A stretch of 64,000 nucleotides of DNA from an uncultured Candidatus Binatia bacterium (lineage in GTDB: Bacteria > Desulfobacterota > Binatia > Bin18), in contig OZ241744.1 of assembly GCA_965200965.1 (NCBI GenBank), positions 2,752,001-2,816,000 on the forward strand, read 5' to 3'. Below the pieces are notes generated by a model, which worked only from the letters and a program-made list of their open reading frames with translations, ran no database searches and was not told the origin of the DNA. A program made the translations under genes and the position numbers. Positions within the stretch are counted from its first letter, which is position 1, and every line of letters begins with the position of its first letter. Positions 1 to 64,000 of the stretch are shown here, one piece after another.

Positions 1-986
1 ACATCGGGGTTGCGGCCGGCCAGGGCGTAGCGGATTTCGTCGCCGGCCAGAGCGCTTTTCCTGGCCCGGGTGTGGCTCTCGACCAGGATGACTGAGCGGT
101 CCTTGCCCAGCAGGGCCAGGCGGTGGACGGCCCGGTTGAGGCTGACCAGGGTCGGTTCATAGACCAGGACCCGCTCGTCGGCGTGCTCAAAGAGCGAGAC
201 CAGGGTATCGGTATCGGTCATGCCGTCTACAATAACGAGGTGCGAGCGGTTGGCAAGCTGTTCGGTCAGCCATTGGACTGCCCCCGCGGCCGGCTGCGGG
301 GGCAGGCTGTCGCCGGCCCGGTAGCCGTAGACCGAGATGCGGGGCGAGGCCGCGGTCCGCACGCCGTCAATCAGGTCGGGGTTCGGCTCGGCGCTGGCGG
401 CGTTGTCAAGCACTTCTTCGAGACCCCGGGCCGGCTCAACATCGAGCATCAGCGGCAGCGCCCCGGAGGTCCGCTCCAGGTCAAGCGCCGACACATAGCT
501 GCCCTGGCTGGCCGCGGTCCGGGTCGTCACCGCGGCCAGGGTGGTGGCCCCGCTGCCGCCGCATCCGGCAAAGGCGATGACCCGTCCGGCGTACAAGCGG
601 GTCGGGCCGTCGTCGCTTTTGAGGGCGGTTGTCATCGCGTCGTGAATATCGCTGACCGTGACCGGCTTGGGCAGGTAGTCGCTGACCCCGTAGGCCAGCA
701 GTTCGCGGGTGAAGCGGGCCGTGTCGTTGGAGCTGATAGCCACTACCAGGGTACCCAGTTCCACCACGCCGGCCAGTTCGTGGATACGCCCGGCCGGAAA
801 CTCGCTGCCGTCGAGATCAACAAAGATCAAGCGGGGTGAAACCGAGTTGGCCAGGGTCTTGATGGCCGTAACAATATCGCCGCGCTGCACCTGTGCGCCG
901 CGGCCGGCCAGGGCCTCGTTCAGCACCTTTTCGGTGGCCGGGTCTCCGGCAAAGGCGCGGATTTCGTTGTTGTCGGGTGCTTCCAT
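1..986 (-). CDS. cpaE: Tad pilus assembly protein CpaE/TadZ-like (atypical receiver + MinD-like ATPase); runs off window edge
   Basis: Manual translation from ATG at 986: MEAPDNNEIRAFAGD...LIFVDLDG...GVSDYLPKPV...RVIAFAGCGGSGATT...LDL; absent from the ORF track because it is open at the edge; lies in tad locus. Confidence 0.8.
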   Translation of the reverse strand, partial: MEAPDNNEIRAFAGDPATEKVLNEALAGRGAQVQRGDIVTAIKTLANSVSPRLIFVDLDGSEFPAGRIHELAGVVELGTLVVAISSNDTARFTRELLAYGVSDYLPKPVTVSDIHDAMTTALKSDDGPTRLYAGRVIAFAGCGGSGATTLAAVTTRTAASQGSYVSALDLERTSGALPLMLDVEPARGLEEVLDNAASAEPNPDLIDGVRTAASPRISVYGYRAGDSLPPQPAAGAVQWLTEQLANRSHLVIVDGMTDTDTLVSLFEHADERVLVYEPTLVSLNRAVHRLALLGKDRSVILVESHTRARKSALAGDEIRYALAGRNPD

Positions 987-1014
987 ATCAGGATTCGCCG
1001 GCTGCCGGGCTTAT

Positions 1015-1368
1015 TCAGGATGACTGGCCGGTGCGCTCAATCAGAGCGCGCAGAGCGGTCATGGTTTCATCGTGTCGTCTTGTGTCCTCCTCGTGCTGTC
1101 GTTGCAGAGCGGTCATGGTTTCATCGTGTCGTCTTGTGTCCTCGTGGTGCTGCTTGTCCATGGCGGTCATGGTGGCTTCATGTTGCTTGTCCATGGCGGT
1201 CATGGTTTCGTGATGCTGCTTGTCACGGTGGTCGGCAGAGCGGCGCATGAGTTGGAGACCCCCGGCCAGGATGAGGGTCTGGCTGAGGCTGATGAGCAGG
1301 GCGGAGATGTCCACCCAAGTGGGCTGGCTGAGGCGGTCAATGGCTTCGATGATGCCCTGGTATTCCAT
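1015..1368 (-). CDS. Array protein A8 (last transcribed), 117 aa, TM helix + His/Met coiled coil
   Basis: ATG preceded by AAGGGAG; 3x11 + 2x7 aa modules; ends ALRALIERTGQSS. Confidence 0.8.
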   Translation of the reverse strand: MEYQGIIEAIDRLSQPTWVDISALLISLSQTLILAGGLQLMRRSADHRDKQHHETMTAMDKQHEATMTAMDKQHHEDTRRHDETMTALQRQHEEDTRRHDETMTALRALIERTGQSS

Positions 1369-1405
1369 AGGCTGGTGCTCCCTTGCAAGCGGCAAGCTGC
1401 CGGGC

Positions 1406-1741
1406 TTAGTGAGGGGACTGGCCGGTGCGCTCAATCAGGGCGCGCAAGGCGGTCATGGTTTCGTGGTGTCGCCTTGTGTCCTCCTCGTGCTGTCGTTCCA
1501 TCGCGGTCATGGTGGCTTCGTGCTGTCGTTCCATGGCGGTCATGGTGGCTTCATGTTGCTTGTCCATGGCGGTCATGGTTTCGTGATGCTGCTTGTCACG
1601 GTGGTCGGCAGAGCGGCGCATGAGTTGGAGACCCCAGGCCAGGATGAGGGTCTGGCTGAGGCTGATGAGCAGGGCGGAGATATCCACCCAAGTGGGCTGG
1701 CTGAGGCGGTCAATGGCTTCGATGATGCCCTGGTATTCCAC
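1406..1741 (-). CDS. Array protein A7, 111 aa
   Basis: GTG start; 3x11 + 1x7 modules; G>W variant in TM. Confidence 0.8.
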   Translation of the reverse strand: MEYQGIIEAIDRLSQPTWVDISALLISLSQTLILAWGLQLMRRSADHRDKQHHETMTAMDKQHEATMTAMERQHEATMTAMERQHEEDTRRHHETMTALRALIERTGQSPH

Positions 1742-1778
1742 AGGCTGGTGCTCCCTTGCAAGCGGCAAGTTGCCGGGC

Positions 1779-2147
1779 TTAGTGAGGGGACTGGCCGGTG
1801 CGCTCGATCAGGGCGCGCAAGGCGGTCATGGTTTGGTCATGGCGTCTTGTGGCCTCTTCGTGCTGCTTGTCCATCGCGGTCATGGCCTCTTCGTGCTGCT
1901 TGTCCATCGCGGTCATGGCCTCTTCGTGCTGCTTGTCCATCGCGGTCATGGTGGCTTCGTGCTGTCGTTCCATCACGGTCATGGTGGCTTCGTGCTGCTT
2001 GTCGCGGTGGTCGGCAGAGCGGCGCATGAGTTGGAGACCCCCGGCCAGGATGAGGGTCTGGCTGAGGCTGATGAGCAGGGCGGAGATGTCCACCCAAGTG
2101 GGCTGGCTGAGGCGGTCAATGGCTTCGATGATGCCCTGGTATTCCAT
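1779..2147 (-). CDS. Array protein A6, 122 aa
   Basis: ATG start; 4x11 + 1x7 modules. Confidence 0.8.
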   Translation of the reverse strand: MEYQGIIEAIDRLSQPTWVDISALLISLSQTLILAGGLQLMRRSADHRDKQHEATMTVMERQHEATMTAMDKQHEEAMTAMDKQHEEAMTAMDKQHEEATRRHDQTMTALRALIERTGQSPH

Positions 2148-2184
2148 AGGCTGGTGCTCCCTTGCAAGCGGCAAGCTGCCGGGC

Positions 2185-2562
2185 TTAGTGAGGGGACTGG
2201 CCGGTGCGCTCAATCAGGGCGCGCAAGGCGGTCATGGTTTCGTGGTGTCGCCTTGTGTCCTCCTCGTGCTGTCGTTCCATCGCGGTCATGGTTTGGTCAT
2301 GGCGTCTTGTATCCTCCTCGTGCTGTCGTTCCATCGCGGTCATGGTTTCATCGTGTCGTCTTGTGGCCTCGTGGTGCTGCTTGTCCATCGCGGTCATGGT
2401 TTCGTGATGCTGCTTGTCGCGGTGGTCGGCAGAGCGGCGCATGAGTTGGAGGCCCCCGGCCAGGATGAGGGTCTGGCTGAGGCTGATGAGCAGGGCGGAG
2501 ATATCCACCCAAGTGGGCTGGCTGAGGCGGTCAATGGCTTCGATGATGCCCTGGTATTCCAC
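2185..2562 (-). CDS. Array protein A5, 125 aa
   Basis: GTG start; 3x11 + 3x7 modules. Confidence 0.8.
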   Translation of the reverse strand: MEYQGIIEAIDRLSQPTWVDISALLISLSQTLILAGGLQLMRRSADHRDKQHHETMTAMDKQHHEATRRHDETMTAMERQHEEDTRRHDQTMTAMERQHEEDTRRHHETMTALRALIERTGQSPH

Positions 2563-2600
2563 AGGCTGGTGCTCCCTTGGCAAGCGGCAAGTTGCCGGGC

Positions 2601-2969
2601 TTAGTGAGGGGACTGGCCGGTGCGCTCGATCAGGGCGCGCAGGGCGGTCATGGTTTGGTCATGGCGTCTTGTGGCCTCTTCGTGCTGCTTGTCCATCGCG
2701 GTCATGGCCTCTTCGTGCTGCTTGTCCATCGCGGTCATGGTGGCTTCGTGCTGTCGTTCCATCACGGTCATGGTGGCTTCGTGCTGTCGTTCCATCACGG
2801 TCATGGTGGCTTCGTGCTGCTTGTCGCGGTGGTCGGCAGAGCGGCGCATGAGTTGGAGACCCCCGGCCAGGATGAGGGTCTGGCTGAGGCTGATGAGCAG
2901 GGCGGAGATGTCCACCCAAGTGGGCTGGCTGAGGCGGTCAATGGCTTCGATGATGCCCTGGTATTCCAT
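2601..2969 (-). CDS. Array protein A4, 122 aa
   Basis: ATG start; 4x11 + 1x7 modules. Confidence 0.8.
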   Translation of the reverse strand: MEYQGIIEAIDRLSQPTWVDISALLISLSQTLILAGGLQLMRRSADHRDKQHEATMTVMERQHEATMTVMERQHEATMTAMDKQHEEAMTAMDKQHEEATRRHDQTMTALRALIERTGQSPH

Positions 2970-3006
2970 AGGCTGGTGCTCCCTTGCAAGCGGCAAGCTG
3001 CCGGGC

Positions 3007-3330
3007 TTAGTGAGGGGACTGGCCGGTGCGCTCAATCAGGGCGCGCAAGGCGGTCATGGTTTCGTGGTGTCGCCTTGTGTCCTCCTCGTGCTGTCGTTCC
3101 ATCGCGGTCATGGTTTGGTCATGGCGTCTTGTGTCCTCCTCGTGCTGTCGTTCCATCACGGTCATGGTGGCTTCGTGCTGCTTGTCGCGGTGGTCGGCAG
3201 AGCGGCGCATGAGTTGGAGGCCCCAGGCCAGGATGAGGGTCTGGCTGAGGCTGATGAGCAGGGCGGAGATATCCACCCAAGTGGGCTGGCTGAGGCGGTC
3301 AATGGCTTCGATGATGCCCTGGTATTCCAT
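3007..3330 (-). CDS. Array protein A3, 107 aa
   Basis: ATG start; 2x11 + 2x7 modules; G>W variant. Confidence 0.8.
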   Translation of the reverse strand: MEYQGIIEAIDRLSQPTWVDISALLISLSQTLILAWGLQLMRRSADHRDKQHEATMTVMERQHEEDTRRHDQTMTAMERQHEEDTRRHHETMTALRALIERTGQSPH

Positions 3331-3368
3331 AGGCTGGTGCTCCCTTGGCAAGCGGCAAGTTGGCGGGC

Positions 3369-3779
3369 TTAGTGAGGGGACTGGCCGGTGCGCTCAATCA
3401 GAGCGCGCAGAGCGGTCATGGTTTCATCGTGTCGCCTTGTGTCCTCTTCGTGCTGTCGTTCCATCGCGGTCATGGTTTCGTGGTGTCGTCTTGTGTCCTC
3501 TTCGTGCTGTCGTTGCATCGCGGTCATGGTTTCATCGTGTCGTCTTGTGTCCTCGTGGTGTTGCTTGTCCATGGCGGTCATGGTGGCTTCATGTTGCTTG
3601 TCCATGGCGGTCATGGTTTCGTGATGCTGCTTGTCGCGGTGGTCGGCAGAGCGGCGCATGAGTTGGAGGCCCCCGGCCAGGATGAGGGTCTGGCTGAGGC
3701 TGATGAGCAGGGCGGAGATGTCCACCCAAGTGGGCTGGCTGAGGCGGTCAATGGCTTCGATGATGCCCTGGTATTCCAT
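3369..3779 (-). CDS. Array protein A2, 136 aa
   Basis: ATG start; 4x11 + 3x7 modules. Confidence 0.8.
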   Translation of the reverse strand: MEYQGIIEAIDRLSQPTWVDISALLISLSQTLILAGGLQLMRRSADHRDKQHHETMTAMDKQHEATMTAMDKQHHEDTRRHDETMTAMQRQHEEDTRRHHETMTAMERQHEEDTRRHDETMTALRALIERTGQSPH

Positions 3780-3817
3780 AGGCTGGTGCTCCCTTGGCAA
3801 GCGGCAAGCTGCCGGGC

Positions 3818-4153
3818 TTAGTGAGGGGACTGGCCGGTGCGCTCAATCAGGGCGCGCAAGGCGGTCATGGTTTCGTGGTGTCGCCTTGTATCCTCCTCGT
3901 GCTGTCGTTCCATGGCGGTCATGGTGGCTTCATGTTGCTTGTCCATGGCGGTCATGGTGGCTTCGTGCTGTTTGTCCATGGCGGTCATGGTTTCGTGATG
4001 CTGCTTGTCGCGGTGGTCGGCAGAGCGGCGCATGAGTTGGAGGCCCCCGGCCAGGATGAGGGTCTGGCTGAGGCTGATGAGCAGGGCGGAGATGTCCACC
4101 CAAGTGGGCTGGCTGAGGCGGTCAATGGCTTCGATGATGCCCTGGTATTCCAC
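3818..4153 (-). CDS. Array protein A1 (first transcribed), 111 aa
   Basis: GTG start; 3x11 + 1x7 modules; unique upstream sequence. Confidence 0.75.
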   Translation of the reverse strand: MEYQGIIEAIDRLSQPTWVDISALLISLSQTLILAGGLQLMRRSADHRDKQHHETMTAMDKQHEATMTAMDKQHEATMTAMERQHEEDTRRHHETMTALRALIERTGQSPH

Positions 4154-4182
4154 AGGCGGTGATGTTTGTGTGGAGCGGCCGG

Positions 4183-4479
4183 CTACTCAGTGACGATGGT
4201 TGTGACAGCCGGCAGTTCCTTCACTTCGTCGTCGGACCAGCGGGTGTAGGCCCCGGAGGTTGAGCCGTGGGCGTCTCTGGGCCGCTGGCCGGCGGCCTTC
4301 ATGTTTGTGGTGTACACGGTATCGGCGGCGTCAAGCTGGGTGCGGGCTTCTTTGAGCCCGGCCAGGGCGGCGCGGGTTGATGGGAGGGCGGTGCGGTCTA
4401 CGGCCATCGGCAGCACGGCGCAGCCGGCAGCAGCGAGGCTCAGACACAGGGCCAGGGTTGTGGATGTCGTTTGTCTCAT
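4183..4479 (-). CDS. Small lipoprotein downstream of secretin (position where CpaD/RcpB-type genes often lie)
   Basis: MRQTTSTTLALCLSLAAAGC lipobox. Confidence 0.65.
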   Translation of the reverse strand: MRQTTSTTLALCLSLAAAGCAVLPMAVDRTALPSTRAALAGLKEARTQLDAADTVYTTNMKAAGQRPRDAHGSTSGAYTRWSDDEVKELPAVTTIVTE

Positions 4480-4529
4480 GGCGGCACGCTCCACTGCAAT
4501 GCCCACCATATCACAAAGCACCCGCCGGG

Positions 4530-7174
4530 TTAATAATAATAGCCACGCAGGCGGCGGCCAGGGCTGGGCTGGTCGCGGTTGTTGTCCACAGGAGGAAACG
4601 TTTCATCTCGTCCTTGCGGGATGGTGGCGGCGTCGGTCAGCCGGGCGGTGACGACAATAATCAGTTCGGTGGCACTGGAGCGGACCGAGCGGGTGCCGAA
4701 CAGCAGGTTGACGATTGGGATGTCTTTGAGGAGTGGCACTCCGCTTTCGCGCGATTCGCTCTGGTCACGGTACAGGCCGGCGATGACGATGGACTCGCCG
4801 TTGCCGACCTCGACGGTGGTCTCGGCCCGGCGGCCGTCAATGACCGGGATATCTACTCCCGCGGCCCGCAGGGCTTCGGTCTCGGAGCGTTGCGAGACCT
4901 CGGAGCGGACGGTCAGCACAATCCGCCCGCTGTCTACCACGGTCGGCACAAAGTCGAGCAGGACGCCGAACTTCTTATAGGTGAAGATGATCGCCCCGTC
5001 CTCAAAGCCGGCCGGCAGCGGAAACTCGCCGCCGGAAAAGAAGCTGGCGGTTTCGCCCGATACCGCGGTCAGGCTGGGCCGGGCCAGGACGCTGACGAGG
5101 CCGGCGGTGGCCAGGGCGTCGAGCATGGCGGTGACCCGCGTACTGCCGTCGATAACCTGGTTCGTGAAAATCCCCGAGGCCGCGCCACCGGGCAGAGCCG
5201 TCCGCAAGAACTCGCTGGCCTCTTCATCAAGGAAGTCGCGTCCGATGAAGAGGTTTGTCTGGCCCCCACCGGCGTGGGTGTCAACGATCTCCCAGTTGAT
5301 GCCCAGGGCTTCGCTGACGCTGCGGTTCATCTCGGCGATCTGGACCTCGAGGTTGACCTGCTGTGCGCCGGAGACGATGAGGCGGTTGGTGACGGGAACC
5401 TCGCTCGGCAGGGCGGCCACGGCCAGCCGCACGGCCAAGTCGGCCTGGGCTGAGGAGGCGACTGTGCCGCTGAGTTCAACGCCTTGGCTGAGCTGCCGGA
5501 CGGAGATCCCTTTGAGGGCTTCTGCGCCCTCCAGGGCGGTCTGGACCGGGCCGACATCAATCACCGTGGCCACCGTCCAGGCGGCCAGCATCTCGCCGGC
5601 GGCGTCAAGTACGGCGACTGAGGTGCGGCCAATGGCTTTGCCGACGAGGTGCAGGACGCCGGAGGAAACGAGGCTGACATCGGCGATGTCGGGGTTGCCG
5701 ATGAAGACGGAGCCGGCCGGCGCGTCAAGGCGCAGCAGGCGGCTGTGGCCGAGGGGCAGGGTCAGGAGGGGGGCGGTGTGGGGCGGTGCGGGCTCTTCCT
5801 TCCCCTCCGGGGGGGAGGGAAGAAAAGGTGGCTGGGGCGGGCTGCCTGTGGGCGTGGGGCTGGCGGTTTGTGTTCCTCTGTCTGAGGGGGAGGAAGTGGG
5901 GGTGCGTGGCGTTGTACCGGGGGTCTGTGCTCCCTCTCCCCTTGGGGTTTGGGGTGAGGGGTCTTCGGGAGAAGGAACACCTGGGCGGTCCTGGCTGCCT
6001 GGGTCTACAGGAGGAGCGGTAGTGGTTTGCGCGGTTTGTGTGGGAGCGGGTGTCCCCGCTGCCTCTCCCTCTGAGGGGAGGGAAGGAGAGGCGGTTGCGG
6101 CTCGGCGGTGGTCTTTGCGCAGGTCAAGGACAATTTTGGTCATGCCGCCCTGGCGCAGGGGGAAGGTGCGCAGGTGGTAGTCGCCGGTGAGGGTGGCGGT
6201 GAAGGTGCGGCCGTCGGGGTCAAGGACGGCTTGGCTGATGTATGCGCCGAGGTGGTGGCGGATTGGCGCAAAGTCGGTGTGCATCTGCCGGCCAAACTCC
6301 ACGGTGAGGAGTCTGGCGTCCAGGCTGGCGGTGTAGCTGACGGTCTGGGGCCAGTCAAAGACGATGCGGCCGTAGTCGTTATGCGCCCAGGCACGGGTGA
6401 TGACTTGCTCGGCGGCAGCCCCCTCCGCCCGGCCCTCCGCCTCTGGGGGGGCGGTCTGGTCCGGGTCTTGCTCCCTCTCCCCTTGGGGGCTGGGGTGAGG
6501 GGTTGGGGTGGGCTGTGTGGGAGCGGGTGTTCCCGCTGCCTCCTCCTCTGAGGGGAGGGAACGAGAGGCGGCTGTGGCTCGGCGGTGGTCTTTGCGCAGG
6601 TCGAGGACAATTTTGGTCATGCCGCCTTGGCGCAGGGGGAAGGTGCGCAGGTGGTAGTCGCCGGTGAGGGTGGCGGTGAAGGTGCGGCCGTCGGGGTCAA
6701 GGACGGCTTGGCTGATGTATGCGCCGAGGTGGTGGCGGATTGGCGCAAAGTCGGTGTGCATCTGCCGGTCAAACTCCACGGTGAGGAGTCTGGCGTCCAG
6801 GCTGGCGGTGTAGCTGACGGTCTGGGGCCAGTCAAAGACGATGCGGCCGTAGTCGTCGTGCACCCAGGCACGGGTGATGACTTGCTCGGCGGCTGTCCCC
6901 TCTGTCTGGCCCTCCGCCTCTGGGGGGGCAGGAACGGGAAGGTGTGGCCCGCTGTCTGGGGGGGGGGTGGTCCGGGTCTTGCTCCCTCTCCCCTGTGGGG
7001 GTTGGTGTGGGCTGTGTCGGAGCGGGTGTCCCCCCTGCCTTCCCCCTCCAGGGGGGAGGGGATATGTGGCTGCCCGGTCGGCTCGGGGTCTGCCGGCTGG
7101 GCGTTGGCAGTCTTGTTGCCCCCTCCCATCCACAGCAAGAGGGCAACAAGGATTCCACATAGGAGTTTGGGCAC
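4530..7174 (-). CDS. cpaC: Tad secretin CpaC/RcpA with duplicated N-terminal periplasmic domain; 5' end frameshifted
   Basis: VFIGNPDIADV, QQVNLEVQIAE, LARPSLTAVSGETASFFSGGEFP, LLKDIPIVNLLF, TELIIVVT; signal peptide (GTG 7174, MPKLLCGILVALLLWMGGGNKTANA/QP) is in a different frame from the secretin body. Confidence 0.88.
6040..6920 (-). repeat. Internal ~477-bp-period duplication in cpaC (VITRAW...LDLRKDHRRATAAS x2)
   Basis: Two near-identical ~105-aa domains separated by Pro/Thr-rich linkers; boundaries approximate. Confidence 0.9.
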
Positions 7175-7250
7175 TGGCTGTAGCGTATCACATACTGATG
7201 GATAACTACAGCCTGATGCGCGATCAGGCAACGACGGCCCGGACCGCTGT

Positions 7251-7511
7251 TCAGGATGAGTTGCCGGTTGAGTTGCCGGTTGAGTTGCCGGTTGAGTTGC
7301 CACCTTGGTCTCTCGCGGCTGTCACCCCTGCGGCCATATCAGCCCGGAGGCGTGTGAGTGAGTCTACGATTTCCTGCCTAAAGGCTGCCACCGCGGCCCC
7401 GAGACCAAGGGCGACCGCGCCGACCAGCATGGCGTATTCCAGGGCGGAGACAGCCTTGGTGTTGCGGAGATAACGACGGGCGGTTCTGGCGTAGTGTCTG
7501 ATGCGGGTCAT
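7251..7511 (-). CDS. flp: Flp family type IVb/c pilin with C-terminal GNST repeats
   Basis: Basic leader, KA/VSALEYAMLVGAVALGL Flp motif, GGAG RBS upstream. Confidence 0.88.
   Translation of the reverse strand: MTRIRHYARTARRYLRNTKAVSALEYAMLVGAVALGLGAAVAAFRQEIVDSLTRLRADMAAGVTAARDQGGNSTGNSTGNSTGNSS
7258..7301 (-). repeat. 12-bp tandem repeat (GGCAACTCAACC) x~3.7 encoding GNST
   Basis: Directly visible. Confidence 0.9.
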
Positions 7512-7585
7512 GCTTCTTCTCCTTTCCTTACAGAGCGGTGAATACATCATGTAGGGCCTTACATTGCAATTGGGGGCTGTCCCGT

Positions 7586-8077
7586 CTAGTTCAGGCTGGA
7601 TTGTGCAGCAGGGTCGGTGCGTTCAATGAGGACGCGGAGGGCCTCGCCTTGCTGGCGGAGGGCCTCGCCTTGCTGGCGGAGGGCCTCGCCTTGCTGGTGG
7701 AAGGCTTCACCTTGCTGATGGACTGCATCGCGGAAGGCTTCGCCCTGCTGGCGGAGGGCCTCGCCTTGCTGGCGGAGGGCTTCCATTGTCTCGGCGTGCC
7801 GGCGGGCATCGGCCTCCCCTTGGCGGGCAGATTCCTCCCCTTGGTGGGCGAAGGCGGCCATGACTTCCTCGTGCCGCTTTTGGTGCTCTTTCCCTCGTTT
7901 GTCGCTATCCCGGAGCATGTTCCGAATGCCTGACCAGATAATGGCGCATTGGGTGAGGCCGATCACGCCGGTGACGATGATCGAGACGACTTCTGTCCAC
8001 TTTGGCTCGTTGGCCGCCTGTTGGGCGGCCAACATGGCCTGCTGGAAGGCGAGTGTGGCGGTTTCAAACTCGGTCAT
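7586..8077 (-). CDS. TM + coiled-coil repeat protein B2 (163 aa), homologous to array proteins
   Basis: W-TM-Q..I..G..M.R....R.K.H pattern, RQQGEAL heptads, ends ALRVLIERT. Confidence 0.8.
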   Translation of the reverse strand: MTEFETATLAFQQAMLAAQQAANEPKWTEVVSIIVTGVIGLTQCAIIWSGIRNMLRDSDKRGKEHQKRHEEVMAAFAHQGEESARQGEADARRHAETMEALRQQGEALRQQGEAFRDAVHQQGEAFHQQGEALRQQGEALRQQGEALRVLIERTDPAAQSSLN

Positions 8078-8130
8078 GGCCTCTCTTCTAAACGACGGGC
8101 GGTTTTGGCGCAGCGTCTGATGTGGGTCAT
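8074..8130 (-). pseudogene. Truncated second flp pilin (leader only)
   Basis: MTHIRRCAKTARR matches flp leader MTRIRHYARTARR, with similar upstream region and RBS; body replaced by the B cassette. Confidence 0.7.
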
Positions 8131-8184
8131 GCTTCTCCTCTCAAAGAACTGTGATCATAATCATATGGGGCCTTACATTACAAA

Positions 8185-8676
8185 CTAGTTCAGGCTGGAT
8201 TGTGCAGCAGGGTCGGTGCGTTCAATGAGGACGCGGAGGGCCTCGCCTTGCTGGCGGAGGGCTTCGCCTTGCTGGCGGAAGGCTTCACCCTGTTGGCGGA
8301 AGGCTTCACCTTGCTGATGGACTGCATCGCGGAAGGCTTCGCCCTGCTGGCGGAGGGCCTCGCCTTGCTGGCGGAGGGCTTCGCCTTGCTGGCGGAGGGC
8401 TTCCATTGTCTCGGCGTGCCGGCGGGCATCGGCCTCCCCCTGGCGGGCGAAGGCGGCCATGACTTCCTCGTGCCGCTTTTGGTGCTCTTTCCCTCGTTTG
8501 TCGCTATCCCGGAGCATGTTCCGAATGCCTGACCAGATAATGGCGCATTGGGTGAGGCCGATCACGCCGGTGACGATGATCGAGACGACTTCTGTCCACT
8601 TTGGCTCGTTGGCCGCCTGCTGGGCGGCTAACATGGCCTGCTGGAAGGCGAGTGTGGCGGTTTCAAACTCGGTCAT
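8185..8676 (-). CDS. TM + coiled-coil repeat protein B1 (163 aa)
   Basis: Near-identical to 7586-8077 with rearranged heptads. Confidence 0.8.
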   Translation of the reverse strand: MTEFETATLAFQQAMLAAQQAANEPKWTEVVSIIVTGVIGLTQCAIIWSGIRNMLRDSDKRGKEHQKRHEEVMAAFARQGEADARRHAETMEALRQQGEALRQQGEALRQQGEAFRDAVHQQGEAFRQQGEAFRQQGEALRQQGEALRVLIERTDPAAQSSLN

Positions 8677-8686
8677 GGCCTCTCTT

Positions 8687-10195
8687 CTAGTAGATGCGGC
8701 GGAAGCGTTTCAACTGCTGGGCGATGGAGCGAAAGGCGTCCTTCAGGGTCTCGGGCGTGGCGTTGTTGACAAAGACATAGGTTCCGTCCGGGTCATCGGC
8801 CGCACTGGAACACTGGGTCAGGGAGTTTTTCAGGCTCGCCGAAACGGTGGGCATGGCGGCAATGGCAAATATCTTGATGCCGGCGTTCTTGGCCGCGGTA
8901 CACGCCCTGTTCCGATGGCCGGCATGACGGGTATCCGCGCCATCGGTGAGCAGGACCAGGGCTTTTTGCACGGCCTCGTTGGCCGGGTCGGCCGGGTGGG
9001 TCCCGCCGCCCCATACGGACCGCCAGGAGGGGGCGAGCAGGCGGTGTGCCCAGGTCACGCCAACCGCGGAATAGGTGTCGCTGCCGGCCGCCTGCAAGCC
9101 GTTGATCGCTGTCCGTATCGCGCCGGTATCGGTGGTCAGCGGTATGATCGGGGGCGGGGGGAGCCCGCAGGTATATTGGATATCGTCATTGCTCAGCTTT
9201 GCAACGCCCGTACCCGGTGTACCGTGATAACACCAGTCCTGCCCCTTTGGGGGAGCGACACACTCGAAAGAGCCGTAAAAGTGTTGCAGGTTCGGCGGCA
9301 CATTGTAGAACTCCATTGTAAACGGTGTGTCCGCCGGCGGGGCGGAAGAAAAGGCCGGCGGGTTGCTGCCGGAGGTGGAACGCTGCTCAACACAGCCCTT
9401 CCAGGCCTGGGGCTTGGTGGCCGGGAGCGTCTGCCACTCGCCGGGGGCGTAAGTTTTCCTCCAGTTGGTGCCCACGGTCCAGTAGGGCTTGGGATACCAG
9501 CGTTGGGTTGGGTAGACCGCCCAGCCGTTGTTTTCCCAGTGTGTTCGCTCGGTGGGGCCTAAGCGGACCTGTTCATCCCAGGGAACGAGTCCGATTGCCG
9601 CGGAGCCGTCACCGCTGGCGTTCAGGATGTTGACGAGTTCCAGGGCGGCCCCTTTGACGACCGTCAGGAGCGAATCGGTACTCCCAGACAGGCGGCTCAT
9701 TGAGCTGGTGACATCAATAGCCAGGGCAACCTCGGTCAGGCGTTCGAGCTGCTCAAAGCCGCTGCGGGTCTCTGAGGTGGCGGCGATATTGCCCCAGAGC
9801 CAGCGGCCAAAGACGGCACCGCCAAGGTCGGCCTTGGCGTGGACGCCGACCGTGCCGGCGGTGCAGTTGGGGGTGAGGGTGACTTCCAGGGTTTCGTCGG
9901 CTCGGTCGCGTTTGCCCGCGGGCAGGTTGGACAGGATGTAGCGTCTGGCTATGGGGCTGAGGGCGGCGTTGAGTTGGGCGTCGGTCATGGTGGTGCAACT
10001 GAGGCTTTCCATCTCGTTCATCAGAGCGACACCGGCCGAGTCGGAGGCAACCTGGAGCAGGTCACGCTGCCAGGTAAGCTGGTGGTGGTCGCCGACGAGG
10101 GCGATGCCGGCCAGGCTCAGCATGGTGAACATGCCGGCGGTGAGGGTGGTGGCGACGGCGGCGGTGCTGTGCAGAAATGCTGTGAGGTGTGTCAT
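8687..10195 (-). CDS. TadG-like pilus adhesin with von Willebrand A domain
   Basis: N-terminal hydrophobic helix + LQVASDSA; MIDAS DVTSSMS, LLTDG; tad context. Confidence 0.82.
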   Translation of the reverse strand: MTHLTAFLHSTAAVATTLTAGMFTMLSLAGIALVGDHHQLTWQRDLLQVASDSAGVALMNEMESLSCTTMTDAQLNAALSPIARRYILSNLPAGKRDRADETLEVTLTPNCTAGTVGVHAKADLGGAVFGRWLWGNIAATSETRSGFEQLERLTEVALAIDVTSSMSRLSGSTDSLLTVVKGAALELVNILNASGDGSAAIGLVPWDEQVRLGPTERTHWENNGWAVYPTQRWYPKPYWTVGTNWRKTYAPGEWQTLPATKPQAWKGCVEQRSTSGSNPPAFSSAPPADTPFTMEFYNVPPNLQHFYGSFECVAPPKGQDWCYHGTPGTGVAKLSNDDIQYTCGLPPPPIIPLTTDTGAIRTAINGLQAAGSDTYSAVGVTWAHRLLAPSWRSVWGGGTHPADPANEAVQKALVLLTDGADTRHAGHRNRACTAAKNAGIKIFAIAAMPTVSASLKNSLTQCSSAADDPDGTYVFVNNATPETLKDAFRSIAQQLKRFRRIY

Positions 10196-10272
10196 GGGCT
10201 TCTATCCGCAATCCGGGTGGTGTTGGATGACGCCTGGCTCATCCGGCCTGGGCGCATCGTCGGCATTGCATG

Positions 10273-10803
10273 TCAGGCCGGGGCCGGGGGTACGATGTCG
10301 TCACGGACCGGCAGGATGTGGTGCTGGTAGACGAGTTCGTCGCCCTGGCGGACGCACACTTCGGCGACGATGACGACTTCATCAACAGTCATGGTGAACT
10401 CGGTCGGCAGGCTGGCGTCGGACCCGGCTGGGCCGACTTTGCCGCAGCTGGCAATGCCGGTGTCGCTGGCGGCGTCCCGGCCAAACAGGTCGGTTCTGGC
10501 CCACAGCACGGTTGGGGCGTCGTCCGCGGTCGCCTTGTGGACCGCGGAGGTCACGAAGGCGGCCAGCCGGGGGCTGATCTGCTTGTTGTACAGGAACTGC
10601 CCCAGGTCCCGGATGTAGTTGGCGACTGGCGCGGCTTCCTGGCTGGCGTATTCGGCCATGGTGACCGCCGAGCGGGTGGTTTTGGCCTGGGCCGAGGACA
10701 GCCGGTACAGGTCAAAGCCGGCCACCGAAACGGCGAGCAGGACCACCGTGCCAATCGCGCACTCCAGGGCGGCCGAGCCGCGGGTCCACTTGGTCGTTTT
10801 CAT
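10273..10803 (-). CDS. TadE/TadF-like pseudopilin
   Basis: RG/SAALECAIGTVVLL prepilin motif. Confidence 0.8.
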   Translation of the reverse strand: MKTTKWTRGSAALECAIGTVVLLAVSVAGFDLYRLSSAQAKTTRSAVTMAEYASQEAAPVANYIRDLGQFLYNKQISPRLAAFVTSAVHKATADDAPTVLWARTDLFGRDAASDTGIASCGKVGPAGSDASLPTEFTMTVDEVVIVAEVCVRQGDELVYQHHILPVRDDIVPPAPA

Positions 10804-11351
10804 CAGGCTTCCTCCTGGAGACGTTCGTTGCGCATGACGGCCAGGACGGTCAGGCCGCTCTCGCCCACGAGGCGCTGCTGGGCGCGGGCCAGGGCGGTCT
10901 GGGGCGTGAGGACCATGGTGACAACCACCATGTCCTTGGCGTCGCCGCCGAGGCCGGCGTTGGTGCCCTGCGATTCGGTCCCGGCCAGCATATCAGACGG
11001 GTTGTCGTAGACCTTGACCTCAATGTTCAGGCAGAAGTCCGACGGGCTTTCGCCTTCCGGCACGGTGCAGGTCCCGGTGCTGCCGGCCAGGTTAAAGTCA
11101 ATGGTCTGGCCAATCTCGGTCTTGATCGCCTCCAGGCATTGGGACTTCAGCGCCGCGGCGCTGCTGGCCGCGCTGTCGGCCAGGGCGTTGGAACGGACGA
11201 CCCGGTTGGCGGCCCGCTGGAGCAGGTCGCCGACGAGCAGGGTGTTGGTAATCTCAATCACGCCGGCCAGGGTGAGGATCAGGAACGACGCGGCCATGGC
11301 GCTCTCCAGGACGACGGAGGCGCGCTTGTCTCGGAGAAAGTGTTTCATCAT
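10803..11351 (-). CDS. TadE-like pseudopilin
   Basis: MMKHFLRDKRA/SVVLESAMAASFLIL...GVIE. Confidence 0.8.
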   Translation of the reverse strand: MMKHFLRDKRASVVLESAMAASFLILTLAGVIEITNTLLVGDLLQRAANRVVRSNALADSAASSAAALKSQCLEAIKTEIGQTIDFNLAGSTGTCTVPEGESPSDFCLNIEVKVYDNPSDMLAGTESQGTNAGLGGDAKDMVVVTMVLTPQTALARAQQRLVGESGLTVLAVMRNERLQEEA

Positions 11352-11373
11352 TATCCTTCTGGTCGTCCGCGGG

Positions 11374-13062
11374 CTACTGGCCGGGCAGGGCAATTCTTAC
11401 CATTGTGCCCTGCCCGGGCAGGGATCTGAGAGAGATGCTGCCCTCGTATTTCTGCACAACATGTTGGGCTGTCGTGAGGCCCATGCCTTTTGCATCAGGC
11501 CTGGAGGTGTAGAACGGCTCAAACACCTTTTTTCGATGCTCGGCCTCAATGCCGTCTCCATTGTCGGCGATGATGATGAGCACCGTGTCATCCTCACGTT
11601 TGGTCTCGATGCGGATGAGGCTGTTCTTCTTGCTCCGGTGCTCAAGGGCGTACAGCGAGTTGTCAAGAACGCTGGTGACAATCAGCCCGATGTCGGCCTT
11701 GGCAGCCAGGACCTTGGGCAGCGGGTTCAACTCCTTGACGACGACCGCGGCCGTTTCGGCCTTGGTGCTTTCTACGGCCTCATCGATGCAGTCGTTGATG
11801 TTCAGCCGCTCCCGGGCGTTGTCCCCGGTCTGGAACAGCGACGGCAGGCGGTCGGCGACCTCGACAATATCGCCGGCCTGGGCACGGATGCTTGAGAGCA
11901 GCGCGGCCGCGGTTTTGAGCTCTTCGTCGGCCACCGGCGGCGAGCCGGCTTCGTTCGAGCGCAGCTTGGCCTGCACATCGTCAAGAATGTCCAGGTTGCC
12001 GGTGATGTGCTCTCCGCAGGAGGCCAACTGCCGGGCGACGACCTCCAGCCCGGCCCGCTGCGCCACGCCCTCCGCGGCGCGGTCGGGGCCGACGGTCTGT
12101 TGGTCGGCCTCCAGGGTCGCGATCAGATTGTCCAGCCCGTTGGACTGTCTGCGCCTGGACCGCTGGGCCAGCCCGGCCACCGGGCTGGAACCGGGGATAT
12201 CCGCCGGCGCTTCCTGGGGCGCGTTCTTGGGCAGGCGCAGGGCAATGGCCAGCCACATCAGCCACAGCGCCCCGCCCGAGGCCAGGATGCCGTTTTCGTA
12301 GTAGTCAACCAGAACCTCTTTGCGGTCGGCCTCGGCTTTTAGGTTGGCGCTCAGGCTCTCGCCATAGTCGCTGATGGTGCTGGATGTGGCCTCCTGAAAG
12401 AACGCCTCGGTCGGTTCGTATTTGTCGAGCAGCACGAGGCCGTGGCCAACAAGATTCTGGGCCGGGCTGGTCAGCACCGGGTAACGGGCGGTGATGCGAT
12501 TGCCCACCTGGACAAGTACGCGCGTCAGGCGTTCTTTTTCCGGTGGGGTCGGGGTGGTGATATAGGCGGTGATATCGTTGGTGACGGTCGAAACGCTGCG
12601 GACGAACGACGCGTTGCCGTTTCTCTGTCGTATCTGGTTGATGAGGGTGCTGGAGGCCTGCGGCAGGTAGCGGATGGAATTGCGCAGAACGGCATAGCCG
12701 GTCTTGAAGCGCTCTACTCTCTCTTCCTTGGCATCAATGGCGGTCAGGTAGGCGTTGAGATCATAGCGCATCCGTTCTGGCAGGTCAGGGATGGTCCGCA
12801 TGGTGTCCGACAGCTCGGCCTTGAGGCGTTCTATCCGGGGGATGAAGGAAATGAGGCCGTCAAAGTCAGACAGCGGGTCCGCTCGGACCCGGGCGGCCTC
12901 AACGCTCCACTGGGATTCAATCTGGTTGATCCGCTGAATAAGGGAAATGGCGAGCCGATGGTTGGCCGGCTGATTGGTGCGGGCCATCCAGTACAACCCC
13001 GCCGCGATGGTCACGAGAAACAGCGAGAAAAAGACGCCGATGGTGAGTGATCTGGATCGCAT
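11374..13062 (-). CDS. Membrane sensor histidine kinase-like protein (all-helical, DAHL-like periplasmic sensor; HATPase domain; degenerate H-box)
   Basis: Two TMs; ERFKTGYAVLRNSIRYLP; N box LDNSLYA, DNGDGI, FEPFYT, GMGL. Confidence 0.8.
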   Translation of the reverse strand: MRSRSLTIGVFFSLFLVTIAAGLYWMARTNQPANHRLAISLIQRINQIESQWSVEAARVRADPLSDFDGLISFIPRIERLKAELSDTMRTIPDLPERMRYDLNAYLTAIDAKEERVERFKTGYAVLRNSIRYLPQASSTLINQIRQRNGNASFVRSVSTVTNDITAYITTPTPPEKERLTRVLVQVGNRITARYPVLTSPAQNLVGHGLVLLDKYEPTEAFFQEATSSTISDYGESLSANLKAEADRKEVLVDYYENGILASGGALWLMWLAIALRLPKNAPQEAPADIPGSSPVAGLAQRSRRRQSNGLDNLIATLEADQQTVGPDRAAEGVAQRAGLEVVARQLASCGEHITGNLDILDDVQAKLRSNEAGSPPVADEELKTAAALLSSIRAQAGDIVEVADRLPSLFQTGDNARERLNINDCIDEAVESTKAETAAVVVKELNPLPKVLAAKADIGLIVTSVLDNSLYALEHRSKKNSLIRIETKREDDTVLIIIADNGDGIEAEHRKKVFEPFYTSRPDAKGMGLTTAQHVVQKYEGSISLRSLPGQGTMVRIALPGQ

Positions 13063-13101
13063 AGGCTGACTCCTGCGTCGGACACTTCGTCTTTGCGGGG
13101 A

Positions 13102-14196
13102 CTAGTTGCCGCTCTGGGCGAAAGCCCGTTCCGGGCTGACCAGGCCGCCCCTGCCACGGCTGCCCTGGACCTGTTTCACCGCGGCCGGCTCCTCAACCTC
13201 TTGCTGGAAATCGGGGTCTACCGGCTCTCCGGCCAGGGTTTTGATGAAGGCCACAATGGCATCCTTATCCTCATCCGGGGCTTCGCGTCCCAACTGAAAC
13301 TCGAACATCGCGTCAACCGCATCGCGCAAGGTCTCGGCGCTGCCGTCGTGCAGATAGGGGGCGGTGTGGGCTGCCATGCGTAGGCTGGGGACCTTGAAGG
13401 CGTGACGGTCGGCAATGTTGCCGGTGACATTGAAGCGGCCAAGGTCGGCTTCGGTGATATTGCCCCGCTTTTTGAAATACTCGTTGATGACGCCGAAGAC
13501 CTGGAACATATTCCCGCCCACGGCCGCCCCCTGGTGGCACGACACACAGCCGTAGCGTTTGAACAGCATATAGCCGTGTTCCTCCTCCTCGGTAATGGCC
13601 GAGGAGTCGCCTGTGAGCCAGCGGTCAAAGCGGCTGTTGTGTGTGGTCAGGGAGCGGACAAATTCGGCGATAGCGTCTTTGACGGTGGTGCGGGTGATAC
13701 TGTCCTCGCCATACACCTCCGAGAACAGGCGGGGATAGTCCTCGTCCTGAAAAAGTTTGGTGAGCACATCGGGCCAGATGCTTCCCATCTCAATGTTGCT
13801 CTGTATCGGTCCGTCAGCCTGGTCTTCCAGCGTCTCCGCCCGTCCGTCCCAGAACTGTTTGAAATTGAAATTGGCGTTGAGCACAGTGGGCGCGTTCACC
13901 GCGCCGAGCTTGCCCTGAATCCCGACCGAAACCTGCCTGCCGTCGTCGCCACCGGCCCTGAGATGGTGGCAACTGGCGCACGAAACAGAGTTGTCGTTTG
14001 ACAAGCGCACATCGTGGAACAGCCGCTTGCCCAGGCCGGCTTTGGCCACATCAACCTCAATGGCCGGCATTGGCTTGATCGGCTCTGCTGCCGCGGCCTG
14101 TCCAGAGCCGAGGCAGACCACACCGGCTATTCCCAAGCCCGCCAGCCGGCGGCGGAGCCGAGCCGGTTTCCTTGCGCTCTTTTGAGCTGTGTTCAT
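13102..14196 (-). CDS. Di-haem cytochrome c peroxidase / MauG family
   Basis: Two CxxCH (CASCH, CVSCH), LGKRLFHDVRLS, QFWDGRA, FKVPSLR, TAPYLHDGS. Confidence 0.92.
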   Translation of the reverse strand: MNTAQKSARKPARLRRRLAGLGIAGVVCLGSGQAAAAEPIKPMPAIEVDVAKAGLGKRLFHDVRLSNDNSVSCASCHHLRAGGDDGRQVSVGIQGKLGAVNAPTVLNANFNFKQFWDGRAETLEDQADGPIQSNIEMGSIWPDVLTKLFQDEDYPRLFSEVYGEDSITRTTVKDAIAEFVRSLTTHNSRFDRWLTGDSSAITEEEEHGYMLFKRYGCVSCHQGAAVGGNMFQVFGVINEYFKKRGNITEADLGRFNVTGNIADRHAFKVPSLRMAAHTAPYLHDGSAETLRDAVDAMFEFQLGREAPDEDKDAIVAFIKTLAGEPVDPDFQQEVEEPAAVKQVQGSRGRGGLVSPERAFAQSGN

Positions 14197-14909
14197 GGTT
14201 CCTTTATTCCCCTGTTCCCCGGGGTCCTGTTTGCGATGAATTCGGCCAACTCGGCCCTATCACCCGCCATCCAATAGGAGGCCTTGTGACTGGCATACAG
14301 CCGTTTGGCTTCTTCCAGGCCGCCCGACTCAACCAGCATCCGCACCAGATTGGCCGTGATCATGGGATGCGAAGCCAAGGCCAGGGCCGTGTCATAACGC
14401 TCCTTCGCCTGCGCCCAGTCACCCTCAAGGCTTGCCACAACGGCCAGACCGTTAGACACCCAGGACGCCACCCTGCCTGAAGACGCCGCGGCCTCTCCAT
14501 CAGCGATCGCCGCGGCGGCCAGGAAGCAGGTCTTGGCCTGAGCGAGGTCTTCCCGCCCCAGGGCTGCCCGCCCGGCCCCGAGCAGGGCTTCGGCCTTGAG
14601 GGCGTCGGTTGTGGCCAGTTCGCCGGCCTCGGCGAACAGGGCGTCCGCGGTGCTGAAGTTGCCCGCATGCAGGGCCAGATAGCCCAGCCCGAGTTTCGGC
14701 TCCGGCGCGGTGGGGAAGGTACGGGAGAGGTTTTCGTACAGCCGCCCCGCGGCGGCCGGCTGGCCAGTTTCAATAGCCGCGGCAGACACCTTCAGGCTGC
14801 TGTTCAACATCTCCTGTTGGGCCGGACCGAGTTGCGCCTCGCCCGAGAGCTGGCTACACGCACCCAGCACTACCGTGAGGCCCGCTGTCATGAACTGACC
14901 AGGCTTCAT
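14193..14909 (-). CDS. TPR lipoprotein, TadD/CpaO-like pilotin
   Basis: VVLGAC lipobox; TPR helices; heads the tad-oriented operon. Confidence 0.7.
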   Translation of the reverse strand: MKPGQFMTAGLTVVLGACSQLSGEAQLGPAQQEMLNSSLKVSAAAIETGQPAAAGRLYENLSRTFPTAPEPKLGLGYLALHAGNFSTADALFAEAGELATTDALKAEALLGAGRAALGREDLAQAKTCFLAAAAIADGEAAASSGRVASWVSNGLAVVASLEGDWAQAKERYDTALALASHPMITANLVRMLVESGGLEEAKRLYASHKASYWMAGDRAELAEFIANRTPGNRGIKEP

Positions 14910-14937
14910 TCTGACCCTCCCATATGTTGCAATCCTG

Positions 14938-15055
14938 CATACCATCAGTCTGTATGTCAAGCCCTCTTCGGATTTATGGCTTGACATACAGACTGAAAGT
15001 ATGGCATAGGAGCGTCATACAATAATTCCGGGGAGTCAAACAGACAGACTGTATG
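14938..15055. promoter_or_regulatory. Divergent promoter region: perfect 19-bp inverted repeat and three CATAC-N9-GTATG TetR-type operator-like boxes
   Basis: IR arms 14945-14963 and 14978-14996, each containing TTGACA; boxes at 14938-14956, 14985-15003, 15037-15055 (last with one mismatch). Confidence 0.75.
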
Positions 15056-15262
15056 CGAAAAATTGAGGGGGGGGGGGGGGGTAATGTGGCTTCTCCCCTT
15101 TCAAAAGCAGACCGGGCCAGGCAGACCCGGGCCGCCCTGATCGCCGCCGCGCGTGGGTTGTTTGCCGAGCAGGGGTATGCCAACACCTCAACCGGAGACA
15201 TTGTTCACCGTGTCGGCGTGACCCGGGGTGCGCTCTCCCATCATTCCGAGGGGAGGCTCTGA
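15053..15262 (+). pseudogene. TetR HTH-only fragment (partial duplicate of adjacent tetR), containing a G15 tract
   Basis: TRAALIAAARGLFAEQGYANTS...GVTRGAL matches N-terminus of 15269-15904, then stops. Confidence 0.7.
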
Positions 15263-15268
15263 GGGGAG

Positions 15269-15904
15269 ATGGACCCCACACGCTCAAAAGCCGAACAATC
15301 CGCCACCACCCGGGCCGCCCTGATCGCCGCCGCCAAAGCGCTGTTTATCGAGCGGGGGTACGCGAATACGTCTACCGAAGCCATTGTCGAGCGTGCGGGG
15401 GTGACCCGGGGCGCACTCTACCATCAGTTCAAGGACAAAGCCGACCTGTTCAAAGCCGTGTCCGATGAGGTCAGAGCCTCTCTGGCCCAGACGCTTTCCA
15501 AGCGTGTACAGGAGGTTGAGGGCGATCGCTGGCAGCGGTTTCTCGTGACCGCCTCCTCAAGCTTTCTGGACATCGTGAGTGAACCGAGCGTGCAGCGTAT
15601 TATCTATATTGACGGCCCGGCGATTCTGGGCCGCGCCCTGTCGCCCGAGAACAGCGACTCGCCGGCCCTGCTTGTCATGCGTGAGGAGTTGGAGGTGCTG
15701 ATGGCCGAGGGCTGGATTGAAGAGCAGCCGCTCGAATCCCTGTGCCGCCTGCTCTGGGGCGTGTTCTTTGAGGCCGGTATCTACATCGCCAACGCGGACA
15801 ACGTCGAGGTCGCCAAGCGGGAAATCAGACCTGTCCTTGAGTGCCTGCTCGGAGGAATGCGGATCAAGCCCGGCCCTCAGCATCTCTCCAAAAAGGCCGA
15901 GTAG
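15269..15904 (+). CDS. TetR/AcrR family transcriptional regulator
   Basis: LF.ERGY..TS...I..RAGVTRGALYHQFKDK. Confidence 0.95.
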   Translation: MDPTRSKAEQSATTRAALIAAAKALFIERGYANTSTEAIVERAGVTRGALYHQFKDKADLFKAVSDEVRASLAQTLSKRVQEVEGDRWQRFLVTASSSFLDIVSEPSVQRIIYIDGPAILGRALSPENSDSPALLVMREELEVLMAEGWIEEQPLESLCRLLWGVFFEAGIYIANADNVEVAKREIRPVLECLLGGMRIKPGPQHLSKKAE

Positions 15905-15934
15905 TTGGGGCGCGATGAGTGGCTGGCCCCGATG

Positions 15935-16540
15935 CTATGTGGCCGGGTCGTTTTGCGGCCCCCGGTTCTCAATCACCTGATCGATAAGCCCATAGTCAAC
16001 CGCCTGCTGGGGACTGAAAAAGAAGTCCCGGTCGGTGTCTTTTTCGATCGTCTTCAGCGGCTGGCCGGTGTGCTGAGCCAGGATAGCGTTCAACTGCCCC
16101 CGGATGCGCAACACTTCTCTGGCCTGGATTTCGATATCGCTGGTCTGGCCTTCCGCCCCGCCCAGCGGCTGGTGAATCATCACCCGGGCGTGGGGCAGGG
16201 CCAAGCGTTTGCCTTTGGCCCCAGCGGCCAAGAGCAGTGCCCCCATACTGGTGGCCTGGCCGACACACAGGGTCGAGACCGCCGGCTTGATGTATTGCAC
16301 GGTGTCATAAATCGCCAGCCCGGCAGTGACCGAACCCCCCGGCGAGTTGATATAAAGATGAATATCTTTCTCCGGGTCTTCCGACTCTAGGAACAGCAGT
16401 TGGGCTGTGACGAGGGCGGCCCCCTCGTCGCCCACCGCGGAGCCCAGAAACACAATTCGATCTCTCAGCAGCCGGGAGTACAGATCATACGCCCGCTCGC
16501 CTCTGCCAGTCTGCTCAACAACGGTTGGGATAAAGTTCAT
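15935..16540 (-). CDS. clpP: ATP-dependent Clp protease proteolytic subunit
   Basis: [41 protein letters not shown]. Confidence 0.97.
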
Positions 16541-16672
16541 AGTGTCCCAGAATAGTCTTTTCCCGCCCGTCCAGCAAGACGAAGCTGAAGCGGTGTTGCT
16601 CTTCCCAGACACATTCGAGCGGCATATGTGCTACGATGTCCGGTAAATATTCCTGGACAGGAGGAAAGCCTT

Positions 16673-17173
16673 ATGCCAGTCAAAGCCGGTTGGGAAGGTC
16701 GGTATTATGAAGATTTTGAGGTCGGCGATGTGTACCGCTGTCGGCTCGGTCGGACAGTGACCGAAAACGATAACATCTGGTTCACCCTGCTGACCAACAA
16801 CACCAACCAGATACATTTCAACACCGAGTACGGCAAACAGACCGAGTTCGGTCAGTGTCTGATCAACAGCGTCCTGACCCTGGCGATTGTTGCCGGGCTC
16901 GGCGTGGCCGATGTGAGCGAGCATGGTTTTAACCTGGGCTGGGATAACGTCACCCTGCCCAACCCGGTGTTTGCCGGCGACACCCTGTACTCCGAATCCG
17001 AAGTCCTGGACAAGCGCGAGTCCCAGTCCAAACCCCAGTGGGGTATTGTCAAGGTCGAAACGCGCGGGGTCAAACAGGACGGCAGTCTCGTGTGTCAATA
17101 CACGCGCAATGTCATGGTCTGGAAAAAGGCCCACGCGCCCACGCGCGACCTCTTCCCTGAACCACACGCCTGA
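16673..17173 (+). CDS. MaoC family dehydratase
   Basis: GRYYEDFEVG...RTVTENDN...IHFN...PVFAGDTL. Confidence 0.9.
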   Translation: MPVKAGWEGRYYEDFEVGDVYRCRLGRTVTENDNIWFTLLTNNTNQIHFNTEYGKQTEFGQCLINSVLTLAIVAGLGVADVSEHGFNLGWDNVTLPNPVFAGDTLYSESEVLDKRESQSKPQWGIVKVETRGVKQDGSLVCQYTRNVMVWKKAHAPTRDLFPEPHA

Positions 17174-17185
17174 CAGCGTGCCGTC

Positions 17186-18322
17186 ATGGAATGCCAGCGC
17201 CATTTATTTACCCTGCCCGAGGATCAGCACTACCTCAACTGCGCGTACATGTCCCCGCTGCTGAAATCGGTCGAAGCGGCCGGCATTGCCGGGCTGCGGC
17301 GCAAGGGCAACCCGGCCGGGCTTGTTGCGGACGATTTCTTTGCCGACACACATGCCTTGCGCCGCGGCTTTGCCCGCCTTGTCCATACCCAGCCCGGGCG
17401 GGTCGCGCTGGTGCCGGCCGTGAGTTATGGCATGGCCATTGCCAGTCACAATACGCCGCTCCGGCCTGAGCACAATGTGGTCATCCCCGGTGAGGAGTTT
17501 CCGAGCAATGTCTATGCCTGGATGGCGCAGTGCCAGCGCACTGGAGCGCGCCTGCGTTGTGTTGCGCGTCCAGACCGGGACTCACCCGACAGTTGGACAG
17601 TCCGTCTCCTTGACGCCATAGACCGCCACACCGCAGTCGTGACCCTCAGCACGGTCCATTGGACGGATGGTACGCCGTTTGACACCGCCCGGATTGGACG
17701 CCGGGCGCGCGAAGTCGGAGCGCTGTTCGTTGTCGATGGCACACAGTCAATCGGGGCCGTGGCGTTTGACTGTGCCGCGGTGCAACCGGACCTCCTGGTC
17801 TGCGCCGGCTATAAGTGGCTGCTCGGCCCCTACCAGTACGGTTTTGCGGTGGTGGGCGACCGCCTGCTTGACGCCGAGCCGTTTGAACACAACTGGATTA
17901 CCCGCAGAAACAGCCACGACTTCAGCGCCCTGGTTCACTATCAGTCCGAGTTTCAGCCTGGGGCGCAGCGCTTTGACGCCGGCGAGCGGTCCAACTTCAT
18001 TCTGGTGCCCATGCTGCTCACAGCACTCCAACAGCTCGAGCGCTGGGGCGTGGCCAATATCCAGACCTACTGCGCCCGGCTGAGCGAGGGCTTGGCCGAG
18101 GCGCTGGCCGACAGTCCGTATGCGCTGACCGCCGAGCGCTCGGCCCACCTGTTTGGCGTGCGGCTGCCCGAGGCCGGGCCTCTCCCGGCCATTCTTGCCG
18201 AACTGCGCCGGCGACAGGTGCATGTGTCCCAGCGTGGCAACGCAATCCGCGTATCGCCCCATGTCTACAATCGGCCCGAGGATATTGAGGCGCTGGCCGA
18301 GACCCTGCGCCGGGCGCTCTAG
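17186..18322 (+). CDS. Aminotransferase class V PLP enzyme
   Basis: YLNCAYMSP, VDGTQSIG, AGYKWLLGP, IRVSPHVYN. Confidence 0.9.
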   Translation: MECQRHLFTLPEDQHYLNCAYMSPLLKSVEAAGIAGLRRKGNPAGLVADDFFADTHALRRGFARLVHTQPGRVALVPAVSYGMAIASHNTPLRPEHNVVIPGEEFPSNVYAWMAQCQRTGARLRCVARPDRDSPDSWTVRLLDAIDRHTAVVTLSTVHWTDGTPFDTARIGRRAREVGALFVVDGTQSIGAVAFDCAAVQPDLLVCAGYKWLLGPYQYGFAVVGDRLLDAEPFEHNWITRRNSHDFSALVHYQSEFQPGAQRFDAGERSNFILVPMLLTALQQLERWGVANIQTYCARLSEGLAEALADSPYALTAERSAHLFGVRLPEAGPLPAILAELRRRQVHVSQRGNAIRVSPHVYNRPEDIEALAETLRRAL

Positions 18323-18996
18323 GCCGGCCTGCGCGTGTAGCCGGGTGGTCTGGCAAATGGGGTACCGTAGGCGTTGCGCCAACTGACCTCTTCCACCGGC
18401 CTGCGGCTGACCGGCCCAAAGCGGCCTCGTGGGTAGCCGATTGGAATCAGCGCATAGGTGGTAATCGTGTCCGGCAACTCAAGGATTCTTTTCATGTCGG
18501 CTTCATACTGGGTCGTCACCGAGGTCAGCGTTGCACCTAAGCCCAGGGCCCGGCAGGCCAGCAGGATATTTTGTACCGCGGGGTAGATACTGCCGCCGAT
18601 AATCCGAATGAAGTGTTCGGCGTTGGGGCCTGTCTTGCGCGCGGTGTGCAGCCGACGCTCGCGTAAACACGCGGCGAGCAGGACCGGGGCTTCGGCCAGG
18701 TGCTCGGCCAGATGGGAGGCGGCGCGGACATTTTTATCGCTCTCGGGCGTCAGTCCGGCCGCTGCATACTGTTTGAGAGCAATCTGCCAGCCGTGTTGAT
18801 ACAGTTCGGCAATCTGCCGTTTGCGGCCCGGGTCAGTCACCACCACAAACCGCCAGGCCTGGACGCCGCCACCGCTCGGGGCCTGGGTGCCGGCTTCGAG
18901 GATGCGGTAGATCAGCGCGTCTGGAACGGGGTCGGGCTTGAGGCGTCTCATGCTGCGACAGGTGTACATGATGTCAAACAACTCGTGTTCGGCCAT
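18319..18996 (-). CDS. Nitroreductase family protein
   Basis: RSMRRLKPDPV, APSGGG.Q.W.FVVV, QNILLA.RALGLG, IPIGYP. Confidence 0.92.
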   Translation of the reverse strand: MAEHELFDIMYTCRSMRRLKPDPVPDALIYRILEAGTQAPSGGGVQAWRFVVVTDPGRKRQIAELYQHGWQIALKQYAAAGLTPESDKNVRAASHLAEHLAEAPVLLAACLRERRLHTARKTGPNAEHFIRIIGGSIYPAVQNILLACRALGLGATLTSVTTQYEADMKRILELPDTITTYALIPIGYPRGRFGPVSRRPVEEVSWRNAYGTPFARPPGYTRRPA

Positions 18997-19011
18997 GCGG
19001 GCTGCTCCTTG

Positions 19012-19725
19012 CTAATGAATCCGGTACGCCACCAGGCGGGTCACGCTTTTTTGCGCCGCGCCTTCGCTGCTGATAGCTTTGACCAAGCCGACTCCCCGGG
19101 CGTACCACTCGGTATGCCGCAGCGCAAACTCCGCGTCTTTTTTGCGCGGGTCTGGTACCGCGCTGATGGTCAGCGTCTCTACCCTGAGACAGTTGCGAAA
19201 GGTCCCGGCCGGCACCGCTATCACGCTCGGATCAATCCAGGCGGTGGCCGACGAGCGGCTCGTCCCGCCGCTGGCCATGATCCAGGTGTCGAGCTTCATG
19301 CGCCAGCGGGTTCGGTGGACAAACGGACTGGGCATGACCTGGTCAAGCCCCTGACCCAGCCGGGTGTCCCAGACGCGGTCGCCCTGAGAGTCCAGCCACG
19401 GATAGCGGTATAAAAACCCGTTCCTGCGAAAATAGGCGACCGTGCTTCTGGCCTCAGGCGCACGCGGAGTGAGCGGTTCGTAGTCTTCGGCCACCACATA
19501 GGACGGCTGGCCGAACAGCGGCCAGTTGTCTTTAATGACGGTCTCCGTCATGGAGTAGTGATAGTCTCCGCCCGAGAACCTGACCTCGTGCGTCCAGGTG
19601 TTGTGCATGGCCAGGGGGAAGAAGTCGGCCGCCCTGAGCCGATCTCTGGTCAGTGGGGAGAAGAGCGTGGCGAGTGAGCAGACAATGCCGACGGCTGTGG
19701 TCACCCCGAGAAGCCCTTTCTCCAT
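19012..19725 (-). CDS. Exported hypothetical protein
   Basis: Signal-like N-terminus; FFPL..W; VPAGTF..C; WYARGVGLVK motif common in beta-rich exported proteins. Confidence 0.65.
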   Translation of the reverse strand: MEKGLLGVTTAVGIVCSLATLFSPLTRDRLRAADFFPLAMHNTWTHEVRFSGGDYHYSMTETVIKDNWPLFGQPSYVVAEDYEPLTPRAPEARSTVAYFRRNGFLYRYPWLDSQGDRVWDTRLGQGLDQVMPSPFVHRTRWRMKLDTWIMASGGTSRSSATAWIDPSVIAVPAGTFRNCLRVETLTISAVPDPRKKDAEFALRHTEWYARGVGLVKAISSEGAAQKSVTRLVAYRIH

Positions 19726-19803
19726 GCCCCCAGCATATACTGTTTGTCCTCCGGTGGCGCAAGCAGTTTCACAAACGGCCGGCTGAGGGGTCTTTCTCTC
19801 TAC

Positions 19804-20376
19804 ATGGCGACACACACCGAGCAGCAGGCCCGGTCTCTCCCTTTTACCGCGTTGGTGCAGCGTCACCAGGGGGCGGTGTATGGCTATCTGCTGCGCTTTA
19901 CCCGGGACCCGCACGACGCCCAAGACCTCTTTCAAGAGACATTCTTCCGCGCCTACCGGGCCTATGCCCGAGCCCCACGGCCGCGGGACGGCTTGGACCA
20001 TCGGGCCTGGGTGATGCGGATCGCCATCAATGTGTCCAGGAACTATGCGCGCGACCGCCAACGCCGGGGCCGGGTGGTGGTGGCCGGGAGCCGTGAGCCG
20101 GCCCAAGACGCCGCCCTGCCGCTCGGAAACGGGGCAGGTATGGAGGAAACCGTGGCCGCCAAGGAGACAACCCGGACCTTACTGGCCGCTATTGAAGCCC
20201 TGCCCTTCCGGCAGCGCGCCGCCCTTGTCCAACGCCAGTTCGAGGGCCTGGACTATCGCACAATCGCCGACAATCTGGCGTGTTCCCAAGACACCGCGCG
20301 GGCGCATGTCTATCAGGCGCTCCGCAAGCTGCGGCTGGCCCTCGCCCCACGGGACGCCAGTACCCGGGAGGACTAG
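19804..20376 (+). CDS. ECF sigma-70 factor
   Basis: DAQDLFQETFFRAY, W.MRIA.N, LP.RQR.A......GLDY..IA..L......R.H.Y.A. Confidence 0.92.
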   Translation: MATHTEQQARSLPFTALVQRHQGAVYGYLLRFTRDPHDAQDLFQETFFRAYRAYARAPRPRDGLDHRAWVMRIAINVSRNYARDRQRRGRVVVAGSREPAQDAALPLGNGAGMEETVAAKETTRTLLAAIEALPFRQRAALVQRQFEGLDYRTIADNLACSQDTARAHVYQALRKLRLALAPRDASTRED

Positions 20377-20379
20377 GCT

Positions 20380-21396
20380 ATGGCAAAAACATGCGGGTTT
20401 TCAGAACGTCGGCTCATTGCTGAGGCCTTCAGCGAGGCCACCGCTGAGCTGAGTCAACAGGTACGCCGGCATGTGGCCGGCTGCTCTCGGTGTAGCGAAC
20501 GGCTGGAACAGTATCGGACGCTGCGCGCCCGCTTCAAGGACTGGCCCGCCCCTGCACAGGAGGCTGAGGGCCTGCGGCACGCCCGGCGGGCGCTTGAGGC
20601 GCGGCTGGGCGAGGTGCAGCGTCCACGTTTGCGCGTCCAGTTGTGGCACTCCCCGGTCGGAGATATTCTGATCGGGGCGACCGACAAAGGGGTGGTTTGT
20701 GTTGAGTTCCAGCGCCCCGATCAGACGCAGCGTTTTCACCAATCGCAAGGAAGACACGACGTGTTATCGTCACCACAGCTCGCGCGCCTCGAGCCTGAAC
20801 TGACGCCTGAGCAGGCTGGGCCGGATACCGCCGCCCTCGTCCAACAGCTCGACGAGTATTTTGCCGGAACACGTCGGACGCTTGACTGGACGCTGGATGA
20901 TCGATTGATGCGCAGCGACTTTCAGCGGCAGGTGCTGCGGGCCACCACAGCTATTCCCTACGGCACGGTTATGAGTTATCAGGGTCTGGCCGATGTCATC
21001 GGACAGCCGGCCGCGGTCCGCGCCGTCGCCCAAGCCCTGCGTCACAACCCGGTTCCTCTCCATATTCCGTGTCATCGGGTGTTGGGCAGCGATGGGCGCT
21101 TGACCGGCTATGCCGGCAACCTGGTTGATATCAAACGCGATATCCTTGAGACGGAGGGGGTTCCGGTCAGACACACCAGGCGGGGCCTGGCCATTGCCAC
21201 CGCCCTGCTGTATGTGGGCTGGCGTTCCCGCTCCCGCCTGTGTCGGCCTGACTGTTCCAGCCTGCAAGGGCAAACCGCCGGCGAGCGGGTGTGGATTCCC
21301 TCTCAGGCTCGCGCCCGAGAACTCGGCTACCAGCCCTGCTCCCGGTGTCATCCCGAGCTGCGCCCCCTGGACGAGGAGCGGGCCGGCCTTATCTGA
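20380..21396 (+). CDS. Fusion: zf-HC2 anti-sigma domain + O6-alkylguanine-DNA alkyltransferase + Ada-type Zn domain
   Basis: HVAGCSRC; IPYG..SY, AVRAV, PCHRV; CRPDC...GYQPCSRCHP. Confidence 0.85.
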   Translation: MAKTCGFSERRLIAEAFSEATAELSQQVRRHVAGCSRCSERLEQYRTLRARFKDWPAPAQEAEGLRHARRALEARLGEVQRPRLRVQLWHSPVGDILIGATDKGVVCVEFQRPDQTQRFHQSQGRHDVLSSPQLARLEPELTPEQAGPDTAALVQQLDEYFAGTRRTLDWTLDDRLMRSDFQRQVLRATTAIPYGTVMSYQGLADVIGQPAAVRAVAQALRHNPVPLHIPCHRVLGSDGRLTGYAGNLVDIKRDILETEGVPVRHTRRGLAIATALLYVGWRSRSRLCRPDCSSLQGQTAGERVWIPSQARARELGYQPCSRCHPELRPLDEERAGLI

Positions 21397-21399
21397 GTC

Positions 21400-21864
21400 A
21401 TGGAGACAGCAGCAGACCTGAGGCGCGCCGGTCTTCCGGCCTTTTCTGCTGCGGTCTACCGTCTGGTCGCCCGCGTTCCCAAGGGCAAGGTCGTGACCTA
21501 TGGGCAGGTGGCGGCTCTGCTGGGGGTGCCGCGCGCGCCTCGGGCGGTCGGGACCGCCCTGCGCCGTCTGCCCCCTCCGCTGTCCCGCACCGTTCCCTGG
21601 CAACGGGTCATCAGCGCCTCGGGCGGCATCAGCATTCGCGGCGACCTGATTCGGGCCGAACAGCAACGGTGGCTGCTTGAAGACGAGGGCATTGAGTTTG
21701 GTCGCCACGGCAAGGTTGATCTTGACACATATCGCTGGTCCGGTCCCAAGCGGTGGACCCCGCCCAAGTGGAAGACCCCGCTCTCTCGGGGCTCAGGCGC
21801 AGGGTCCCGACGGATTGGCGGGATTCCATACACCGATGCGCCCCGGCAGGGGGGCGTGCCTTGA
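21400..21864 (+). CDS. Alkyltransferase-like (ATL) protein
   Basis: VPKGKVVTYGQVA, PRAVG, PWQRV (Trp in place of catalytic Cys). Confidence 0.88.
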   Translation: METAADLRRAGLPAFSAAVYRLVARVPKGKVVTYGQVAALLGVPRAPRAVGTALRRLPPPLSRTVPWQRVISASGGISIRGDLIRAEQQRWLLEDEGIEFGRHGKVDLDTYRWSGPKRWTPPKWKTPLSRGSGAGSRRIGGIPYTDAPRQGGVP

Positions 21865-21928
21865 CTGTGCCCCGCCGGGTAGGGGAAAACATCAGAGCAG
21901 CGTTGCATATTCTGGTAAGGAGGAACTC

Positions 21929-23587
21929 ATGGCCAGCATCCGCGGGGAACAGATCATTGGGCAGGCGTTTAAGAACGAAGGCGTTGAGACGATTTTCTTC
22001 ATGATGGGCGGCCCTACCTCAGGAACGGCCGCCTCGTGCCTCGCCCACGGTATGGAGGGCATTTATGTCCGCCATGAACAAGCCGCGGCCATGATGGCCC
22101 ACGCCTATGCCCGCGTTACCGGGAAACCCGGCATCTGCATTACCCCGTCGGGACCGGGCACGGCCAATGCCGTCACCGGCCTGGCCAACGCCTGGGCCGA
22201 CTCCGCGCCGATTGTGGCGATTGGAGGCGCTGCGCCGATGCGGGCCACTACCTTGGATGCGTTCCAGGAGATGGACCAGGTGGCGATGATGAAACCGGTG
22301 GTCAAAGCCGCCTACCGGGTTGATATGGTCCAGCGGATTCCTGAGTATGTCAGCATCGCCTTTCGGGAGGCGATGGACGGCAAAAAGGGGCCGGTCTATC
22401 TGGACCTGCCCGGTGACATCCTGGCCGGCAAGGTGGAAGAGGACAGCCTGTACTGGCCGCGCCAGTATCGGGTTGAGAGCCGGCCGGCCGGAGACCCGGC
22501 ACTGATCCGGCGGGCGGTTGCGCTGCTCCGTCAGGCCGCCAGGCCGATCATTGTCACCGGCAGCGGTGTGCTGTGGGCCGACGCCAGCCGGGAGTTGCGG
22601 CAGTTTGTCGAGACCACCGGCATTCCGTTCTACACCACCCCGCAGGGGCGGGGTGTGGTCCCCGAAGATCACCCCCGGGCGTTTCCGGCCGCGCGCTCTC
22701 TGGCGTTTCGGGAAGCCGACCTGGTGCTCGTCATCGGGGCCCGTGCCAACTCCATGCTGTCTTTTCTGCGGCCGCCGCGTTTTTCCCCCGAGGCCAAGTT
22801 CATTAACATCAATCTCGACGGCCGCTCTATCGGCCATAACCGGGGGGTGGAGGTCGGGATTCCTGGCGATGCCAAGCTGGTACTCCAGCAGCTGACCGAA
22901 GAGGCGAGCGGAAAATTCGACGGGGCGCAGGAGACGGCCTGGGTCGCCCAGCTCGCGGCCAAGCAACGCTCCAACGAGGAACGCTCCGCCCCGCTGCTGC
23001 ACTCTGAAGCCGTGCCGGTGCATCCTTTGCGCCTGTGTCGGGAACTGCGTGAAGTCATCAGCCGCGACACAATTCTGGTGGTGGACGGACACGAAATCCT
23101 CAACTTTGCCCGCCAGTCAATTCCCATTTATGACATCGGGACCAGCCTGAACGCCGGCCCCCACGGCTGCATGGGCGTAGGTGTCCCGTTCGGCATTGGG
23201 GCCAAGGCGGCCCGACCGGACAAGCCGGTCCTGGTGTTGTCCGGGGATGGGGCGTTTGGCTGGAACGGCATGGAAATGGACTCGGCGATTCGCCATAACT
23301 TGCCGATTGTGGTCGTGGTGTCCAACAATGCCGGGTTCACCTCGCGCCAGACCGGCCGGGCCACCGCCAGCAACCTGGGCATGGGCAATGTCGGGCGTGA
23401 ACTCGGCCACCAGCGCTATGACAAAGTTGTTGAGGCGCTGGGCGGCTACGGCGAGTTTGTCGAGAACCCGGCCGATATCCGGGCCGCCCTTGAACGCGCC
23501 ATAGCGAGCGGTAAGCCGGCCCTGGTCAATGTGTGTACCGACCCGGAAGCGCAGGCCACCACCGATATGGGATTCGGCGGCTACTGA
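21929..23587 (+). CDS. TPP-dependent enzyme (oxalyl-CoA decarboxylase / 2-hydroxyacyl-CoA lyase / ALS-like)
   Basis: RHEQAA, SGPG, GCMGVGVPF, GDGAFG...NN. Confidence 0.9.
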   Translation: MASIRGEQIIGQAFKNEGVETIFFMMGGPTSGTAASCLAHGMEGIYVRHEQAAAMMAHAYARVTGKPGICITPSGPGTANAVTGLANAWADSAPIVAIGGAAPMRATTLDAFQEMDQVAMMKPVVKAAYRVDMVQRIPEYVSIAFREAMDGKKGPVYLDLPGDILAGKVEEDSLYWPRQYRVESRPAGDPALIRRAVALLRQAARPIIVTGSGVLWADASRELRQFVETTGIPFYTTPQGRGVVPEDHPRAFPAARSLAFREADLVLVIGARANSMLSFLRPPRFSPEAKFININLDGRSIGHNRGVEVGIPGDAKLVLQQLTEEASGKFDGAQETAWVAQLAAKQRSNEERSAPLLHSEAVPVHPLRLCRELREVISRDTILVVDGHEILNFARQSIPIYDIGTSLNAGPHGCMGVGVPFGIGAKAARPDKPVLVLSGDGAFGWNGMEMDSAIRHNLPIVVVVSNNAGFTSRQTGRATASNLGMGNVGRELGHQRYDKVVEALGGYGEFVENPADIRAALERAIASGKPALVNVCTDPEAQATTDMGFGGY

Positions 23588-23639
23588 GATCCGTGCGGCC
23601 GGACGTTCCGAAGCCGGACATTCCGAAGAGGAGAGCGGT

Positions 23640-23888
23640 TTGCACAAGCCAGCTATTCAGTATCCGTGCCAGTGGCATTACAAAATCATCGGGGTCGACC
23701 GACAGCGCATCATGGACACCATCCCGACCCTTTTTGCGCAGCGTGACTATCGCTTGAGCGAGTCAAACCGCAGCAAAACCGGCAAATACACCTCGTTTCA
23801 TTTCTCACTCCACGTCCACAGCGAAGAGGAGCGCAATGTGATATGCACCGCCCTCAAGAGCATCCCGACGGTCAAAATCGTCTTCCAG
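23640..23888 (+). CDS. DUF493/YbeD-like protein; expected stop appears replaced by CAG so the frame runs to 24215
   Basis: IQYPCQW.YKIIG...SKTGKYTS......VKIVF. Confidence 0.7.
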
Positions 23889-23895
23889 GAAGGGT

Positions 23896-25017
23896 TCAGG
23901 GCGGTGCTATGCGCAGCGAACGAAGCGCCACGGTTTGCCGCTCGGGTCCGGCCGGCGGAAAATCCGGCCCGACCCGAAACCGCACCTCGTTCTTGCCGGC
24001 CACGACCCAATCAGGCTTCAGCCATAGCTCATACTCCCGCCAGCCCCGGTACAGCAACTGGCGGCCGACCACATGGCCGTTTATCAGGACGGTCAGCGGA
24101 TAACATGTTTCGGTCCGGGTATGGACAAAGGGGCGGGCGGCAAAGCGCAGCAGGTAGATGTCGGGCCGCGGCAGGGAGAACGTCAGCCCGGCCTCGCCCC
24201 GTTTCATCCAGATAATCGGCCCGGCCGGCTCCCGGTCGCGTGCCCCCCAGGCACCGGCAAAGCTGAGGTGCTGGGTCGGTCTGCCAAAAGAGATGTGGAC
24301 CAGGGCGGCGTTCTCGACCGCCCGCGCCGAGGGCAGGGTCAGGCGGGTGTGGGGAAAGAGCAGGAAGGTCGAATAGCACACCAGCAGACCGAGACCCCAG
24401 ACCAGGCCGGACCGGGACACAGGCAGACGGGCCGGACGAGAGAGGCCGAAGCTGAGCCAGGCGGCACTCAGCAACACCGTACACGACACGTCGAGCAGCC
24501 AGTGATGGCCGAGGTAGACGCGCTGCCAGATGATCAGGGCCGACAGGGCGGCGCACAGCCCGGTGCCGCTGTGGCGCAGCCAGGCGTTCCAGCCGGAGCG
24601 CTGGCCGAGAAAAATGAATACGCCGCTGATCAACAGAGCGGTGCTGATATGGCCGCTGGGAAAGCTGTTACCGACCAGGCTCGGGGTCAGGACGCTGGGT
24701 CGGGCACGCTCCAGGCCGGTTTTAAGCAGCTCGCATAAAAACACGCCCCCGCCAGTCACCCACCCGGCCCGCCACGCCTCGGCCCACTGACGACGGACGG
24801 CCAAGGCCACAAGGGGCAGGCTGCCAAGGAGGAGAAGACCCACGAGCGGCGCTTGTTTGAGAAAGGTCGCCAGAGAATCGGCCCGGCACGAGCGCAGGGT
24901 CTGCACCCACCGGTAGGTCGCGGTATCCAGGCCGATCAGCCACGGCAGCCCCACGAGTTCGCACACGGCGAGCCCCAGGCAGATGAGCGAGAAGCGGGTC
25001 GCAGAGTGAGGTGTCAC
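23896..25017 (-). CDS. PAP2 family membrane phosphatase
   Basis: K......RP, SFPSGH, RVYLGHHW..DV. Confidence 0.85.
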   Translation of the reverse strand: MTPHSATRFSLICLGLAVCELVGLPWLIGLDTATYRWVQTLRSCRADSLATFLKQAPLVGLLLLGSLPLVALAVRRQWAEAWRAGWVTGGGVFLCELLKTGLERARPSVLTPSLVGNSFPSGHISTALLISGVFIFLGQRSGWNAWLRHSGTGLCAALSALIIWQRVYLGHHWLLDVSCTVLLSAAWLSFGLSRPARLPVSRSGLVWGLGLLVCYSTFLLFPHTRLTLPSARAVENAALVHISFGRPTQHLSFAGAWGARDREPAGPIIWMKRGEAGLTFSLPRPDIYLLRFAARPFVHTRTETCYPLTVLINGHVVGRQLLYRGWREYELWLKPDWVVAGKNEVRFRVGPDFPPAGPERQTVALRSLRIAPP

Positions 25018-25337
25018 CGGTCCGAAAAAGAGATCGGTGATCCAGGGCCTCGGCCCGTGCCCATTCCAGAGTATGACGTGGCCATTGCTTTGAGGAAGGC
25101 GGTATCGCTGACCCCGGCCGTCTCGTGGCGCATCTGCTCCGGCACGGCGCGTTCTGCTTTGAGCAGGAGGAGTGCTTCAAGTTGAGACATCATCACCGAC
25201 AGCTTTCTTACCACCACCGCCCGGCCCAAAGCAAGCTGCGGCGGGCTTGTGCCGGGTGCGCTCAGGTCAAGCAGGACAACCGCTGGCTGGCGTGCTAGTA
25301 TACCAGGCAGCGGTTTTTGGAAGGAGGGAAGTCTCTG

Positions 25338-26939
25338 ATGGGAGTTTCTGCCGCGGCCAGGCCCGCGCACCCGAAGACCAGGGCTGATACGCTGACCGTC
25401 ATCGTCTGGGCGCTGTTTCTCGGGGTCCTTTTCCTCTATGCGGTTGATAGCTTTGTGAAGACGCCCAACCGAGATTCGGGCGCTTTCCTGTACGTTGCCA
25501 AGGGCATACTGGAAGGGGAGACGCCGTATATCGACCGGTGGAGTCACAAGGGTCCGCTGCTCTACCTCATAAACGCTGCCGGGTTGCTTCTCTCCGAGGT
25601 GTGGGGGATCTGGCTGGTCCAACTCGGATTTCTGGTCGGGACCTGCCTGGCTGCCGGCAAACTGCTCAGAGCCTCATTCGGGACGCTTGCCACGCTCTTC
25701 TCGCTCACGATTCTGCTGGTCTATTTCGTCAAGTTTATACAGGGGGGCAACCTGACTGAACAGTACGCACTGGTGTTTCAGTTCCTGGCCTTGGGGCTGT
25801 TCGTCCGGGTGGAACAGCACGGCGAGCACTCGTCCTCCGCCTGGGTTCTGCTGACGCTGGGCGCACTCGGCGGCTTGGCGTTTCTGCTCCGTCCCAACCT
25901 GATAGGGATATGGGTCGGGATGGGCCTGTATTGGCTGGTGGAGAGGGACGACACGCTGCGCAAATGCGGCTGGGCCGCGGCTGGCGGGGGGGGGGTGCTG
26001 GCGGTTTTCGTTGCCTGGTTCGTGCTCGCCGGCGGGCTGTACGCCTTCTGGGATGCGGTTATCGTGTACAATGTGTACCATAGCGACGCTCCGCTTGGGA
26101 TCAAATACCGTGCTGCTCTCAAGACGCTTGAGCAGTTCTCTCCGTTGACATGGGTTGTGCTGCTCAGCTGGTCAATTGGCCTGTGGCAGATGGTGTCGGG
26201 GGAGTCGGTGAGCCGCGGCTTCGGGCCTCTTGGACGGCTGGCCGTTGTTCTGCTGCCGCTTGAGATCGTGTTCGCCAACCTGTCGGGTCGTTCCTCCTTG
26301 CGGTACGACCTCGCCTTGCTGCCAGTGGTCTGTCTGCTCTCGGCGCGTGCGGTCAGCCTGCTCCTTGACGAGCTCGGGGCACGGCTGCCCTGGATTCCGG
26401 TTGCGCTGTGTGTTGTCACGGGGGTCATATATGCGTCCGACAGGGGAGGAGATCTGATCCCTGACGATGTGGGGAAATATGGAAATTTGCGGGAATACAT
26501 AGAGCGCGAGACCCCTGTGATCCAGTATATCAGGGAACATACAACGGCGGGGGATACCATCCTGGTCTGGGGTGCGCGAGGCTGGTACTATGTCGGCTCC
26601 GGCCGGGATGCGCCCACGCGGTTCTTCTTCGGCTACCCGCTCGTTATGCAGGGCTACGCCAGCCCGGAACTGATCGCCGAGTTTACCGCCGATGTGATCG
26701 CGTCTCCTCCCGTGCTGATCGTTGAGACGCATAATGGTCGCCTGCCTCCCTTGCGCCTGACAGACGCGGAACGCAGGCAGTGGCGGCCACGGCATCCGCG
26801 CTACACCTACTATGCCCCCGATCAATTCCGGCCTTTCTTCGAGTTCGTGGAGGCCAGGTATATGCCGCCAAAGACGATGGGGAAATACGATATCTACCAC
26901 CTGCGTGGCCCCGCCTTGGATCGCGAGGAAGAGCGCTGA
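25338..26939 (+). CDS. GT-C fold (ArnT/PMT-like) glycosyltransferase
   Basis: RDSG.F.Y.A..IL.G..PY.D.W.HKGPL; many TMs. Confidence 0.8.
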   Translation: MGVSAAARPAHPKTRADTLTVIVWALFLGVLFLYAVDSFVKTPNRDSGAFLYVAKGILEGETPYIDRWSHKGPLLYLINAAGLLLSEVWGIWLVQLGFLVGTCLAAGKLLRASFGTLATLFSLTILLVYFVKFIQGGNLTEQYALVFQFLALGLFVRVEQHGEHSSSAWVLLTLGALGGLAFLLRPNLIGIWVGMGLYWLVERDDTLRKCGWAAAGGGGVLAVFVAWFVLAGGLYAFWDAVIVYNVYHSDAPLGIKYRAALKTLEQFSPLTWVVLLSWSIGLWQMVSGESVSRGFGPLGRLAVVLLPLEIVFANLSGRSSLRYDLALLPVVCLLSARAVSLLLDELGARLPWIPVALCVVTGVIYASDRGGDLIPDDVGKYGNLREYIERETPVIQYIREHTTAGDTILVWGARGWYYVGSGRDAPTRFFFGYPLVMQGYASPELIAEFTADVIASPPVLIVETHNGRLPPLRLTDAERRQWRPRHPRYTYYAPDQFRPFFEFVEARYMPPKTMGKYDIYHLRGPALDREEER

Positions 26940-26972
26940 CTCGCCTGTGAAGCCTGGCCCGGCCCGTGCGGC

Positions 26973-28310
26973 TCAGCCTGGCCGCGGCCCGAGCAGGGCG
27001 ATTTTGATATCCATGACATTGGTCCCGGTCGGGCCGGGCTGGAACAGGTCGCCGAGCGCGGCAAAGAACGGATAGGTGTCGTTGTTGTGCAGGGCCGCGG
27101 CGGGATCAAGTCCCTTGGCGTGCGCCCGGCTGACGCTCTCCCCATCAACATAGGCACCCGCGGCGTCGGTCGGGCCGTCTCTGCCGTCCGTTCCGGCACT
27201 GAGGAGCGTCCAGCCCGCTTCGCCCTGGAGTTGCCCGGCAACGACGAGGGCAAACTCCTGATTGCGCCCGCCCCGGCCCGTGCCGGTCAACCGGACGGTG
27301 GTTTCTCCGCCGGCCAGCAGACACACGGGGCTTTGGTCTTGTGCCAGCTGTGCCCGGACCTGCCGGGCAAAAGCGCCGGCCGCCCGGGTGGTATCGCCAG
27401 CCAGGGGTTCGGGCAGAAGGTGTGCGCGAAACCCCCGCTGCCGGGCGGCTGAGGCTGCCGCTTCAAGTGCCAGCCGGTTGGAGCCGAGCAGATAATTGTG
27501 GACCCGGGCAAAAATCGGGTCGTGCGGTTTGGGCGTCTCTTCCACGCCCCCCCGCATCCCGGCAGACAGATGCCGCTTGACCGCTGCCGGGCTGGTCGCC
27601 AACAGCTCATAGCGTTCCAGGATGCGCCACGCCGCGCCGAAGGTTGTGGGGTCGGCAACGGTCGGCCCTGAGCCGATTGTACTCAGGTCATCGCCAATCA
27701 CATCCGACAGAATAAAACTGAGCACCGTCGCCGGAGCCGCCCGGCGGGCCAACTGCCCGCCTTTGATCTGGGACAGGTGTTTGCGGACCGTGTTGATCTC
27801 CTGAATGTCTGCCCCACAGGCCAGGAGCAGGCGGTTCATCGTCAGCTTGTCTTTGAGCGACACACCCGGAACCGGCTTGGCGAGCAGACTCGAGGCTCCG
27901 CCGGTGAGGCAAACACAGATCAGCTCGGACGGGCCGCGCTCGGCCAGGAGGGCCGTCAGGTAGTGTCCACCGCGCAGACTGCCCGGGCCCGGCAGGGGAT
28001 GCTCTGCGGCGATAAGGCGCACGCGGTCAAGACTGAGAACGGCGTTCTGAGGCACCACGACGCCGCCGCCAATCAGGTGTTCGCCGAGCAGCGGGAGGAG
28101 GGCCTCGACCATGCGACCGGCACCTTTGCCCGCGCCAATGACAAGGGCGTTGTGGTCAAGGGGGAAGCGAGCCGTATCGGCCCCGACCCGGATGCTGAGT
28201 TGGCCCGGCTGCCTGCTGAGCGTCCGGTGAATAAGCCGGGCCGGATCAACGGCCGCGACCGCGGCAGCAAAAAGGGCATCCAGCGAGGCCCGCGTGAGGG
28301 AGGGGGACAT
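26973..28310 (-). CDS. Glycerate 2-kinase (GckA/TtuD, MOFRL domain)
   Basis: GAGK, TGGASSL, RKHLSQIKGG, GGETTV, GGRNQE, GTDGRDG, TGTNVMD. Confidence 0.93.
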   Translation of the reverse strand: MSPSLTRASLDALFAAAVAAVDPARLIHRTLSRQPGQLSIRVGADTARFPLDHNALVIGAGKGAGRMVEALLPLLGEHLIGGGVVVPQNAVLSLDRVRLIAAEHPLPGPGSLRGGHYLTALLAERGPSELICVCLTGGASSLLAKPVPGVSLKDKLTMNRLLLACGADIQEINTVRKHLSQIKGGQLARRAAPATVLSFILSDVIGDDLSTIGSGPTVADPTTFGAAWRILERYELLATSPAAVKRHLSAGMRGGVEETPKPHDPIFARVHNYLLGSNRLALEAAASAARQRGFRAHLLPEPLAGDTTRAAGAFARQVRAQLAQDQSPVCLLAGGETTVRLTGTGRGGRNQEFALVVAGQLQGEAGWTLLSAGTDGRDGPTDAAGAYVDGESVSRAHAKGLDPAAALHNNDTYPFFAALGDLFQPGPTGTNVMDIKIALLGPRPG

Positions 28311-28345
28311 CAGGGGGAGGGGGAGAGGAGGAGGGGAAGATGCGC

Positions 28346-28771
28346 TCAGGTGCCGTCGTCGTCAAGATCGACCATTGAGCCACGTCGGCGGAGACGGTCG
28401 TCAGTGCTGCGGCGGTGCAGTCTGGCTTCTTTTTCGCGGTCGCTCTGGCAGGACACACACAGCCGGGTAAACGGCAGGGCTTTGAGCCGCTCGGGCGCGA
28501 TCTCTTCTTCGCACATGTCGCAGAGGCCGTAGTCACCGGATGCGAGGCGTTCAAGGGCGTCTTCAATTGCCTGGAGTTTCTCCCGGTCGCGATCGCTCAG
28601 GATCAGATGAATTTCCCGCTCGCGTTCTTCGCTGGCCAAGTCGTAGGTATCCATGCCTTCTTCGATTGTGCCTTCTTTGCCGACCCGAAACTCTTCGTCC
28701 AACTGCTCCAGGATGTGCTGTTTCTGGGCAGTCAGGGTGGTGTGCATTTTTTTCAGAAACGTTTTCCGCAT
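28346..28771 (-). CDS. DksA/TraR C4 zinc-finger protein
   Basis: DTYD.A; YGLCDMCEEEI..RL.ALP...CVSC. Confidence 0.9.
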   Translation of the reverse strand: MRKTFLKKMHTTLTAQKQHILEQLDEEFRVGKEGTIEEGMDTYDLASEEREREIHLILSDRDREKLQAIEDALERLASGDYGLCDMCEEEIAPERLKALPFTRLCVSCQSDREKEARLHRRSTDDRLRRRGSMVDLDDDGT

Positions 28772-28882
28772 GTGACGTGCCCTCTACGCTGCGGTCTCTC
28801 AAGGCGAACCTGGTAAAGAACGCGGTCAGGCAAGGTGAACGATGCTATCGTCTTGATGAGGTAGTCATCATTGTTCACCGTG

Positions 28883-29291
28883 TCAACAGGTGGCCGGGCT
28901 GGCGAGCGGTCCAGGCAGGCGGCTGACATGCAGATCGTAGTCGGCGGTACCGACGATACGCACCGGCCCAATCTCGCCGCTGGCCGCCTGGGTCTCTTGG
29001 GGGAAGCAGGCCACCCCGTCAATATCGGGTGCCTGGCCGCGTGTGCGGCCCCACACCCTCCCCCGGTCGTCGGTGCCACACATCTCCAGCGGGCGTCAAT
29101 CCCGTCCCCGCTTTTTTCGCGGCGCATTGCCCGCAGCATCCGGTCGCTGACAGGTGTTGACCATCAGGATGCCGGTCGGTCCGGGTCAAGGCTCACGGTG
29201 TAGTCGGCCTGGGCCAGCAGGCCGACTACAACTCTCCATCAGCCAGGTTTTTGGGGCAGCCCAGGTTGACCATGTAGATGGTGGTGTCCAT
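28883..29291 (-). pseudogene. rimO: Collapsed remnant of ribosomal protein S12 methylthiotransferase
   Basis: Fragments in order: NLGCPKNLADGE*, ..MVNTC, SDRMLRAMRR, GRTRGQAPDIDGV...YDL (TRAM); only ~400 bp. Confidence 0.8.
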
Positions 29292-29297
29292 ACCGCT

Positions 29298-30197
29298 TTA
29301 CTCGTCTTCGTCCTTGTTCTCTTTGCGCTGTTGCAGGAAGCGTTGGAGCGCGTCTTCTATGTCATGGCCGTTGGCGTGGCCGTTGCCATTGCCTTTGGGC
29401 GCGGTAGTGAGTTCGACCCCTTCCTCCTGGTCACGTTCTTCGAGTTGCTTGACATAGGCGGCCATATTGGGATTCTCGGCCACGGCTTGGGCAACCTTGG
29501 CCTCAAAATCAAACGCCTGGGTGCTCAGCTCGGCGGTCTCGATACTGAACTGGAGGAAAGACTCGAGCCGTTCGACCAGGGCCAGGGCGGCCTTGGGGTT
29601 GGGTGCGGCCGAGATATAATGGGGAACATTGGCCCAAAAGCTGGCCGAGGTGACGCCGGCCTGACGACAGGTGTCGTTAAACACGCCGACAATGCCGGTC
29701 GGGCCTTCGTAGCGGGACGGCGTGACCTGAATCTGGCTGGCCAGGGTCGGATCGCTCGAGAAGCCCACTACCCGGACCGGGCGCGAATAGGCCACATCGG
29801 CCAGCAGCGCGCCAAGGGTGATGACCAGATTCACCCCGCACTGTTTGGCCAAGTCGAGGATCACGGCCGAATAGGTCTTCCACTTCAGCTGCGGCTCAAT
29901 CCCGACCCCCAGCACCAGGTTGCGCCGCAGGGCGGGGATGGTGGAGTAAAAAAAGTCGTTGGCCGGCCACTTGATCTCCCGGGATACGCCTTGTCTGAGA
30001 CGCACCTGGGGGCGGGTTTCGGAAAAATCATAGAACTCCTCGGGGTCAATCCCGGCAAACTTGCGGGCGTGCAGCCCTTTGACCAGGAACTCGGCGGCGT
30101 GGGTGGCCGCATTCCCGGCGTCGTTCCAGCCGGCAAAGGCAATGATCAGGACCGGGTCGCTGAGTGTGGGGAGTTCGTGTATCTGTAATGCGCTCAT
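29298..30197 (-). CDS. PAC2 family (proteasome assembly chaperone-like) protein
   Basis: AFAGWNDAG.AA, D.EEFYDF...RP, YEGPTGI, VPHY. Confidence 0.9.
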   Translation of the reverse strand: MSALQIHELPTLSDPVLIIAFAGWNDAGNAATHAAEFLVKGLHARKFAGIDPEEFYDFSETRPQVRLRQGVSREIKWPANDFFYSTIPALRRNLVLGVGIEPQLKWKTYSAVILDLAKQCGVNLVITLGALLADVAYSRPVRVVGFSSDPTLASQIQVTPSRYEGPTGIVGVFNDTCRQAGVTSASFWANVPHYISAAPNPKAALALVERLESFLQFSIETAELSTQAFDFEAKVAQAVAENPNMAAYVKQLEERDQEEGVELTTAPKGNGNGHANGHDIEDALQRFLQQRKENKDEDE

Positions 30198-30301
30198 CAC
30201 CTTCCCCCTCTTTCGGAGCTGCGAGAAGGGAGCTCGTCTTGCCTTCCTCTCGACCGGATAAGACGATTCCCCTTTCAAGACTGGTCAAGCGTCGCAGGAG
30301 T

Positions 30302-30691
30302 CTACCTGCTTCCCGGACTGTTGCCAAGGGATTCGAGCCAGGGCCGGTTGTCTTTGGAAAAATATCCCCCCAGCACAAGCAGCACGAGGACGACAAGCCC
30401 AACGACGATTGGGCGCACAAACGGCCGAGACGCTTGCCTCGGCACGCCTTCCACGGTCGTTGTTTTTGGGATATCAGCCAGGGAGCGGGCTACGGTTTCG
30501 GCCGGGTCCAGGTCAGGAAGCCTTGCGTAGGCACGCAGGAAGGGGACCAGATACAGGCTATCGGCTGGCAGGCGCGGATCGCCCTGCCCCTCTGACAGGT
30601 CTGGGATATGCGTCTGCCGGCACACCTCTTGGGGCGACAGCCCCCGCTCTTCTCGTTTTTGCCTGAGTTGTGTGGCGAGTTCTCCGGCCAT
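30302..30691 (-). CDS. RodZ-like HTH-TM protein, truncated/degenerate
   Basis: LRQKREERGLS..V...T.I...FLRAYAR..LDP + TM; HTH looks internally shortened. Confidence 0.6.
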   Translation of the reverse strand: MAGELATQLRQKREERGLSPQEVCRQTHIPDLSEGQGDPRLPADSLYLVPFLRAYARLPDLDPAETVARSLADIPKTTTVEGVPRQASRPFVRPIVVGLVVLVLLVLGGYFSKDNRPWLESLGNSPGSR

Positions 30692-30748
30692 ATCGCGTGC
30701 TTTCTGCCCGGTTCAGGCGTGGCAAAGGGAAGCGTGAGTTCGCAAAGG

Positions 30749-31847
30749 TCAGGATGTGTGACGGTGGAGGAGATGGGCCTCAATGAAAGGGTCGATATCG
30801 CCGTCGAGCACCGCGTCTGTATTGCCGACCTCAACCCCGGTCCGGTGATCTTTCACCATCCGGTAGGGATGCAGGACATAGGAGCGAATCTGGCTGCCCC
30901 AGGCAATATCCTTTTTGCTCTTTTCCAGGTCCTCCATCCGCTCTTTGTGTTTCTCCAGTTCATGCTCATACAGGCGGGCGCGCAAAATTTTCAGCGCCAT
31001 TGTCCGGTTGCGATGTTGGGAGCGCTCATTTTGGCAGGTGACGACAATGCCGCTCGGCAGGTGGGTCAGGCGGACGGCTGAGTCGGTCTTATTGACATGC
31101 TGGCCACCGGCTCCGCTGGCCCGGTAGGTGTCTACGCGAAGATCCTCGGGGCGCAGATCAATCTCAACGCTGTCGTCAATCTCTGGATAGACGAACAGCG
31201 AGGCAAAAGACGTATGGCGCCGGGCATTGCCGTCAAAGGGAGAAATGCGGACGAGGCGGTGAATCCCCGCTTCGGTGCGCAGATAGCCATACGCATACGC
31301 GCCCTCTACGGTGAAGGTGGCGTTCTTCAGCCCACCTCCTTCTGCCGGCAGGTACTCAACAAGGTCGGTAGTAAAGCCGCGCCGCTCTGCCCAGCGCAGG
31401 TAGAGGCGGAGCAACATATCGGCCCAGTCCTGGGCTTCGAGTCCTCCGGCACCGGGATGCAGACTTACGATGGCATTGTGGCTGTCGTGCTCACCGCTGA
31501 GGAGGTGGCGCATTTCGGCCGTGCTGACGGCCTGCTCAAGCTCGGCCAGCGCGCGTTCGACCTCACTGGCCGCCTCGGCGTCGCCCGCCTCGGCCATGTC
31601 AAAGAAGACCACGGCATCGGCGAGGGCCTGCTGGTGCTTTTTCCAGGCGTCAACCGTCTCACGCAGCGCGGCGCGTTCTTTGAGGACGGCCTGGGCTCTG
31701 TCTTGATCGTGCCAGAAGTCATTGGCGGCGGTGAGTTCTTCGAGCCTGGCGGCGCGGGCCTCTTTGACGGCAATGTCAAAGATGCCTCCCGAGTTTGTCC
31801 ACCTGGGTCTGGAGTGCAGTCAGTTTTTCCTTGAGCTCGGCCAGCAT
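30749..31847 (-). CDS. prfB: Peptide chain release factor 2 with programmed +1 frameshift
   Basis: SPF and GGQ motifs; GGGAGG-CAT-CTT-TGA-C slippery site at 31775-31790; upstream frame MLAELKEKL...RHL. Confidence 0.97.
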
Positions 31848-33463
31848 ACGCCTCCCTGTGACAGAGAGGAATCGGCTTGTCTTCCTCTCTGGTGACGATG
31901 GTAGTACACACCCCCCAGCATACCCAGACAGCCGAGGGAACACAAGTGGGCAAATACATCCCCGTATCGGGTATAAAAGCTGCGCACCCGGGGCCAGGTG
32001 ATTTCTTTGACAAAGAAGGTCGTTTCGTACAGTTCGGTGCGGGTCTGTATCGCTCCTGTCACATCAACCACCGCGGAAATCCCGGTATTGGCCGCCCGGA
32101 CGAGCGGGACACGGTTTTCAACCGCGCGCAGGGCTTCCATCATCAGGTGTTGATATGGGGCCGCGGTCCGGCCGAACCAGGCGTCGTTGGTGATGTTGAC
32201 CAGAAAGGTAGCGCCCTGCTTGACAAAGTGACGGGCAAAGTCAGGAAAAATTCCCTCGTAACAGATCAGGACGCCAAAGGCGTGCGGCAGGTCGTCTTGT
32301 TTGCCGCTCGAATTCGTCTTTGGGAGCGTGAAGACGGTTGGCCTGGTACCGGGGGCAAAGTCGCCAATGCCTTCAACAAGTTTATCCAGAAAAAACAGCA
32401 AGCTGTTTTGAAAAGGAATAAACTCGCCAAACGGAGTGAGAATCATCTTGTCGTAACGGTCTACGACCTCGGCGTCGGCAGACAGCAGATAGGCCCGGTT
32501 GAACAGGGTGAGTTGTCGTGCGGTGCGGCGAAAGGCGGGGCTGCCGAACAGCAGCGGAGTTGTGGTTTCGCGCGCCAGATTAAGAATCTGACCCCGGTAG
32601 GTATCGTCTGACTGAAAGAAAAAGGGTACCGCGGTTTCCGGCCAGACGATCAGGTCGGCGGCCGCGGCCTGGCGCGTCATGTGGGCGTAGTGGGCGATCG
32701 TGTCGACCTGAAAAGCCGGCTGCCATTTTTCGTGCTGTTCGATGTTGCCCTGGACGACGCCGACGCGCAGACGCTGGTCGTGGGGTAAGGCGGCCAGCTG
32801 AGAGCGACGCCAGGAACCCCAGGCGATGACGCACAGGACGAGGGCTGCAGTCCCCAGCAGCAGGCGTCCGCGCCCGGGACCGCGTGTAGACACCAGGGTG
32901 AACAGGACCAGGTTGCCGAAGATGACCAGGGCGGAGATGCCGTACACGCTGGTCACCTCGGCAATCTGGATCAGATTCAGCGAACGATGTTGCGAATAGC
33001 CCAGACTGACCCACGGAAAACCGATAAAGAAAAACGACCGCAGCCACTCCAGGCTTACCCACAGCAGGGGACCGAAGACCAGCAGCCGTCGCCATTCGCT
33101 TGGGGAAGGCGATTCCTCTTTGCACCAGCGGACGCCGAGGGCAAAGGTGCCGGTGTAGACGGCCAGAATGCTGCACATCAGGAAGAGGGGGATGACGGCC
33201 ACGGCCGGGGGGATATTGCTATACAGACCGATGGTATGCACAACCCAGTAGACGGTGCAGAGATAGAAGCCCATACCGCTGACCCAGCCATAGAAAAAGG
33301 CGTGGCTGAGGGGGCGCTCCCATACCACCCGCAGCAGCGGGACAAAGGCGAGCCAAGCCACCAGACCGAGGTCGGCTTTGGGGAAGGCGAGCGACAGCAG
33401 CATACCGCTGACAAAGACGACCAGGGTTGGCCGGATGGCCAGATGGCGGGATACCTGTTTCAT
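31820..33463 (-). CDS. lnt: Apolipoprotein N-acyltransferase
   Basis: GFPW, QGNI, WPETA, YDK..L.PFGE, ICYE, NDAWF, RAANTGIS. Confidence 0.95.
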   Translation of the reverse strand: MKQVSRHLAIRPTLVVFVSGMLLSLAFPKADLGLVAWLAFVPLLRVVWERPLSHAFFYGWVSGMGFYLCTVYWVVHTIGLYSNIPPAVAVIPLFLMCSILAVYTGTFALGVRWCKEESPSPSEWRRLLVFGPLLWVSLEWLRSFFFIGFPWVSLGYSQHRSLNLIQIAEVTSVYGISALVIFGNLVLFTLVSTRGPGRGRLLLGTAALVLCVIAWGSWRRSQLAALPHDQRLRVGVVQGNIEQHEKWQPAFQVDTIAHYAHMTRQAAAADLIVWPETAVPFFFQSDDTYRGQILNLARETTTPLLFGSPAFRRTARQLTLFNRAYLLSADAEVVDRYDKMILTPFGEFIPFQNSLLFFLDKLVEGIGDFAPGTRPTVFTLPKTNSSGKQDDLPHAFGVLICYEGIFPDFARHFVKQGATFLVNITNDAWFGRTAAPYQHLMMEALRAVENRVPLVRAANTGISAVVDVTGAIQTRTELYETTFFVKEITWPRVRSFYTRYGDVFAHLCSLGCLGMLGGVYYHRHQRGRQADSSLSQGGVCWPSSRKN

Positions 33464-33531
33464 GCCGAAACGGCCACTCCGCGAAGGCGCATCGCCGTAT
33501 CCGGTCGGGAGGAAGGCAAGACGAGGCCCCT

Positions 33532-34032
33532 TTAATCCCGCCACTCCTGGAGTCCTGGCAGGGCTTTGAGTTGGCGTTCTTTGGACCGCATCTGCCGGGC
33601 GGCGCTGGTTGAGACCTCGTGGTCGTAGCCCGCCAAGTGTAAAATCGCGTGAATCAATAAGACCTGGATTTCTTCGGCCGTGCTGGAGCCGCGCTGGGCG
33701 GCTTGGCGAGCTGCGGTCTCGACCGAGATGATGACCTCGCCGAGCAGGAACGGGCAGGCCGCGTCGGCCAGGGGGAAGGCCAGCACATCAGTCGGGGTGT
33801 CCTGGTGACGGTACTGACGGTTGAGACGGCGCATCTGGGGGTCGCTGACCAGGGCGATGCTGAGTTCGGCCGGGGTCTGTCCCAGGTGGCGCAGGATCGT
33901 CGTGGCCCAGCCTTGCAGCGCGGTCCGACTGACTGCCGGTGTCGTCCCGCAGATGTCGATGACGAGCCCTGGCCTGGCGGCGACGGCGGTCTCGGCGTTC
34001 TTGTCTGAGTTGCTCTCGGTGTGCTTGGTCAT
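33532..34032 (-). CDS. ybeY: rRNA maturation endoribonuclease YbeY (start uncertain)
   Basis: LN.QYR..D.PTDVLAF, H.ILHLAGYDH. Confidence 0.92.
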   Translation of the reverse strand: MTKHTESNSDKNAETAVAARPGLVIDICGTTPAVSRTALQGWATTILRHLGQTPAELSIALVSDPQMRRLNRQYRHQDTPTDVLAFPLADAACPFLLGEVIISVETAARQAAQRGSSTAEEIQVLLIHAILHLAGYDHEVSTSAARQMRSKERQLKALPGLQEWRD

Positions 34033-35020
34033 GTTCGTAAGCGCTAATCACATCTTGGACAAGCCGGTGGCGGACCACATCTTGTTCGGTGAAGAAGGTA
34101 AACTTGATACCGTCAATATGGCGCAGAATATGGTGCGCCTCTTTGAGGCCGGACCGGCTGCCGGGCGGCAGGTCAATTTGGGTGATGTCGCCGGTGATGA
34201 CCGCCTGTGAGCCGTAGCCAAGGCGGGTCAGAAACATGTGCATCTGCTCACCCGTCGTGTTCTGGGCTTCGTCCAGGATGACAAAGGCGTCGTTCAGCGT
34301 CCGTCCCCGCATAAACGCCAAGGGCGCAACCTCGATTGTGCCACGTTCAATCATTTTCTGGGCCCGGTCAAAATTGACCATATCGTACAGGGCGTCGTAC
34401 AGCGGCCGCAGATAGGGGTTGATCTTTTCGGCCAGGTCGCCGGGCAGAAAACCGAGTTTTTCTCCGGCTTCAACCGCTGGCCGGGTGAGGACGACCCGGC
34501 TCACCTTCTGTTTCATGAGTGCGGCGACCGCTACGGCCATCCCCAAGTAGGTCTTGCCCGTTCCCGCCGGACCGATACCAAACACGATGTCGTGTGTGCG
34601 GATGGCGTCGATATAGGATTTTTGGGCCAGACTTTTGGGTGTGATTGTGCGGCGTTTGGACGAGATATAGACGGTATCAAGAAAGATGTCGCGCAGCTTG
34701 GCCGAGCGGTTGCGGCTCAGAATACGAATGGCGTAGTCAACGTCGCTGGGATAGACGGGATAGCCGCTTTTGATCAAACCGTACAGTTGGGTCGTCACCC
34801 GGGCGGCCAGGTCGCGCCGGTAGTCCTCACCGGCAATGGTCAGACTCGAACCTGCGGCCGAGATTTTGACCCCCAGGGCTCTTTCGATACCGCGCAAGTG
34901 CGCGTCCTGGTTCCCCAGCAAATCGCGGAAGAAACGCGGGTTGTCAAACTCCTGTTGGGAGGTGTCTTGGAGGTGGTGGTCAACCTGGATTTCAGGAGTG
35001 TTCCGGTCGGCAAAGGTCAT
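33788..35020 (-). CDS. PhoH family ATPase with extended C-terminus overlapping ybeY
   Basis: GPAGTGKT, RPAVEAGEKLGFLPG, RGRTL, DEAQN, GDITQ.DL. Confidence 0.93.
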   Translation of the reverse strand: MTFADRNTPEIQVDHHLQDTSQQEFDNPRFFRDLLGNQDAHLRGIERALGVKISAAGSSLTIAGEDYRRDLAARVTTQLYGLIKSGYPVYPSDVDYAIRILSRNRSAKLRDIFLDTVYISSKRRTITPKSLAQKSYIDAIRTHDIVFGIGPAGTGKTYLGMAVAVAALMKQKVSRVVLTRPAVEAGEKLGFLPGDLAEKINPYLRPLYDALYDMVNFDRAQKMIERGTIEVAPLAFMRGRTLNDAFVILDEAQNTTGEQMHMFLTRLGYGSQAVITGDITQIDLPPGSRSGLKEAHHILRHIDGIKFTFFTEQDVVRHRLVQDVISAYEHDQAHREQLRQERRDRRRRQARARHRHLRDDTGSQSDRAARLGHDDPAPPGTDPGRTQHRPGQRPPDAPSQPSVPSPGHPD

Positions 35021-35070
35021 CCTGCCCTCCTGCCAATTCCTGATAATTCGGTCATCCTGCGCAATCCTGG

Positions 35071-37707
35071 TCAGGAACCGTGCTCAATCAGTTCATATAC
35101 CTTTTGCAGCGCTTCATCGAGCCGGGTGGGGTCTTTGCCGCCGGCTTGGGCAAAGTCCGAACGACCGCCCCCACCGCCCCCTACAATCGGGGCGAGCTGT
35201 TTCATCAAATCGCCGGCCTGATAGCGCCCGGCAATATCTTTACTGACCGTGGCCAGCAGACTGACCCGATCGCCGTTGACCACGCCCAGTACGATCACCC
35301 CCGGCTGGAGTTTATCCCGCAGCCGGTCGGCCATCTCCCGGAGGCCGGTGGCATCAACGCCGTCAACCCGGCTGGCCAGGACCTTGATGCCGTTCAGCTG
35401 CCGAGCCGTGCCGAGGATCGCGTCACTCTGCGAGCCGGCGACTTGGCTTTGCAGCGCGGCCAATTGCTTTTCCAGCTCACGCTGTTGGGCTAAGAGACGT
35501 GCTATTTTATCGGCGACTTCTTCTTCTGCACCTTTGACCAGCGTACCAAGTTCTTTGAGCAGCTGCTCTTTGTGGCGCACCCAGCCGAGGGCGGTGCCGC
35601 CTGTCGTGGCTTCGAGGCGCCGCACCCCAGCGGCCACGCCACTCTCGGCCTTGAGCTTGAACAGACCGATATCGCCGGTCCGGCCGATGTGGGTGCCACC
35701 GCACAGCTCGGTTGAGAAGTCGCCCATCCGAACCACCCGGACGCGCTCGCCGTACTTTTCGCCAAAAAAGGCCAAGGCACCGCTTTTCAGGGCCTCGTTG
35801 AGGGACATGTCGTCGCTGCTGACCTGGGCATTTTCACGAATATGGGCATTGACCAGGGTCTCGATCTGCTCCAGTTCGTCCGGTTTGAGCGGGCTGGTAT
35901 GGGTAAAGTCAAACCGCAGGCGGTCGGGCGTCACCAGGGAGCCGGCTTGACGGACATGGCTGCCCAAGACCTGTCTGAGAGCGGCGTGCATCACATGCGT
36001 AGCCGAGTGGTTGAGCCGGGTCGCTTCTCGCCGGGCGGTGTCAAGGATGAGACGCACCCGGTCTCCGGTTTGAATGGCACCGCGGCTGACCCGGCCCCGG
36101 TGGATGGTCAACAGCGGCTGGGGTGTCTGGGTATCGACAATCTCAACGATATCGCCCCGGCTGGTTTCCAGCCGGCCGCGATCCCCTACCTGGCCGCCAG
36201 ATTCGCCGTAGAAAGGCGTCTCCGCGGTGACAATATCGACCGTCTCGCCCTGGCCGACCGCACGGTGCTGCACGGTGCCGTTGAGCAGCACGGCGACGAT
36301 CTCGGATTCCCATTCGGTGATGCGGTCGCCAACAAAACGCGAGTGCAGATCGCTCAGGTCGGTGGTGAGCGAAACCGGGGGTTTCCGGCCGGCGCGGGCG
36401 CGGTTGCGTTGCCCTGCCATGGCCCGCTCAAAACCGGCTTGGTCCAGCCCCAAGCCCTCGGACGACAGGATGTCTTGGGTCAGGTCGGGCGGGAAGCCGT
36501 AGGTGTCGTACAGCCGAAAGGCTATCTCTCCAGACAGGCGGGTGCTCGTGCCGCTGCGCAGGCAGCTGAGCTCGTGTTCCAGCAGGGCCAGACCCCTGGC
36601 CAGGGTGTCTGAGAAGCGCGCTTCCTCAGTCCGAATGACTTCGCTGAGATAGTCGCGGCGCTCGCGGAGCGCAGGATAGGCCGCGCCCATCAGGGCCACC
36701 ACACGGTCGGCCACGCGCCACAAAAAGGGCTGCTCCAAGCCGAGCAAGCGCCCGTGGCGGAGCGCCCGGCGCACGATCCGGCGTAGCACATAGCCCCGGC
36801 CCTCGTTGCTCGGCACAACGCCGTCGGCAATGGCAAAGGCCGCGGCCCGGGCATGATCGGCAATCACCCGGAGCGAGATGTCGCTGTCCGGCGCGCGGCC
36901 ATAGCAGGTGGTGCTTAACGCTTCGGCGGCGCGGATGGTGTCGCGCAGCAGGTCCGCGTCATAATTGCCCGGTACGCCTTGGAGGACGGCGGCGATGCGC
37001 TCGAGGCCCATGCCGGTGTCCACATGCCTCGCCGGCAGATCGTTGAGCGAGCGGTCGGGATTGCGGTTGTGCTGAATAAACACCAGGTTCCACAGTTCAA
37101 TGAAGCGGGGACAGGCGGTGTTGATCTCGCAGGTATGTCCCGGCGTGTTGACCCGATCGCACGCGCCCGGTCCCCGGTCAATGTGAATCTCAGAGCACGG
37201 ACCGCAGGGGCCGGTTTCGCCCATCTCCCAAAAATTGTCCTTGTCCCCAAAGCGCAGAATCTGGTCTGGGTTGATAGTGGTCTTGGTCCGCCACAACTCA
37301 TCGGCTTCGTCGTCGGTCGTATACACGCTTGCCCACAGGCGGTCCGAGGGCAGTTTCCACACCTCGGTCAGCAGTTCCCAGGCCCAGCCGATGGCCTCTG
37401 CTTTGTAATAATCGCCAAACGACCAGGTGCCAAGCATTTCAAAGAAGGTGTGATGATAGGTATCCCGGCCAACTTCTTCGAGGTCGTTGTGTTTGCCCGA
37501 TACCCGCAGACACTTCTGGGCATCCACCACCCGGGGGTGGGTCGGCTGTTCCATTCCCAGAAAGATGTTCTTGAACGGCACCATGCCGGCGTTGGTGAAC
37601 AGGAGCGTCGGGTCGTTGGCTGGAATGAGGGACGCGCTGGGCACGATGCGATGACCCCGGTCCGCAAAAAAACGCAGAAAACTGTCTCGAATTTCGTTTC
37701 CGGTCAT
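35071..37707 (-). CDS. alaS: Alanine--tRNA ligase
   Basis: FTNAGM, HHTFFEML, DTGMGLER, HSATH, CGGTH, GGGGG..AQAGG. Confidence 0.99.
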   Translation of the reverse strand: MTGNEIRDSFLRFFADRGHRIVPSASLIPANDPTLLFTNAGMVPFKNIFLGMEQPTHPRVVDAQKCLRVSGKHNDLEEVGRDTYHHTFFEMLGTWSFGDYYKAEAIGWAWELLTEVWKLPSDRLWASVYTTDDEADELWRTKTTINPDQILRFGDKDNFWEMGETGPCGPCSEIHIDRGPGACDRVNTPGHTCEINTACPRFIELWNLVFIQHNRNPDRSLNDLPARHVDTGMGLERIAAVLQGVPGNYDADLLRDTIRAAEALSTTCYGRAPDSDISLRVIADHARAAAFAIADGVVPSNEGRGYVLRRIVRRALRHGRLLGLEQPFLWRVADRVVALMGAAYPALRERRDYLSEVIRTEEARFSDTLARGLALLEHELSCLRSGTSTRLSGEIAFRLYDTYGFPPDLTQDILSSEGLGLDQAGFERAMAGQRNRARAGRKPPVSLTTDLSDLHSRFVGDRITEWESEIVAVLLNGTVQHRAVGQGETVDIVTAETPFYGESGGQVGDRGRLETSRGDIVEIVDTQTPQPLLTIHRGRVSRGAIQTGDRVRLILDTARREATRLNHSATHVMHAALRQVLGSHVRQAGSLVTPDRLRFDFTHTSPLKPDELEQIETLVNAHIRENAQVSSDDMSLNEALKSGALAFFGEKYGERVRVVRMGDFSTELCGGTHIGRTGDIGLFKLKAESGVAAGVRRLEATTGGTALGWVRHKEQLLKELGTLVKGAEEEVADKIARLLAQQRELEKQLAALQSQVAGSQSDAILGTARQLNGIKVLASRVDGVDATGLREMADRLRDKLQPGVIVLGVVNGDRVSLLATVSKDIAGRYQAGDLMKQLAPIVGGGGGGRSDFAQAGGKDPTRLDEALQKVYELIEHGS

Positions 37708-38228
37708 AGCTCGTCTTCTTTCGGCCGCGGACGGCCCAATAGCTGTTCGGCAAACTCGGAGGAATATCCCCGCCGCACGAGCAGGCGCAGCGCCCGGGCA
37801 CAGGTCTGCTGTTGTAGCGCGCCCGCCGGAAAACGGCTAGACAGCAGCTTGCGGGCACCGCTGATCTCAAGGTCTGCCTGTCGGGCTTCCAGTGTCTGCT
37901 CAATCAGGGCGGCGTCAAGCTGGTGGTGAACGAGTTTTTGCCGGATGGCGGCCGGGCCAAAGCCGCGCGTCTGAAAACGCTGGGTCAACTCCGCGGCCAG
38001 GCGGGCATCGTTGAGATAGCCCTGGCGGGTGAGGTCTAGGGCGGCTTGCTCCACCGCGCGTGGGCTGAAGCTAAACAAGCCTTACCTCACTCCGTGCTGA
38101 GTCGCTTGCTCCACCGCGCGTGGGCTGAAGCCTTTGGCGCGCATCTTTGCTGCCAGGCCAGCCGCACTATAGGCCCGTTGGCCCAGCAGACGACAGGCGT
38201 AGTCAAGGGCGGTGAGCGTGCCGGTCAT
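37704..38228 (-). pseudogene. recX: RecX interrupted by a 60-bp insertion with in-frame TAA
   Basis: ATG 38228 overlaps aroC stop: MTGTLTALDYACRLLGQRAYS...KGFSPRAVEQA[insert*]...GYLNDARLA...GFGP..I..KL...RRGYS. Confidence 0.85.
38044..38131. repeat. Perfect 28-bp direct repeat flanking a 32-bp unique insert (single-spacer CRISPR-like unit)
   Basis: GCTTGCTCCACCGCGCGTGGGCTGAAGC at 38044-38071 and 38104-38131. Confidence 0.9.
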
Positions 38229-39358
38229 CTGCGAAGCCGCCGCCGCCGTGTTCCAGCCGCGGAATCGTAGTCAATATAATCGCGCGGCGAAAAATACTCC
38301 CGCGCCCCCCGGGTGGCTGAATCCTGGAGCACAGAGTCGGCCAGGACCAGGGCGAGCATGGCCTCGGCAATCGGGACGCCCCGGATCGCCACGCACGGGT
38401 CGTGGCGGCCGCGGGTGGCAACCGTGCGCGGCCGAAAGTTCACATCAATCGTGCTTTTGTCCTGGGGGATTGACGAGGTGGGCTTGACGACGAGCCGCAC
38501 GACGATCGGTGCGCCAGAGGAAATGCCGCCCAGCGTCCCGCCGTGATTATTGGTGACAAATCCTGTTGGAGACAGTTCGTCGTTCATCTGGCTCCCGCGC
38601 ATGGCCGCGGCGGCAAACCCCGCCCCGAACTCAACCCCCTTGACCGCGGGGATGGACATCAGCGCCGCGGCAATCTCGGCGTCGAGCTTGCCAAAAACCG
38701 GCTCGCCAAGCCCTGGCGGAACACCTTCGGCCATGACCTCAATGACCCCCCCGACAGAATCCCGCTCTTTTCTGGCCTGTTCGACCTCGGCGCGCATGGC
38801 GGTCACGCTGTCCGGGTCAAGGCTGCGCAGCTCATTGTCTTCGACCGCGTCCCAGGCCCGTTTGCTGGCTCGCACCGTGCCGACCTGGGTGACGCCGCCG
38901 CGTATCGTGATGCCAAAGCGGACCAACAGCTGCTTGGCCAGGGCACCGGCAAACACCCGCCCCACAGACTCTCTGACCGACGCCCGACCACCCCCGCGAT
39001 GGTCACGGTGCCCGTACTTGGCAAAATAGGTAAAGTCGGCGTGTCCGGGACGGAACAGGCGGGCGAGTTCGTCATAGTCTTTGGAGCGCATATCGGCGTT
39101 GAAAACCAGGGCCATCAGCGGAGTCCCGGTGGTCTTGCCCTCAAACACGCCCGAGAAAATCTCAACCTTGTCCCCCTCTTTGCGTTGGGTCACCAGTTTT
39201 GATTGTCCAGGCCGGCGACGGTCCATCTCGTGTTGAATGGCTGCGAGGTCCAGTGCAAAGTCGGCCGGAAAACCATCCACAACGACGCCAACGGCTCTGC
39301 CGTGGCTCTCCCCGAAGGTCGTCACGCGCAATACGGTGCCAAACGTGTTTCCTGGCAT
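38225..39358 (-). CDS. aroC: Chorismate synthase
   Basis: TFGESHG, RRRPGQS, RPGHAD, GGGRAS.RE, RHDPC. Confidence 0.98.
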   Translation of the reverse strand: MPGNTFGTVLRVTTFGESHGRAVGVVVDGFPADFALDLAAIQHEMDRRRPGQSKLVTQRKEGDKVEIFSGVFEGKTTGTPLMALVFNADMRSKDYDELARLFRPGHADFTYFAKYGHRDHRGGGRASVRESVGRVFAGALAKQLLVRFGITIRGGVTQVGTVRASKRAWDAVEDNELRSLDPDSVTAMRAEVEQARKERDSVGGVIEVMAEGVPPGLGEPVFGKLDAEIAAALMSIPAVKGVEFGAGFAAAAMRGSQMNDELSPTGFVTNNHGGTLGGISSGAPIVVRLVVKPTSSIPQDKSTIDVNFRPRTVATRGRHDPCVAIRGVPIAEAMLALVLADSVLQDSATRGAREYFSPRDYIDYDSAAGTRRRRLRR

Positions 39359-39391
39359 AGCTGTCCTGACATATCGGAAGAGGCCAGGCAA

Positions 39392-40555
39392 TCACACGAC
39401 CTTGTCTTCCCGCAAGCCCTGGATATCCTCCGCGCTCAAGCCCAGTTCGTGCAAAATCTCATCGGTCTGCTGGCCTTTCTCCGGCGTAGGAGTCCGGACC
39501 GCACCGGGGGTGCGGCTGAGGGTGACGGGCAGACCCAGGACCCGGATTTCGCCCAGTTGGGGGTGGGCAACCGGGGTGGCCAGGCCCAGATGCTCAACCT
39601 GTTCGTTGGCAAAGACCTGGTCAATTGACAGAATCGGACCGCTCGGCACGCCGGCGTCATTGAGCGCGGCGATCCATTCGGCCGCGGTTTTCCGGGCCAG
39701 CCGTTTTTCCAGTTCACGGCTTAACTCGTCACGGTTGCGCGAGCGCCGGCCCGGCGAGGCAAAACGCGGGTCCTCGTACAGGTGCTCGGCCTCAAGCACC
39801 TGACACAAGCGTTTCCACATATGCTGGCCACCCGAGGCGATATTGATGTGGCCGTCTTTGACCCTGAAGCTGCCGGTCGGGATACTCGTCGGGTGGTTGT
39901 TGCCGGCTTGGGGCGGGACCTCGTGGCCGATCAGCCAGCGCGTGGCCTGAAAGTCGAGCATGGAGATCATGGCTTCGAGCAACGAGGTGTGGACCCACTG
40001 GCCTTCACCCGAGCGTTCGCGCTCCAGCAGGGCAAGCAGAACTCCCTGGGCGGCCAGCAGCCCGGCGCTCAGGTCGGCAACTGGAATGCCGACCCGCCAG
40101 GGTCCACTGCCCGGCTGCCCGGTGATGCTCATCAGGCCGCCCATGCCCTGGGCAATCTGGTCATAGCCGGGGCGGTTGCTATACGGCCCGGTCTGGCCAA
40201 AGCCGGAGATACTGGCGTAGACCAGCCGCGGGTTGAGCGGTTTCAAGGACGCATAGTCAATGCCGAGTCGGTTCTTCACCTCGGGCCGGTAGTTTTCGAC
40301 CAGCACATCTGCGCTACGCACCAGCTTTTTGAGAATGTCCTTGCCGCGTTCGTCTTTGAGGTTGAGTATGAGGCTCTGCTTGTTACGGTGCAGGTTCTGG
40401 AAATCAAAGTGATGCCGGCGCGTGCCTTCCTCGTCGTCGGGCTGCTCGACTTTGATAACCCGGGCACCCATATCGGCCAACTGGCGGACACAGGTCGGGC
40501 CGGAGCGGGCGCGGGTGAGATCAATCACGCTGATATGGCCAAGGGGGAGTGACAT
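39392..40555 (-). CDS. CaiB/BaiF family CoA-transferase
   Basis: LADMGA.VIKVE, RNKQS, DVLVENYRP, GYDQIAQG. Confidence 0.93.
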   Translation of the reverse strand: MSLPLGHISVIDLTRARSGPTCVRQLADMGARVIKVEQPDDEEGTRRHHFDFQNLHRNKQSLILNLKDERGKDILKKLVRSADVLVENYRPEVKNRLGIDYASLKPLNPRLVYASISGFGQTGPYSNRPGYDQIAQGMGGLMSITGQPGSGPWRVGIPVADLSAGLLAAQGVLLALLERERSGEGQWVHTSLLEAMISMLDFQATRWLIGHEVPPQAGNNHPTSIPTGSFRVKDGHINIASGGQHMWKRLCQVLEAEHLYEDPRFASPGRRSRNRDELSRELEKRLARKTAAEWIAALNDAGVPSGPILSIDQVFANEQVEHLGLATPVAHPQLGEIRVLGLPVTLSRTPGAVRTPTPEKGQQTDEILHELGLSAEDIQGLREDKVV

Positions 40556-40687
40556 GGCTGCGGGTCCTCCTGCTGCGCACCGCCCATCATCATACACAGG
40601 ATAGCGGCGATCAAGCCGTCTCAGACAGGCGTAGTCCTGCGGGGCTGGCCCGTGATAGGGGCCATGCTGAAAGAAGGAGGCGACGAC

Positions 40688-40915
40688 ATGACGACTTCAA
40701 TTCGCCTTGATACTGAGACCGGGCAACGGCTTGACTTTCTGGCAGCCTGGACCGGACGCCCCAAGGCTCTCCTCCTGCGTGAACTCATCAAACGCGGCCG
40801 GTTGAGGATGTGGAAGAGTATTATCTGGCCGTGGAGTGGCTGGAACGTCTCTGACACGACCGGGAAGAAACACACTCCGCTGCGAACCTAAGGGCAGCCC
40901 CTGGCCTGGATGGAT
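40688..40915 (+). pseudogene. Frameshifted RHH (RelB/CopG-like) antitoxin remnant
   Basis: MTTSIRLD....QRLD.LA..TGRPK..LLRE.I then shifted EDVEEYYLA...LERL*; no toxin partner seen. Confidence 0.6.
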
Positions 40916-40940
40916 CTCCGCAGATGCGCTGATCACAAGA

Positions 40941-43900
40941 TTAAACCAGAAGCTTCTCGATTATCTTGGCAATGTGCTCTGAATCCAAGCCACCGTCTGA
41001 ATTGTCGCAGGTCTCAATCAAGATGCCTGCCGGGTCGCCTCCGTCTTCGTGGGGGAGTATACCGGCGTTGATGTACTCGTTCCGTTTACGCTCCCAGCGG
41101 GCTCGGTATCCTGGATCAGCGAGCATTCCAAGGTGCTCCCAATAGAACGTTATCCCGCTTGCAGGATCGGCGATTGTGAAATCTGGATAGCGCTCTTTCC
41201 CATTGGGAAGGACGAGCCGCTTCTCGTATGCGTAGTCAATCCCGCGGGCGTGGAGTTTGTCGGCGATGACAAGCTCGGATTTGGATCTGACCAGTTCCCC
41301 GCGCTCGGTGCGGTGGATAAGGCTTTCTTCAAGAAACCGCGTTTCGTTGACTTTGCGGGGTCGCGGGTCCACAAACAGGTTCGTCATGCGCCGGGCGATC
41401 TCGGAGTACTCTTCACCGGCAAATCGCCGGAAGTCCGCGATCTGCCCTTGGTGGAGAATAACCAACCGCTTGCGATGCCTCGTTAGCGCCGTGTATAGCA
41501 GTTCGCGAGAAAGCAGCCAGCAGGGATTCGGCAGTACCACGAAGGTTATTCCGAACTCACTTCCCTGCGTCTTGTGTACCGTCAATGCATAAGCCAGTTC
41601 AAGCTGGTTCCTCGCCTCGTCGCCAAATTCTTGCTTGCTGAATCCGTACTTGATACCGAGTTGACCGGCAAATTCGACCTCTAATTTCTTGGGAGAACCC
41701 CGTAAATTTTTGTGCTTGTATTGGCCGACAACAATGCCGATGTCTCCGTTGGCAATGTACGCTTCGTCCTCTGGAACCCGAGGGTATACGTCGTGACGGT
41801 GCTGATTGACAATGTTGATTACTTTGTCTCCGTACAAAAGCCCCTGTGGGCCGAAAGGCTGGGGAACTTTTCTATTCCGTCCCACTTTCTCCGCGACCTC
41901 GCGCCAGTGTCTGCGGAACCGTTCCTGAACAGCCCGGTTGAGGGCATCCACTCCCTCAAGACCAGCTCTGACGGGCGACAGAATTTGCCAATCCTCAACC
42001 TTCCGCGCTGCTCCCGGTTTGTTATTGTATTTGTTCCAGAAGAACGCCCGGTCAAGGTCTTTGAACGGAGAACCGCCCAACGATATCTCGAAACCCAGCT
42101 CGTCGTCAGATTCTTTCAGATCAAGCCCAGCAACTAACTCTTCAATCATCTTCTGCTGGAGGTCCCGCGTATCGCTCCACTGGACCACTCGAAGACGCTG
42201 ATTGCCTCCGGCTGCGATAGTGTCCCACACTTGATCGGCGTCCGGGGCCAGCGGGTGACCGTTGAAATGGGAGGCGAGCAATACATCGTCCGCGCGTTCT
42301 CCAGCAGTCTGCCGGCGAGGCACTGTGAGCTCAGCGTAGCATCGGGCACAGCGCGGAAAGGAGGCCTCAATATTTTCTGGCGCTAACTTTTTGACGATAT
42401 CAACGAACGGACGACCGGCACCGATGGGCGGAAGCTGCCTGGGGTCGCCGACCAATATGTAGCGTTCAACGTTCGTGCAGGCGTCGAACAGGGCCGCGAG
42501 TTGGTCTTCGGTGAGCATTGAGCATTCGTCAACGATTACGGTGCAAAAGGTATCGCACCGCGGCGCGGCTTGGTTGGGAAAGTAAGCCCCGGTCTCTCTG
42601 TCGTAGCGTTGGTATCGACTCAGAAACTGCGCCAGCGTCCGCCCCTTCCCGCGTTGTCCTGTCTGCTCTTCCAGACGGACACGGGCCTTTCCGGTCGGCG
42701 CGAGCAAGAGAATGTCCTTTTGCTGAATATCGGGCAGGCGGCAAACCATCTTGAGCAGTGTAGTCTTGCCAGTTCCAGCGGGTCCGATGAGCACGGAAAG
42801 TCGTGACCGACACAATTGTTCAATGGCGGCCGCTTTTTCCGAACGCGCCCGGTCTTCAAGCGCCCGGTCTTCAAGCGCCCGGTCTTCAAGCGCCCGGTCT
42901 ACCAACTCACGCCAATCGTAGGATGCCCGATGGGGCTTGCCCTTTTGCCTCCTCTCAACCTCTCGGCGGATAATTTTTCGGCAGTCTGCCAGCCGATCAG
43001 TCTGGTAGGCAGGCTCACCCGTTCCCGTATCTACCCGCTGTACGACCTGCTCGAAAGAAGGTTCGGTGGCAGCGAGCACATCTTCGCCAAGCGGGCATGG
43101 CGGTTGTAGTGCCCGGTCCCGAGCGTGTTGGATGAGCAGGTTTTGAGGCAATAGCGTATGTCCCTGCGCGGCAGCTTCTTCCAGCAGTTCCACTACTCGC
43201 GCCCGTACCCGGCGCGGGTCCGATGGATCATCGACGCAGCTAGGCTTTGGGATAGGGAATTGGGTGCGGATTGCCTCGTCAGGAAACAGCCCGCGATCCA
43301 CGACGCCAAATGCGATTGGGATGACACTCCGGCGATCCTGTTCAAAGAGGAGATAGGGATTGGCCAGAAGATCATCGTCGCTTGCCTCAATGCCGGCTCT
43401 CTGCCGCTCCGTTTTGTCATAAATTCGAAGCGCTTGTTTTTCGTCTATCGCGCAGCGACTGAGCAATTGAAGCAAAGCCCGCCGCTTCTTACTCAGGCGG
43501 CTCCACCCATTGCACAAACTCGGCTTGATGAATTGTCGGGCGGGTCCCTCAAGGCGTTGCGGATCTCGCATTACCTTATCAAGAAGGTCCCAGGAGTTGG
43601 GATTGCCGGAACGCTCTCGTTCACGTTCAATCTCGTAGGCGAGCAAGGTTCCGTGCTGAAAGCCCCACTCATATCCGAATGCCGAGAGCGCTGAGCCAAG
43701 CCCGGGGAAGGCTCCCCGGGCCTGCCATAGCCTGTTGAGTTGCGTGTCAATCCAACTCAAGCATGCTTCCCACGGCCCCTCAATTCGCATCCGGATACGC
43801 TCCAGGGTGGCGGAACAGGCAATGAGCGATGCAACTGCGCCGTCATGCGTCAGGAGTTCTGAACCGTAGGAGTATTCGTTAAAATACTCGTCCGGCGCAA

Positions 43901-44726
43901 AGGCGACGAATTCTTCTGGATTGGCGAGCTTACCACGCGCGACGAGTTCCATGATTGCCTGATACGGAAAGAGAAACCCGTCCTTAAAATTGGGATGGCG
44001 GATAGAGTGGCCGATATTGCGTTCCCACAACATTGACCGTAGCTGTGGATTGCCCATATGATACTTGTACTCCGTTGCCTGTCCGACCGAGAGTACGCGC
44101 CCGACACCAATAATCACACGCCGGGCTTGCTCCGAAAGTGGTGTGCGCTTGGCATAGAAGAAGCACAGCGACTCTTTGGGATGCAATGCGCCATAAAAGG
44201 TGTCCAGGAGGGCAAGTTGATTGTCACGATTCTGCGCCCACCTTGTTTTGAATCCAAGCTCCGGCTCATCTTCGGGAGCCCAATCGATTTGCAGTCGTTC
44301 CGCGAGGCCCTGCTCATCCTGCTTACCCTCAATATTCTCGCGCAGCATCCAGCGGAAGGGTATGCAGGCTGCTGAGTAAGGCGGTTGGACATAGGGCGTT
44401 GTCGCAAAGTGGCTGTAGGTGTCTTGGCTGGTCTTGGTATAAGGATGTTGCTTCCTGTGGGTCATCTCGAACGGAGCCATGAACGCCACCCGCTCGTTGA
44501 CGCACGGCGGTGTGTCCTCTTCGGGTAGCTGATCAAACCGTTCTCCGGTACACCGCGCTTCGACCTCATCGCGCTTTCCCTTGCCGATGTATGGCAGGAT
44601 CAGGCAACTCGTATTTTCCTGCGGACGGGTGCAAACTTTCCCCGCCCAACCACTATCGTGCCAGGGTACTCGGATGGTGATGTGATGAGGCGGCAGCAAA
44701 CGCGCGCCTGGGGCAAGACTTGTCAT
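40941..44726 (-). CDS. RecD2-like SF1 helicase with long N-terminal region and C-terminal PD-(D/E)xK-like nuclease domain
   Basis: GPAGTGKT, VDECSM, GDPRQLPPIGAG, AYALTVHKTQGSEF, YTALTR; RSKSE..IA..L...YE...YPDFTI...WEHLG. Confidence 0.85.
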   Translation of the reverse strand: MTSLAPGARLLPPHHITIRVPWHDSGWAGKVCTRPQENTSCLILPYIGKGKRDEVEARCTGERFDQLPEEDTPPCVNERVAFMAPFEMTHRKQHPYTKTSQDTYSHFATTPYVQPPYSAACIPFRWMLRENIEGKQDEQGLAERLQIDWAPEDEPELGFKTRWAQNRDNQLALLDTFYGALHPKESLCFFYAKRTPLSEQARRVIIGVGRVLSVGQATEYKYHMGNPQLRSMLWERNIGHSIRHPNFKDGFLFPYQAIMELVARGKLANPEEFVAFAPDEYFNEYSYGSELLTHDGAVASLIACSATLERIRMRIEGPWEACLSWIDTQLNRLWQARGAFPGLGSALSAFGYEWGFQHGTLLAYEIERERERSGNPNSWDLLDKVMRDPQRLEGPARQFIKPSLCNGWSRLSKKRRALLQLLSRCAIDEKQALRIYDKTERQRAGIEASDDDLLANPYLLFEQDRRSVIPIAFGVVDRGLFPDEAIRTQFPIPKPSCVDDPSDPRRVRARVVELLEEAAAQGHTLLPQNLLIQHARDRALQPPCPLGEDVLAATEPSFEQVVQRVDTGTGEPAYQTDRLADCRKIIRREVERRQKGKPHRASYDWRELVDRALEDRALEDRALEDRARSEKAAAIEQLCRSRLSVLIGPAGTGKTTLLKMVCRLPDIQQKDILLLAPTGKARVRLEEQTGQRGKGRTLAQFLSRYQRYDRETGAYFPNQAAPRCDTFCTVIVDECSMLTEDQLAALFDACTNVERYILVGDPRQLPPIGAGRPFVDIVKKLAPENIEASFPRCARCYAELTVPRRQTAGERADDVLLASHFNGHPLAPDADQVWDTIAAGGNQRLRVVQWSDTRDLQQKMIEELVAGLDLKESDDELGFEISLGGSPFKDLDRAFFWNKYNNKPGAARKVEDWQILSPVRAGLEGVDALNRAVQERFRRHWREVAEKVGRNRKVPQPFGPQGLLYGDKVINIVNQHRHDVYPRVPEDEAYIANGDIGIVVGQYKHKNLRGSPKKLEVEFAGQLGIKYGFSKQEFGDEARNQLELAYALTVHKTQGSEFGITFVVLPNPCWLLSRELLYTALTRHRKRLVILHQGQIADFRRFAGEEYSEIARRMTNLFVDPRPRKVNETRFLEESLIHRTERGELVRSKSELVIADKLHARGIDYAYEKRLVLPNGKERYPDFTIADPASGITFYWEHLGMLADPGYRARWERKRNEYINAGILPHEDGGDPAGILIETCDNSDGGLDSEHIAKIIEKLLV
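42845..42900 (-). repeat. 15-bp in-frame tandem repeat (RALED x~3.7)
   Basis: gcgcccggtcttcaa repeated. Confidence 0.9.
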
Positions 44727-44863
44727 CTTCTATTCACTCTCTATCTGTCCTCTTAACCTACAGCCAATTTGACATTCTGTCAACGAGAATACGCCCACCC
44801 TGTTCGGCTGGACAACACCGGCTCATGTATGCCATGTAGGGAGAGTGTGGAAGGAGGACAGCC

Positions 44864-46381
44864 ATGACACTCCGCAAGCCAACCGGGGATGAGTTGCAAC
44901 GCTTGGCCGAGGCGCACTATTTTGAACTGAGCGACGATGAGCTTGAGGCGGTCCAGGCGATGCTGCCGGCCATGTTCGCGTCTCTGGACGAGTTGGACCA
45001 GAAGCCGTCCACCCTGCCACCGATCGTCTACCGGGACCGTGATCGCGGGGCGCGGCCAAGTCGGCAGGACGACCCGCTGAACGCCATTGTGCGGCGCTGT
45101 TCGGTCAAGGGCGCGGCCTCGGGCAAGCTGGCCGGCAAACGGCTGGGCATCAAAGACAATGTGTGCATTGCCGGGCTGCCCATGACCTGCGCCTCGCTGG
45201 TCCTTGACGGCTATGTACCCGATATCGACGCCACGATCATCACCCGGATTCTGGAGGCCGGGGGGGAGGTGACGGCTGTCCTCAACATGGACAACTTCGC
45301 GTTCTCGGGCGGCGGTCATACCAGCGCTTACGGCCCCACCTGCAACCCGCATAATCCTGCGCATAGCGCCGGCGGGTCTTCGGGAGGCTCCGGGGCCGCC
45401 CTGTCCTACGCTGATATCGACATGACCATCGGCGGCGACCAGGGCGGTTCCATACGCATCCCCGCTTCGTGGTGCGGGGTGGTGGGGCATAAGCCGACCC
45501 ATAGCCTCGTCCCCTACACCGGGATTGTCGGCATTGACGCCACCTTTGACCATGCCGGGCCGATGGCCAACACCGTGGCCGACGCCGCCCTGCTGTTGGA
45601 GGTTATTGCCGGCAAGGACCCGCTGGACCCACGCCAGTACGATGTGCCGGTCCAGTCCTACACCCAGGAGTTGGACAAGGATATCCGCGGCCTGCGTCTG
45701 GGCGTGGTGCGCGAGGGATTTGGCACGCCGGTGTCCCAGCCGGGGGTTGATGACAAAGTCCGCGAGGCGATAGCCGCCCTCGGTGAGCTGGGGGCGGAGG
45801 CGCACGAGGTCTCCATTCCGGCCCACCTGGAGGCCGGGGGTATTACCTGGGCGCTGCTTGCCGAGGGCATGGCGGCCCTGGTGTATGGCAATGGTGTCGG
45901 CCACCATTGGAAGGGCCTCTACAACGAGGGATTTGCCAATACGCTCGGCAAATCCCTCCAGGCTCAGGCCCGGGACTTGCCCATCCAGGTGAAGCTGGTG
46001 GTGCTCCTCGGCTCGTATCTGAACACCGCCTATCACGGGCGTCTGTACGCCAAGGCCCAGAACCAGCGCCGGGCGCTCCGGGCGGCCTACGATGCCGTGC
46101 TGGAGCGGTGTGACGTGCTGGTGATGCCCACCACGCCGATGCTTGCCCAGCGGCATGAGCCGCACCAGTCGGCACGGCAGAACCTGAACTTTGGCTGGAC
46201 CATGCTGGCCAATACCGCGCCGTTTGACATGACCGGCCACCCCTCGCTGAGCCTGCCGTGTGGCAAGTCCGAGGGCCTGCCGGTCGGCCTGATGCTGACC
46301 GGGCGGCATTTTGAGGACGGGCTGCTGCTCCGCGTTGGCCATGCGTTTGAGCGACAGATGGCCTGGGAAGCGCGCTCGTAG
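44864..46381 (+). CDS. Amidase signature family enzyme
   Basis: KDN, GGSSGGS, GGDQGGSIRIPA. Confidence 0.95.
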   Translation: MTLRKPTGDELQRLAEAHYFELSDDELEAVQAMLPAMFASLDELDQKPSTLPPIVYRDRDRGARPSRQDDPLNAIVRRCSVKGAASGKLAGKRLGIKDNVCIAGLPMTCASLVLDGYVPDIDATIITRILEAGGEVTAVLNMDNFAFSGGGHTSAYGPTCNPHNPAHSAGGSSGGSGAALSYADIDMTIGGDQGGSIRIPASWCGVVGHKPTHSLVPYTGIVGIDATFDHAGPMANTVADAALLLEVIAGKDPLDPRQYDVPVQSYTQELDKDIRGLRLGVVREGFGTPVSQPGVDDKVREAIAALGELGAEAHEVSIPAHLEAGGITWALLAEGMAALVYGNGVGHHWKGLYNEGFANTLGKSLQAQARDLPIQVKLVVLLGSYLNTAYHGRLYAKAQNQRRALRAAYDAVLERCDVLVMPTTPMLAQRHEPHQSARQNLNFGWTMLANTAPFDMTGHPSLSLPCGKSEGLPVGLMLTGRHFEDGLLLRVGHAFERQMAWEARS

Positions 46382-46400
46382 CGATACTGGCCCGCCGCTG

Positions 46401-48575
46401 TCAGTCCCAGAGCGACGGGTCTGAGCCGCAGCCGCTCCCTTCAAGGGACTGCTCCAGTGCTTCAACGAGCCGCATCTGATCCGGCTCTGTGGCGGCAGAG
46501 AACACCGCACCTTGTGTCGAAATCACCTGCTTGACATAGCTATCGAGACGCTGCTCCAACTCGCCAAGAACCCTCTCCTCTTGACAAGTCTCCCTCATGG
46601 TATGGATTTCGCACAGAAAGCAGCCCATCAGAATGACTTTCGCGTCACTGAGGGACACCTTGATCCCGGCTGATTTCAGCCGCGCGACCTGTTCTCTTGC
46701 CGTGTCAAGCGCAGACCGATGCCGTGTGCTGACTTGGCCCTGCGCCTTACGGCAGACCAGAATGAGATCAAACTGAATTGGCGAGTGCGCCTGTTGCAGA
46801 GGCACAGACACCGACATTTCGGCCTTGATCGGGTAGGCCCGGGTACAGAACAACCCGGCCTGTCTGATCGCCCGATGGACACAGGTCCAGCCCTCGTGTC
46901 GGGCGTGGTGATAGGTGAAGATACATAGACCGGCGTCACTGAGGACCCGGCTGCATTCGGCAAAAACCGCGCTGAGCTTTGCCGTAAAGCGGGCAGGGTC
47001 AGTGTCCTGTACCTCGCTGGCTCTTCTCGTGGTCAGGGTAGAGGAAAATTCGAGCGCCTGATTGAGCCAGTAGTAAAAGAAGTCGGCAAGCTGCGAGTAA
47101 TGCACATTGTCAAAAAAAGGCGGGTCGGTCACAATGACATCAACGCTTTTGTCGGGGAGATCAACGCGACTGGAATCTCCGCAGGCGAGGTAGAGTGTCT
47201 TTGGCTGCGAGGCGAATTGGGCCGAACTGTCTGCTATCGGGGCCGAGCCGGGCCGATTGATCCCGCCGACCTTGCTGCTCTTTGCGGCTCGAATCAGGAG
47301 TTCGGACGGATCAGCCTTATAGGTCAGCGCCCGCTCAACGCGCGAACGAAACAGGCCCGAAAATGCCCCCGAAGACTTGCTCGTTCCCCACAGATTGGCT
47401 TCAATCGGCATCATCTCCGGCTTCAGGACATGGTGAGAAAACATATGTCGTACGGCTCCTGTCCCTTCTCCCTTGAATGACGCGAACAGGTTGTTGAACT
47501 CCAAGGTTCCAGAGAAGAGACAGGCAAACAGGCGTTTCAGGTCCGCACCTTCGATGCTCTTGGTTGCCTCCAGAAGATGCTTGATGCAGACGAGTTGTCT
47601 GTCGGAGAAGAGCTCGTGCCAATACCGATAGTTGTGGTTGAGGAGTTGGTCTGTATTGTAGCCGGGTACGATAGCCGCGAGCGGAAAACTGTCTGAGACT
47701 GCGGCGTACTCTTTGGCGACACGACCTTCAAGGGCCGTGTCAGATCCATTCATCGGCTCGTACAGCTTCTGCCCGTCTGCTGTCAGCAGCAGCTTGGCAT
47801 AGCGCCGAACGGGCAAGGGCCCTTCAAGGGTTTTCATCCTGTCAGTGAGGCGGAAGGTATGCCGGCAGCCGTCGCACCGGACATGCGCGCCGCGTCTATT
47901 TCCCTGCTGGGGGTTGTAGACAAACGAACATACCGGGCAGCGGACACAATCGGCGTTGTAGACGGTCACATTGACCGCGCCACAGGCCGGGCAGAGCGCG
48001 CGGGCAGTTGGGTCTTTTCTGGCAACGGCGTTCTTGGAGAACACCCGCGTCTTGAAAAGGTCAATCGCTTGCTCGCATTTCGGACAAGAGACCACTTTGA
48101 CCAGGAAATAGTACAACACGGTCGCGTCCTGTCCCGTGCTGGTTCGGGTCTGGAAGTAGCTGAGGAGTTTCGGGGCCAGGCTTCGCTCTACACGCCGGTA
48201 GGTGGAGAGCACTTCAGGGACCGAGTATTCGGAGAACGCCGCCCGGCAGGCGATGTAGGCAACTGGATTGATGTCGCGGCCGGCGACCTTGCAGCCGAGC
48301 TTGAGCGCTTCGCCAACCGCAACCCCACTGCCCATGAAGGGGTCAAAGACGACGGTGTTCGCAAAGCTGTTCCTGGTGTAGAAACGCTCCCAGAAATCGT
48401 CGTCATCCTCTAAACACGCCCCTAGGATGATGCCCCGGAAAACCGAGCCTAACCTCCGCGCCCACCACTTGTGGAGATAGTAGAGCGGCCGGTAGACCTC
48501 CTTGCGCCAGGATTCCCGCTCGGCCACGAGCGAGAGTTCGGCAAAAGGAAAGTCTTGCTCTATGAGTTTTGGCAC
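46401..48575 (-). CDS. Amino-DNA methyltransferase, DUF1156-type, with Zn-ribbon insert
   Basis: LHKWWARR, DPFMGSG (motif I), four CxxC, TDPPF (motif IV). Confidence 0.88.
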   Translation of the reverse strand: MPKLIEQDFPFAELSLVAERESWRKEVYRPLYYLHKWWARRLGSVFRGIILGACLEDDDDFWERFYTRNSFANTVVFDPFMGSGVAVGEALKLGCKVAGRDINPVAYIACRAAFSEYSVPEVLSTYRRVERSLAPKLLSYFQTRTSTGQDATVLYYFLVKVVSCPKCEQAIDLFKTRVFSKNAVARKDPTARALCPACGAVNVTVYNADCVRCPVCSFVYNPQQGNRRGAHVRCDGCRHTFRLTDRMKTLEGPLPVRRYAKLLLTADGQKLYEPMNGSDTALEGRVAKEYAAVSDSFPLAAIVPGYNTDQLLNHNYRYWHELFSDRQLVCIKHLLEATKSIEGADLKRLFACLFSGTLEFNNLFASFKGEGTGAVRHMFSHHVLKPEMMPIEANLWGTSKSSGAFSGLFRSRVERALTYKADPSELLIRAAKSSKVGGINRPGSAPIADSSAQFASQPKTLYLACGDSSRVDLPDKSVDVIVTDPPFFDNVHYSQLADFFYYWLNQALEFSSTLTTRRASEVQDTDPARFTAKLSAVFAECSRVLSDAGLCIFTYHHARHEGWTCVHRAIRQAGLFCTRAYPIKAEMSVSVPLQQAHSPIQFDLILVCRKAQGQVSTRHRSALDTAREQVARLKSAGIKVSLSDAKVILMGCFLCEIHTMRETCQEERVLGELEQRLDSYVKQVISTQGAVFSAATEPDQMRLVEALEQSLEGSGCGSDPSLWD

Positions 48576-48580
48576 TGGCG

Positions 48581-49420
48581 TTATTCCGACAGCTGGGGCA
48601 TGGACGCCGTGCGGTCCTTTGGCCGTCGTGACTTGCAGGCGCGAAAGATGTCCTGTCGAACTGGCAGTTGGTCGAGATGCAGGGAATGTCCGGTTGAGTT
48701 GTCGATCACGGCGTAGAGGAAAGAGTTCTGGTACTTGTCGTCTCTGATAATGAGGTCGGTGCAGTTTGCCTTATGCGTGGCGAGATAGGACAAATCGTGC
48801 TGTTTGATGACAAGGATGTGACGAAGATGAAAGAAGCGTAGTTTGTAATTCAGTGGATTTGGATAGGTGTACATTCGTCGATGCCGGACTGAGCCTTCTC
48901 CGTATGGGCCATGATCGTACTCGCTTTGATTGGCGTGCTTCGCATCCTTGTGCAGAGCAAAGTCATAATTGAGGAAATCACCGTCCATCAGAATTGACGT
49001 GACCATTGAGGAACTGTCGTTGCTCAGCAAGGCAAAGAGATAGAAGCAGGGGACCTCCACGGTGTCTTGTCCAACCTTGACCAGCGCCTTCCCACAAGGA
49101 AGACAGCTATTGTAATCGATCGTCAGGCCCCTTGGGTCTTTCCCATTAGTCTGCTGAATCAGCTTTTTTACCTCAAGGCCGAGAATTGAGTTGCTCGGCT
49201 TATGTCGCAGCACGATATCGGGCGTTATCAGCTTTCCAGCGTGAACCACTTCGACATTGGGAAGCGCCTGCCTGATCTCGTTGCCTAGCCAGAAATCGAA
49301 TGGATCGTCTTGAACTGTGCCAATCAGCGACGGAGCCCGCAGAGCAACGGGAATGACACCTTGCTGTATCTTCGCAGACAACTCCGCATATATCCTTTCA
49401 ACGAGTTGTATAGGATTCAT
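48581..49420 (-). CDS. Putative restriction endonuclease
   Basis: PD-x14-EVK (TPDIVL...GLEVKK); directly upstream of the MTase; more AT-rich. Confidence 0.6.
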   Translation of the reverse strand: MNPIQLVERIYAELSAKIQQGVIPVALRAPSLIGTVQDDPFDFWLGNEIRQALPNVEVVHAGKLITPDIVLRHKPSNSILGLEVKKLIQQTNGKDPRGLTIDYNSCLPCGKALVKVGQDTVEVPCFYLFALLSNDSSSMVTSILMDGDFLNYDFALHKDAKHANQSEYDHGPYGEGSVRHRRMYTYPNPLNYKLRFFHLRHILVIKQHDLSYLATHKANCTDLIIRDDKYQNSFLYAVIDNSTGHSLHLDQLPVRQDIFRACKSRRPKDRTASMPQLSE

Positions 49421-49885
49421 CAGAACTACGAGAGAAACGTTTGCCGCGACCCCTAATTCCTTTACCGAAGAGAATAAGTGCGTCCCTCTTGAGCTTGAGT
49501 CGTGATCCAATCACGGGGATCGTCCCACATAACCGTCCACATAATTTCGCCGAATAAGGAACCACCCGTCTTCGGAAAATGTGTCTTCCAGTCAGTCTGA
49601 CGATGCCAGGAGCTTAGGATTTGCCTTCCCAGCCGACTTGAATTCAGGCTTTTCTCCCCCCGATTCAATTCGCTCTCCACGGCCCTGACAATGGTACCGT
49701 ACATAGCATCACAAAGATCAGGGACATCACACTTTGCCTGACGATATAATTTCCAATGGGAGCCTGAACCTGTCCGGTTTGCCGGTGTCGGAGAATCGTT
49801 GTAGTAAAGCGTGGTTTCCTCCTTTTTCTTCTCTCCCGCCCATCGGGCAGGAGAGATTTCGATGTGGACGACAGGCCGGAGGCGG

Positions 49886-50431
49886 CTAGGCGGCCTGCTG
49901 CTGTCTGTCTCTCAGCAGCTTGGCGATGATCTGGTCAATGACCTGATCGGCCAGGGCGCGGACCTCGTCCTGGGTTTTGGGCTGGATGGGGTGTGTGACC
50001 AGGATCGGCTCGTAGTCCGGCAGACCCAGAGCGGTGCATTGGGCGTGGGCCGCGCCGATGAACTCGGTCGTGGTCACGTTGGCGGTTGGAATGCCCTGTT
50101 CTTCAAAAAAGATGACATCGTGCGAACTGCACGAAATACAGGCCCCTCAATCGCTGAGGGCTTCAATAACGGCGTCGCACTTCTGGCTGAGTTCGGCCTT
50201 CAGCGGCTCGGGCGCGGTGCGGGCGACCGTCGGTTTCATGCGGCGCAGGACATCCTTGACGCCGTACTGCTCGCGCAGCACTTCTTCCACCCGGTCGAGG
50301 AAGAACGCGCCTTTGGCCTTGCTGATGTCAAGCAGGCCCACAGTCTTGCCGGCCAGGGTCTCCAGTCGGGGGGCGAAGGCTTTGCGCTCGCGCTCTACGA
50401 CATCCGTCGGGTCAAGTAAAATATCTCCCAT
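49886..50431 (-). CDS. UGSC-family selenoprotein (in-frame UGA at 50147-50149)
   Basis: Two same-frame ORFs joined as ALSD-U-GACISCSSHD...GIPT; hairpin TCGTGC-AGTTC-GCACGA just downstream of UGA. Confidence 0.8.
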
Positions 50432-50445
50432 TGAACACCTCCTTC

Positions 50446-51534
50446 TCAGGTTTGGATTTCCTTGGTGGTCATGCGGCTGCCGGCGTCGGACCCGGCCCAG
50501 CCCTGGACTGCTGCCGAAAAGCGGCCAGCCGTACCGCCGGCCACAATGATAACGATATTTTCGGGTTTGGGAAACTTGGGGAAGAGCGTGTCGTCGGTCG
50601 GCGGCGGGCGGTCTTTCCTGGGCGTTCTGAGCATACTGACGCCGGCACCTTCGCCGCCGTTCACGCCGGGCCGGAGTTCGCGCAGCGGCCGGCGGATGTT
50701 CTCGTACAGGAATTGGCGCAGGTCGTTCTTTGACCAGCCGTCTTGGGCGAAGGTCTTGGCGTGTTCGGGGCAGACAACCAGGACGGTATCCGAAAAGAGC
50801 GGATAGTTTTTATGGTTCCACAGGCCGGCCATTGTCCAGCCCAGGGACAGCGCCAGCTGCTCGGCGCTGCGGCTGGCGTGATCGTTGATCTGGAGCGGCG
50901 AGTGACCACCGAACAGGGTCACTGTGCTCTGGTCGGGGCGGAAGCCTTTTTCAACGTGGAGCGGCTCCCACGGGCTGTCTTCCTCATTTTCGCCCACGCA
51001 GAAGGTGTACTGGGCGGGGTGGCCCATTGTGGCCTTGGTGATCTCGTGGGGCTTGGCCCCGCCAATGTTGATAATCATCAGCCGCAGGGCGCGGCCAATG
51101 GTGGCGTTGGCCCGGAAGCCGTGGCCGAGCGCGTTATGCCCGCAGTTTATCCCGATGCGCTGACGAATCGGGCCGTTGATAATCGTCATCGGCGAGGCCG
51201 AGAAGGTGGTGACGTTGATGCCGTGGATGCAGAACTGCTCCTCACACATCGCCTCGACCGCGGCCAGCACAGTCGGAAAATATGACGGGTGACAGCCGGC
51301 CATGACCGCGTTAATGGCGATCTTTTCCAAGCTGGCCCGACCGTAATTGGGGCCGATGGTGCCAATTTCCTCGTGCGGGTGACGCGTCGTGGCGGCCAGC
51401 AGGCGCGTCACCCGCTCCTGGGTCGGCGGGACAACCGGCAGGCCGTCCGTCACCCCCCGGGCGTACAGGAGTTCAACCGGGTCGTCGGCCTGGACCTCAA
51501 TCTGGTGTGAGGACAGTGGTGTTGTCGATGCCAT
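50446..51534 (-). CDS. Conserved hypothetical protein typically paired with UGSC proteins
   Basis: TDGLPVVPPT, KIAINAVMAGC.P, RANATIGRA.RL, ENEE.SPW. Confidence 0.8.
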   Translation of the reverse strand: MASTTPLSSHQIEVQADDPVELLYARGVTDGLPVVPPTQERVTRLLAATTRHPHEEIGTIGPNYGRASLEKIAINAVMAGCHPSYFPTVLAAVEAMCEEQFCIHGINVTTFSASPMTIINGPIRQRIGINCGHNALGHGFRANATIGRALRLMIINIGGAKPHEITKATMGHPAQYTFCVGENEEDSPWEPLHVEKGFRPDQSTVTLFGGHSPLQINDHASRSAEQLALSLGWTMAGLWNHKNYPLFSDTVLVVCPEHAKTFAQDGWSKNDLRQFLYENIRRPLRELRPGVNGGEGAGVSMLRTPRKDRPPPTDDTLFPKFPKPENIVIIVAGGTAGRFSAAVQGWAGSDAGSRMTTKEIQT

Positions 51535-51550
51535 AGCTGTGTCTCCCCGA

Positions 51551-52504
51551 TTATTTGATCGACTGCGGGTTCACCGGCGAGCCGACCGCACCGGTAATCG
51601 TCAGCGGCGGTGCGACAAACATGAACTCGTACACCCCGTCGGCGGCGCAGTCTTCGGCCAGTTCTTCAAGGTCAAAAATCTCTCCGACCAGCATTCCGGC
51701 GTGGACAATCAGAATCATGTGCAGGGGTTGGAAGATGTCGGGCGTTTCGTTGGGAATGACCTCCGTGCCCCAGGTGTCGGTGGCGTAGCCGGCAACCTGT
51801 TTGTCGCACAGCCACGAGGCGCAGGCCACCCCCAGCCCTGGCGCATCGCCGCCGCTGTAACTGCCCCAGTCGTTTTCGGCCCGGACCTGGGCGATCTGGC
51901 CGGTGCGGATAATAACGATGTCGCCGGTACCAACAGCCACCCGGCCCATTGCGGCTGCGGCGTCGAGGTCTTCGGGCTGAATCGCTTCTCCGGGGTCCAG
52001 CCATTGTTTGCCTTTGCAGCGGGGGATATCGAGCAACACGCCGCGGGAGATAATTTTACTCTTGGCGTTTTCAATCCCGTTTTTCTTGGCCCCGGTGCTG
52101 GTCACGGCCTCGGCCCCATAGCCGTTGTACATCTTGTCTTTGTACAGGATATGGGCCAGGGCGTCCCACTGGGTGGCGCACTGGAGCGGCATGGTTACGG
52201 CGTCGTCGGTATATTGCAGGTTGGGCAGATGCTTCTGGGCACCGACGGCGATGTCGCCCCCGTCCTGGATCATGAAATGAATAGGATTAAAGCGTCCAAA
52301 GGCACCGGTCTGCGGGCCTTTGTCGTCAAAGGGAATGGCCAGCGAGATGGACTTGCCCCGGGTGACGAGCTTTGCGGCGTTGACCACTTTTTCGGGGGTG
52401 ATGTAGTTCAGTGTGCCGAGCTGATCGTCGGCCCCCCACTTGCCCCAGTTCTTATATTTGTCGGCCAGGGCTTCGATGTCTGCCATTGAGTATTGGTGTC
52501 CCAT
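51551..52504 (-). CDS. Cyclase family (kynurenine formamidase-like) metal hydrolase
   Basis: NWGKWG.DDQLGTLN, TQWDALAH, RGVLLD, GSPVNP. Confidence 0.9.
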   Translation of the reverse strand: MGHQYSMADIEALADKYKNWGKWGADDQLGTLNYITPEKVVNAAKLVTRGKSISLAIPFDDKGPQTGAFGRFNPIHFMIQDGGDIAVGAQKHLPNLQYTDDAVTMPLQCATQWDALAHILYKDKMYNGYGAEAVTSTGAKKNGIENAKSKIISRGVLLDIPRCKGKQWLDPGEAIQPEDLDAAAAMGRVAVGTGDIVIIRTGQIAQVRAENDWGSYSGGDAPGLGVACASWLCDKQVAGYATDTWGTEVIPNETPDIFQPLHMILIVHAGMLVGEIFDLEELAEDCAADGVYEFMFVAPPLTITGAVGSPVNPQSIK

Positions 52505-52610
52505 GCGCTGCTCTCCTTTTGGACGAATCGTTTTGTCTTCCTTTCGAAAGGTCAGGACGATTCATCGCTGTCTTTCCACATCTGACAGCTATCCGTCAAG
52601 CGATGAGAGA

Positions 52611-53555
52611 TCAGGTTCCGAGCCGTGTGCCGGGCACTTGGGGATGACCCTTGAGAAACTCGGCAACGGCCAAGCGCTTTTTCCCGGCCAGTTGCACTTC
52701 TTCGAGAGCCAGGATTCCGCGGCCGGTGGCGATTAGCAGTTGGCCGCGGGCAGACCGGACTACAGTCCCCGGTGCTGCGCCGGAGACCGGGGGGTGGGCC
52801 AAGTGGGCGGCGTGGATTTTGAGCAGTTTGCCCCCCAGGCTGGTGTAGGCCGATGGCCAGGGGTTGAAGGCCCGAATGCGTCTTTCAATACTGGCCGCGT
52901 CCTCGGTCCAGTCGATGCGACCGTCTTCTTTTTTGATGGCCGTGGCATAGGTCGCTTGGCTCTCATCCTGTGGCCGGGCGACGAGCCGGCCGGCTCTGAA
53001 CAGGCTCAAGGCCCGGTTGAGCGTCTCGGCCCCAAGGGCAGCCAGGTTATCGTGCAGGCTGCTGCCGGTTTCTGTTGCGCTGATGGGCAGGGCTTTTTGC
53101 AGCAGGATATCGCCGGCGTCCATCTGTTCATTGACCCGCATGATGGTGATGCCGGTCTGGGTCTCACCATTGACAATCGCCCGCTGAATGGGGGCCGCCC
53201 CCCGGTATTTGGGCAGCAAAGAGGCGTGGACATTGATGCAGCCGTGCAACGGCAGGTCAAGCAGGCCCTTGGGCAGCAGCTTGCCATAGGCCGCAATCAC
53301 CAGCAGGTCGGGCCGCCAGGCGCACAACCGTTCCAGGACCTCGGGCGGGCGCAGCTTGGCCGGCTGGAAAATGGGAATATCGTGTTCGAGAGCACAGGAT
53401 TTGACCGCAGAGGGGTACCGCGCCAAGCCCCGACCGGCCGGTTGGTCGGGCTGGGTCACTACACCGATGAGGGGGTCTTCGCGCGTCATCAGAACCCGCA
53501 GAGATGGTACGGCAAATTCCGGCGTGCCCATGAAGACGAGACGCAGAGGTTGCAC
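52611..53555 (-). CDS. fmt: Methionyl-tRNA formyltransferase
   Basis: FMGTPEFA, NVHASLLPKYRGAAPI, MDAGD. Confidence 0.98.
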   Translation of the reverse strand: MQPLRLVFMGTPEFAVPSLRVLMTREDPLIGVVTQPDQPAGRGLARYPSAVKSCALEHDIPIFQPAKLRPPEVLERLCAWRPDLLVIAAYGKLLPKGLLDLPLHGCINVHASLLPKYRGAAPIQRAIVNGETQTGITIMRVNEQMDAGDILLQKALPISATETGSSLHDNLAALGAETLNRALSLFRAGRLVARPQDESQATYATAIKKEDGRIDWTEDAASIERRIRAFNPWPSAYTSLGGKLLKIHAAHLAHPPVSGAAPGTVVRSARGQLLIATGRGILALEEVQLAGKKRLAVAEFLKGHPQVPGTRLGT

Positions 53556-53860
53556 AGCGCTGATTACCTGTTAGTGATTTCGCAGGAAATCACTCTTCGT
53601 CGCGTTTCGTGCCCTTGGCAAGCAGAGGAGTATACTTACCGCACCCCTCTGTGGAACTTTTGAAGGAATGTGATGGCTCGGGATTTTGTCTGAAAATTGC
53701 CGCGTACTTCGTCTCCCGTGGAGTATTGGACAGGAATCTCATACCGCACAACTTGCATGGCGGGCGCAGTTTCATCATGGGATGCAATGAACTGAACAGC
53801 TATTGATACTGACGAACAGTTGGGGATGGGCGCTCGGCTGTTCTCTCATGCTTCGACAGG

Positions 53861-54406
53861 TTAAGACGATTCATCTTTCGGCTCTTTATCGGCTTTGAGC
53901 GGCCGACCTTCGCGGATCAGCTTCTTGACCCGTTGGCTGTAGATATCCCGCTTGAGGCGGCTGATGCGGTCAATAAACAGTTTGCCGTCAAGATGATCGA
54001 GTTCGTGCTGGAGAGCCACGGCCAGCAGGTCTTCGGCCTGGATGGTGATTTCTTTCTGGTCAAGTGTCCAGGCGTTGACTTCGACCTTGGCGGCCCGTCT
54101 GACCTCGGCGGTATAATCAATGACGCTCAGACAGCCTTCTTCCCAGACCAGACAGCCTTCACTGGCGGTGATGCGTGGATTGACCAGTTTCAGCAGGTCT
54201 TTGCCGGGTTCCTCGTGATTCACGTCAAGCACGACAATGCGCTGGGTCGTGCCGAGTTGGGGGGCGGCCAGACCAACGCCCGGGGCGTCGTACATGGTTT
54301 CCACCATATCCCCAATCAAGCGCACCAACTCGCCATCCATGTTCGTGACCGGGGTTGAGGTTTTGGTCAGGCGCTTATCTGGAAAGTGCAGAATTTCTCG
54401 TATCAT
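53861..54406 (-). CDS. def: Peptide deformylase
   Basis: GVGLAAPQ, EGCLS, QHELDHLDG. Confidence 0.98.
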   Translation of the reverse strand: MIREILHFPDKRLTKTSTPVTNMDGELVRLIGDMVETMYDAPGVGLAAPQLGTTQRIVVLDVNHEEPGKDLLKLVNPRITASEGCLVWEEGCLSVIDYTAEVRRAAKVEVNAWTLDQKEITIQAEDLLAVALQHELDHLDGKLFIDRISRLKRDIYSQRVKKLIREGRPLKADKEPKDESS

Positions 54407-54414
54407 CAGGCCCT

Positions 54415-56739
54415 CTATAACATACTATACGGATCAACATCAACGATTGTGCGCAAGGTGGGCCGGCCTCGCGCCGCGCTCGGCCCGCCGTCGTGCAGGA
54501 GTTCTTGACGAACCTGCCGGACCAGGCTGTGCAGGGCGCGGGGGCGTTTGCCTTTGAGCAGCAGGTGCCAGCGGACGCGGCCTTTAATCTTTTCAATCGG
54601 GGCTGGGGCCGGACCTAGCACAGCGGGTGAGCCGTGGTCTTCTTTGATGAGGGCCTGTAAACGCCGGGCAAAGCGCTCGGCGTAGGCCATGACTGTTTCA
54701 CTGTCGGCGCTCTCAAAGCGGATATTCACCGCGCGGGCAAACGGGGGGTAGTCGAGCCGCTTGCGGTAGCCCAACTCCTGCTTGGCGAAGCCGGCGAAGT
54801 CGTGCTGAAGTGCGGCCTGGATGCTGTAGTGAGCGGGCGAGTAAGTCTGAATGATGACCCGCCCAGGGTCATCTCCGCGCCCGGCCCGGCCGGCCACCTG
54901 AGCCAGGAGTTGAAAGGTTCTCTCCGCGGCACGGAAGTCGGGCAGGTTGAGAGAGATATCGGCCAGCAGTACGCCCACCAGGGTGACGCTTGGCACATCG
55001 TGCCCCTTGGCAATCATTTGGGTCCCGACCAGAACGTCAAGCTCCCCTGCCCGCCAAGTGCCTAAAATCCGGTCCAGCGCGCCTCGCCGGCGGGCGGTAT
55101 CGCGGTCGAGCCGACCGACCCGGGCGCTGGGTATCAAGCGTGTCAGGGCCTCTTCCACCTGTTGGGTCCCGACTCCACTGTCCCGCAACAATGCACTCGA
55201 ACAACTCGGACAGCGCTGTGGCGGAGGTTTGGAGAAGCCGCAGTAATGACAGCGCAGCGCACGGTCGGCGCGGTGCCAGGTAAGCGTCACGCTGCACTGC
55301 CCACACGCCACTGCCTGCCCGCACTGGCGACACTGGAGGTAGTTCGCATACCCACGGCGATTCATGAACAACAGACTCTGCCGACCGGCTTGATGATTCT
55401 CTATCAGAGCCTGTTGGAGGGGGACCGAAAAAATTCGAGTTGGACTGCACGGCTGGAAAGATGGATCGTCTTGCGGCCGGCCTTGGCGGCGCAGGTCTAC
55501 GACCTCCACCTCTGGGAGCGGACGCGAAGCGATCCGTTGAGGCAGGCTCAGCAGGGTGTAGCGCTTGGACTGGCTATGCAGGTAGCTTTCGAGCGAGGGG
55601 GTGGCCGAGCCTAGGACCACTGGGCAGGAGGATATCCTGCCGCGGACGACCGCCAAGTCTCTGGCATTATATCGCACGCCCTCTTCCTGCTTGTATGCGC
55701 CGTCGTGTTCTTCATCAACCACGATCAGACCCAACCGGCTCACCGGGGCAAAAATCGCCGAGCGAGCACCAATGATGACCTGCGCCTCTCCGCGTGCAAT
55801 CCGCTGCCACTCAGCCCAACGCTGGCTGGGTCGCAGGCCGCTGTGCATCACGGCGACCTGCGACCCAAAACGCTGCCGGGCGCGTTCAACCAACTGGTGG
55901 GTCAGCCCGATCTCCGGGACTAGCATCAGCACATGCTTGCCGCTGCGCAGGGCGGCGTGAGCGGCGCGGACATACACCTCGGTTTTGCCGCTGCCAGTCA
56001 CCCCGTGGAGCAGGAACACCCGAAAAGCCACTGACCCAAGGGCGGCGCTGATCTGGGCGTAAGCAGCTCCCTGCTCAGACGAGAGGCAGAAGGGAGGAAC
56101 GCTCGTCCCGGTTCCGGCCGGGGCCAAGTGGGCTTTGGGCTGTCGTGTCTGCGGGATATGCTCCCGGACGGTGAGCAGATTTTGGGCTTCCAGACTGTGC
56201 AGAATTCTGCCAATCGGCAGGCTGGGAAAGCGCTGACTGAGGGATTTTGTTGTGACCTGCTTCCTGGTCACAACAAAATCCAGGATTGTTCTTTCCCTCC
56301 CGGTCAGTTCCAGAGCGCCCTTTTGAACATCAGGTCCATCACTTTTGACTTTTGACTTTTTCACCAGCGTCACTACCCGCTTACTCTCACGCCGCAAGCC
56401 GCTGGGCAGTATTGTGCTCAGTATGTCGCCTAACGACGCCAGGTAGTAATTGGCTGTCCACCGCCACAATTCCATCATTTCTTTCGAAAAAACAGGGGTT
56501 TCATCAAGAACATCAAGGATGTACTTCAAATTTTTACCAGCCAGATCGTGCGAAGGGCTGAAGCGGGTCACAATGCCAGTCATTTTCCGACGGCCAACGG
56601 GCACAAGAACCCGCATACCAGGGAGGACACCTGCCTGAAACACCTTGGGGATGGCGTAGGTAAGTTCCTGGTGGCAGCCAATTGGAGCCGTAACCACCAC
56701 ACAAGCGAAAGGAAAAGATGAAGTTTTCGCCTCAGACAT
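54415..56739 (-). CDS. priA: Primosomal protein N' helicase
   Basis: GVTGSGKTEVY, DEEHD, SATPS, CxxC clusters, GTQMIAKG, QVAGRAGR. Confidence 0.97.
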   Translation of the reverse strand: MSEAKTSSFPFACVVVTAPIGCHQELTYAIPKVFQAGVLPGMRVLVPVGRRKMTGIVTRFSPSHDLAGKNLKYILDVLDETPVFSKEMMELWRWTANYYLASLGDILSTILPSGLRRESKRVVTLVKKSKVKSDGPDVQKGALELTGRERTILDFVVTRKQVTTKSLSQRFPSLPIGRILHSLEAQNLLTVREHIPQTRQPKAHLAPAGTGTSVPPFCLSSEQGAAYAQISAALGSVAFRVFLLHGVTGSGKTEVYVRAAHAALRSGKHVLMLVPEIGLTHQLVERARQRFGSQVAVMHSGLRPSQRWAEWQRIARGEAQVIIGARSAIFAPVSRLGLIVVDEEHDGAYKQEEGVRYNARDLAVVRGRISSCPVVLGSATPSLESYLHSQSKRYTLLSLPQRIASRPLPEVEVVDLRRQGRPQDDPSFQPCSPTRIFSVPLQQALIENHQAGRQSLLFMNRRGYANYLQCRQCGQAVACGQCSVTLTWHRADRALRCHYCGFSKPPPQRCPSCSSALLRDSGVGTQQVEEALTRLIPSARVGRLDRDTARRRGALDRILGTWRAGELDVLVGTQMIAKGHDVPSVTLVGVLLADISLNLPDFRAAERTFQLLAQVAGRAGRGDDPGRVIIQTYSPAHYSIQAALQHDFAGFAKQELGYRKRLDYPPFARAVNIRFESADSETVMAYAERFARRLQALIKEDHGSPAVLGPAPAPIEKIKGRVRWHLLLKGKRPRALHSLVRQVRQELLHDGGPSAARGRPTLRTIVDVDPYSML

Positions 56740-57436
56740 TTGACAATCTACTTTTTGTTTGCCATAGTAACTATCGGAAGGGCTGTAACATACCCCGGAT
56801 ATTGGCACAAGCTCGGTAAAAATGATTCGGAATACAGGTGAGACACTTGATCCGCTGGTTTCGGCAATACGGGTCAGCAGCTATCAGGGCAAAATACGGC
56901 CTGACGGCCTGTATCGGTCACAAGCAGGACGACCTCAGACATGGGAAACAGGGATTCCGTACCTGCGTGCGGGAACGGCCGGAAATAAAGATGAATTACC
57001 GGTTTTGGACCGGCGGCAGGAGCGTAGAGCATCAGACGATGCGTGGGAAGGGAGAACGACGGTATTGGCTGGGACACTCGGAGGCTTGGCTGTCAGTGGT
57101 GAGGCGGGGCGGTGGAGTGGTGGAAGCGAGGGGTAGTGCGCTTCTTGACTCCGAGCCTCCGAGTGTCCCTGTCGATGTGGTAAGCGGGTGGTTGCGGTAG
57201 TGGAATGACAGGGATCAGATAGGGGTGAGGGGGAGGAAAATATTTCCTCAAATCCTTGTGTCACCTCCACCCCTATCAAAAAATTTGCCTTGAGACAAGA
57301 GCGGCAACACATATGCGCCTGCTCAGGGAGAAGAAAACAGCAGCAGGGTGGGAGAGCAGGGGGAATAGGCCTCAGGTCAGGACGGTGTGTTGGGGAGGAA
57401 TGACGGTTGGGATTCCTGACCGGAAGGTCTGCACCT

Positions 57437-57988
57437 ATGCCGGACAATATCATACTGACCGGCTTCATGGGGACTGGCAAAACCCAGGTCGGCAGACGGC
57501 TGGCCAGGCGGCTGGGGTGGCCGTTTGTTGATACAGACCTCGTTATCGAACGAGAACTCAATATCTCTATCCGACAGCTCTTTGCGGAAAAAGGGGAAGC
57601 CTGTTTCCGCCAGCAAGAACGGTCGGTGATCGCCCGGGTATGCCAATACCAACGGCATGTTATTGCGACCGGGGGCGGAGCGATTGTTGATCCGGCCAAC
57701 GCCCAACAGTTCAAAAACAGTGGTTTGGTGGTGTGTTTGACCTCGGCCCCTGAGGTTATTTTCGCCCGGGTGCAGGGGAATACCGACCGGCCGCTCTTAC
57801 AGGCCGAAAAATCGAAAGGAAGCCACGATGATTCCTCTTTCGAGCCACTCGCAACAATTCGGACCCTGATGGCAAGTCGGGCTGACGCCTATGCCAGAGC
57901 ACAGATCGCTATTGACACCTCGCAGCAGAGTGTGGAACAGGTTGTTGCAGCAGTCCTGAGCGTATATCGGGACTACGCCAGAGCCTGA
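57437..57988 (+). CDS. aroK: Shikimate kinase (with palindromic insert)
   Basis: GFMGTGKT, GE..FR, ATGGG, RPLL. Confidence 0.96.
   Translation: MPDNIILTGFMGTGKTQVGRRLARRLGWPFVDTDLVIERELNISIRQLFAEKGEACFRQQERSVIARVCQYQRHVIATGGGAIVDPANAQQFKNSGLVVCLTSAPEVIFARVQGNTDRPLLQAEKSKGSHDDSSFEPLATIRTLMASRADAYARAQIAIDTSQQSVEQVVAAVLSVYRDYARA
57812..57846 (+). repeat. 35-bp palindromic element, in-frame in aroK
   Basis: TCGAAAGGAAGCCACGATGATTCCTCTTTCGAGCC = SKGSHDDSSFEP. Confidence 0.9.
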
Positions 57989-58019
57989 AAAGGCAGGACA
58001 CCTGTTCGTACCTCTGCCT

Positions 58020-59159
58020 ATGGAGAGCATCACCGTTCATCTTGGCCAGCGTTCCTACCCGGTCAGGATCGGGTCTGGAGTTGTGACCCGTCTCGGCCCG
58101 CTGTTGGAGATGAATCATCCTGATACGCAGTCGAAAGGAAGCCACGACGATTCCTCTTTCGAGCCGGGCCTGACCGCCAGGCGCGTTGCGGTGGTGACGG
58201 ACAGTAATGTCGCGCCATATTACCGTGAACCGCTGGTACAGAGCCTGACCGGGGCCGGTTATGAGCCGTGGGTGATTGTACTGCCGCCCGGTGAACAGCA
58301 AAAGGACTTGGCAACGCTGTCTCTGGTGTATGACAAACTGATTGAAGGACGGATTGAACGTCGTTCTCCGTTGATCGCTCTGGGCGGAGGAGTGATCGGT
58401 GATCTGACCGGATTTGCCGCGGCGACATTTCAACGCGGCGTCCCCTTTATCCAGGTGCCGACAACGCTGTTAGCCCAGATTGACGCCAGCGTGGGGGGGA
58501 AAACCGCGGTCAACCATCCGGCTGGCAAGAATTTGATCGGAGCTTTCTATCAACCGCGTTTGGTCCTCATTGATGTTGATACGCTCAAAACCCTGCCCCA
58601 ACGCGAGTTTGTGGCAGGGGTTGCAGAGGTGATCAAGTACGGGGCGATTCTGAGCCCAGACTTGTTCGCCCTCTTGGAGGAGCAGCTCGACCGCTTGCTC
58701 GGGCTGGAGCCGATGTTGCTGACCTCGATCATCAAGACCTGCTGTCAGCTCAAGGCGCAGGTAGTTGAAGCGGACGAGCAAGAAACCGATTACCGGGCAA
58801 TTCTGAACTTCGGACATACCCTGGGTCACGCGGTTGAGAGAGCGACCGGGTATGAGCGGTTCCTGCACGGCGAGGCAGTCGCCATAGGTATGGCGTTTGC
58901 CGCCAAGCTGTCGCTCCAACGCGGTCTGTGTGGAGCGGCAACCCATGACCGCCTTGTGGGATTGCTCCAACGGGCCGGTTTACCGGTTGATATCCCGCCG
59001 GACATTGCCCAGGAGCATCTCCGTACAGGCATCGGGGCAGACAAAAAGGTCTCGGCCGGCAAGGTCAAATTCGTCTGTCTCGAGCAGTTCGGCAAGACTC
59101 GCTTTGAGGTGCTCAGCACCGCCGAAATTGTCCGCCACATATCCCAGGATGAACGATGA
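58020..59159 (+). CDS. aroB: 3-dehydroquinate synthase (with palindromic insert)
   Basis: GGGVIGD, PTTLLAQ.DASVGGKT, KNLIGAF, LNFGHT.GH, HGEAV. Confidence 0.98.
   Translation: MESITVHLGQRSYPVRIGSGVVTRLGPLLEMNHPDTQSKGSHDDSSFEPGLTARRVAVVTDSNVAPYYREPLVQSLTGAGYEPWVIVLPPGEQQKDLATLSLVYDKLIEGRIERRSPLIALGGGVIGDLTGFAAATFQRGVPFIQVPTTLLAQIDASVGGKTAVNHPAGKNLIGAFYQPRLVLIDVDTLKTLPQREFVAGVAEVIKYGAILSPDLFALLEEQLDRLLGLEPMLLTSIIKTCCQLKAQVVEADEQETDYRAILNFGHTLGHAVERATGYERFLHGEAVAIGMAFAAKLSLQRGLCGAATHDRLVGLLQRAGLPVDIPPDIAQEHLRTGIGADKKVSAGKVKFVCLEQFGKTRFEVLSTAEIVRHISQDER
58131..58165 (+). repeat. 35-bp palindromic element, in-frame in aroB
   Basis: 34/35 identical to the aroK copy. Confidence 0.9.
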
Positions 59160-59191
59160 TCCCTTCCTGATGAGGGGGTCATCATCGTTCA
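59150..59191 (+). terminator. Stem-loop at aroB 3' end (no U-tract)
   Basis: TGAACGATGAT...ATCATCGTTCA arms with inner CCCTTC/GAGGGG. Confidence 0.45.
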
Positions 59192-59292
59192 CCTCGCTCT
59201 CGGTCTTCCCCCCACCGACTCACGGTTGATCGAGAGCATCGGACGTTATACCCTGAGACGAGTCGAACGCTCCGAATCCGTACAGGTATCCT

Positions 59293-59991
59293 ATGGAGTT
59301 ATTGCACAAGAGAAGAGTGTACCAGGTGTGTTTTGCCCTCGCGTTGTCTGGGTGCTCAGTAAGTACAGCACCGAGTTCAAATCCAAGCCCCGGCCCGCCG
59401 CCCTCTTCGGCCTTGCCGCCCCCGGCTGCTCCCACTCCCCCGGAACTCCAGACGAATTACCAGAATGACCCATCGCTGACCCGAGGGGAGAAAGTCAAGC
59501 GCATGGACCGGGCACTGTCCCGTTCGCTCAATACGTTTGACGACCGCCGGAATGCGGCCGCGCAGGATGGTGGGAGACCTTCTTCCGTCACAGCCGGGAA
59601 CGCCACGGGTTCGAGCGACATGCCCGAGGCGAGCTTGGGCGGGTCGATCGCCTCTTCCGAAATATCTGGAACCGAAGTGCTGTCGCAGGTCCCAGGCGGC
59701 CCGGCTGTCGGCGCACCACCGCTCACCGACGTGACGGGGGTAGACCCGGCCTTGGGCATCCCGCCGACCTCTGACGGGATGGAAGCACCGAACAGGAACC
59801 CCACACGGATACTCGGACGCCAGCCGGTCCCTGGCAGCGGCCAGTTGCCGAAAGACATTCCCGCCGCCGACAACGACAGCGTCCTTGAGGCGCAGATCCG
59901 TGCGGCGGCAATGCAGGAACAAGATCCGCAGATGCGGGAACGCCTATGGAACGAATACCGCCGATACAAGGGTCTGCCGCTCAAAGAATAA
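59293..59991 (+). CDS. Pro-rich lipoprotein
   Basis: ALALSGC lipobox; disordered middle; helical C-terminus DSVLEAQIR.AA..E.DP..R..LW.EY. Confidence 0.75.
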   Translation: MELLHKRRVYQVCFALALSGCSVSTAPSSNPSPGPPPSSALPPPAAPTPPELQTNYQNDPSLTRGEKVKRMDRALSRSLNTFDDRRNAAAQDGGRPSSVTAGNATGSSDMPEASLGGSIASSEISGTEVLSQVPGGPAVGAPPLTDVTGVDPALGIPPTSDGMEAPNRNPTRILGRQPVPGSGQLPKDIPAADNDSVLEAQIRAAAMQEQDPQMRERLWNEYRRYKGLPLKE

Positions 59992-60017
59992 GCGCGGTTC
60001 GGTGCCCGATAGGACTC

Positions 60018-61274
60018 GTGAAGAAACTGACCGTCTACCTGGTGTGCGTCGCCCTCACCCTATCGGGCTGCGCCGCAAATCCAGTCTTGAGCCCGGGTCA
60101 GAGCGTTGGATTGCCGCCCTCCTCCACTCTGGCTGACACGCCCGCGCCGAAAAGACGAACCGTCTCAACCAATCGAGAGAAAGACAAGACGAATCGTCTT
60201 TTGAGTCAGAAACCCAGACTGGACATCATCATCCCGGTCTTTGACCCCGGGCTTGAGGGCACATCCGCCAAGGACGAGGTATGGCCGGAACTGCGGCGGG
60301 CTGAAGCCAACCGCTTTGCCCACAAGCTGAAACTGGCCCTTGAAGAAACCGGTACCTTCGGGGCCGTGCGCGTCACCCCCGACACAACTGCGACCGGCGA
60401 CCTGTACGTCATGGGCCGCATTCACGAGTCGACCGGCGAGCGGGTTGAAATCGGCCTGGAAGTACGCGATATTTCCGGTGCGGCCTGGTCTGGCCGGTCC
60501 TTCGCTCATACGGTGGACAACCGCTTCCATAAAAATATTCGTCACAAGGGCCAGGACCCCTACGACCCGGTGTTCAGGAGTGCCGCCCAGTATCTCGTCC
60601 AACAACTCCAGCAGCGGCCGGCTGCCGACCTGGAACAGCTCAAAATGCTGACCGACCTCCGCTTTGGTGTCAGCCTCGCCGAGGAAGCCTTCTCTGAGCA
60701 TCTCAAGCAAGATGACGGCAGCTTCGCCCTCGCCAGTTATCCCAGCAGCGCTGACCCCATGCTGCGGAGAACCAGGGCCATTCGCGTCCGCGATCAGCTT
60801 TTTGTTGATGATCTGCAAGAGCACTACCGGTTGTTCAGCGAGAAGATGAACACCAGCTACCTGGTCTGGCAAGAACAGAGCCTGGCCGAAGTCGAGGCCG
60901 AGAGACAGACCAGGCGCAAAGCCCTCGTCCAGGGGCTTGCCGGCGCGGTGCTGCTTGGGCTTGGCGTGGCTGGTATCGCTATGGCCCCCCAGGGCAACCT
61001 CGGTACCGTGGCGACAACCGCCGGCTTGGCCAGTGGTGTGGCCGGCGCGGTCATGCTGGGCAAGAGCTTTCAGACCAGCAAAGAAGCCAAGGTCCACCGT
61101 GACGCGCTCAACGAGCTTGGCGAGTCGATTGACGTTGAGCTTGCCTCTCAGGTCGTCGCGTTTGAGAAAGACACGGAGAAGCTGACTGGGACGGCAAAAG
61201 AACAGTTCGGTCAGTGGCGCGCCTTTCTCAAGAAAATCTACCAACAAGAACGAACTCCGGAGGTGGAACTCTAA
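60018..61274 (+). CDS. Hypothetical lipoprotein
   Basis: GTG start MKKLTVYLVCVALTLSGC; long ORF with glycine-rich hydrophobic hairpin near C-terminus. Confidence 0.75.
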   Translation: MKKLTVYLVCVALTLSGCAANPVLSPGQSVGLPPSSTLADTPAPKRRTVSTNREKDKTNRLLSQKPRLDIIIPVFDPGLEGTSAKDEVWPELRRAEANRFAHKLKLALEETGTFGAVRVTPDTTATGDLYVMGRIHESTGERVEIGLEVRDISGAAWSGRSFAHTVDNRFHKNIRHKGQDPYDPVFRSAAQYLVQQLQQRPAADLEQLKMLTDLRFGVSLAEEAFSEHLKQDDGSFALASYPSSADPMLRRTRAIRVRDQLFVDDLQEHYRLFSEKMNTSYLVWQEQSLAEVEAERQTRRKALVQGLAGAVLLGLGVAGIAMAPQGNLGTVATTAGLASGVAGAVMLGKSFQTSKEAKVHRDALNELGESIDVELASQVVAFEKDTEKLTGTAKEQFGQWRAFLKKIYQQERTPEVEL

Positions 61275-61327
61275 CAAGGTGAACGAGGCCCTCTCCTTGG
61301 GGAGTTCACCTTGCCTGGAGCGCAGGA

Positions 61328-62824
61328 ATGCTGGACGAGCGGCTCGCCGGCGCGAATCGCCAAGCGCAGAAAAGATGGATCAAAGCAGCCGTGGCAGTGC
61401 TCATCGGCCTGTCGGGCTTCGGCTTGTGGTTCATGGAAATGTTTATGGAACGCGAGCCGCCGGCCGTCCCTCCGTCTGCAATCCAGGACTTTGGCGCACG
61501 GGCCGAGGCCGACCAGCCTGTGCAGCCAATCGACGCAGACCCCCGGGAAGGCTTTAAGCAGACCTTGGGCGAGTATGTGCGTGAAGCCGAACCGGTCGTC
61601 CGCAGCCCAGAGTTTGCAAACTGGGACGCGCCTGCCCAGCGCGACTTGGTGGCAATGAAGGCAGCCGCGGTGCAGACCTTCGGCGAGGGCCGGCACGCAG
61701 ACGCCCTGTTCCAGATTGAAGCGCTGCTTGAAAAGGCGCGCAGCACCCTGCGGCGGCGCGAAGCCGCTTTCACCACCGCGCTTTCGGCTGCGGACGCCAG
61801 CCTCGGACAAGACAACTACGCAGACGCTCTCCTGCACATACGCGAGGCTCTGCGCATCAAGCCGGAATCATCGGAGGCCCTGCGTCTCCAGGCCGAAATT
61901 GAGCGATTACCACAAGTGCTGGCTCACCTCAAAGCTGCCCAGGTGGCAAAGCTGGAGAACAATACGCAAGCGGAACTGCATGCCCTTCAGCAGCTCGTCA
62001 CGCTTGATCCATCCCGTTCGGCTGCCCGGAGTCGTCTGGCCAGCCTGAGGGGAGCGGTGCAGGACGACCGCTACCGTGCGCAGATTGCGCGCGGCCTTGC
62101 GGCCTTGGAGAAGAACGATCTCGACACGGCCCACAGCCATCTCGCCCAAGCCCGGCAGCTCTTTCCGAATCGGACCGAAACCGCCCTGCTGGCAAAACAG
62201 GTGGACGATCTCGACCGCGCCCGGCAGGTCGAAGGTCTGCTCCAGAACGCCAGCGCTGCGGCCCAGGCGGACGACTGGCAGACGGCCGCTCGCGCCTATC
62301 AACGGGTGGAGGCGCTGCGGCCCGGCCACGCGCTCGCGCTCCAGGGCCGCCAGACAGCCGAGCGCATCCTCTCCCTGCTCAGCGCCGTCAGGGCCCACCT
62401 CGGCGCTCCTCACCGGCTGTCTTCGCCAAACATTGCCGCTCAGGCCCAAGAGTTGATTGAGCAGAGCAGGGAAGCCGGGCGGAACAGCCCGGAACTCGCC
62501 GTCCGGGCCTCAGAACTCCAACAGGTGCTGGCGCGCTATTCCAGGCAGGTCCCGGTTCGGATCGTTTCCGACGGAAAGACAAATATTGCAGTCAGGGGAG
62601 TTGGCCGGGTCGGGGCTGTGCTCTCAAAGCTGATCCATCTCAAGCCGGGCGCGTACAAATTCGAGGGCAGGCGGAGCGGGTATAAATCGGTGATCGTGAC
62701 CAGGCTGATAGGATTAGAGGAGGCTCAGGATGGGGGAAGAGGGAGTGCGAATCCTGCAATCCATAACCCTGCCCATAATCCAGAAATCCCGGTCGTTGAA
62801 ATTGTGTGCGATGAGCCGATTTGA
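61328..62824 (+). CDS. Membrane-anchored TPR-like protein
   Basis: N-terminal TM, helical repeats, C-terminal beta domain. Confidence 0.7.
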   Translation: MLDERLAGANRQAQKRWIKAAVAVLIGLSGFGLWFMEMFMEREPPAVPPSAIQDFGARAEADQPVQPIDADPREGFKQTLGEYVREAEPVVRSPEFANWDAPAQRDLVAMKAAAVQTFGEGRHADALFQIEALLEKARSTLRRREAAFTTALSAADASLGQDNYADALLHIREALRIKPESSEALRLQAEIERLPQVLAHLKAAQVAKLENNTQAELHALQQLVTLDPSRSAARSRLASLRGAVQDDRYRAQIARGLAALEKNDLDTAHSHLAQARQLFPNRTETALLAKQVDDLDRARQVEGLLQNASAAAQADDWQTAARAYQRVEALRPGHALALQGRQTAERILSLLSAVRAHLGAPHRLSSPNIAAQAQELIEQSREAGRNSPELAVRASELQQVLARYSRQVPVRIVSDGKTNIAVRGVGRVGAVLSKLIHLKPGAYKFEGRRSGYKSVIVTRLIGLEEAQDGGRGSANPAIHNPAHNPEIPVVEIVCDEPI

Positions 62825-64000
62825 GCAACGTATTCAAAGCGCCCGACAATACCAACGTAGCCGCTACTCGACCATCGCCCTTGTTCTGGCGTGCGGCGTC
62901 CTGATTGTCGCTCTCACTGTTGTCTATGCGACCGGAACATCGGTCAGGATCGCGCCGCCGGACGCGGCCCGGGCCGGCTCCGTCAGCGTTGAGGACGGCA
63001 TTGCAGTGGCCGTCTCGGGCGTGGTCTATGCCCTCAGTTCGCAGCCTGTAGTCGCTGTGAGTGCGCCGGGCTTCAGACCCGCCCGCCGTCAGATTCAGTC
63101 CCATGAACGGGGCGGCGTGATCAACATCATCCTTCAAGAACTCCCCGCCCGCCTGCTGGCTTCAACCAGCCCGGCGGCCCAAGGCACGCGCTGGTCCGTC
63201 AACGATACCCTGCTGGCCACGGGTAGCCGGTTTGAGCGAGAACTCATGCCAGGAGCATACCGGATTGGCGTCAATCATCCCTATTACGCTCCTGCCGAAC
63301 AGCAACTCACTCTTGGCCGTGGTGAACAGCGTGAACTCGACATCCCCCTCCGGGCTGTGGCCGGCGAACTCGTCATTGAGTCCCTGCCGGCCGGCGCAAC
63401 GGTCAGGCTCGACGGCGTTGAGGCCGGCACTACGCCCTTCCGTCGCAGCCTCGCCGGTGGGCAGCATCAGCTCGAGGTGTCGCTCGACGGGTATGCGCAC
63501 ATCTCCGAACATGTTGAGGTGACGAACACCGCGGCCTTGGTCACACGCTCCTATCGCCTTCGGCGGCCAAGCGCAACCCTGGCCTTTGAGATCAGTCCGC
63601 CGGGCGGCACTCTTCTTGTCAACGGAAAAAAGATAAACCCCGTTCAGCACTACGGCGTGCCGGCCAACACCCAGCTTGATGTCACCTATCTCAGCCCAGG
63701 CTACACCAGACTGACCCGCATGGTGCTTGCCCGGGCCGGGCAGACCACCCGCGTTCAACTGCACTTGCAGCCCGAGTTCGGCCGGGTAGACATCCGCTCC
63801 CGGCCCCCGGCCCGCGTCTTCATTGACGGGACGGACAAAGGGATGACGCCGCTGAGCCTGAACTTGGCCGCCAAACCCCACACACTCTCCCTCAGACGCC
63901 GGGGCTACCGGACGATTGACAAACGGATCACGCCGTCAAGTTCCCACACAACGGTGATAGACGAAACCTTGGCGACCGAGTTGGCGGCACGTCTGGCGGA
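62811..64000 (+). CDS. PEGA-repeat membrane protein (runs off window)
   Basis: Manual translation MSRFEQRI...TM...ESLPAGATVRLDG..GTTP......G.H.LEVSLDGY and SRPPARVFIDG..GMTPL. Confidence 0.8.
   Translation, partial: MSRFEQRIQSARQYQRSRYSTIALVLACGVLIVALTVVYATGTSVRIAPPDAARAGSVSVEDGIAVAVSGVVYALSSQPVVAVSAPGFRPARRQIQSHERGGVINIILQELPARLLASTSPAAQGTRWSVNDTLLATGSRFERELMPGAYRIGVNHPYYAPAEQQLTLGRGEQRELDIPLRAVAGELVIESLPAGATVRLDGVEAGTTPFRRSLAGGQHQLEVSLDGYAHISEHVEVTNTAALVTRSYRLRRPSATLAFEISPPGGTLLVNGKKINPVQHYGVPANTQLDVTYLSPGYTRLTRMVLARAGQTTRVQLHLQPEFGRVDIRSRPPARVFIDGTDKGMTPLSLNLAAKPHTLSLRRRGYRTIDKRITPSSSHTTVIDETLATELAARLA

Follow-up and report, generated by a model that had tools for sequence, protein, structure and literature searches.

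The analysed window is a 64,000-nucleotide stretch of contig OZ241744.1 from an uncultured Candidatus Binatia bacterium, and at positions 1015-4153 its minus strand carries eight co-oriented open reading frames of 107-136 aa, here called T1 to T8. The copy proximal to cpaE, T1 (1015-1368), encodes 117 aa from an ATG start and has the C-terminal end ...ALRALIERTGQSS. It is preceded on the same strand by T2 (1406-1741, 111 aa, GTG start), T3 (1779-2147, 122 aa), T4 (2185-2562, 125 aa, GTG start), T5 (2601-2969, 122 aa), T6, which is the shortest (3007-3330, 107 aa), T7, which is the longest (3369-3779, 136 aa), and T8 (3818-4153, 111 aa, GTG start), which is transcribed first. A spacer of 37-38 nt bearing the Shine-Dalgarno-like AAGGGAG precedes seven of the eight copies, while T8 has its own, different leader without this common spacer. 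One spacer (GCCCGGCAGCTTGCCGCTTGCAAGGGAGCACCAGCCT) lies at 1369-1405 and the six others at 1742-1778, 2148-2184, 2563-2600, 2970-3006, 3331-3368 and 3780-3817, all on the minus strand. Over their first 153 nt the copies are 96.7-100% identical in pairwise comparison (mean 98.4%), and the tails that follow are built from 33-nt and 54-nt units, that is, from repeats of 11 and 18 residues. The C-termini read ALRALIERTGQSPH, except in copy 1, which ends ...GQSS instead. A preliminary description of this DNA had reported eight intact co-oriented frames between a secretin/lipoprotein pair and cpaE, seven of them behind a common ribosome-binding spacer, with a stalk of variable length and no stop or frameshift. 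All of these features were recovered: the eight frames are open, no copy contains a stop or a frameshift, and every length difference is a multiple of 33 or 54 nt. The description gave no strand for the array, which lies on the minus strand. Since no terminator-like site was found on that strand within 1015-4153, the array genes are, judging from the sequence, probably co-transcribed with the surrounding operon.

This operon encodes a Tad pilus machine. A cpaE/tadZ-like gene (3-986, minus strand, 379 aa, continuing past the window start) begins 28 nt after the T1 stop, and is followed in the genome, beyond the window edge, by cpaF, tadB and tadC. On the other side of the array, and also on the minus strand, a lipoprotein-like frame without a family match (4183-4521, 112 aa) occupies the CpaD/RcpB position 3' of the gene for a CpaC/RcpA-type secretin (4530-7160, 876 aa; Pfam Secretin, 6.6e-39), in which an N-terminal module of about 125 aa is duplicated. 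The Flp pilin gene (7251-7550, minus strand; ...AVSALEYAMLVG...) matches PF04964 with an E-value of 9.6e-5, which is below the cut-off, shows ...SALEYAMLVG and has GNST repeats at the C-terminus of its product. Two more proteins related to the array, absent from the earlier inventory of eight, are encoded between flp and a TadG-like protein with a VWA domain (8687-10195, minus strand): K1 (7586-8077, minus strand, 163 aa), with QQGEALR heptad repeats and an ...ALRVLIERT cap, and its tandem duplicate K2 (8185-8676, minus strand, 163 aa), the duplicated unit including a 5' flp fragment. All the usual parts of the machine are present in separate genes, tadV and cpaB/rcpC included, and the Tad machine is complete without the stalk family.

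In order to assess whether the array could be an assembly artefact, or a non-coding repeat open by chance, read depth, contigs and codon substitutions were considered. In favour of such a reading, the high-GC repeats are open on the opposite strand too, and no contig or read among those examined spans the array. Against it, in run X1, which is possibly the sample behind the genome assembly, depth follows the assembled copy number: a 104-nt piece with five assembled copies has a depth of 200.3 and an 80-nt piece with four copies has 130, compared to 28.5-39.8 for single-copy pieces and 29.1-38.2 for the flanks (200.3 : 130 : ~34 for 5 : 4 : 1 copies), although the copy numbers derive from one assembly and from contig depths of perhaps the same sample. 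In three further runs, X3, X4 and X11, which belong to three different studies, contigs either end at the array or contain parts of it, a sister species (G007) has an orthologous five-copy array, and the architecture is kept in relatives at 35-45% identity. Moreover, pN is far below pS within arrays (codons 2-51: pS 0.044 vs pN 0.004 in G000, 0.046 vs 0.005 in G007), which by these codon counts places the constant part under purifying selection. As far as contig data can tell, the array is no assembler artefact; the artefactual or non-coding reading is largely refuted and we regard it as extremely improbable. Between species, dN/dS of the constant N-terminus is about 0.43, a value that indicates either weak constraint or fast adaptive change.

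The five-copy array of G007 has other unit borders than the eight-copy array of the window's genome, its unit carrying a 5' cpaE fragment not present in the G000 unit, and array copies from one species group together (G000 clade, 100/100). Elsewhere, 12 of the 94 family blocks are tandem, with up to six copies, and near-identical proteins of 89-140 aa are encoded on other contigs. Compared at the sequence level, arrays appear to arise by tandem duplication together with in-frame gain and loss of repeats.

A profile search of a library of 1.84 billion proteins, grouped into clusters at 50% identity, returned 670 clusters with E<=1e-3, of which 233 reach E<=1e-10. Cluster lengths are 71-268 aa among the 150 matches listed, and only two longer forms of the family were found. 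T1-T8 and K1/K2 can be aligned to 13 diverse members, and their best score with the family profile is E 3.9e-39. The family was delimited as proteins of 70-270 aa with an acidic N-terminal segment, one Gln-bearing membrane helix, more K/R after than before this helix, an H-x-E-x-M-x-A-L unit, short repeats and an L-x2-L-[IVL]-x-R-[TS] cap near the C-terminus, all of which T1-T8 and K1/K2 possess. None of the 23 listed members has a usable name (10 clusters looked up), and Pfam, NCBIfam, PHROG, PADLOC and PDB yielded no family match for the stalk proteins. On sequence criteria, this is an unnamed family of small single-pass membrane proteins, unannotated and lacking a curated model.

Several candidate identities were tried and rejected. 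A Flp/Fap prepilin has a leader with a terminal Gly and, behind it, a hydrophobic helix that carries Glu at +5 and Tyr at +6. The T proteins start with MEYQGIIEAIDRL, which has no such Gly-leader/Glu+5/Tyr+6 motif, and neither T nor K proteins match Flp_Fap (PF04964), in agreement with the earlier view that they are not pilins. That view also held them to be no canonical Tad component; indeed, they match no T2SSE, T2SSF, Secretin, RcpC, Peptidase_A24 or CpaE-type ParA/MinD model, nor any curated family. The best score to Tir_receptor_C (PF07489) was 23.8 bits against a cut-off of 25, reflecting composition and a membrane helix only, and that to the NCBIfam transloc_TIR model was 19.3 against 500. 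When five members were compared with all of Pfam-A, no match to DUF1043 (YhcB) or DUF883 (ElaB/YqjD) appeared at E<=0.01. Three PHROGs of Rz-like i-spanins were each matched by a single one of 13 members (best E 3e-5). Such i-spanins are N-in/C-out and have an adjacent o-spanin in a lysis cassette; here the predicted topology is C-in for 135 of 136 representatives, and the neighbourhood contains no lysis genes. Among PADLOC defence proteins, DndD, ZorA, LeoBC and PbeC gave weak coiled-coil matches only (best E 4.3e-4, at most 3 of 13 members).

Family members begin with an acidic segment some 20-30 residues long. Next come a hydrophobic helix, VGxxQxxLIxxG, in which Gln is central and accompanied by small residues, a basic stretch beside the membrane, M-R/K...RD, and a conserved first unit, H-x-E-T/A-M-x-A-L. 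The tail then consists of a variable count of 7-, 11- or 18-residue repeats closed by the cap ALRxLIERT(A/G)P. Gln lies within the membrane helix in 119 of 136 representatives and the cap motif is found in 98 of 149. In 135 of the 136 representatives with a clear helix, K/R residues are more numerous after it than before it (mean 3.5 vs 0.46), so that by the positive-inside rule the N-terminus would be out and the tail in; the short N-terminal helix is thus probably outside and the tail cytoplasmic. AlphaFold2 models T7 as a helix at 4-13 and a single helix at 19-132 (pLDDT 92.0), and K1 as helices at 3-21 and 27-154 (pLDDT 92.7), bearing in mind that AlphaFold2 tends to give long single helices for repeat sequences. 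An isolated 114-residue helix is not stable alone. An ER/K single alpha-helix is a stable monomer with i/i+4 Glu-Arg/Lys pairs and a hendecad coiled coil is an oligomeric bundle with an 11/3 period. The tails examined here contain Glu/Arg-rich 18-mers, and one long helix is predicted for the two that were modelled; the hydrophobic period has its peak at 3.6 in 43 of the 83 tails and at 3.60-3.66 in seven of the eight array tails.

The array tails (66-95 residues) contain 8-13 His and 5-9 Met, every tail having 3-5 HxxxM and 2-4 MxxM motifs. With the 3.6-residue period, His, Met and Met come to lie on a single helix face, and across the 13-member alignment the first unit keeps its His and its Met at 90% conservation or more. 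These residues would suit tails that bind Cu(I), Ag(I), Zn or Ni, the array raising the buffering capacity. Against this, other subfamilies have QQGEALR or QALERQG units without His and Met, no metal-resistance genes lie nearby, and the tail is predicted to be cytoplasmic while Met-rich Cu(I) sites are typically periplasmic; a metal-binding role therefore seems very unlikely to us.

The preliminary description saw in the array its best candidate for an undescribed system. In the window's genome there are about 24 family copies at about 14 loci, about 12 of them other than the Tad-locus sites and including two restriction-modification operons and a position downstream of recA, and in the public genome collection 5 of 77 family loci lie inside Tad loci (0 of 13 outside Binatia). 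Three of 74 Binatia genera carry the family, and the same three carry the array-type cpaE; the family also occurs in single MAGs labelled Alphaproteobacteria, Nitrospinota, Thermodesulfobacteriota, Gammaproteobacteria and Terriglobia. Profile matches per genome number 4-30 in better-sampled relatives and 1-2 in some. Among 151 Binatia genomes examined, all 15 that are cpaE-positive are family-positive, whereas 9 of 24 family-positive genomes have no match to the array-type cpaE. The slot directly upstream of cpaE, in 19 relatives with the array-type gene, holds an intact member in eight, remnants in one (G004) and nothing in 10. The association with Tad thus stood, while its specificity did not. 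The suggested profile-based search for Tad enrichment showed local enrichment, several Tad loci having 2-5 members compared to ~0.02-0.04 expected from per-genome density. Genome-wide scatter without a Tad link had been named as evidence against a Tad system; half of this was found, since homologues are scattered genome-wide in unrelated contexts, yet the Tad link recurs. Hence the link of the family to Tad is real but loose, and the family is not Tad-specific.

Given these distributions, a dedicated Tad accessory was weighed, in which the caps would dock onto the ring of CpaE dimers and the CpaF hexamer and the different lengths would set ring depth, as a ruler or tether, or tune extension and retraction. 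The 28-nt distance from T1 to cpaE, the occupied slot in 8 of 19 genomes of two genera, the further members near flp, tadG or tadC, the co-occurrence with cpaE described above and a predicted cytoplasmic tail, on the same side as CpaE and CpaF, argue for it. Cryo-tomography in Caulobacter shows CpaF at the inner membrane surrounded by six CpaE dimers, with a downward shift of CpaE in the piliated state (PMC13170226); a membrane-anchored spacer would therefore have a plausible target. Nevertheless, most members are far from Tad genes, the cpaE slot is empty or, in G004, decayed in the other relatives, its occupants belong to two separate clades, and the co-distribution is confounded by common ancestry and habitat. 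Furthermore, the cap is common to copies in unrelated contexts, which makes a Tad-specific cap partner unlikely. We consider a dedicated accessory unlikely overall. A more specific proposal, which we hold to be quite doubtful, is a new, evolvable accessory module of Tad pili: graded, membrane-anchored cytoplasmic stalks of 9-14 nm, whose length would change by 11 or 18 residues at a time with the phase preserved, would carry a cap that captures or limits the CpaE/CpaF ring at set depths under the inner membrane, and fast mutation of copy and repeat number would adjust the dynamics of the pili like a dial in these symbionts of sponges. The stalk as a ruler for CpaE/CpaF is possible, if unsupported.

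Alternatively, the genes could be passengers of the flexible genome, carried along by mobile or variable regions and serving exclusion, addiction, membrane-level defence or no benefit at all, with the Tad island as a landing and amplification hot spot. Indeed, a frameshifted copy lies between hsdM and hsdS of a type I restriction-modification operon and another copy between mod and res of a type III system; a homologous N6_N4 methylase adjoins 5 of 77 loci, and Phd/PIN/HigB modules, or an integrase and ArdC, stand beside other copies. Many copies in relatives have in-frame stops, the distribution among genera and MAGs is patchy, and six pairs of loci within 12 kb were seen compared to ~0.5 expected. 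However, inspection of the paralogues' surroundings gave no terminal inverted or direct repeats, no hairpins and no non-coding flanks in common, no transposase is linked to family copies, PADLOC and PHROG gave no convincing match, and selection within arrays is purifying. Most neighbours are ordinary metabolic genes; copies are found downstream of recA, among metabolic genes and, in another phylum, upstream of rpoB. A passenger role is in our judgement distinctly unlikely.

The explanation we favour, with moderate confidence, is that the array genes are real, intact tandem paralogues encoding single-pass membrane proteins, each predicted to be one long alpha-helix with a probably cytoplasmic tail. 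Since the family is also scattered over the genome, it probably forms no core component of the pilus locus but a dispensable, rapidly changing addition to it, which may act on the pilus machine. The tail would form an amphipathic rod of ~9-14 nm in the array with a narrow His/Met/Ala/Leu stripe of 3.6-residue period; units of 11 and 18 residues make about 3 and 5 turns, and their gain or loss would therefore shift the length and hardly the face of stripe and cap. Self-association, or docking to a partner, would be driven by the Leu/Ile cap and by the membrane helix with its Gln. Copies would come from short-range and tandem duplication and lengths from in-frame repeat gain or loss, the family accumulating recurrently in the Tad island of this lineage as well as in restriction-modification, toxin-antitoxin and ordinary metabolic neighbourhoods, and copies in the Tad operon would be made together with CpaE. 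Running counter to this explanation, Tad-locus enrichment and the 15/15 cpaE-positive genomes with the family fit a more specific Tad function, and the between-species dN/dS also speaks against it.

These results define an unannotated protein family with a simple, testable architecture and an unusual genome behaviour, combining many matches per genome, short-range or tandem duplication and in-frame length change. In one Binatia lineage the Tad island repeatedly gathers stalk genes beside cpaE, flp and tadC. Should their products act on the machine, this would be the first case of a Tad accessory that is anchored in the membrane, cytoplasmic and encoded by a repertoire of variable length; otherwise they illustrate cleanly how small, repeat-built membrane proteins spread and multiply within operons. 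In both cases a profile model is merited, so that gene callers stop leaving the family as anonymous frames.

Several known systems resemble the array proteins in part. YhcB (DUF1043; ZapG/LapD) of Gammaproteobacteria, of ~130 aa, likewise has an N-terminal membrane helix, followed by a cytoplasmic coiled coil that oligomerises (the array tail being predicted to be a cytoplasmic helix), but it is single-copy, lacks tandem repeats and a conserved C-terminal cap and belongs to another taxon, and the five members scanned do not match its model. ElaB/YqjD/YgaM (DUF883) of E. coli are small helical proteins with a one-helix inner-membrane anchor and several paralogues per genome; unlike the proteins described here, which have no Pfam match, they are tail-anchored at the C-terminus and show neither repeats nor arrays. 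Phage Rz-type i-spanins also join a membrane helix to a long coiled coil, and the PHROG matches to them are weak and at the level of composition; their coiled coil is periplasmic, in contrast to the predicted cytoplasmic tail of the array proteins, and no o-spanin, holin or endolysin lies nearby. SilE and PcoE are soluble periplasmic metal-binding proteins, rich in His and Met, with a signal peptide and HxxM, MxxM and HxxxM motifs in helices. The array proteins share repeated His/Met motifs with them but are membrane-anchored with a predicted cytoplasmic tail, have these motifs in only part of the family and give no sequence match. The canonical Tad components (Flp, TadV, RcpC/CpaB, RcpA/CpaC, RcpB/CpaD, TadZ/CpaE, TadA/CpaF, TadB, TadC and TadE/F/G) share operon and strand with the array but are present separately, and none is matched by the array proteins; nor does any array-like protein figure among the components listed for the Caulobacter machine (PMC13170226). 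In Caulobacter crescentus, PodJ is reported to be a polar scaffold that recruits CpaE and PleC (PMC9684454, PMC8980812). PodJ is large, has a periplasmic domain, is encoded by a single gene outside the pilus operon and lacks repeat-length variation and sequence similarity to the array proteins. Like the topology predicted for them, however, its own is that of a single-pass protein with a cytoplasmic, coiled-coil-rich part, and PodJ is functionally tied to the Tad/Cpa machine via CpaE.

The array occupies window positions 1015-4153 on the minus strand, where eight co-oriented ORFs (T1 to T8) are flanked on one side by a secretin gene (Pfam Secretin, 6.6e-39) and a 112-aa lipoprotein-like ORF and on the other by a cpaE/tadZ-like gene, then cpaF, tadB and tadC. 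Start codons were set by the common N-terminus MEYQGIIEAIDRL, giving ATG in five copies and GTG in three, and proteins of 117, 111, 122, 125, 122, 107, 136 and 111 aa for T1 to T8 respectively, T1 being the nearest to cpaE and T8 the first transcribed. The preliminary description of eight intact genes in this position is borne out, since all frames are open and none of the eight copies carries a stop or a frameshift. Its shared ribosome-binding-site spacer was likewise recovered ahead of seven of the eight copies, as 37-38 nt including AAGGGAG, and so was the variable stalk of proteins ranging from 107 to 136 aa. Over their first 153 nt the copies are pairwise 96.7-100% identical, and the differences in length consist of whole in-frame repeats. 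The tails consist of units of 33 nt, which encode 11-residue repeats of HEATMTAMDKQ type, and of 54 nt, which encode 18-residue repeats of HEEDTRRHDETMTAMERQ type, and terminate in ALRALIERTGQSPH.

As regards the family content of the Tad operon, the eight-gene array stands as first described while two further members had been overlooked, K1 (7586-8077) and K2 (8185-8676), both on the minus strand between a TadG-like gene and flp. Each encodes 163 aa with QQGEALR repeats and an ALRVLIERT version of the conserved C-terminal cap. Other genes of this operon show features of their own. The secretin (4530-7160, minus strand, 876 aa) begins with two modules of ~125 aa, at residues 90-214 and 249-373, which are identical at 118 of 125 positions and separated by Pro/Thr-rich linkers; the pair is a recent internal duplication, and Pfam gave no name for this N-terminal part. 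The C-terminus of the Flp pilin (7251-7550, minus strand) is GNSTGNSTGNSTGNSS, where Asn, Ser and Thr recur in a short repeat resembling a stack of glycosylation sequons. The operon is headed by a DAHL-domain histidine kinase gene (11374-13062, minus strand), which has a 20-nt overlap with the end of the TadE-like gene and is possibly a locus-specific regulator.

A rival explanation of such a repetitive stretch is that the array is an artefact, and the short reads bear on it. Logan contigs from four runs of four different studies end at the array borders (~1077-1098 and ~4097-4128 of the window) and leave short internal pieces. In run X1, with contigs at least 99% identical, a 104-nt piece present in five assembled copies has a depth of 200.3 and an 80-nt piece present in four copies a depth of 130, compared to 28.5-39.8 for four unique pieces and 29.1-38.2 for the array flanks. 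Depth thus tracks the assembled multiplicity of the array pieces. A copy number of eight is therefore supported but not proven, given that the sample of origin may be X1 itself and that no contig spans the array. The window stretch is present in runs from eight studies, labelled "sponge metagenome" or otherwise, and flank contigs from three runs other than X1 are 95-100% identical to it. Moreover, the depth ratios of the same array pieces differ in runs X3 and X4, and near-identical proteins of 89, 99, 100, 118 and 140 aa are encoded on other contigs, one of them of 3,603,827 bp; hence the make-up of the array probably differs between strains.

Within the constant N-terminus, synonymous differences exceed non-synonymous ones about tenfold in the window's array (pS 0.044, pN 0.004) and the same pattern is seen in the five-copy array of a sister species, G007 (pS 0.046, pN 0.005). 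The same architecture is kept in relatives at 25-45% identity. Between the window's genome (G000) and G007, dN/dS is ~0.43, so the protein is changing fast. In the tree the array copies group by species (G000 clade 100/100). Furthermore, the spacers of the G007 array (locus L051, 12424-14530) hold a ~260-nt 5' piece of cpaE that is absent from the G000 unit, and the K1/K2 duplication unit includes a 5' fragment of flp (window 8078-8184). Such gene fragments mark the breakpoints of tandem duplications. Because the copies cluster by species and the units carry different gene fragments, the arrays are taken as ordinary tandem duplications with different borders, which probably arose independently in G000 and G007.

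No curated Pfam family fits these proteins, the best match being Tir_receptor_C at 23.8 bits against a cut-off of 25. Searches of NCBIfam, PHROGs, PADLOC and PDB sequences gave sub-threshold matches only, due to coiled-coil or membrane-helix composition, and K1 reached a best score of 0.84 in the ESM Atlas, under the useful range. A profile built from 13 diverse members retrieved, from 1.84 billion representatives, 670 clusters at E<=1e-3 and 233 at E<=1e-10; among the clusters listed all proteins are of 71-268 aa, and none of the 10 clusters looked up bears a name. Longer or fused forms are essentially absent, with two matches, P0029, which is probably a read-through, and P0182. In the literature on Tad pili, CpaE/TadZ localisation and Binatia sponge symbionts, judged mostly from listings, no description of the family was found; in the papers listed the motif LIERTAP does not occur, and text matches to ALIERT are mostly German words. 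As far as these searches and all the curated libraries show, the family is undescribed.

Its members share an acidic N-terminal segment, often MTE[YF]ETAxLAL, a single hydrophobic helix, which in 119 of 136 has a Gln at its centre, a conserved H-x-E-x-M-x-A-L unit followed by repeats, and the cap L-x2-L-[IVL]-x-R-[TS], present in 98 of 149. Lys and Arg are richer after the membrane helix than before it in 135 of 136 proteins (means 3.5 vs 0.46). The positive-inside rule is an established guide to membrane topology, and by this rule the short N-terminus would lie outside and the tail in the cytoplasm. With family alignments, AlphaFold2 predicts a short N-terminal helix followed by one uninterrupted helix, at residues 19-132 in T7 (pLDDT 92.0) and 27-154 in K1 (pLDDT 92.7). 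A hydrophobic period of 3.6 residues is seen in 43 of the 83 tails of the family, and values of 3.60-3.66 in seven of the eight array tails, so that the stripe runs straight, unlike in a heptad coiled coil, where it has a period of 3.5 residues. Gain or loss of repeats would then alter the length of the rod, which in the array is ~9-14 nm between membrane and cap, and hardly its face, because 11 and 18 residues correspond to about three and five helical turns. A rival reading of the tails would have their His and Met residues bind metal.

The proteins are not Tad-specific, as homologues occur genome-wide, including in restriction-modification operons, beside recA and in metabolic neighbourhoods. 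Indeed, the window's genome, a single contig of 3.62 Mb, holds ~24 copies at ~14 loci. The Tad operon accounts for eight plus two of them; a tandem of four lies at 2.176-2.178 Mb and two more copies at 1.771-1.772 Mb, recA is directly followed by one, with a truncated copy 7 kb away, and single copies occur among hydantoinase and acyl-CoA dehydrogenase genes. In an operon for type III-like restriction-modification (G000:C1:2377160-2381870; L017 7161-11868), mod (N6_N4 methylase) and res (helicase) are separated by an intact member, and a stop-containing copy lies 3.8 kb from that member. A type I restriction-modification operon at one margin of a defence island has a frameshifted copy between its hsdM and hsdS genes, and another copy is found at the opposite margin. 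This island (G000:C1:1011000-1027200; L012, L013) is bounded by the two copies in inverted orientation and comprises hsdR, hsdM, the frameshifted copy, hsdS, patatin and SMODS (CBASS-like), two HTH-M78 genes, GmrSD, FRG and PIN. That the family is cargo of the flexible genome is a rival explanation; around the G000 paralogues, shared flanks, hairpins and terminal repeats were sought as hallmarks of mobile elements and none was seen. Six pairs of G000 loci lie within 12 kb of each other, compared to ~0.5 expected by chance, and several pairs have the same variant of the cap or group together in the tree as sisters, which suggests short-range duplication.

The distribution in other genomes was examined by a cap-pattern scan of one genome per species, which gave 119 relatives, of which 77 loci were kept; since the narrow alignment A3 was used, these are biased to members with an AL[RE][ATV]LIERTA cap. 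Sixty-four loci are from MAGs labelled Candidatus Binatia or Binatota, and the other 13 from MAGs labelled Alphaproteobacteria, Nitrospinota, Thermodesulfobacteriota, Gammaproteobacteria, Terriglobia or just "bacterium". A homologous N6_N4 DNA methylase abuts five of the 77. Otherwise the recurrent neighbours belong to gene families that are large in Binatia (luciferase-like, acyl-CoA dehydrogenase, SDR, CoA-transferase); ankyrin-repeat proteins, modules of Phd/PIN/HigB type and an integrase accompanied by ArdC are also found. Tandem blocks of up to six copies make up 12 of 94 family blocks, and an Alphaproteobacteria MAG, thus of a different phylum, has a four-copy array immediately upstream of rpoB-rpoC (L104 8372-19449). 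Neighbours are co-oriented in 73 of 93 cases upstream and 61 of 94 downstream, rates that were judged unremarkable for bacteria by general expectation. Among 151 Binatia genomes the family is found in 24 and in only three of 74 genera (3/3, 13/15 and 7/8), with 1-29 matches per positive genome, of which many contain in-frame stops; in a smaller set sampled around the window's own genome, 12 of 41 were positive.

Tad loci account for five of the 77 loci (four contigs) and for none of the 13 outside Binatia. A link to Tad nevertheless remains. The window's cpaE type occurs in 15 of 151 Binatia genomes, in the same three genera as the family, and all 15 are family-positive; nine of the 24 family-positive genomes give no match to this cpaE type. 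In all 19 cpaE-bearing genomes found, the position directly upstream of cpaE was inspected. An intact member fills it in eight, namely G000 (eight copies), G007 (five), G001, G006, G116, G139, G092 and G167, decayed remnants in G004 at both its loci, and nothing was found there in 10. The occupants form two clades, MEYQG... (G000, G007) and MTEYETA... (five others). At several loci extra members lie close to flp, tadG or tadC, in part on the opposite strand, with five family genes in 8 kb in G167 and three in G139. This clustering is far above the 0.02-0.04 expected from the density in each genome, although the genomes concerned are kin. In G020 an in-frame TGA interrupts cpaE (G020:C1:1531320-1532451), and the Tad locus of this relative may thus be in decay. 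The rest of the Tad machine is complete (flp, secretin, cpaE, cpaF, tadB, tadC, tadE/F/G-like, tadV and cpaB/rcpC), and there is no missing part for the family proteins to replace. The genes tadV (Peptidase_A24) and cpaB/rcpC lie next to tadC on the opposite strand (L020 8962-10288; G000 2746991-2748149, plus strand), so the Tad locus consists of two divergent units.

The best-supported account is that of a lineage-restricted single-pass family, N-terminus out and C-terminus in, with a predicted cytoplasmic repeat rod ending in a conserved hydrophobic cap, and which in the Tad island of this lineage is a frequent but dispensable accessory. Most likely, the Gln-bearing membrane helix and the cap would let the proteins associate with one another or dock to a partner that all contexts share, the genes multiplying by local duplication and changing length by gain or loss of repeats. 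A minority rival holds that the proteins are rulers or modulators of the Tad machine. A cryo-tomography study of the Caulobacter machine lends this some plausibility, with CpaE dimers that form a ring around CpaF at the inner membrane and lie further down in the piliated state (PMC13170226). Complex prediction of CpaE with the T7 tail (residues 42-136) scored 0.00 and 0.00 without controls and is evidence neither way. The family is a new one whose genome dynamics are unusual and whose tie to a pilus machine, though loose, is real. Small membrane-anchored helical stalks have precedents in unrelated proteins, among them YhcB, ElaB and PodJ.

What the first reader, a model, noticed from the sequence alone, without database searches (positions are those of the whole stretch)
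7560..8690. Second subfamily of the same protein flanks flp and has overwritten a pilin gene
Seen: B1/B2 align to the array proteins (PKWTEV~PTWVDI; LTQCAIIWSGIRNMLR~LSQTLILAGGLQLMRR; RH.ETM.AL; ALRVLIERT~ALRALIERT) but use a different module (RQQGEAL). Both are 163 aa through compensating heptad gain and loss. The two cassettes are nearly identical, while their downstream promoter/flp-leader regions are clearly diverged. B2 begins right inside a flp leader (MTHIRRCAKTARR|). Cassette edges are CTAG...CTAG (8185, 8687) and CTAG...CTAA (7586, 8088). Inference: recent copying of a discrete cassette, placing B2 under a pilin promoter. The family colonised this locus twice, giving 10 copies.
Basis: partly seen in the sequence, partly recalled or inferred. 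Interest (0 to 1): 0.7.

Follow-up and report, generated by a model that had tools for sequence, protein, structure and literature searches.

The report
Duplicated stalk gene beside pilin
Two near-identical small genes sit in front of a pilus-subunit gene, likely because a 600-base stretch was copied head-to-tail, not because a mobile cassette overwrote a second pilin gene; they belong to an unnamed family of predicted membrane-anchored helix proteins that turns up repeatedly inside this kind of pilus gene cluster.

Summary
The sequence facts hold; the mechanism does not. B1 (8185-8676) and B2 (7586-8077) are 163-aa relatives of the 8-copy A array, and a 13-codon flp start lies between them. 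The CTAG edges are stop codons (tadG's and B's own) and are not shared by other copies (26 in this genome, 79 in relatives). The layout is one tandem duplication of [B + flp upstream spacer + flp start]. A related strain (run X11) has one B, one spacer and one flp. The nearest relatives have one flp. Relative G007 amplified its A gene the same way, dragging along ends of both neighbours. Equal length is chance (117-175 aa in other strains). The wider finding is more interesting: the family has no Pfam, NCBIfam or PHROG match, is under purifying selection, occurs in 32 of 55 family genomes (two genera only), and sits in 9 of 20 tad loci against 0 of 20 control stretches, at about nine different gene-and-site combinations. 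Its function is untested.

The parts
8687..10195 (-). TadG-like vWA protein; its TAG stop (8689-8687) is the 5' 'edge' of the repeat
   Evidence: Pfam VWA E=3e-5; homologues sit before flp in relatives; the name TadG is my label from domain and position
8091..8689 (-). Tandem unit 1 (599 nt): tadG stop + RBS + B1 + spacer 1 + flp start stub
7472..8090 (-). Tandem unit 2 (619 nt): copied TAG + RBS + B2 + spacer 2 + first 13 codons of the intact flp
8185..8676 (-). B1, 163 aa, predicted N-out single-pass membrane protein with a long cytoplasmic helix and ALRVLIERT tip
7586..8077 (-). B2, 163 aa, second copy
8131..8184 (-). Spacer 1, a copy of the flp upstream region; sigma-70-like site at 8183-8154 (9 of 12 matches)
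8074..8130 (-). flp start stub, 18-codon ORF; join point at 8091/8090; its TGA overlaps the ATG of B2
7512..7585 (-). Spacer 2, flp upstream region with RBS
   Evidence: aligns to the tadG-flp spacer of G004
7251..7511 (-). Intact flp pilin, 86 aa; the only flp in the genome
   Evidence: Pfam Flp_Fap E=1e-4, below the curated cut-off; tblastn of the genome
4530..7160 (-). RcpA/CpaC secretin with a repeated N-terminal domain
   Evidence: Pfam Secretin E=7e-39, T2SS-T3SS_pil_N
1015..4153 (-). A array: 8 tandem copies of another subfamily, between a small lipoprotein-like gene (4183-4521) and the CpaE-like gene (3-986); those two labels are mine, from position

Best explanation
B1 and B2 are likely the product of one local head-to-tail duplication of a 600-base unit running from the tadG stop codon to codon 13 of flp, which would put the second copy behind flp's promoter and ribosome-binding site, and both encode a predicted membrane-anchored helical stalk protein. 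Shown: the two units are homologous end to end; a related strain carries the one-unit state; relative G007 has the same kind of neighbour-capturing amplification. Inferred: the join formed by illegitimate recombination; B copies then stayed alike through exchange between copies while the flp-side spacer turned over with pilin alleles; B2 is transcribed with flp and may be translationally coupled to the stub. The protein is predicted to be N-out/C-in, one membrane helix (about residues 30-48) and a cytoplasmic coiled-coil stalk whose length varies by whole repeats between a fixed anchor and a fixed tip. My committed functional guess (about 0.25) is a dosage- and length-tunable accessory at the inner-membrane side of the Tad pilus machine; otherwise it is a co-expressed passenger with a general membrane role.
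For: One-unit strain: in run X11 a 922-nt contig joins flp (7380-7501) directly to one spacer and a B 3' end, skipping 623 nt, and a 22,528-nt contig runs from tadG into B unbroken at similar depth (57 vs 50); its spacer maps to spacer 1 but carries a 16-nt piece like the one only spacer 2 has. The 5' edge is host sequence: G004, which has no B there, also reads TAG-AACAGAGCC-ATG after tadG. The clade (G046,(G004,(G007,G000))) has one flp per locus (quick tree). G007's five-copy A array repeats [end of upstream gene + A + first ~48 codons of downstream gene], with four identical mid-gene joins and a 2-nt overlap; G007 also has a duplicated, decayed B with a flp stub at another join. Divergence pattern: in six other runs the flp side differs from the window by 7-30 letters per 226-283 nt, tadG by 1-3 per 541-641 nt, and spacer 1/stub carry flp-side letters at 8111, 8114, 8165, 8167 in several runs. 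Protein: AlphaFold helices 3-21 and 28-154, pLDDT 79; 92% of 79 members have a 19-residue hydrophobic window, K+R 0.35 before and 3.5 after it; dN/dS 0.04-0.47 in 7 of 7 tad-resident pairs. Promoter capture by tandem duplication is documented (PMC6614815, PMC11111574; passages read).
Against: No repeat lies at the present join; a 4-nt ATCT shared by the tadG end and flp would need a further 6-nt loss (sequence). B copies are far more alike than their spacers, which one event alone does not give; exchange between copies is inferred, and the contig data collapse copies, so they cannot show it. X11's one-unit state could be a later collapse. 13 of 20 tad loci in the wider family do have two or more flp genes. 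Transcription is not shown; the promoter is a 9/12 consensus match (0.3 expected by chance) and spacer 2 has none. B is decayed in G007 and missing in G004, and 11 of 20 tad loci have no family gene by the profile, so it is not a core pilus part.
Confidence: 0.8

Rival explanations
1. A copy of B replaced the body of a second, older flp paralogue, by gene conversion or unequal recombination between two pilin genes.
For: 13 of 20 tad loci carry 2-4 flp genes; spacer and flp-start copies are more diverged than B copies; the C-terminal half of the surviving Flp looks, by eye, like the second pilin of some relatives.
Against: The three nearest tad loci have one flp; X11 has one B and one flp; spacers 1 and 2 are homologous right up to B's stop, and B2 starts with tadG's stop codon; it needs two or more events.
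Confidence: 0.1
2. B is a self-contained mobile cassette with defined CTAG ends, inserted twice by a recombinase or transposase.
For: Family genes do move as single genes: filled against empty sites between the same two neighbours in G061/G062 vs G024/G059; one G046 copy is flanked by a 12-nt repeat of the next gene's start.
Against: CTAG words are stop codons; 7 of 79 relatives end in CTAG, the background rate; one strain's B reads through a changed stop (P0123); no enriched inverted repeats (14 of 79 vs 11% in controls); 8 of the 9 direct repeats of 12 nt or more belong to tandem neighbours.
Confidence: 0.04
3. The family is a general passenger of accessory DNA; its excess in tad loci reflects a patchy, mobile, insertion-tolerant locus, and the B duplication is neutral.
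For: Neighbours elsewhere are mixed: metabolic genes, recA, recG, uvrB, restriction-modification, ankyrins, transposases; tad itself is in only 18 of 55 genomes; some tad-resident copies lie on the opposite strand; copies decay (G004, G007).
Against: 9 of 20 tad loci vs 0 of 20 control stretches (p=0.001; 5 of 16 after merging kin, p=0.012); purifying selection on tad-resident copies; separate amplification of A in G000 and G007. The controls were arbitrary positions, not matched accessory loci.
Confidence: 0.55
4. The duplication is an assembly artefact.
For: The genome is a metagenome assembly with 5.7% contamination; only 1 listed contig (X3, 8054-8177) has 31 or more letters on both sides of the join.
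Against: Contigs across the join occur in 7 of 8 runs laid, from 3 studies, one of which may be the source (most have 29 letters on the short side); X1 depth is about 65 on B vs 33-36 on flanks and join; the copies differ by heptads.
Confidence: 0.02

Closest known systems
Promoter capture by tandem duplication (ble-GFP in E. coli, PMC6614815; PMC11111574, which also cites citT in the long-term evolution experiment and Salmonella his)
   Same: A gene and the promoter downstream of it are copied head-to-tail, so copy 2 sits behind the captured promoter; the join leaves a gene fragment; long homology is not needed.
   Different: Natural case in an uncultured symbiont; transcription from the captured site is not shown; B1 is probably already in the tad operon, so activation of a silent gene is not implied.
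Tad (type IVc) pilus locus with flp, RcpA secretin and TadG-like vWA protein
   Same: Host locus; tandem flp paralogues are common in the family (13 of 20 loci).
   Different: B and A match no Tad component in Pfam or NCBIfam and are absent from many of these loci.
N-out/C-in bitopic coiled-coil proteins (ATP synthase b, BhlA holins; comparison partly recalled)
   Same: One N-terminal membrane helix and a long cytoplasmic helix; ESM Atlas lists a BhlA-containing cluster at 0.81, a lead only.
   Different: No profile match; stalk length varies by repeat gain and loss (66-272 aa); up to about 25 paralogues per genome; no phage context found.
Integron cassettes, MITEs and IS elements (defining features recalled)
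   Same: Single genes appear at unrelated intergenic sites in either orientation.
   Different: No shared ends, inverted repeats or general target duplication.

Membership tests
Tandem duplication with promoter capture | Head-to-tail units homologous end to end with a new join | tested here: met
Tandem duplication with promoter capture | One-unit state exists in a relative | tested here: met
   run X11; G046 has one family gene and one flp
Tandem duplication with promoter capture | Microhomology at the join (common, not required) | tested here: inconclusive
   none at the present join; a 4-nt match lies 6 nt away
Tandem duplication with promoter capture | Copy 2 is transcribed from the captured promoter | not testable with these tools
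   consensus site only; no RNA run listed
Mobile cassette / MITE / IS | Conserved ends shared by copies | tested here: not met
Mobile cassette / MITE / IS | Terminal inverted repeats or attC-like palindromes | tested here: not met
   14 of 79 with 8 nt or more vs 11% in shuffled pairs; exact matches only, imperfect hairpins not tested
Mobile cassette / MITE / IS | Target-site duplication | tested here: inconclusive
   one single-copy case of 12 nt (G046); none visible at G061/G062 sites
Core Tad pilus component | Present in all tad loci and matching a Tad profile | tested here: not met
   9 of 20 loci; no profile match
Replaced flp paralogue | Intact second flp at the orthologous position in nearest relatives | tested here: not met
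   G007, G004, G046 and run X11 have one flp
BhlA-type holin | Profile match and phage lysis context | tested here: not met
Anti-phage defence gene | Enrichment beside defence genes | tested here: not met
   15 of 104 neighbours vs 13 of 120 controls hit PADLOC, p=0.43
Oligomeric coiled-coil stalk | Self-association of the long helix | not tested

The most novel reading that the evidence does not exclude
The family is an undescribed class of mobile, membrane-anchored stalk proteins of sponge-associated bacteria that is repeatedly recruited into Tad pilus loci and tuned there by copy number, promoter capture and stalk length, acting as a swappable regulator or shield of the pilus machine.
Probability: 0.22. 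Interest if true: 0.72.

Novelty: new member of a known kind. Interest (0 to 1): 0.38.

Why it matters
The local event is a clean natural example of a known process, with one-unit and two-unit strains available for comparison. The protein family matters more: at least 642 clusters, no name in the best 120 listed, confined to two of ten genera in the host family, under purifying selection, and found in tad loci at about nine different gene-and-site combinations. If that reflects function, it would be a new accessory layer on Tad pili in sponge symbionts and a tractable test of why these bacteria multiply small repeat-helix proteins. If it is only hitch-hiking, it is still a marker of how single genes spread without recognisable ends.

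Tried and rejected
CTAG ends as a signature: rejected. Equal length as selection: rejected. Defence association, suggested by two own-genome copies inside restriction-modification operons: not enriched against controls. Phage or plasmid vehicle: no plasmid match; viral scans gave none for P0022 and two weak repeat-only matches for B. JGI metagenome scan gave 1 weak repeat-only locus. Known families: no convincing hit in Pfam, NCBIfam or PHROGs for 58 members (best shared hit 7 of 58, coiled-coil noise); Foldseek PDB none at E<=0.001; ESM Atlas best 0.84. No RNA holder listed, which says nothing about expression. Depth ratios hint at more than two copies in some runs (X3, X8, X10) but depth is not copy number, so I do not claim it. 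The careful tad tree did not finish; the quick tree was used. The family tree uses 70 residues and has weak deep support. Six literature searches returned no paper on this family by their listings; subscription papers and bioRxiv supplements were not seen.

Full report
Observation. On the minus strand the order is TadG-like gene (8687-10195), B1 (8185-8676), spacer 1, a 13-codon flp start, B2 (7586-8077), spacer 2, intact flp (7251-7511), secretin (4530-7160), a small lipoprotein-like gene and the 8-copy A array. The names TadG, CpaD, CpaE, CpaF, TadB and TadC are my labels from domain or position; only vWA, Flp and secretin come from Pfam. B and A are related (E=2e-15). The copies share 97.9% identity from a TAG 14 nt before the start to the B stop; spacers share 77% and flp starts 90%.

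Host. The window lies in a 3.62-Mb single contig. 14 of the 20 named loci with B relatives are titled Ca. Binatia or Binatota, 2 Alphaproteobacteria. Runs that hold the stretch and name a habitat are mostly sponge metagenomes. I infer a sponge-associated Binatia.

The edges are stop codons. The CTAG at 8687 is the last base of a Tyr codon plus tadG's TAG; those at 8185 and 7586 are the last base of an Asn codon plus B's TAG. 303 of 2,456 long ORFs end in CTAG. A profile finds 26 family genes at 14 sites in the genome; 3 end in CTAG and no other end motif is visible. Among 79 genes from 67 of 78 loci in relatives, 7 end in CTAG and 2 have it within 30 nt upstream; inverted repeats are near control level; 9 have direct repeats of 12 nt or more, 8 of them from tandem neighbours. 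G004, with no B at this site, has the same 5' edge after tadG, so the edge is host sequence.

One duplication gives the layout. Copying 8689-8091 head-to-tail yields tadG, B, spacer, flp start, join, B, spacer, whole flp, as seen. Run X11 (a separate study; share of words 0.18, laid at 80% likeness) shows the one-unit state: a contig joins flp to a single spacer and a B 3' end, skipping 623 nt, and another runs from tadG into B with no repeat break at similar depth. In the quick tad tree the window groups with G007, G004 and G046, each with one flp, although 13 of 20 loci in the wider set have two or more. G007 shows the same process twice: its five A copies each carry the end of the upstream gene and about 48 codons of the downstream gene, with four identical joins, and its decayed B is duplicated with a flp stub at a different join. 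The duplication is real: contigs cross the join in 7 of 8 runs laid, though only one listed contig meets the 31-letter rule, and X1 has about twice the depth on B.

Why B copies are more alike than their spacers. In six other runs the flp side differs from the window by 7-30 letters per 226-283 nt, tadG by 1-3 per 541-641 nt; spacer 1 and the stub carry flp-side letters at four positions in several runs. B itself differs between strains by about 8-10 letters per 320 nt, yet the window's copies differ by 2 silent changes in codons 1-76. Database proteins that share a longest-contig length, which I take as pairs from one assembly, have lengths 163/163, 160/132, 163/152 and 149/163, and in three of these four pairs residues 59-60 differ between copies. 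I infer pilin-allele turnover on the flp side and exchange between B copies. The contigs collapse copies, so the exchange is not shown.

Consequence for expression. Spacer 1 holds a sigma-70-like site (8183-8154, 9 of 12; 0.3 expected) and the flp RBS; the stub ORF stops on B2's start (one chance in three). B2 likely shares flp's signals. This is promoter capture by tandem duplication, described in PMC6614815 and PMC11111574 (passages read). It is untested here.

The protein. AlphaFold gives a short helix (3-21) and one long helix (28-154), pLDDT 79, pTM 0.37. 92% of 79 members have a membrane-type window with basic residues after it, so N-out/C-in; 63 of 79 keep a LIERT-like tip; lengths run 66-272 aa. 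No library names it. A profile finds 642 clusters among 7,996 candidates scored. It matches 32 of 55 genomes of the host family: the window's own, 7 of 7 in its genus, 24 of 28 in a second genus, 0 of 19 in eight others, many of them incomplete. dN/dS is 0.04-0.47 in 7 of 7 tad-resident pairs, so these are selected proteins, though copies also decay (G004 A remnant; G007 B).

The wider pattern. Family genes lie in 9 of 20 tad loci and 0 of 20 control 18-kb stretches from seven copy-rich genomes (p=0.001; p=0.012 with kin merged). By my count they form about nine gene-and-site combinations in five intergenic positions and both orientations, from different branches of the family tree; filled and empty sites show clean single-gene insertions. 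Elsewhere neighbours are mixed and not enriched for defence genes (15 of 104 vs 13 of 120). The controls were not matched accessory loci, and tad is itself patchy (18 of 55 genomes), so hitch-hiking remains the likelier reading (0.55) against a pilus-specific role (about 0.25). How the genes move is unexplained.

Verdict. Observation confirmed; cassette and overwritten-pilin claims not supported; placement behind flp signals likely right by an ordinary route. The event is a new instance of a known kind. The unnamed family and its repeated entry into tad loci deserve follow-up.

Noticed in passing
L011:4100-6900 (G007): Five-copy A array whose unit includes the 3' end of the upstream gene and about 48 codons of the CpaE-like gene; a different unit from the window's A array, so A was amplified separately in the two species.
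   Followed up: yes
L094, L099, L101, L118, L126, L130, L134: 8 of 79 family genes have TTGAC exactly 35-36 nt before the start codon, suggesting their own promoter and leaderless transcripts; B lacks this.
   Followed up: partly
L112 / L065:7181-7561 (G046): A single family gene is flanked by a 12-nt direct repeat covering the RBS and start of the next gene, like a target duplication at a start codon.
   Followed up: partly
window 7251-7400: The flp 3' half is replaced by unrelated sequence in other strains (100-134 nt swapped for 144-195 nt) and ends in low-complexity repeats here and in G046 and G044: pilin C-termini vary fast.
   Followed up: partly
window 4530-7160: The secretin has a duplicated ~160-aa N-terminal domain and proline-rich linkers encoded by hairpin-like repeats.
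   Followed up: no
G000:C1:1015602-1015823 and 2379840-2380250: Family genes sit inside type I and type III restriction-modification operons (labels from sequence appearance); the first looks frameshifted at its 5' end.
   Followed up: partly
G000:C1:2176404-2178428; L031; L037: Further tandem arrays of the family: four copies in this genome and arrays in two Alphaproteobacteria assemblies.
   Followed up: partly
L046 (G043), just after tadG: A different coiled-coil gene, on the opposite strand, occupies the tadG-flp gap (seen).
   Followed up: no
L065 (G046): The tad locus of G046 groups with those of another genus in the quick tree, and G064 has two tad loci, one on a 110-kb contig: the locus seems to move.
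   Followed up: no
window 11374-14987: A DAHL histidine kinase, a di-haem cytochrome c peroxidase and a TPR protein lie upstream of the tad genes and are kept there in relatives.
   Followed up: no

Follow-up and report, generated by a model that had tools for sequence, protein, structure and literature searches.

Related systems and the 51-bp family

The closest described systems are the Rickettsia palindromic elements (RPE), the REP/REPIN sequences with RAYT (TnpA-REP) and IS200/IS605 ends, and prokaryotic MITEs such as Correia/NEMIS, RUP, and ERIC. RPE, in the accounts of PMC10969869 and PMC2229807, are short palindromic selfish DNA restricted to one genus, form several subfamilies, lie in frame in conserved housekeeping genes, and have no demonstrated transposase. 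The mobility of such palindromes has been an open question since their discovery, with "no experimental support" in the wording of PMC2229807. The family analyzed here shares these features, but its 51-bp unit is shorter than RPE (105-150 bp) and forms one simple stem-loop, a comparison that rests on the descriptions in the same two papers. RPE proper encode a conserved peptide, whereas the in-gene copies of the 51-bp element use five of the six frames on both strands and encode none; target duplication, absent here, is listed as "?" for RPE in these accounts (PMC10969869, PMC2229807); and the host phyla differ.

With the REP/REPIN-RAYT and IS200/IS605 systems, as portrayed in PMC3116915, PMC6006769, and PMC3733652, the family has in common a short hairpin-forming repeat, related neighboring copies, unseen target duplication, and a plausible single-strand route. 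The unpaired GTAG or CGTC stem foot reported there is missing from the 51-bp element, as is a RAYT gene from its host; CGTC repeats are themselves described as having no dedicated transposase (PMC3733652). Further, in the available descriptions a REPIN is a doublet of short palindromes and the 51-bp element a single long-stemmed unit, and REP/REPIN copies are almost wholly extragenic. The MITEs, according to PMC10969869 and PMC2229807, are likewise non-autonomous and multicopy, with terminal inverted repeats and empty/filled sites. Compared with Correia/NEMIS, RUP, and ERIC as described, the 51-bp element has no direct repeats or TA ends, is not AT-rich, is much shorter, has co-varying arms, and no cognate IS was found for it.

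The 51-bp family works like the RPE and does not fit the described MITE or REP families; in-frame palindromes as a phenomenon are already known. A literature search at the level of the papers themselves, whose supplementary repeat tables could bear on the result, found none on the family itself. What the family adds is dozens of exact empty/filled site pairs between close genomes, dated subfamily waves, a bias of target choice that can be measured, and an asymmetry of the ends that limits the possible chemistry.

Structure of the element and its copies in the window

The full unit is a hairpin of 51 bp in which two 16-bp arms flank a conserved loop of 19 nt. A census of the genome, likely that of a Ca. 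Binatia bacterium, yielded 140 loci, 101 with both halves present, and the control gave no match to the full profile. An iterated profile at a score above 20 found 113 non-overlapping genome matches against none in a Markov-5 control genome, and nhmmer at E<=0.1 found 126 against none in the control. A dispersed palindromic element, as proposed in the preliminary description, is therefore real and far above chance; the consensus of about 35 bp given there covers only the loop and right arm.

In 93 copies, the stem is 85% Watson-Crick with 208 two-sided changes, and when the same test is slid by 1-2 columns pairing drops to 19-28% and two-sided changes to 33-46; the copies are kin, so covariation and clustering tests overstate independence. 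Arm pairing is thus maintained by two-sided changes while the arm sequence varies, and the purine-rich loop is conserved on par with the arms. Stem mismatches are G-T in 65 cases and A-C in 71 (15 vs 35 in the mRNA sense), with no G-U preference; the equal G-T and A-C counts fit a strand-symmetric constraint at the DNA level. An AGG/AAG end motif is constant across subfamilies. The terminal base pair is asymmetric (A..C), and the loop is oriented either way relative to it (30 vs 26), independently of the kinship of copies. Inheritance of the end type from two founders was rejected: nearest-sequence neighbors share the type at 0.49, as do shuffled ones (0.49), and in 26 near pairs sharing is 0.50 vs 0.49. 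The unit has terminal inverted repeats and no coding capacity for mobility. Two other origins were discarded, namely CRISPR repeats (those of five arrays are unlike the element) and an attC-type site (subfamily B has not retained the AAC/GTT core).

Copies in the window, that is, the whole 64-kb stretch of DNA analyzed, are listed in Table 1, where this genome (G000) is compared with its sister genome G007 and the congener G004. The near-identical in-frame copies noticed earlier in aroK (57812) and aroB (58131) match at 34/35 bases, and both read SKGSHDDSSFEP. A supposed back-to-back pair at 30222-30279 turned out to be one full element on the minus strand. The copies seen at 60173 and 52521-52547 are real and extend to full units, the former in frame with its ORF; that at 31862-31891 is present as a loop and right-arm remnant. 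The weaker sites at 32289 and 33105 in lnt correspond to insertions of 33 and 18 bp relative to G004, that at 33508 belongs to a full copy, and that at 53862 is a left half with no orthologous site aligned. The 42-bp remnant near 20724 and the subfamily C copies at 28830 and 59144 are additional to those described earlier.

Table 1. Copies and remnants of the element in the window
Coordinates	Strand	Feature	Location	Evidence and comparison
20724..20768	+	decayed remnant	ORF 20380-21396 (O6-methylguanine methyltransferase family, Pfam)	nhmmer E 0.069; net 42-bp in-frame insertion, these 42 bp missing in G004
28830..28883	+	subfamily C copy	intergenic	E 1.3e-11; diverged counterpart in G007
30225..30275	-	full 51-bp, subfamily B	intergenic	E 4e-11; orthologous site empty in G004 and G007
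31862..31889	-	loop and right-arm remnant	lnt 3' end	E 0.0075; net +22 bp vs G004
32288..32320	-	33-bp remnant	Lnt, +11 residues in frame	clean 33-bp gap vs G004
33098..33121	-	left-arm remnant	Lnt, net +6 residues	18-bp gap vs G004; G007 form longer
33483..33533	+	full 51-bp, subfamily B	upstream of lnt	E 1e-6
52519..52569	-	full 51-bp, subfamily B	between fmt and cyclase gene	E 1.2e-6; common to G007, missing in G004
53853..53879	-	left half of element	def 3' end at stop	half-profile score 41
55454..55474	-	possible right-arm remnant (uncertain)	variable PriA linker	E 3.6; net +6 bp vs G004
57808..57840	+	33-bp remnant	aroK, +11 aa just after RPLL motif	G007 holds full 51 bp; left 18 bp deleted relative to G007
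58109..58159	+	51-bp element	aroB, +17 aa after first helix	exact 51-bp gap vs G004
59144..59197	+	subfamily C copy	aroB, supplies its last codons and stop	E 3e-13; common to G007
60151..60201	+	full 51-bp, in frame	ORF 59946-61274 (lipoprotein-like)	E 3e-8; net 54-bp insertion, +18 aa vs G004

Insertion sites, host genes, and distribution

Exact 51-bp empty sites were found in G007 for 19 of the 48 comparable sites of this genome and, reciprocally, in this genome for 6 of 31 G007 copies; most young copies are missing from the corresponding position in the sister genome. A 2-bp target duplication fits only 2/19 exact empty sites, and columns compared across the two ends are no more identical than background; both 1-bp and 2-bp duplication models were rejected. 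Insertion is blunt, and the target DNA is not duplicated. The only target preference is a weak bias toward C four bases before the site or G four bases after it; the flank columns contain no conserved unpaired guide tetranucleotide beside the hairpin, of the kind used by IS608 and RAYT systems. The 51-bp family is very probably a mobile palindromic element. In strain L119, about 1.4% diverged, all 7 checked copies are present, and no presence/absence polymorphism among strains was seen at these copies or at spanned window copies among the matches listed (contigs only).

Full copies of subfamilies A and B lie within predicted genes in 38 of 101 cases, in frame, whereas 79% would be expected at random. 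Survival in frame follows from the length of 51 bp, divisible by three, and from five of the six frames being commonly open; decay of in-gene copies also proceeds by in-frame deletion. Subfamily C, with its length of about 52 bp, is within genes in only 6 of 43 cases (p 0.005). Among 36 comparable in-gene sites, 13 show a net insertion of 17-18 aa, and the remainder are shared, partial, or noisy. AroK gains 11 aa (17 in the sister genome), and the 17-aa AroB insert is missing in 25/25 other site-spanning rows, G007 excepted. Predicted 17-aa inserts also occur in DnaX-, ThrRS-, ProRS-, MnmG-, MurJ-, and Cas3-family genes, which together with AroB amount to an insertion scan carried out by nature on essential proteins. 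In AlphaFold models AroB and AroK are otherwise well predicted, and the inserts are low-confidence loops (AroB 34-49; AroK 124-132); the low pLDDT may be a mere effect of the carriers being 2/18 and 2/14 alignment rows. Empty sites and ortholog comparisons bear out the earlier proposal of a lineage-specific element that, like RPE, inserts into genes for proteins: orthologs lack the loops, and significance extends well beyond the aroK/aroB pair. The likeness of that pair is likely due to later homogenization: within G007 the two copies agree at 30/35 bases, and each ortholog pair agrees at 28/35.

Subfamilies A and B were seen in no genome other than this one and G007, whereas the older related subfamily C spans the genus. 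The family arrived in the waves C, D, B, and A, all confined to one genus. An exact loop-pattern scan of the genome contig collection gave 11 loci, none rickettsial; two are real copies, and the other nine, which lack arms, seem to match the loop by chance. Copies are clustered: 24 neighbor gaps are below 2 kb against 5.5 expected, and in none of 5000 shuffles did the 41 pairs less than 5 kb apart resemble each other as closely. Copies are also concentrated near the GC-skew minimum, the likely origin: of the 71 subfamily A copies, 31 lie no farther than 300 kb from it (11.8 expected). No leading/lagging-strand bias was detected for the loop (52 vs 42) or the end type (24 vs 32).

Candidate routes of mobility

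We lean toward the view that the family is a palindromic mobile element of 51 bp, non-autonomous, which has entered about 100 sites. It likely traveled as single-stranded DNA folded into a hairpin, which an HUH-type (Y1-like) enzyme, acting in trans and probably lost since then, would have cut and rejoined; for this single-strand route taken by itself the chances are about even. At the replication fork, IS608-type elements and REPINs are described as passing through hairpin intermediates of single-stranded DNA (PMC6006769, PMC3116915). Extrusion of the hairpin on replication-exposed single strands would explain the origin-proximal and local spread. Because peeling off and pasting a single strand would by itself leave the end type unchanged, the randomness observed calls for a further step. 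Both the compensated arms and the variable orientation of the loop against the terminal pair would be accounted for by template switching or strand exchange at the hairpin. Selection would have removed most coding insertions, leaving survivors in tolerant loops, and subfamily C would stay mostly outside genes because its length shifts the frame, a one-base change thus presumably deciding gene colonization. Such a scar-free, nearly target-independent insertion activity would be useful if the enzyme were found.

The HUH enzyme is assumed, since no Y1 enzyme was found in G000 or G007. The linked RAYT/IS200-605 transposase suggested earlier was sought in both genomes without success: Y1/RAYT (PF01797) gave no match, nor did our own profile built from peptides of 23 relatives. 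IS110-type (PF01548), DDE (PF01609, PF00665, PF13358), and serine recombinase (PF00239) profiles also gave none in either genome, and PF00589 gave only two matches in each, both of XerC/D size. PF04986 was absent from both as well, but its control also had no match, which makes the result uninformative. No transposase was recognized by Pfam in 101 genes at or beside copies or in 261 atypical ORFs, about half of which have no Pfam match (of 605 candidates, 280 lay outside the stretches scanned); IS families beyond the named profiles were covered by the scan of these 261 ORFs only. A reverse transcriptase partner was rejected: the single UG13b-type defense enzyme is split by a stop in G000 and adjoins no copy, and G004 has a different type and G005 none.

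Host replication and repair might instead copy and re-insert the hairpin with no dedicated transposase, fork template switching copying the inverted repeat, correcting arm against arm, flipping the loop, and occasionally leaving a copy in a nick or gap close by. We consider this unlikely. In its favor, no tested transposase family occurs in the two near-complete genomes, each with its own gained copies, the spread is local and origin-biased, and template switching is described in PMC8794818 as leaving footprints such as inverted loops and compensated changes of several bases; however, the constant, precise 51-bp boundaries and the target bias suggest an enzyme, the successive waves are restricted to one genus though replication machinery is universal, and 0/15 clearly scored shared copies are flipped in place.

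Equally doubtful is a minimal mobile DNA with an undescribed route: it would move without a known transposase family, bluntly, into nearly any site, its inner 49 bp flipping against the asymmetric terminal pair at each jump, and its subfamilies, at first intergenic (52 bp), would have become able to invade genes (51 and 54 bp) on reaching a frame-preserving length.

A classical MITE, that is, an internally deleted IS with 16-bp terminal inverted repeats and a since-lost double-strand transposase (DDE or recombinase) cutting the target bluntly, is a decidedly unlikely source. The size of the repeats, the constant end motif, and the roughly symmetric target bias would suit it, congeners G003-G005 carry DDE, IS110, and serine-recombinase genes, and the presence of all checked copies in L119 fits a finished burst. 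Yet young copies have no target duplication, which young MITEs have according to PMC10969869, the arms drift while staying paired, and the loop is conserved as much as they are. Moreover, no long element with these ends was found at the solo halves, and exact-pattern scans gave 0 matches in viral contigs (three scans), JGI metagenomes, and plasmids.

A selected host site tolerated in genes (protein-binding DNA or an RNA hairpin, e.g., a terminator or a chromosome-organizing site near the origin), also raised in the preliminary description, is highly improbable despite the conserved loop, the enrichment at the likely origin, and the many copies at 3' edges of genes, because the insertions are lineage-specific, most young ones being missing in the sister genome, use five of six frames, decay in frame within genes, and have no G-U preference, Rfam has 0 matches in the window, and convergent gene pairs are not clearly favored by the intergenic copies (5/41 vs 206/1588 gaps).

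A TnpB/Cas12f-like gene near the copy at 636 kb appears to be a coincidence: the locus is conserved and has a mini-array of its own that is unrelated to the element, and the copy lies in a neighboring gene.

The repeat unit and its subfamilies

The preliminary description reported a palindromic element of about 35 bp. The repeat itself holds, as a profile seeded on those sites found 113 genome matches above score 20 (none in a Markov-5 control) and nhmmer found 126 at E<=0.1 (again none), but its length does not, since conservation runs 22 bases further left. The unit is 51 bp long, with arms at positions 1-16 and 36-51 and a conserved loop at 17-35. Half-profiles place it at 140 loci in G000, the genome holding the window at G000:C1:2752001-2816000 (a single contig, 3.62 Mb, 61.5% G+C; several of the sequencing runs containing its DNA are labelled sponge metagenome). 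Both halves are present at 101 loci, 94 of them exactly 51 bp, and the 39 solo halves include a few chance matches, given the half-profile threshold. The full copies fall into subfamilies A (71) and B (30), which have a common loop and different arms; the A/B-type copies in the window are all of subfamily B. The family is real and apparently undescribed: a literature search, supplements aside, found no description of it.

Over the 93 copies that align without gaps, 85% of stem pairs are Watson-Crick and 208 changes are two-sided, whereas sliding the partner by 1-2 columns lowers these values to 19-28% and 33-46. G-T and A-C mismatches are similarly frequent (65 versus 71), and in the mRNA sense A-C exceeds G-T (35 versus 15); hence there is no sign of selection for an RNA stem. 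Rfam had no match within the window, and the folding of the old copies in the window is moderate at best (z +0.6 to -3.1).

A hairpin census uncovered the related, older subfamilies C (50 matches at E<=0.1, core ~52 bp) and D (10 matches), with similar ends. The A/B loop pattern, allowing three mismatches, has 79 matches in G000 and 21 in the sister genome G007, and none in 53 other family genomes or in another draw of 29. Matches to the C arm pattern number 14-41 per genome in G000, G001 and G003-G007; G002 has a single one, and the remaining 294 genomes sampled from the class have 0-3 each; judged from these sequence matches, subfamily C extends across the genus. C insertions are 50-54 bp long at sites clean enough to measure, and C copies are less often inside genes than A/B copies (6/43 versus 38/101, p 0.005). 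Subfamily B is older than A and more often common to G000 and G007. We infer that the subfamilies represent successive waves, in which frame-preserving lengths gained access to genes.

Insertion sites and host genes

In G000 as in G007, AroB is longer by 17 residues, which are absent from the other 25 rows spanning the site (30-row alignment, 3 rows truncated). AroK has 17 extra residues in G007, 11 in G000 and none in G002 or four other congeners; one distant row bears an unrelated short insert. This alignment, proposed earlier as a check, confirmed the extra residues in both genomes and their absence from other congeners. Within 820 kb of G007, 48 of the 94 full copies had a comparable site: 19 are exact 51-bp gaps, 5 are within 3 bp, 7 are shared and 17 are of other kinds. 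Reciprocally, 6 of 31 G007 copies are exact gaps in G000. Subfamily A is mostly G000-specific (18 sites empty, 3 shared). Insertion is blunt, because a 2-bp target duplication fits only 2 of the 19 exact empty sites and, target bias excepted, no column pairs across the element ends rise above background. The bias favours C at -4 or G at +4: of 94 copies, 23 have both, 64 have one and 7 have neither (p 1e-4 against independence), and the 31 in G007 divide into 5, 22 and 4, respectively.

When all copies are oriented by their loop, the outermost bases read A..C in 30 copies, G..T in 26, A..T in 18 and G..C in 4 (n=94, p 2e-5 against independent ends), and 8, 8, 7 and 3, respectively, in G007 (n=31). 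As A..C and G..T are reverse complements, the inner 49 bp occur in both orientations with respect to an asymmetric end pair. The terminal bases are not target-derived; end types occur across every arm subtype and had no relation to sequence kinship or neighbourhood. At 19 sites common to both genomes, mostly old copies, loop orientation is the same in 15, flipped in none and unclear in 4. The random end type means either that every jump resets the ends or that young copies flip in place; hairpin-loop inversion and stem compensation are known effects of template switching (PMC8794818).

Full copies lie inside genes (38), at gene edges (22) and between genes (41), compared with 79% of G000 being interior coding sequence by our own calls (3297 genes). 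Fifty genes hold a full or partial copy. In-gene copies use five of six frames; among A copies one frame goes unused, and it is closed in 67 of the 69. Among 36 in-gene sites with an orthologue, 13 are net 17-18 aa insertions, and the remainder comprise shared sites, in-frame shortenings and noisy cases. Hosts, with gene names inferred from Pfam families, include DnaX-, ThrRS-, ProRS-, MnmG-, GpsA-, MurJ-, Mur ligase-, HsdM- and Cas3-type genes; in the window, NCBIfam bore out the names prfB, lnt, fmt, def, priA, aroK and aroB.

AlphaFold models of AroB and AroK retain their folds (mean pLDDT 87 and 88) and predict the inserts as low-confidence loops (34-49 and 124-132), a placement that is weak because few alignment rows contain them. 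The AroK insert presumably follows the RPLL motif of the LID region. The aroK and aroB copies, 319 bp apart, agree at 34/35 positions in G000 and 30/35 in G007, against 28/35 between orthologues, so that gene conversion between them is likely. Independent contigs spanning both had no 18- or 51-bp difference among the differences listed.

Genomic spread and route of movement

Copies cluster: 24 neighbour gaps are below 2 kb (5.5 expected), and A copies <5 kb apart resemble one another to a degree that none of 5000 shuffles reached. Of 71 A copies, 31 lie no more than 300 kb from the GC-skew minimum at 2.48 Mb (11.8 expected); the minimum adjoins mnmE, mnmG and parA-family genes, which are usually found beside the replication origin. 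No strand bias was seen. All seven copies in one stretch (L119) are also present in a strain ~1.4% diverged; the burst in that stretch is therefore not a recent one. Adjacent double copies in G006 and G007 suggest that the same neighbourhood was used repeatedly, and differences between one orthologous pair suggest arm exchange among copies after insertion (see table).

Blunt insertion, pairing kept over sequence, and local, origin-proximal spread would fit a single-stranded hairpin intermediate processed by an HUH-type enzyme that has been lost or is unrecognised; such intermediates are described for IS608 and REPINs (PMC6006769, PMC3116915). Two competing explanations are a route through host replication alone and a MITE parent that cuts bluntly, the element differing from textbook MITEs in having no target duplication. 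G000 and G007 gave no matches to Y1, IS110, DDE_Tnp_1, rve, DDE_3 or resolvase families, and each has two tyrosine recombinases. A scan of 261 atypical ORFs (280 of 605 candidates lay outside it) yielded no transposase, and the self-comparison matches listed gave no indication of an IS-like gene dispersed in multiple copies. Reverse transcriptase, TnpB-like and Cas1 genes had no link to the element. Rickettsia palindromic elements work alike but differ in size and peptide (PMC10969869, PMC2229807), and REPs differ in that our element has neither foot nor RAYT (PMC3733652).

Other repeats and defence genes

Coordinates of element copies and other features (G000:C1, the G000 contig; L-numbers, individual stretches)
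Feature	Location	Remarks
Subfamily C copy	window 28830-28883
Subfamily C copy	window 59144-59197	supplies aroB stop codon
cas3 gene	2.84 Mb	three in-frame copies, one of them combining A and B arms
Adjacent double hairpin copies	L138:1468-1575 (G006)	one site
Adjacent double hairpin copies	L090:15329-15436 (G007)	one site
Orthologous copies	G000:C1:2626134; L077:17062	differ in several adjacent left-arm bases and last base
Eight tandem units, ~370-450 bp	window 932-4172	internal 33- and 54-bp repeats; short paralogous ORFs, minus strand, just downstream of secretin gene
Tad-type secretin gene	window 4530-7160
Near-identical local duplication	window 6021-6797	spacing 477 bp
Near-identical local duplication	window 7586-8689	spacing 599 bp; 21-bp repeats within two 163-aa ORFs
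Defence-like island	window 40941-49510	1261-aa helicase matching PADLOC PDC-S68 (1560 bits); DUF1156-like methyltransferase
Two long tandem arrays	G000:C1:271000-306000; 1131000-1165000	~27 paralogous genes, 800-1100 aa, 75-95% identical
CRISPR/cas1 loci	G000:C1 near 1.69, 2.07, 2.22, 2.82, 3.37 Mb; also 0.68 Mb	five arrays (~21 to 224 repeats); six cas1 loci
UG13b-type defence reverse transcriptase	L180:1048-2421 (G000)	split by in-frame stop; open in G007 (L181)

A TnpB/Cas12f-like gene follows a secretion ATPase gene at a locus conserved in G000 (L208), G007 (L206) and G005 (L207). It is frameshifted in G000, and in G007 a short array of ~33-bp repeats comes after it; it resembles a domesticated TnpB accompanied by a mini-array.
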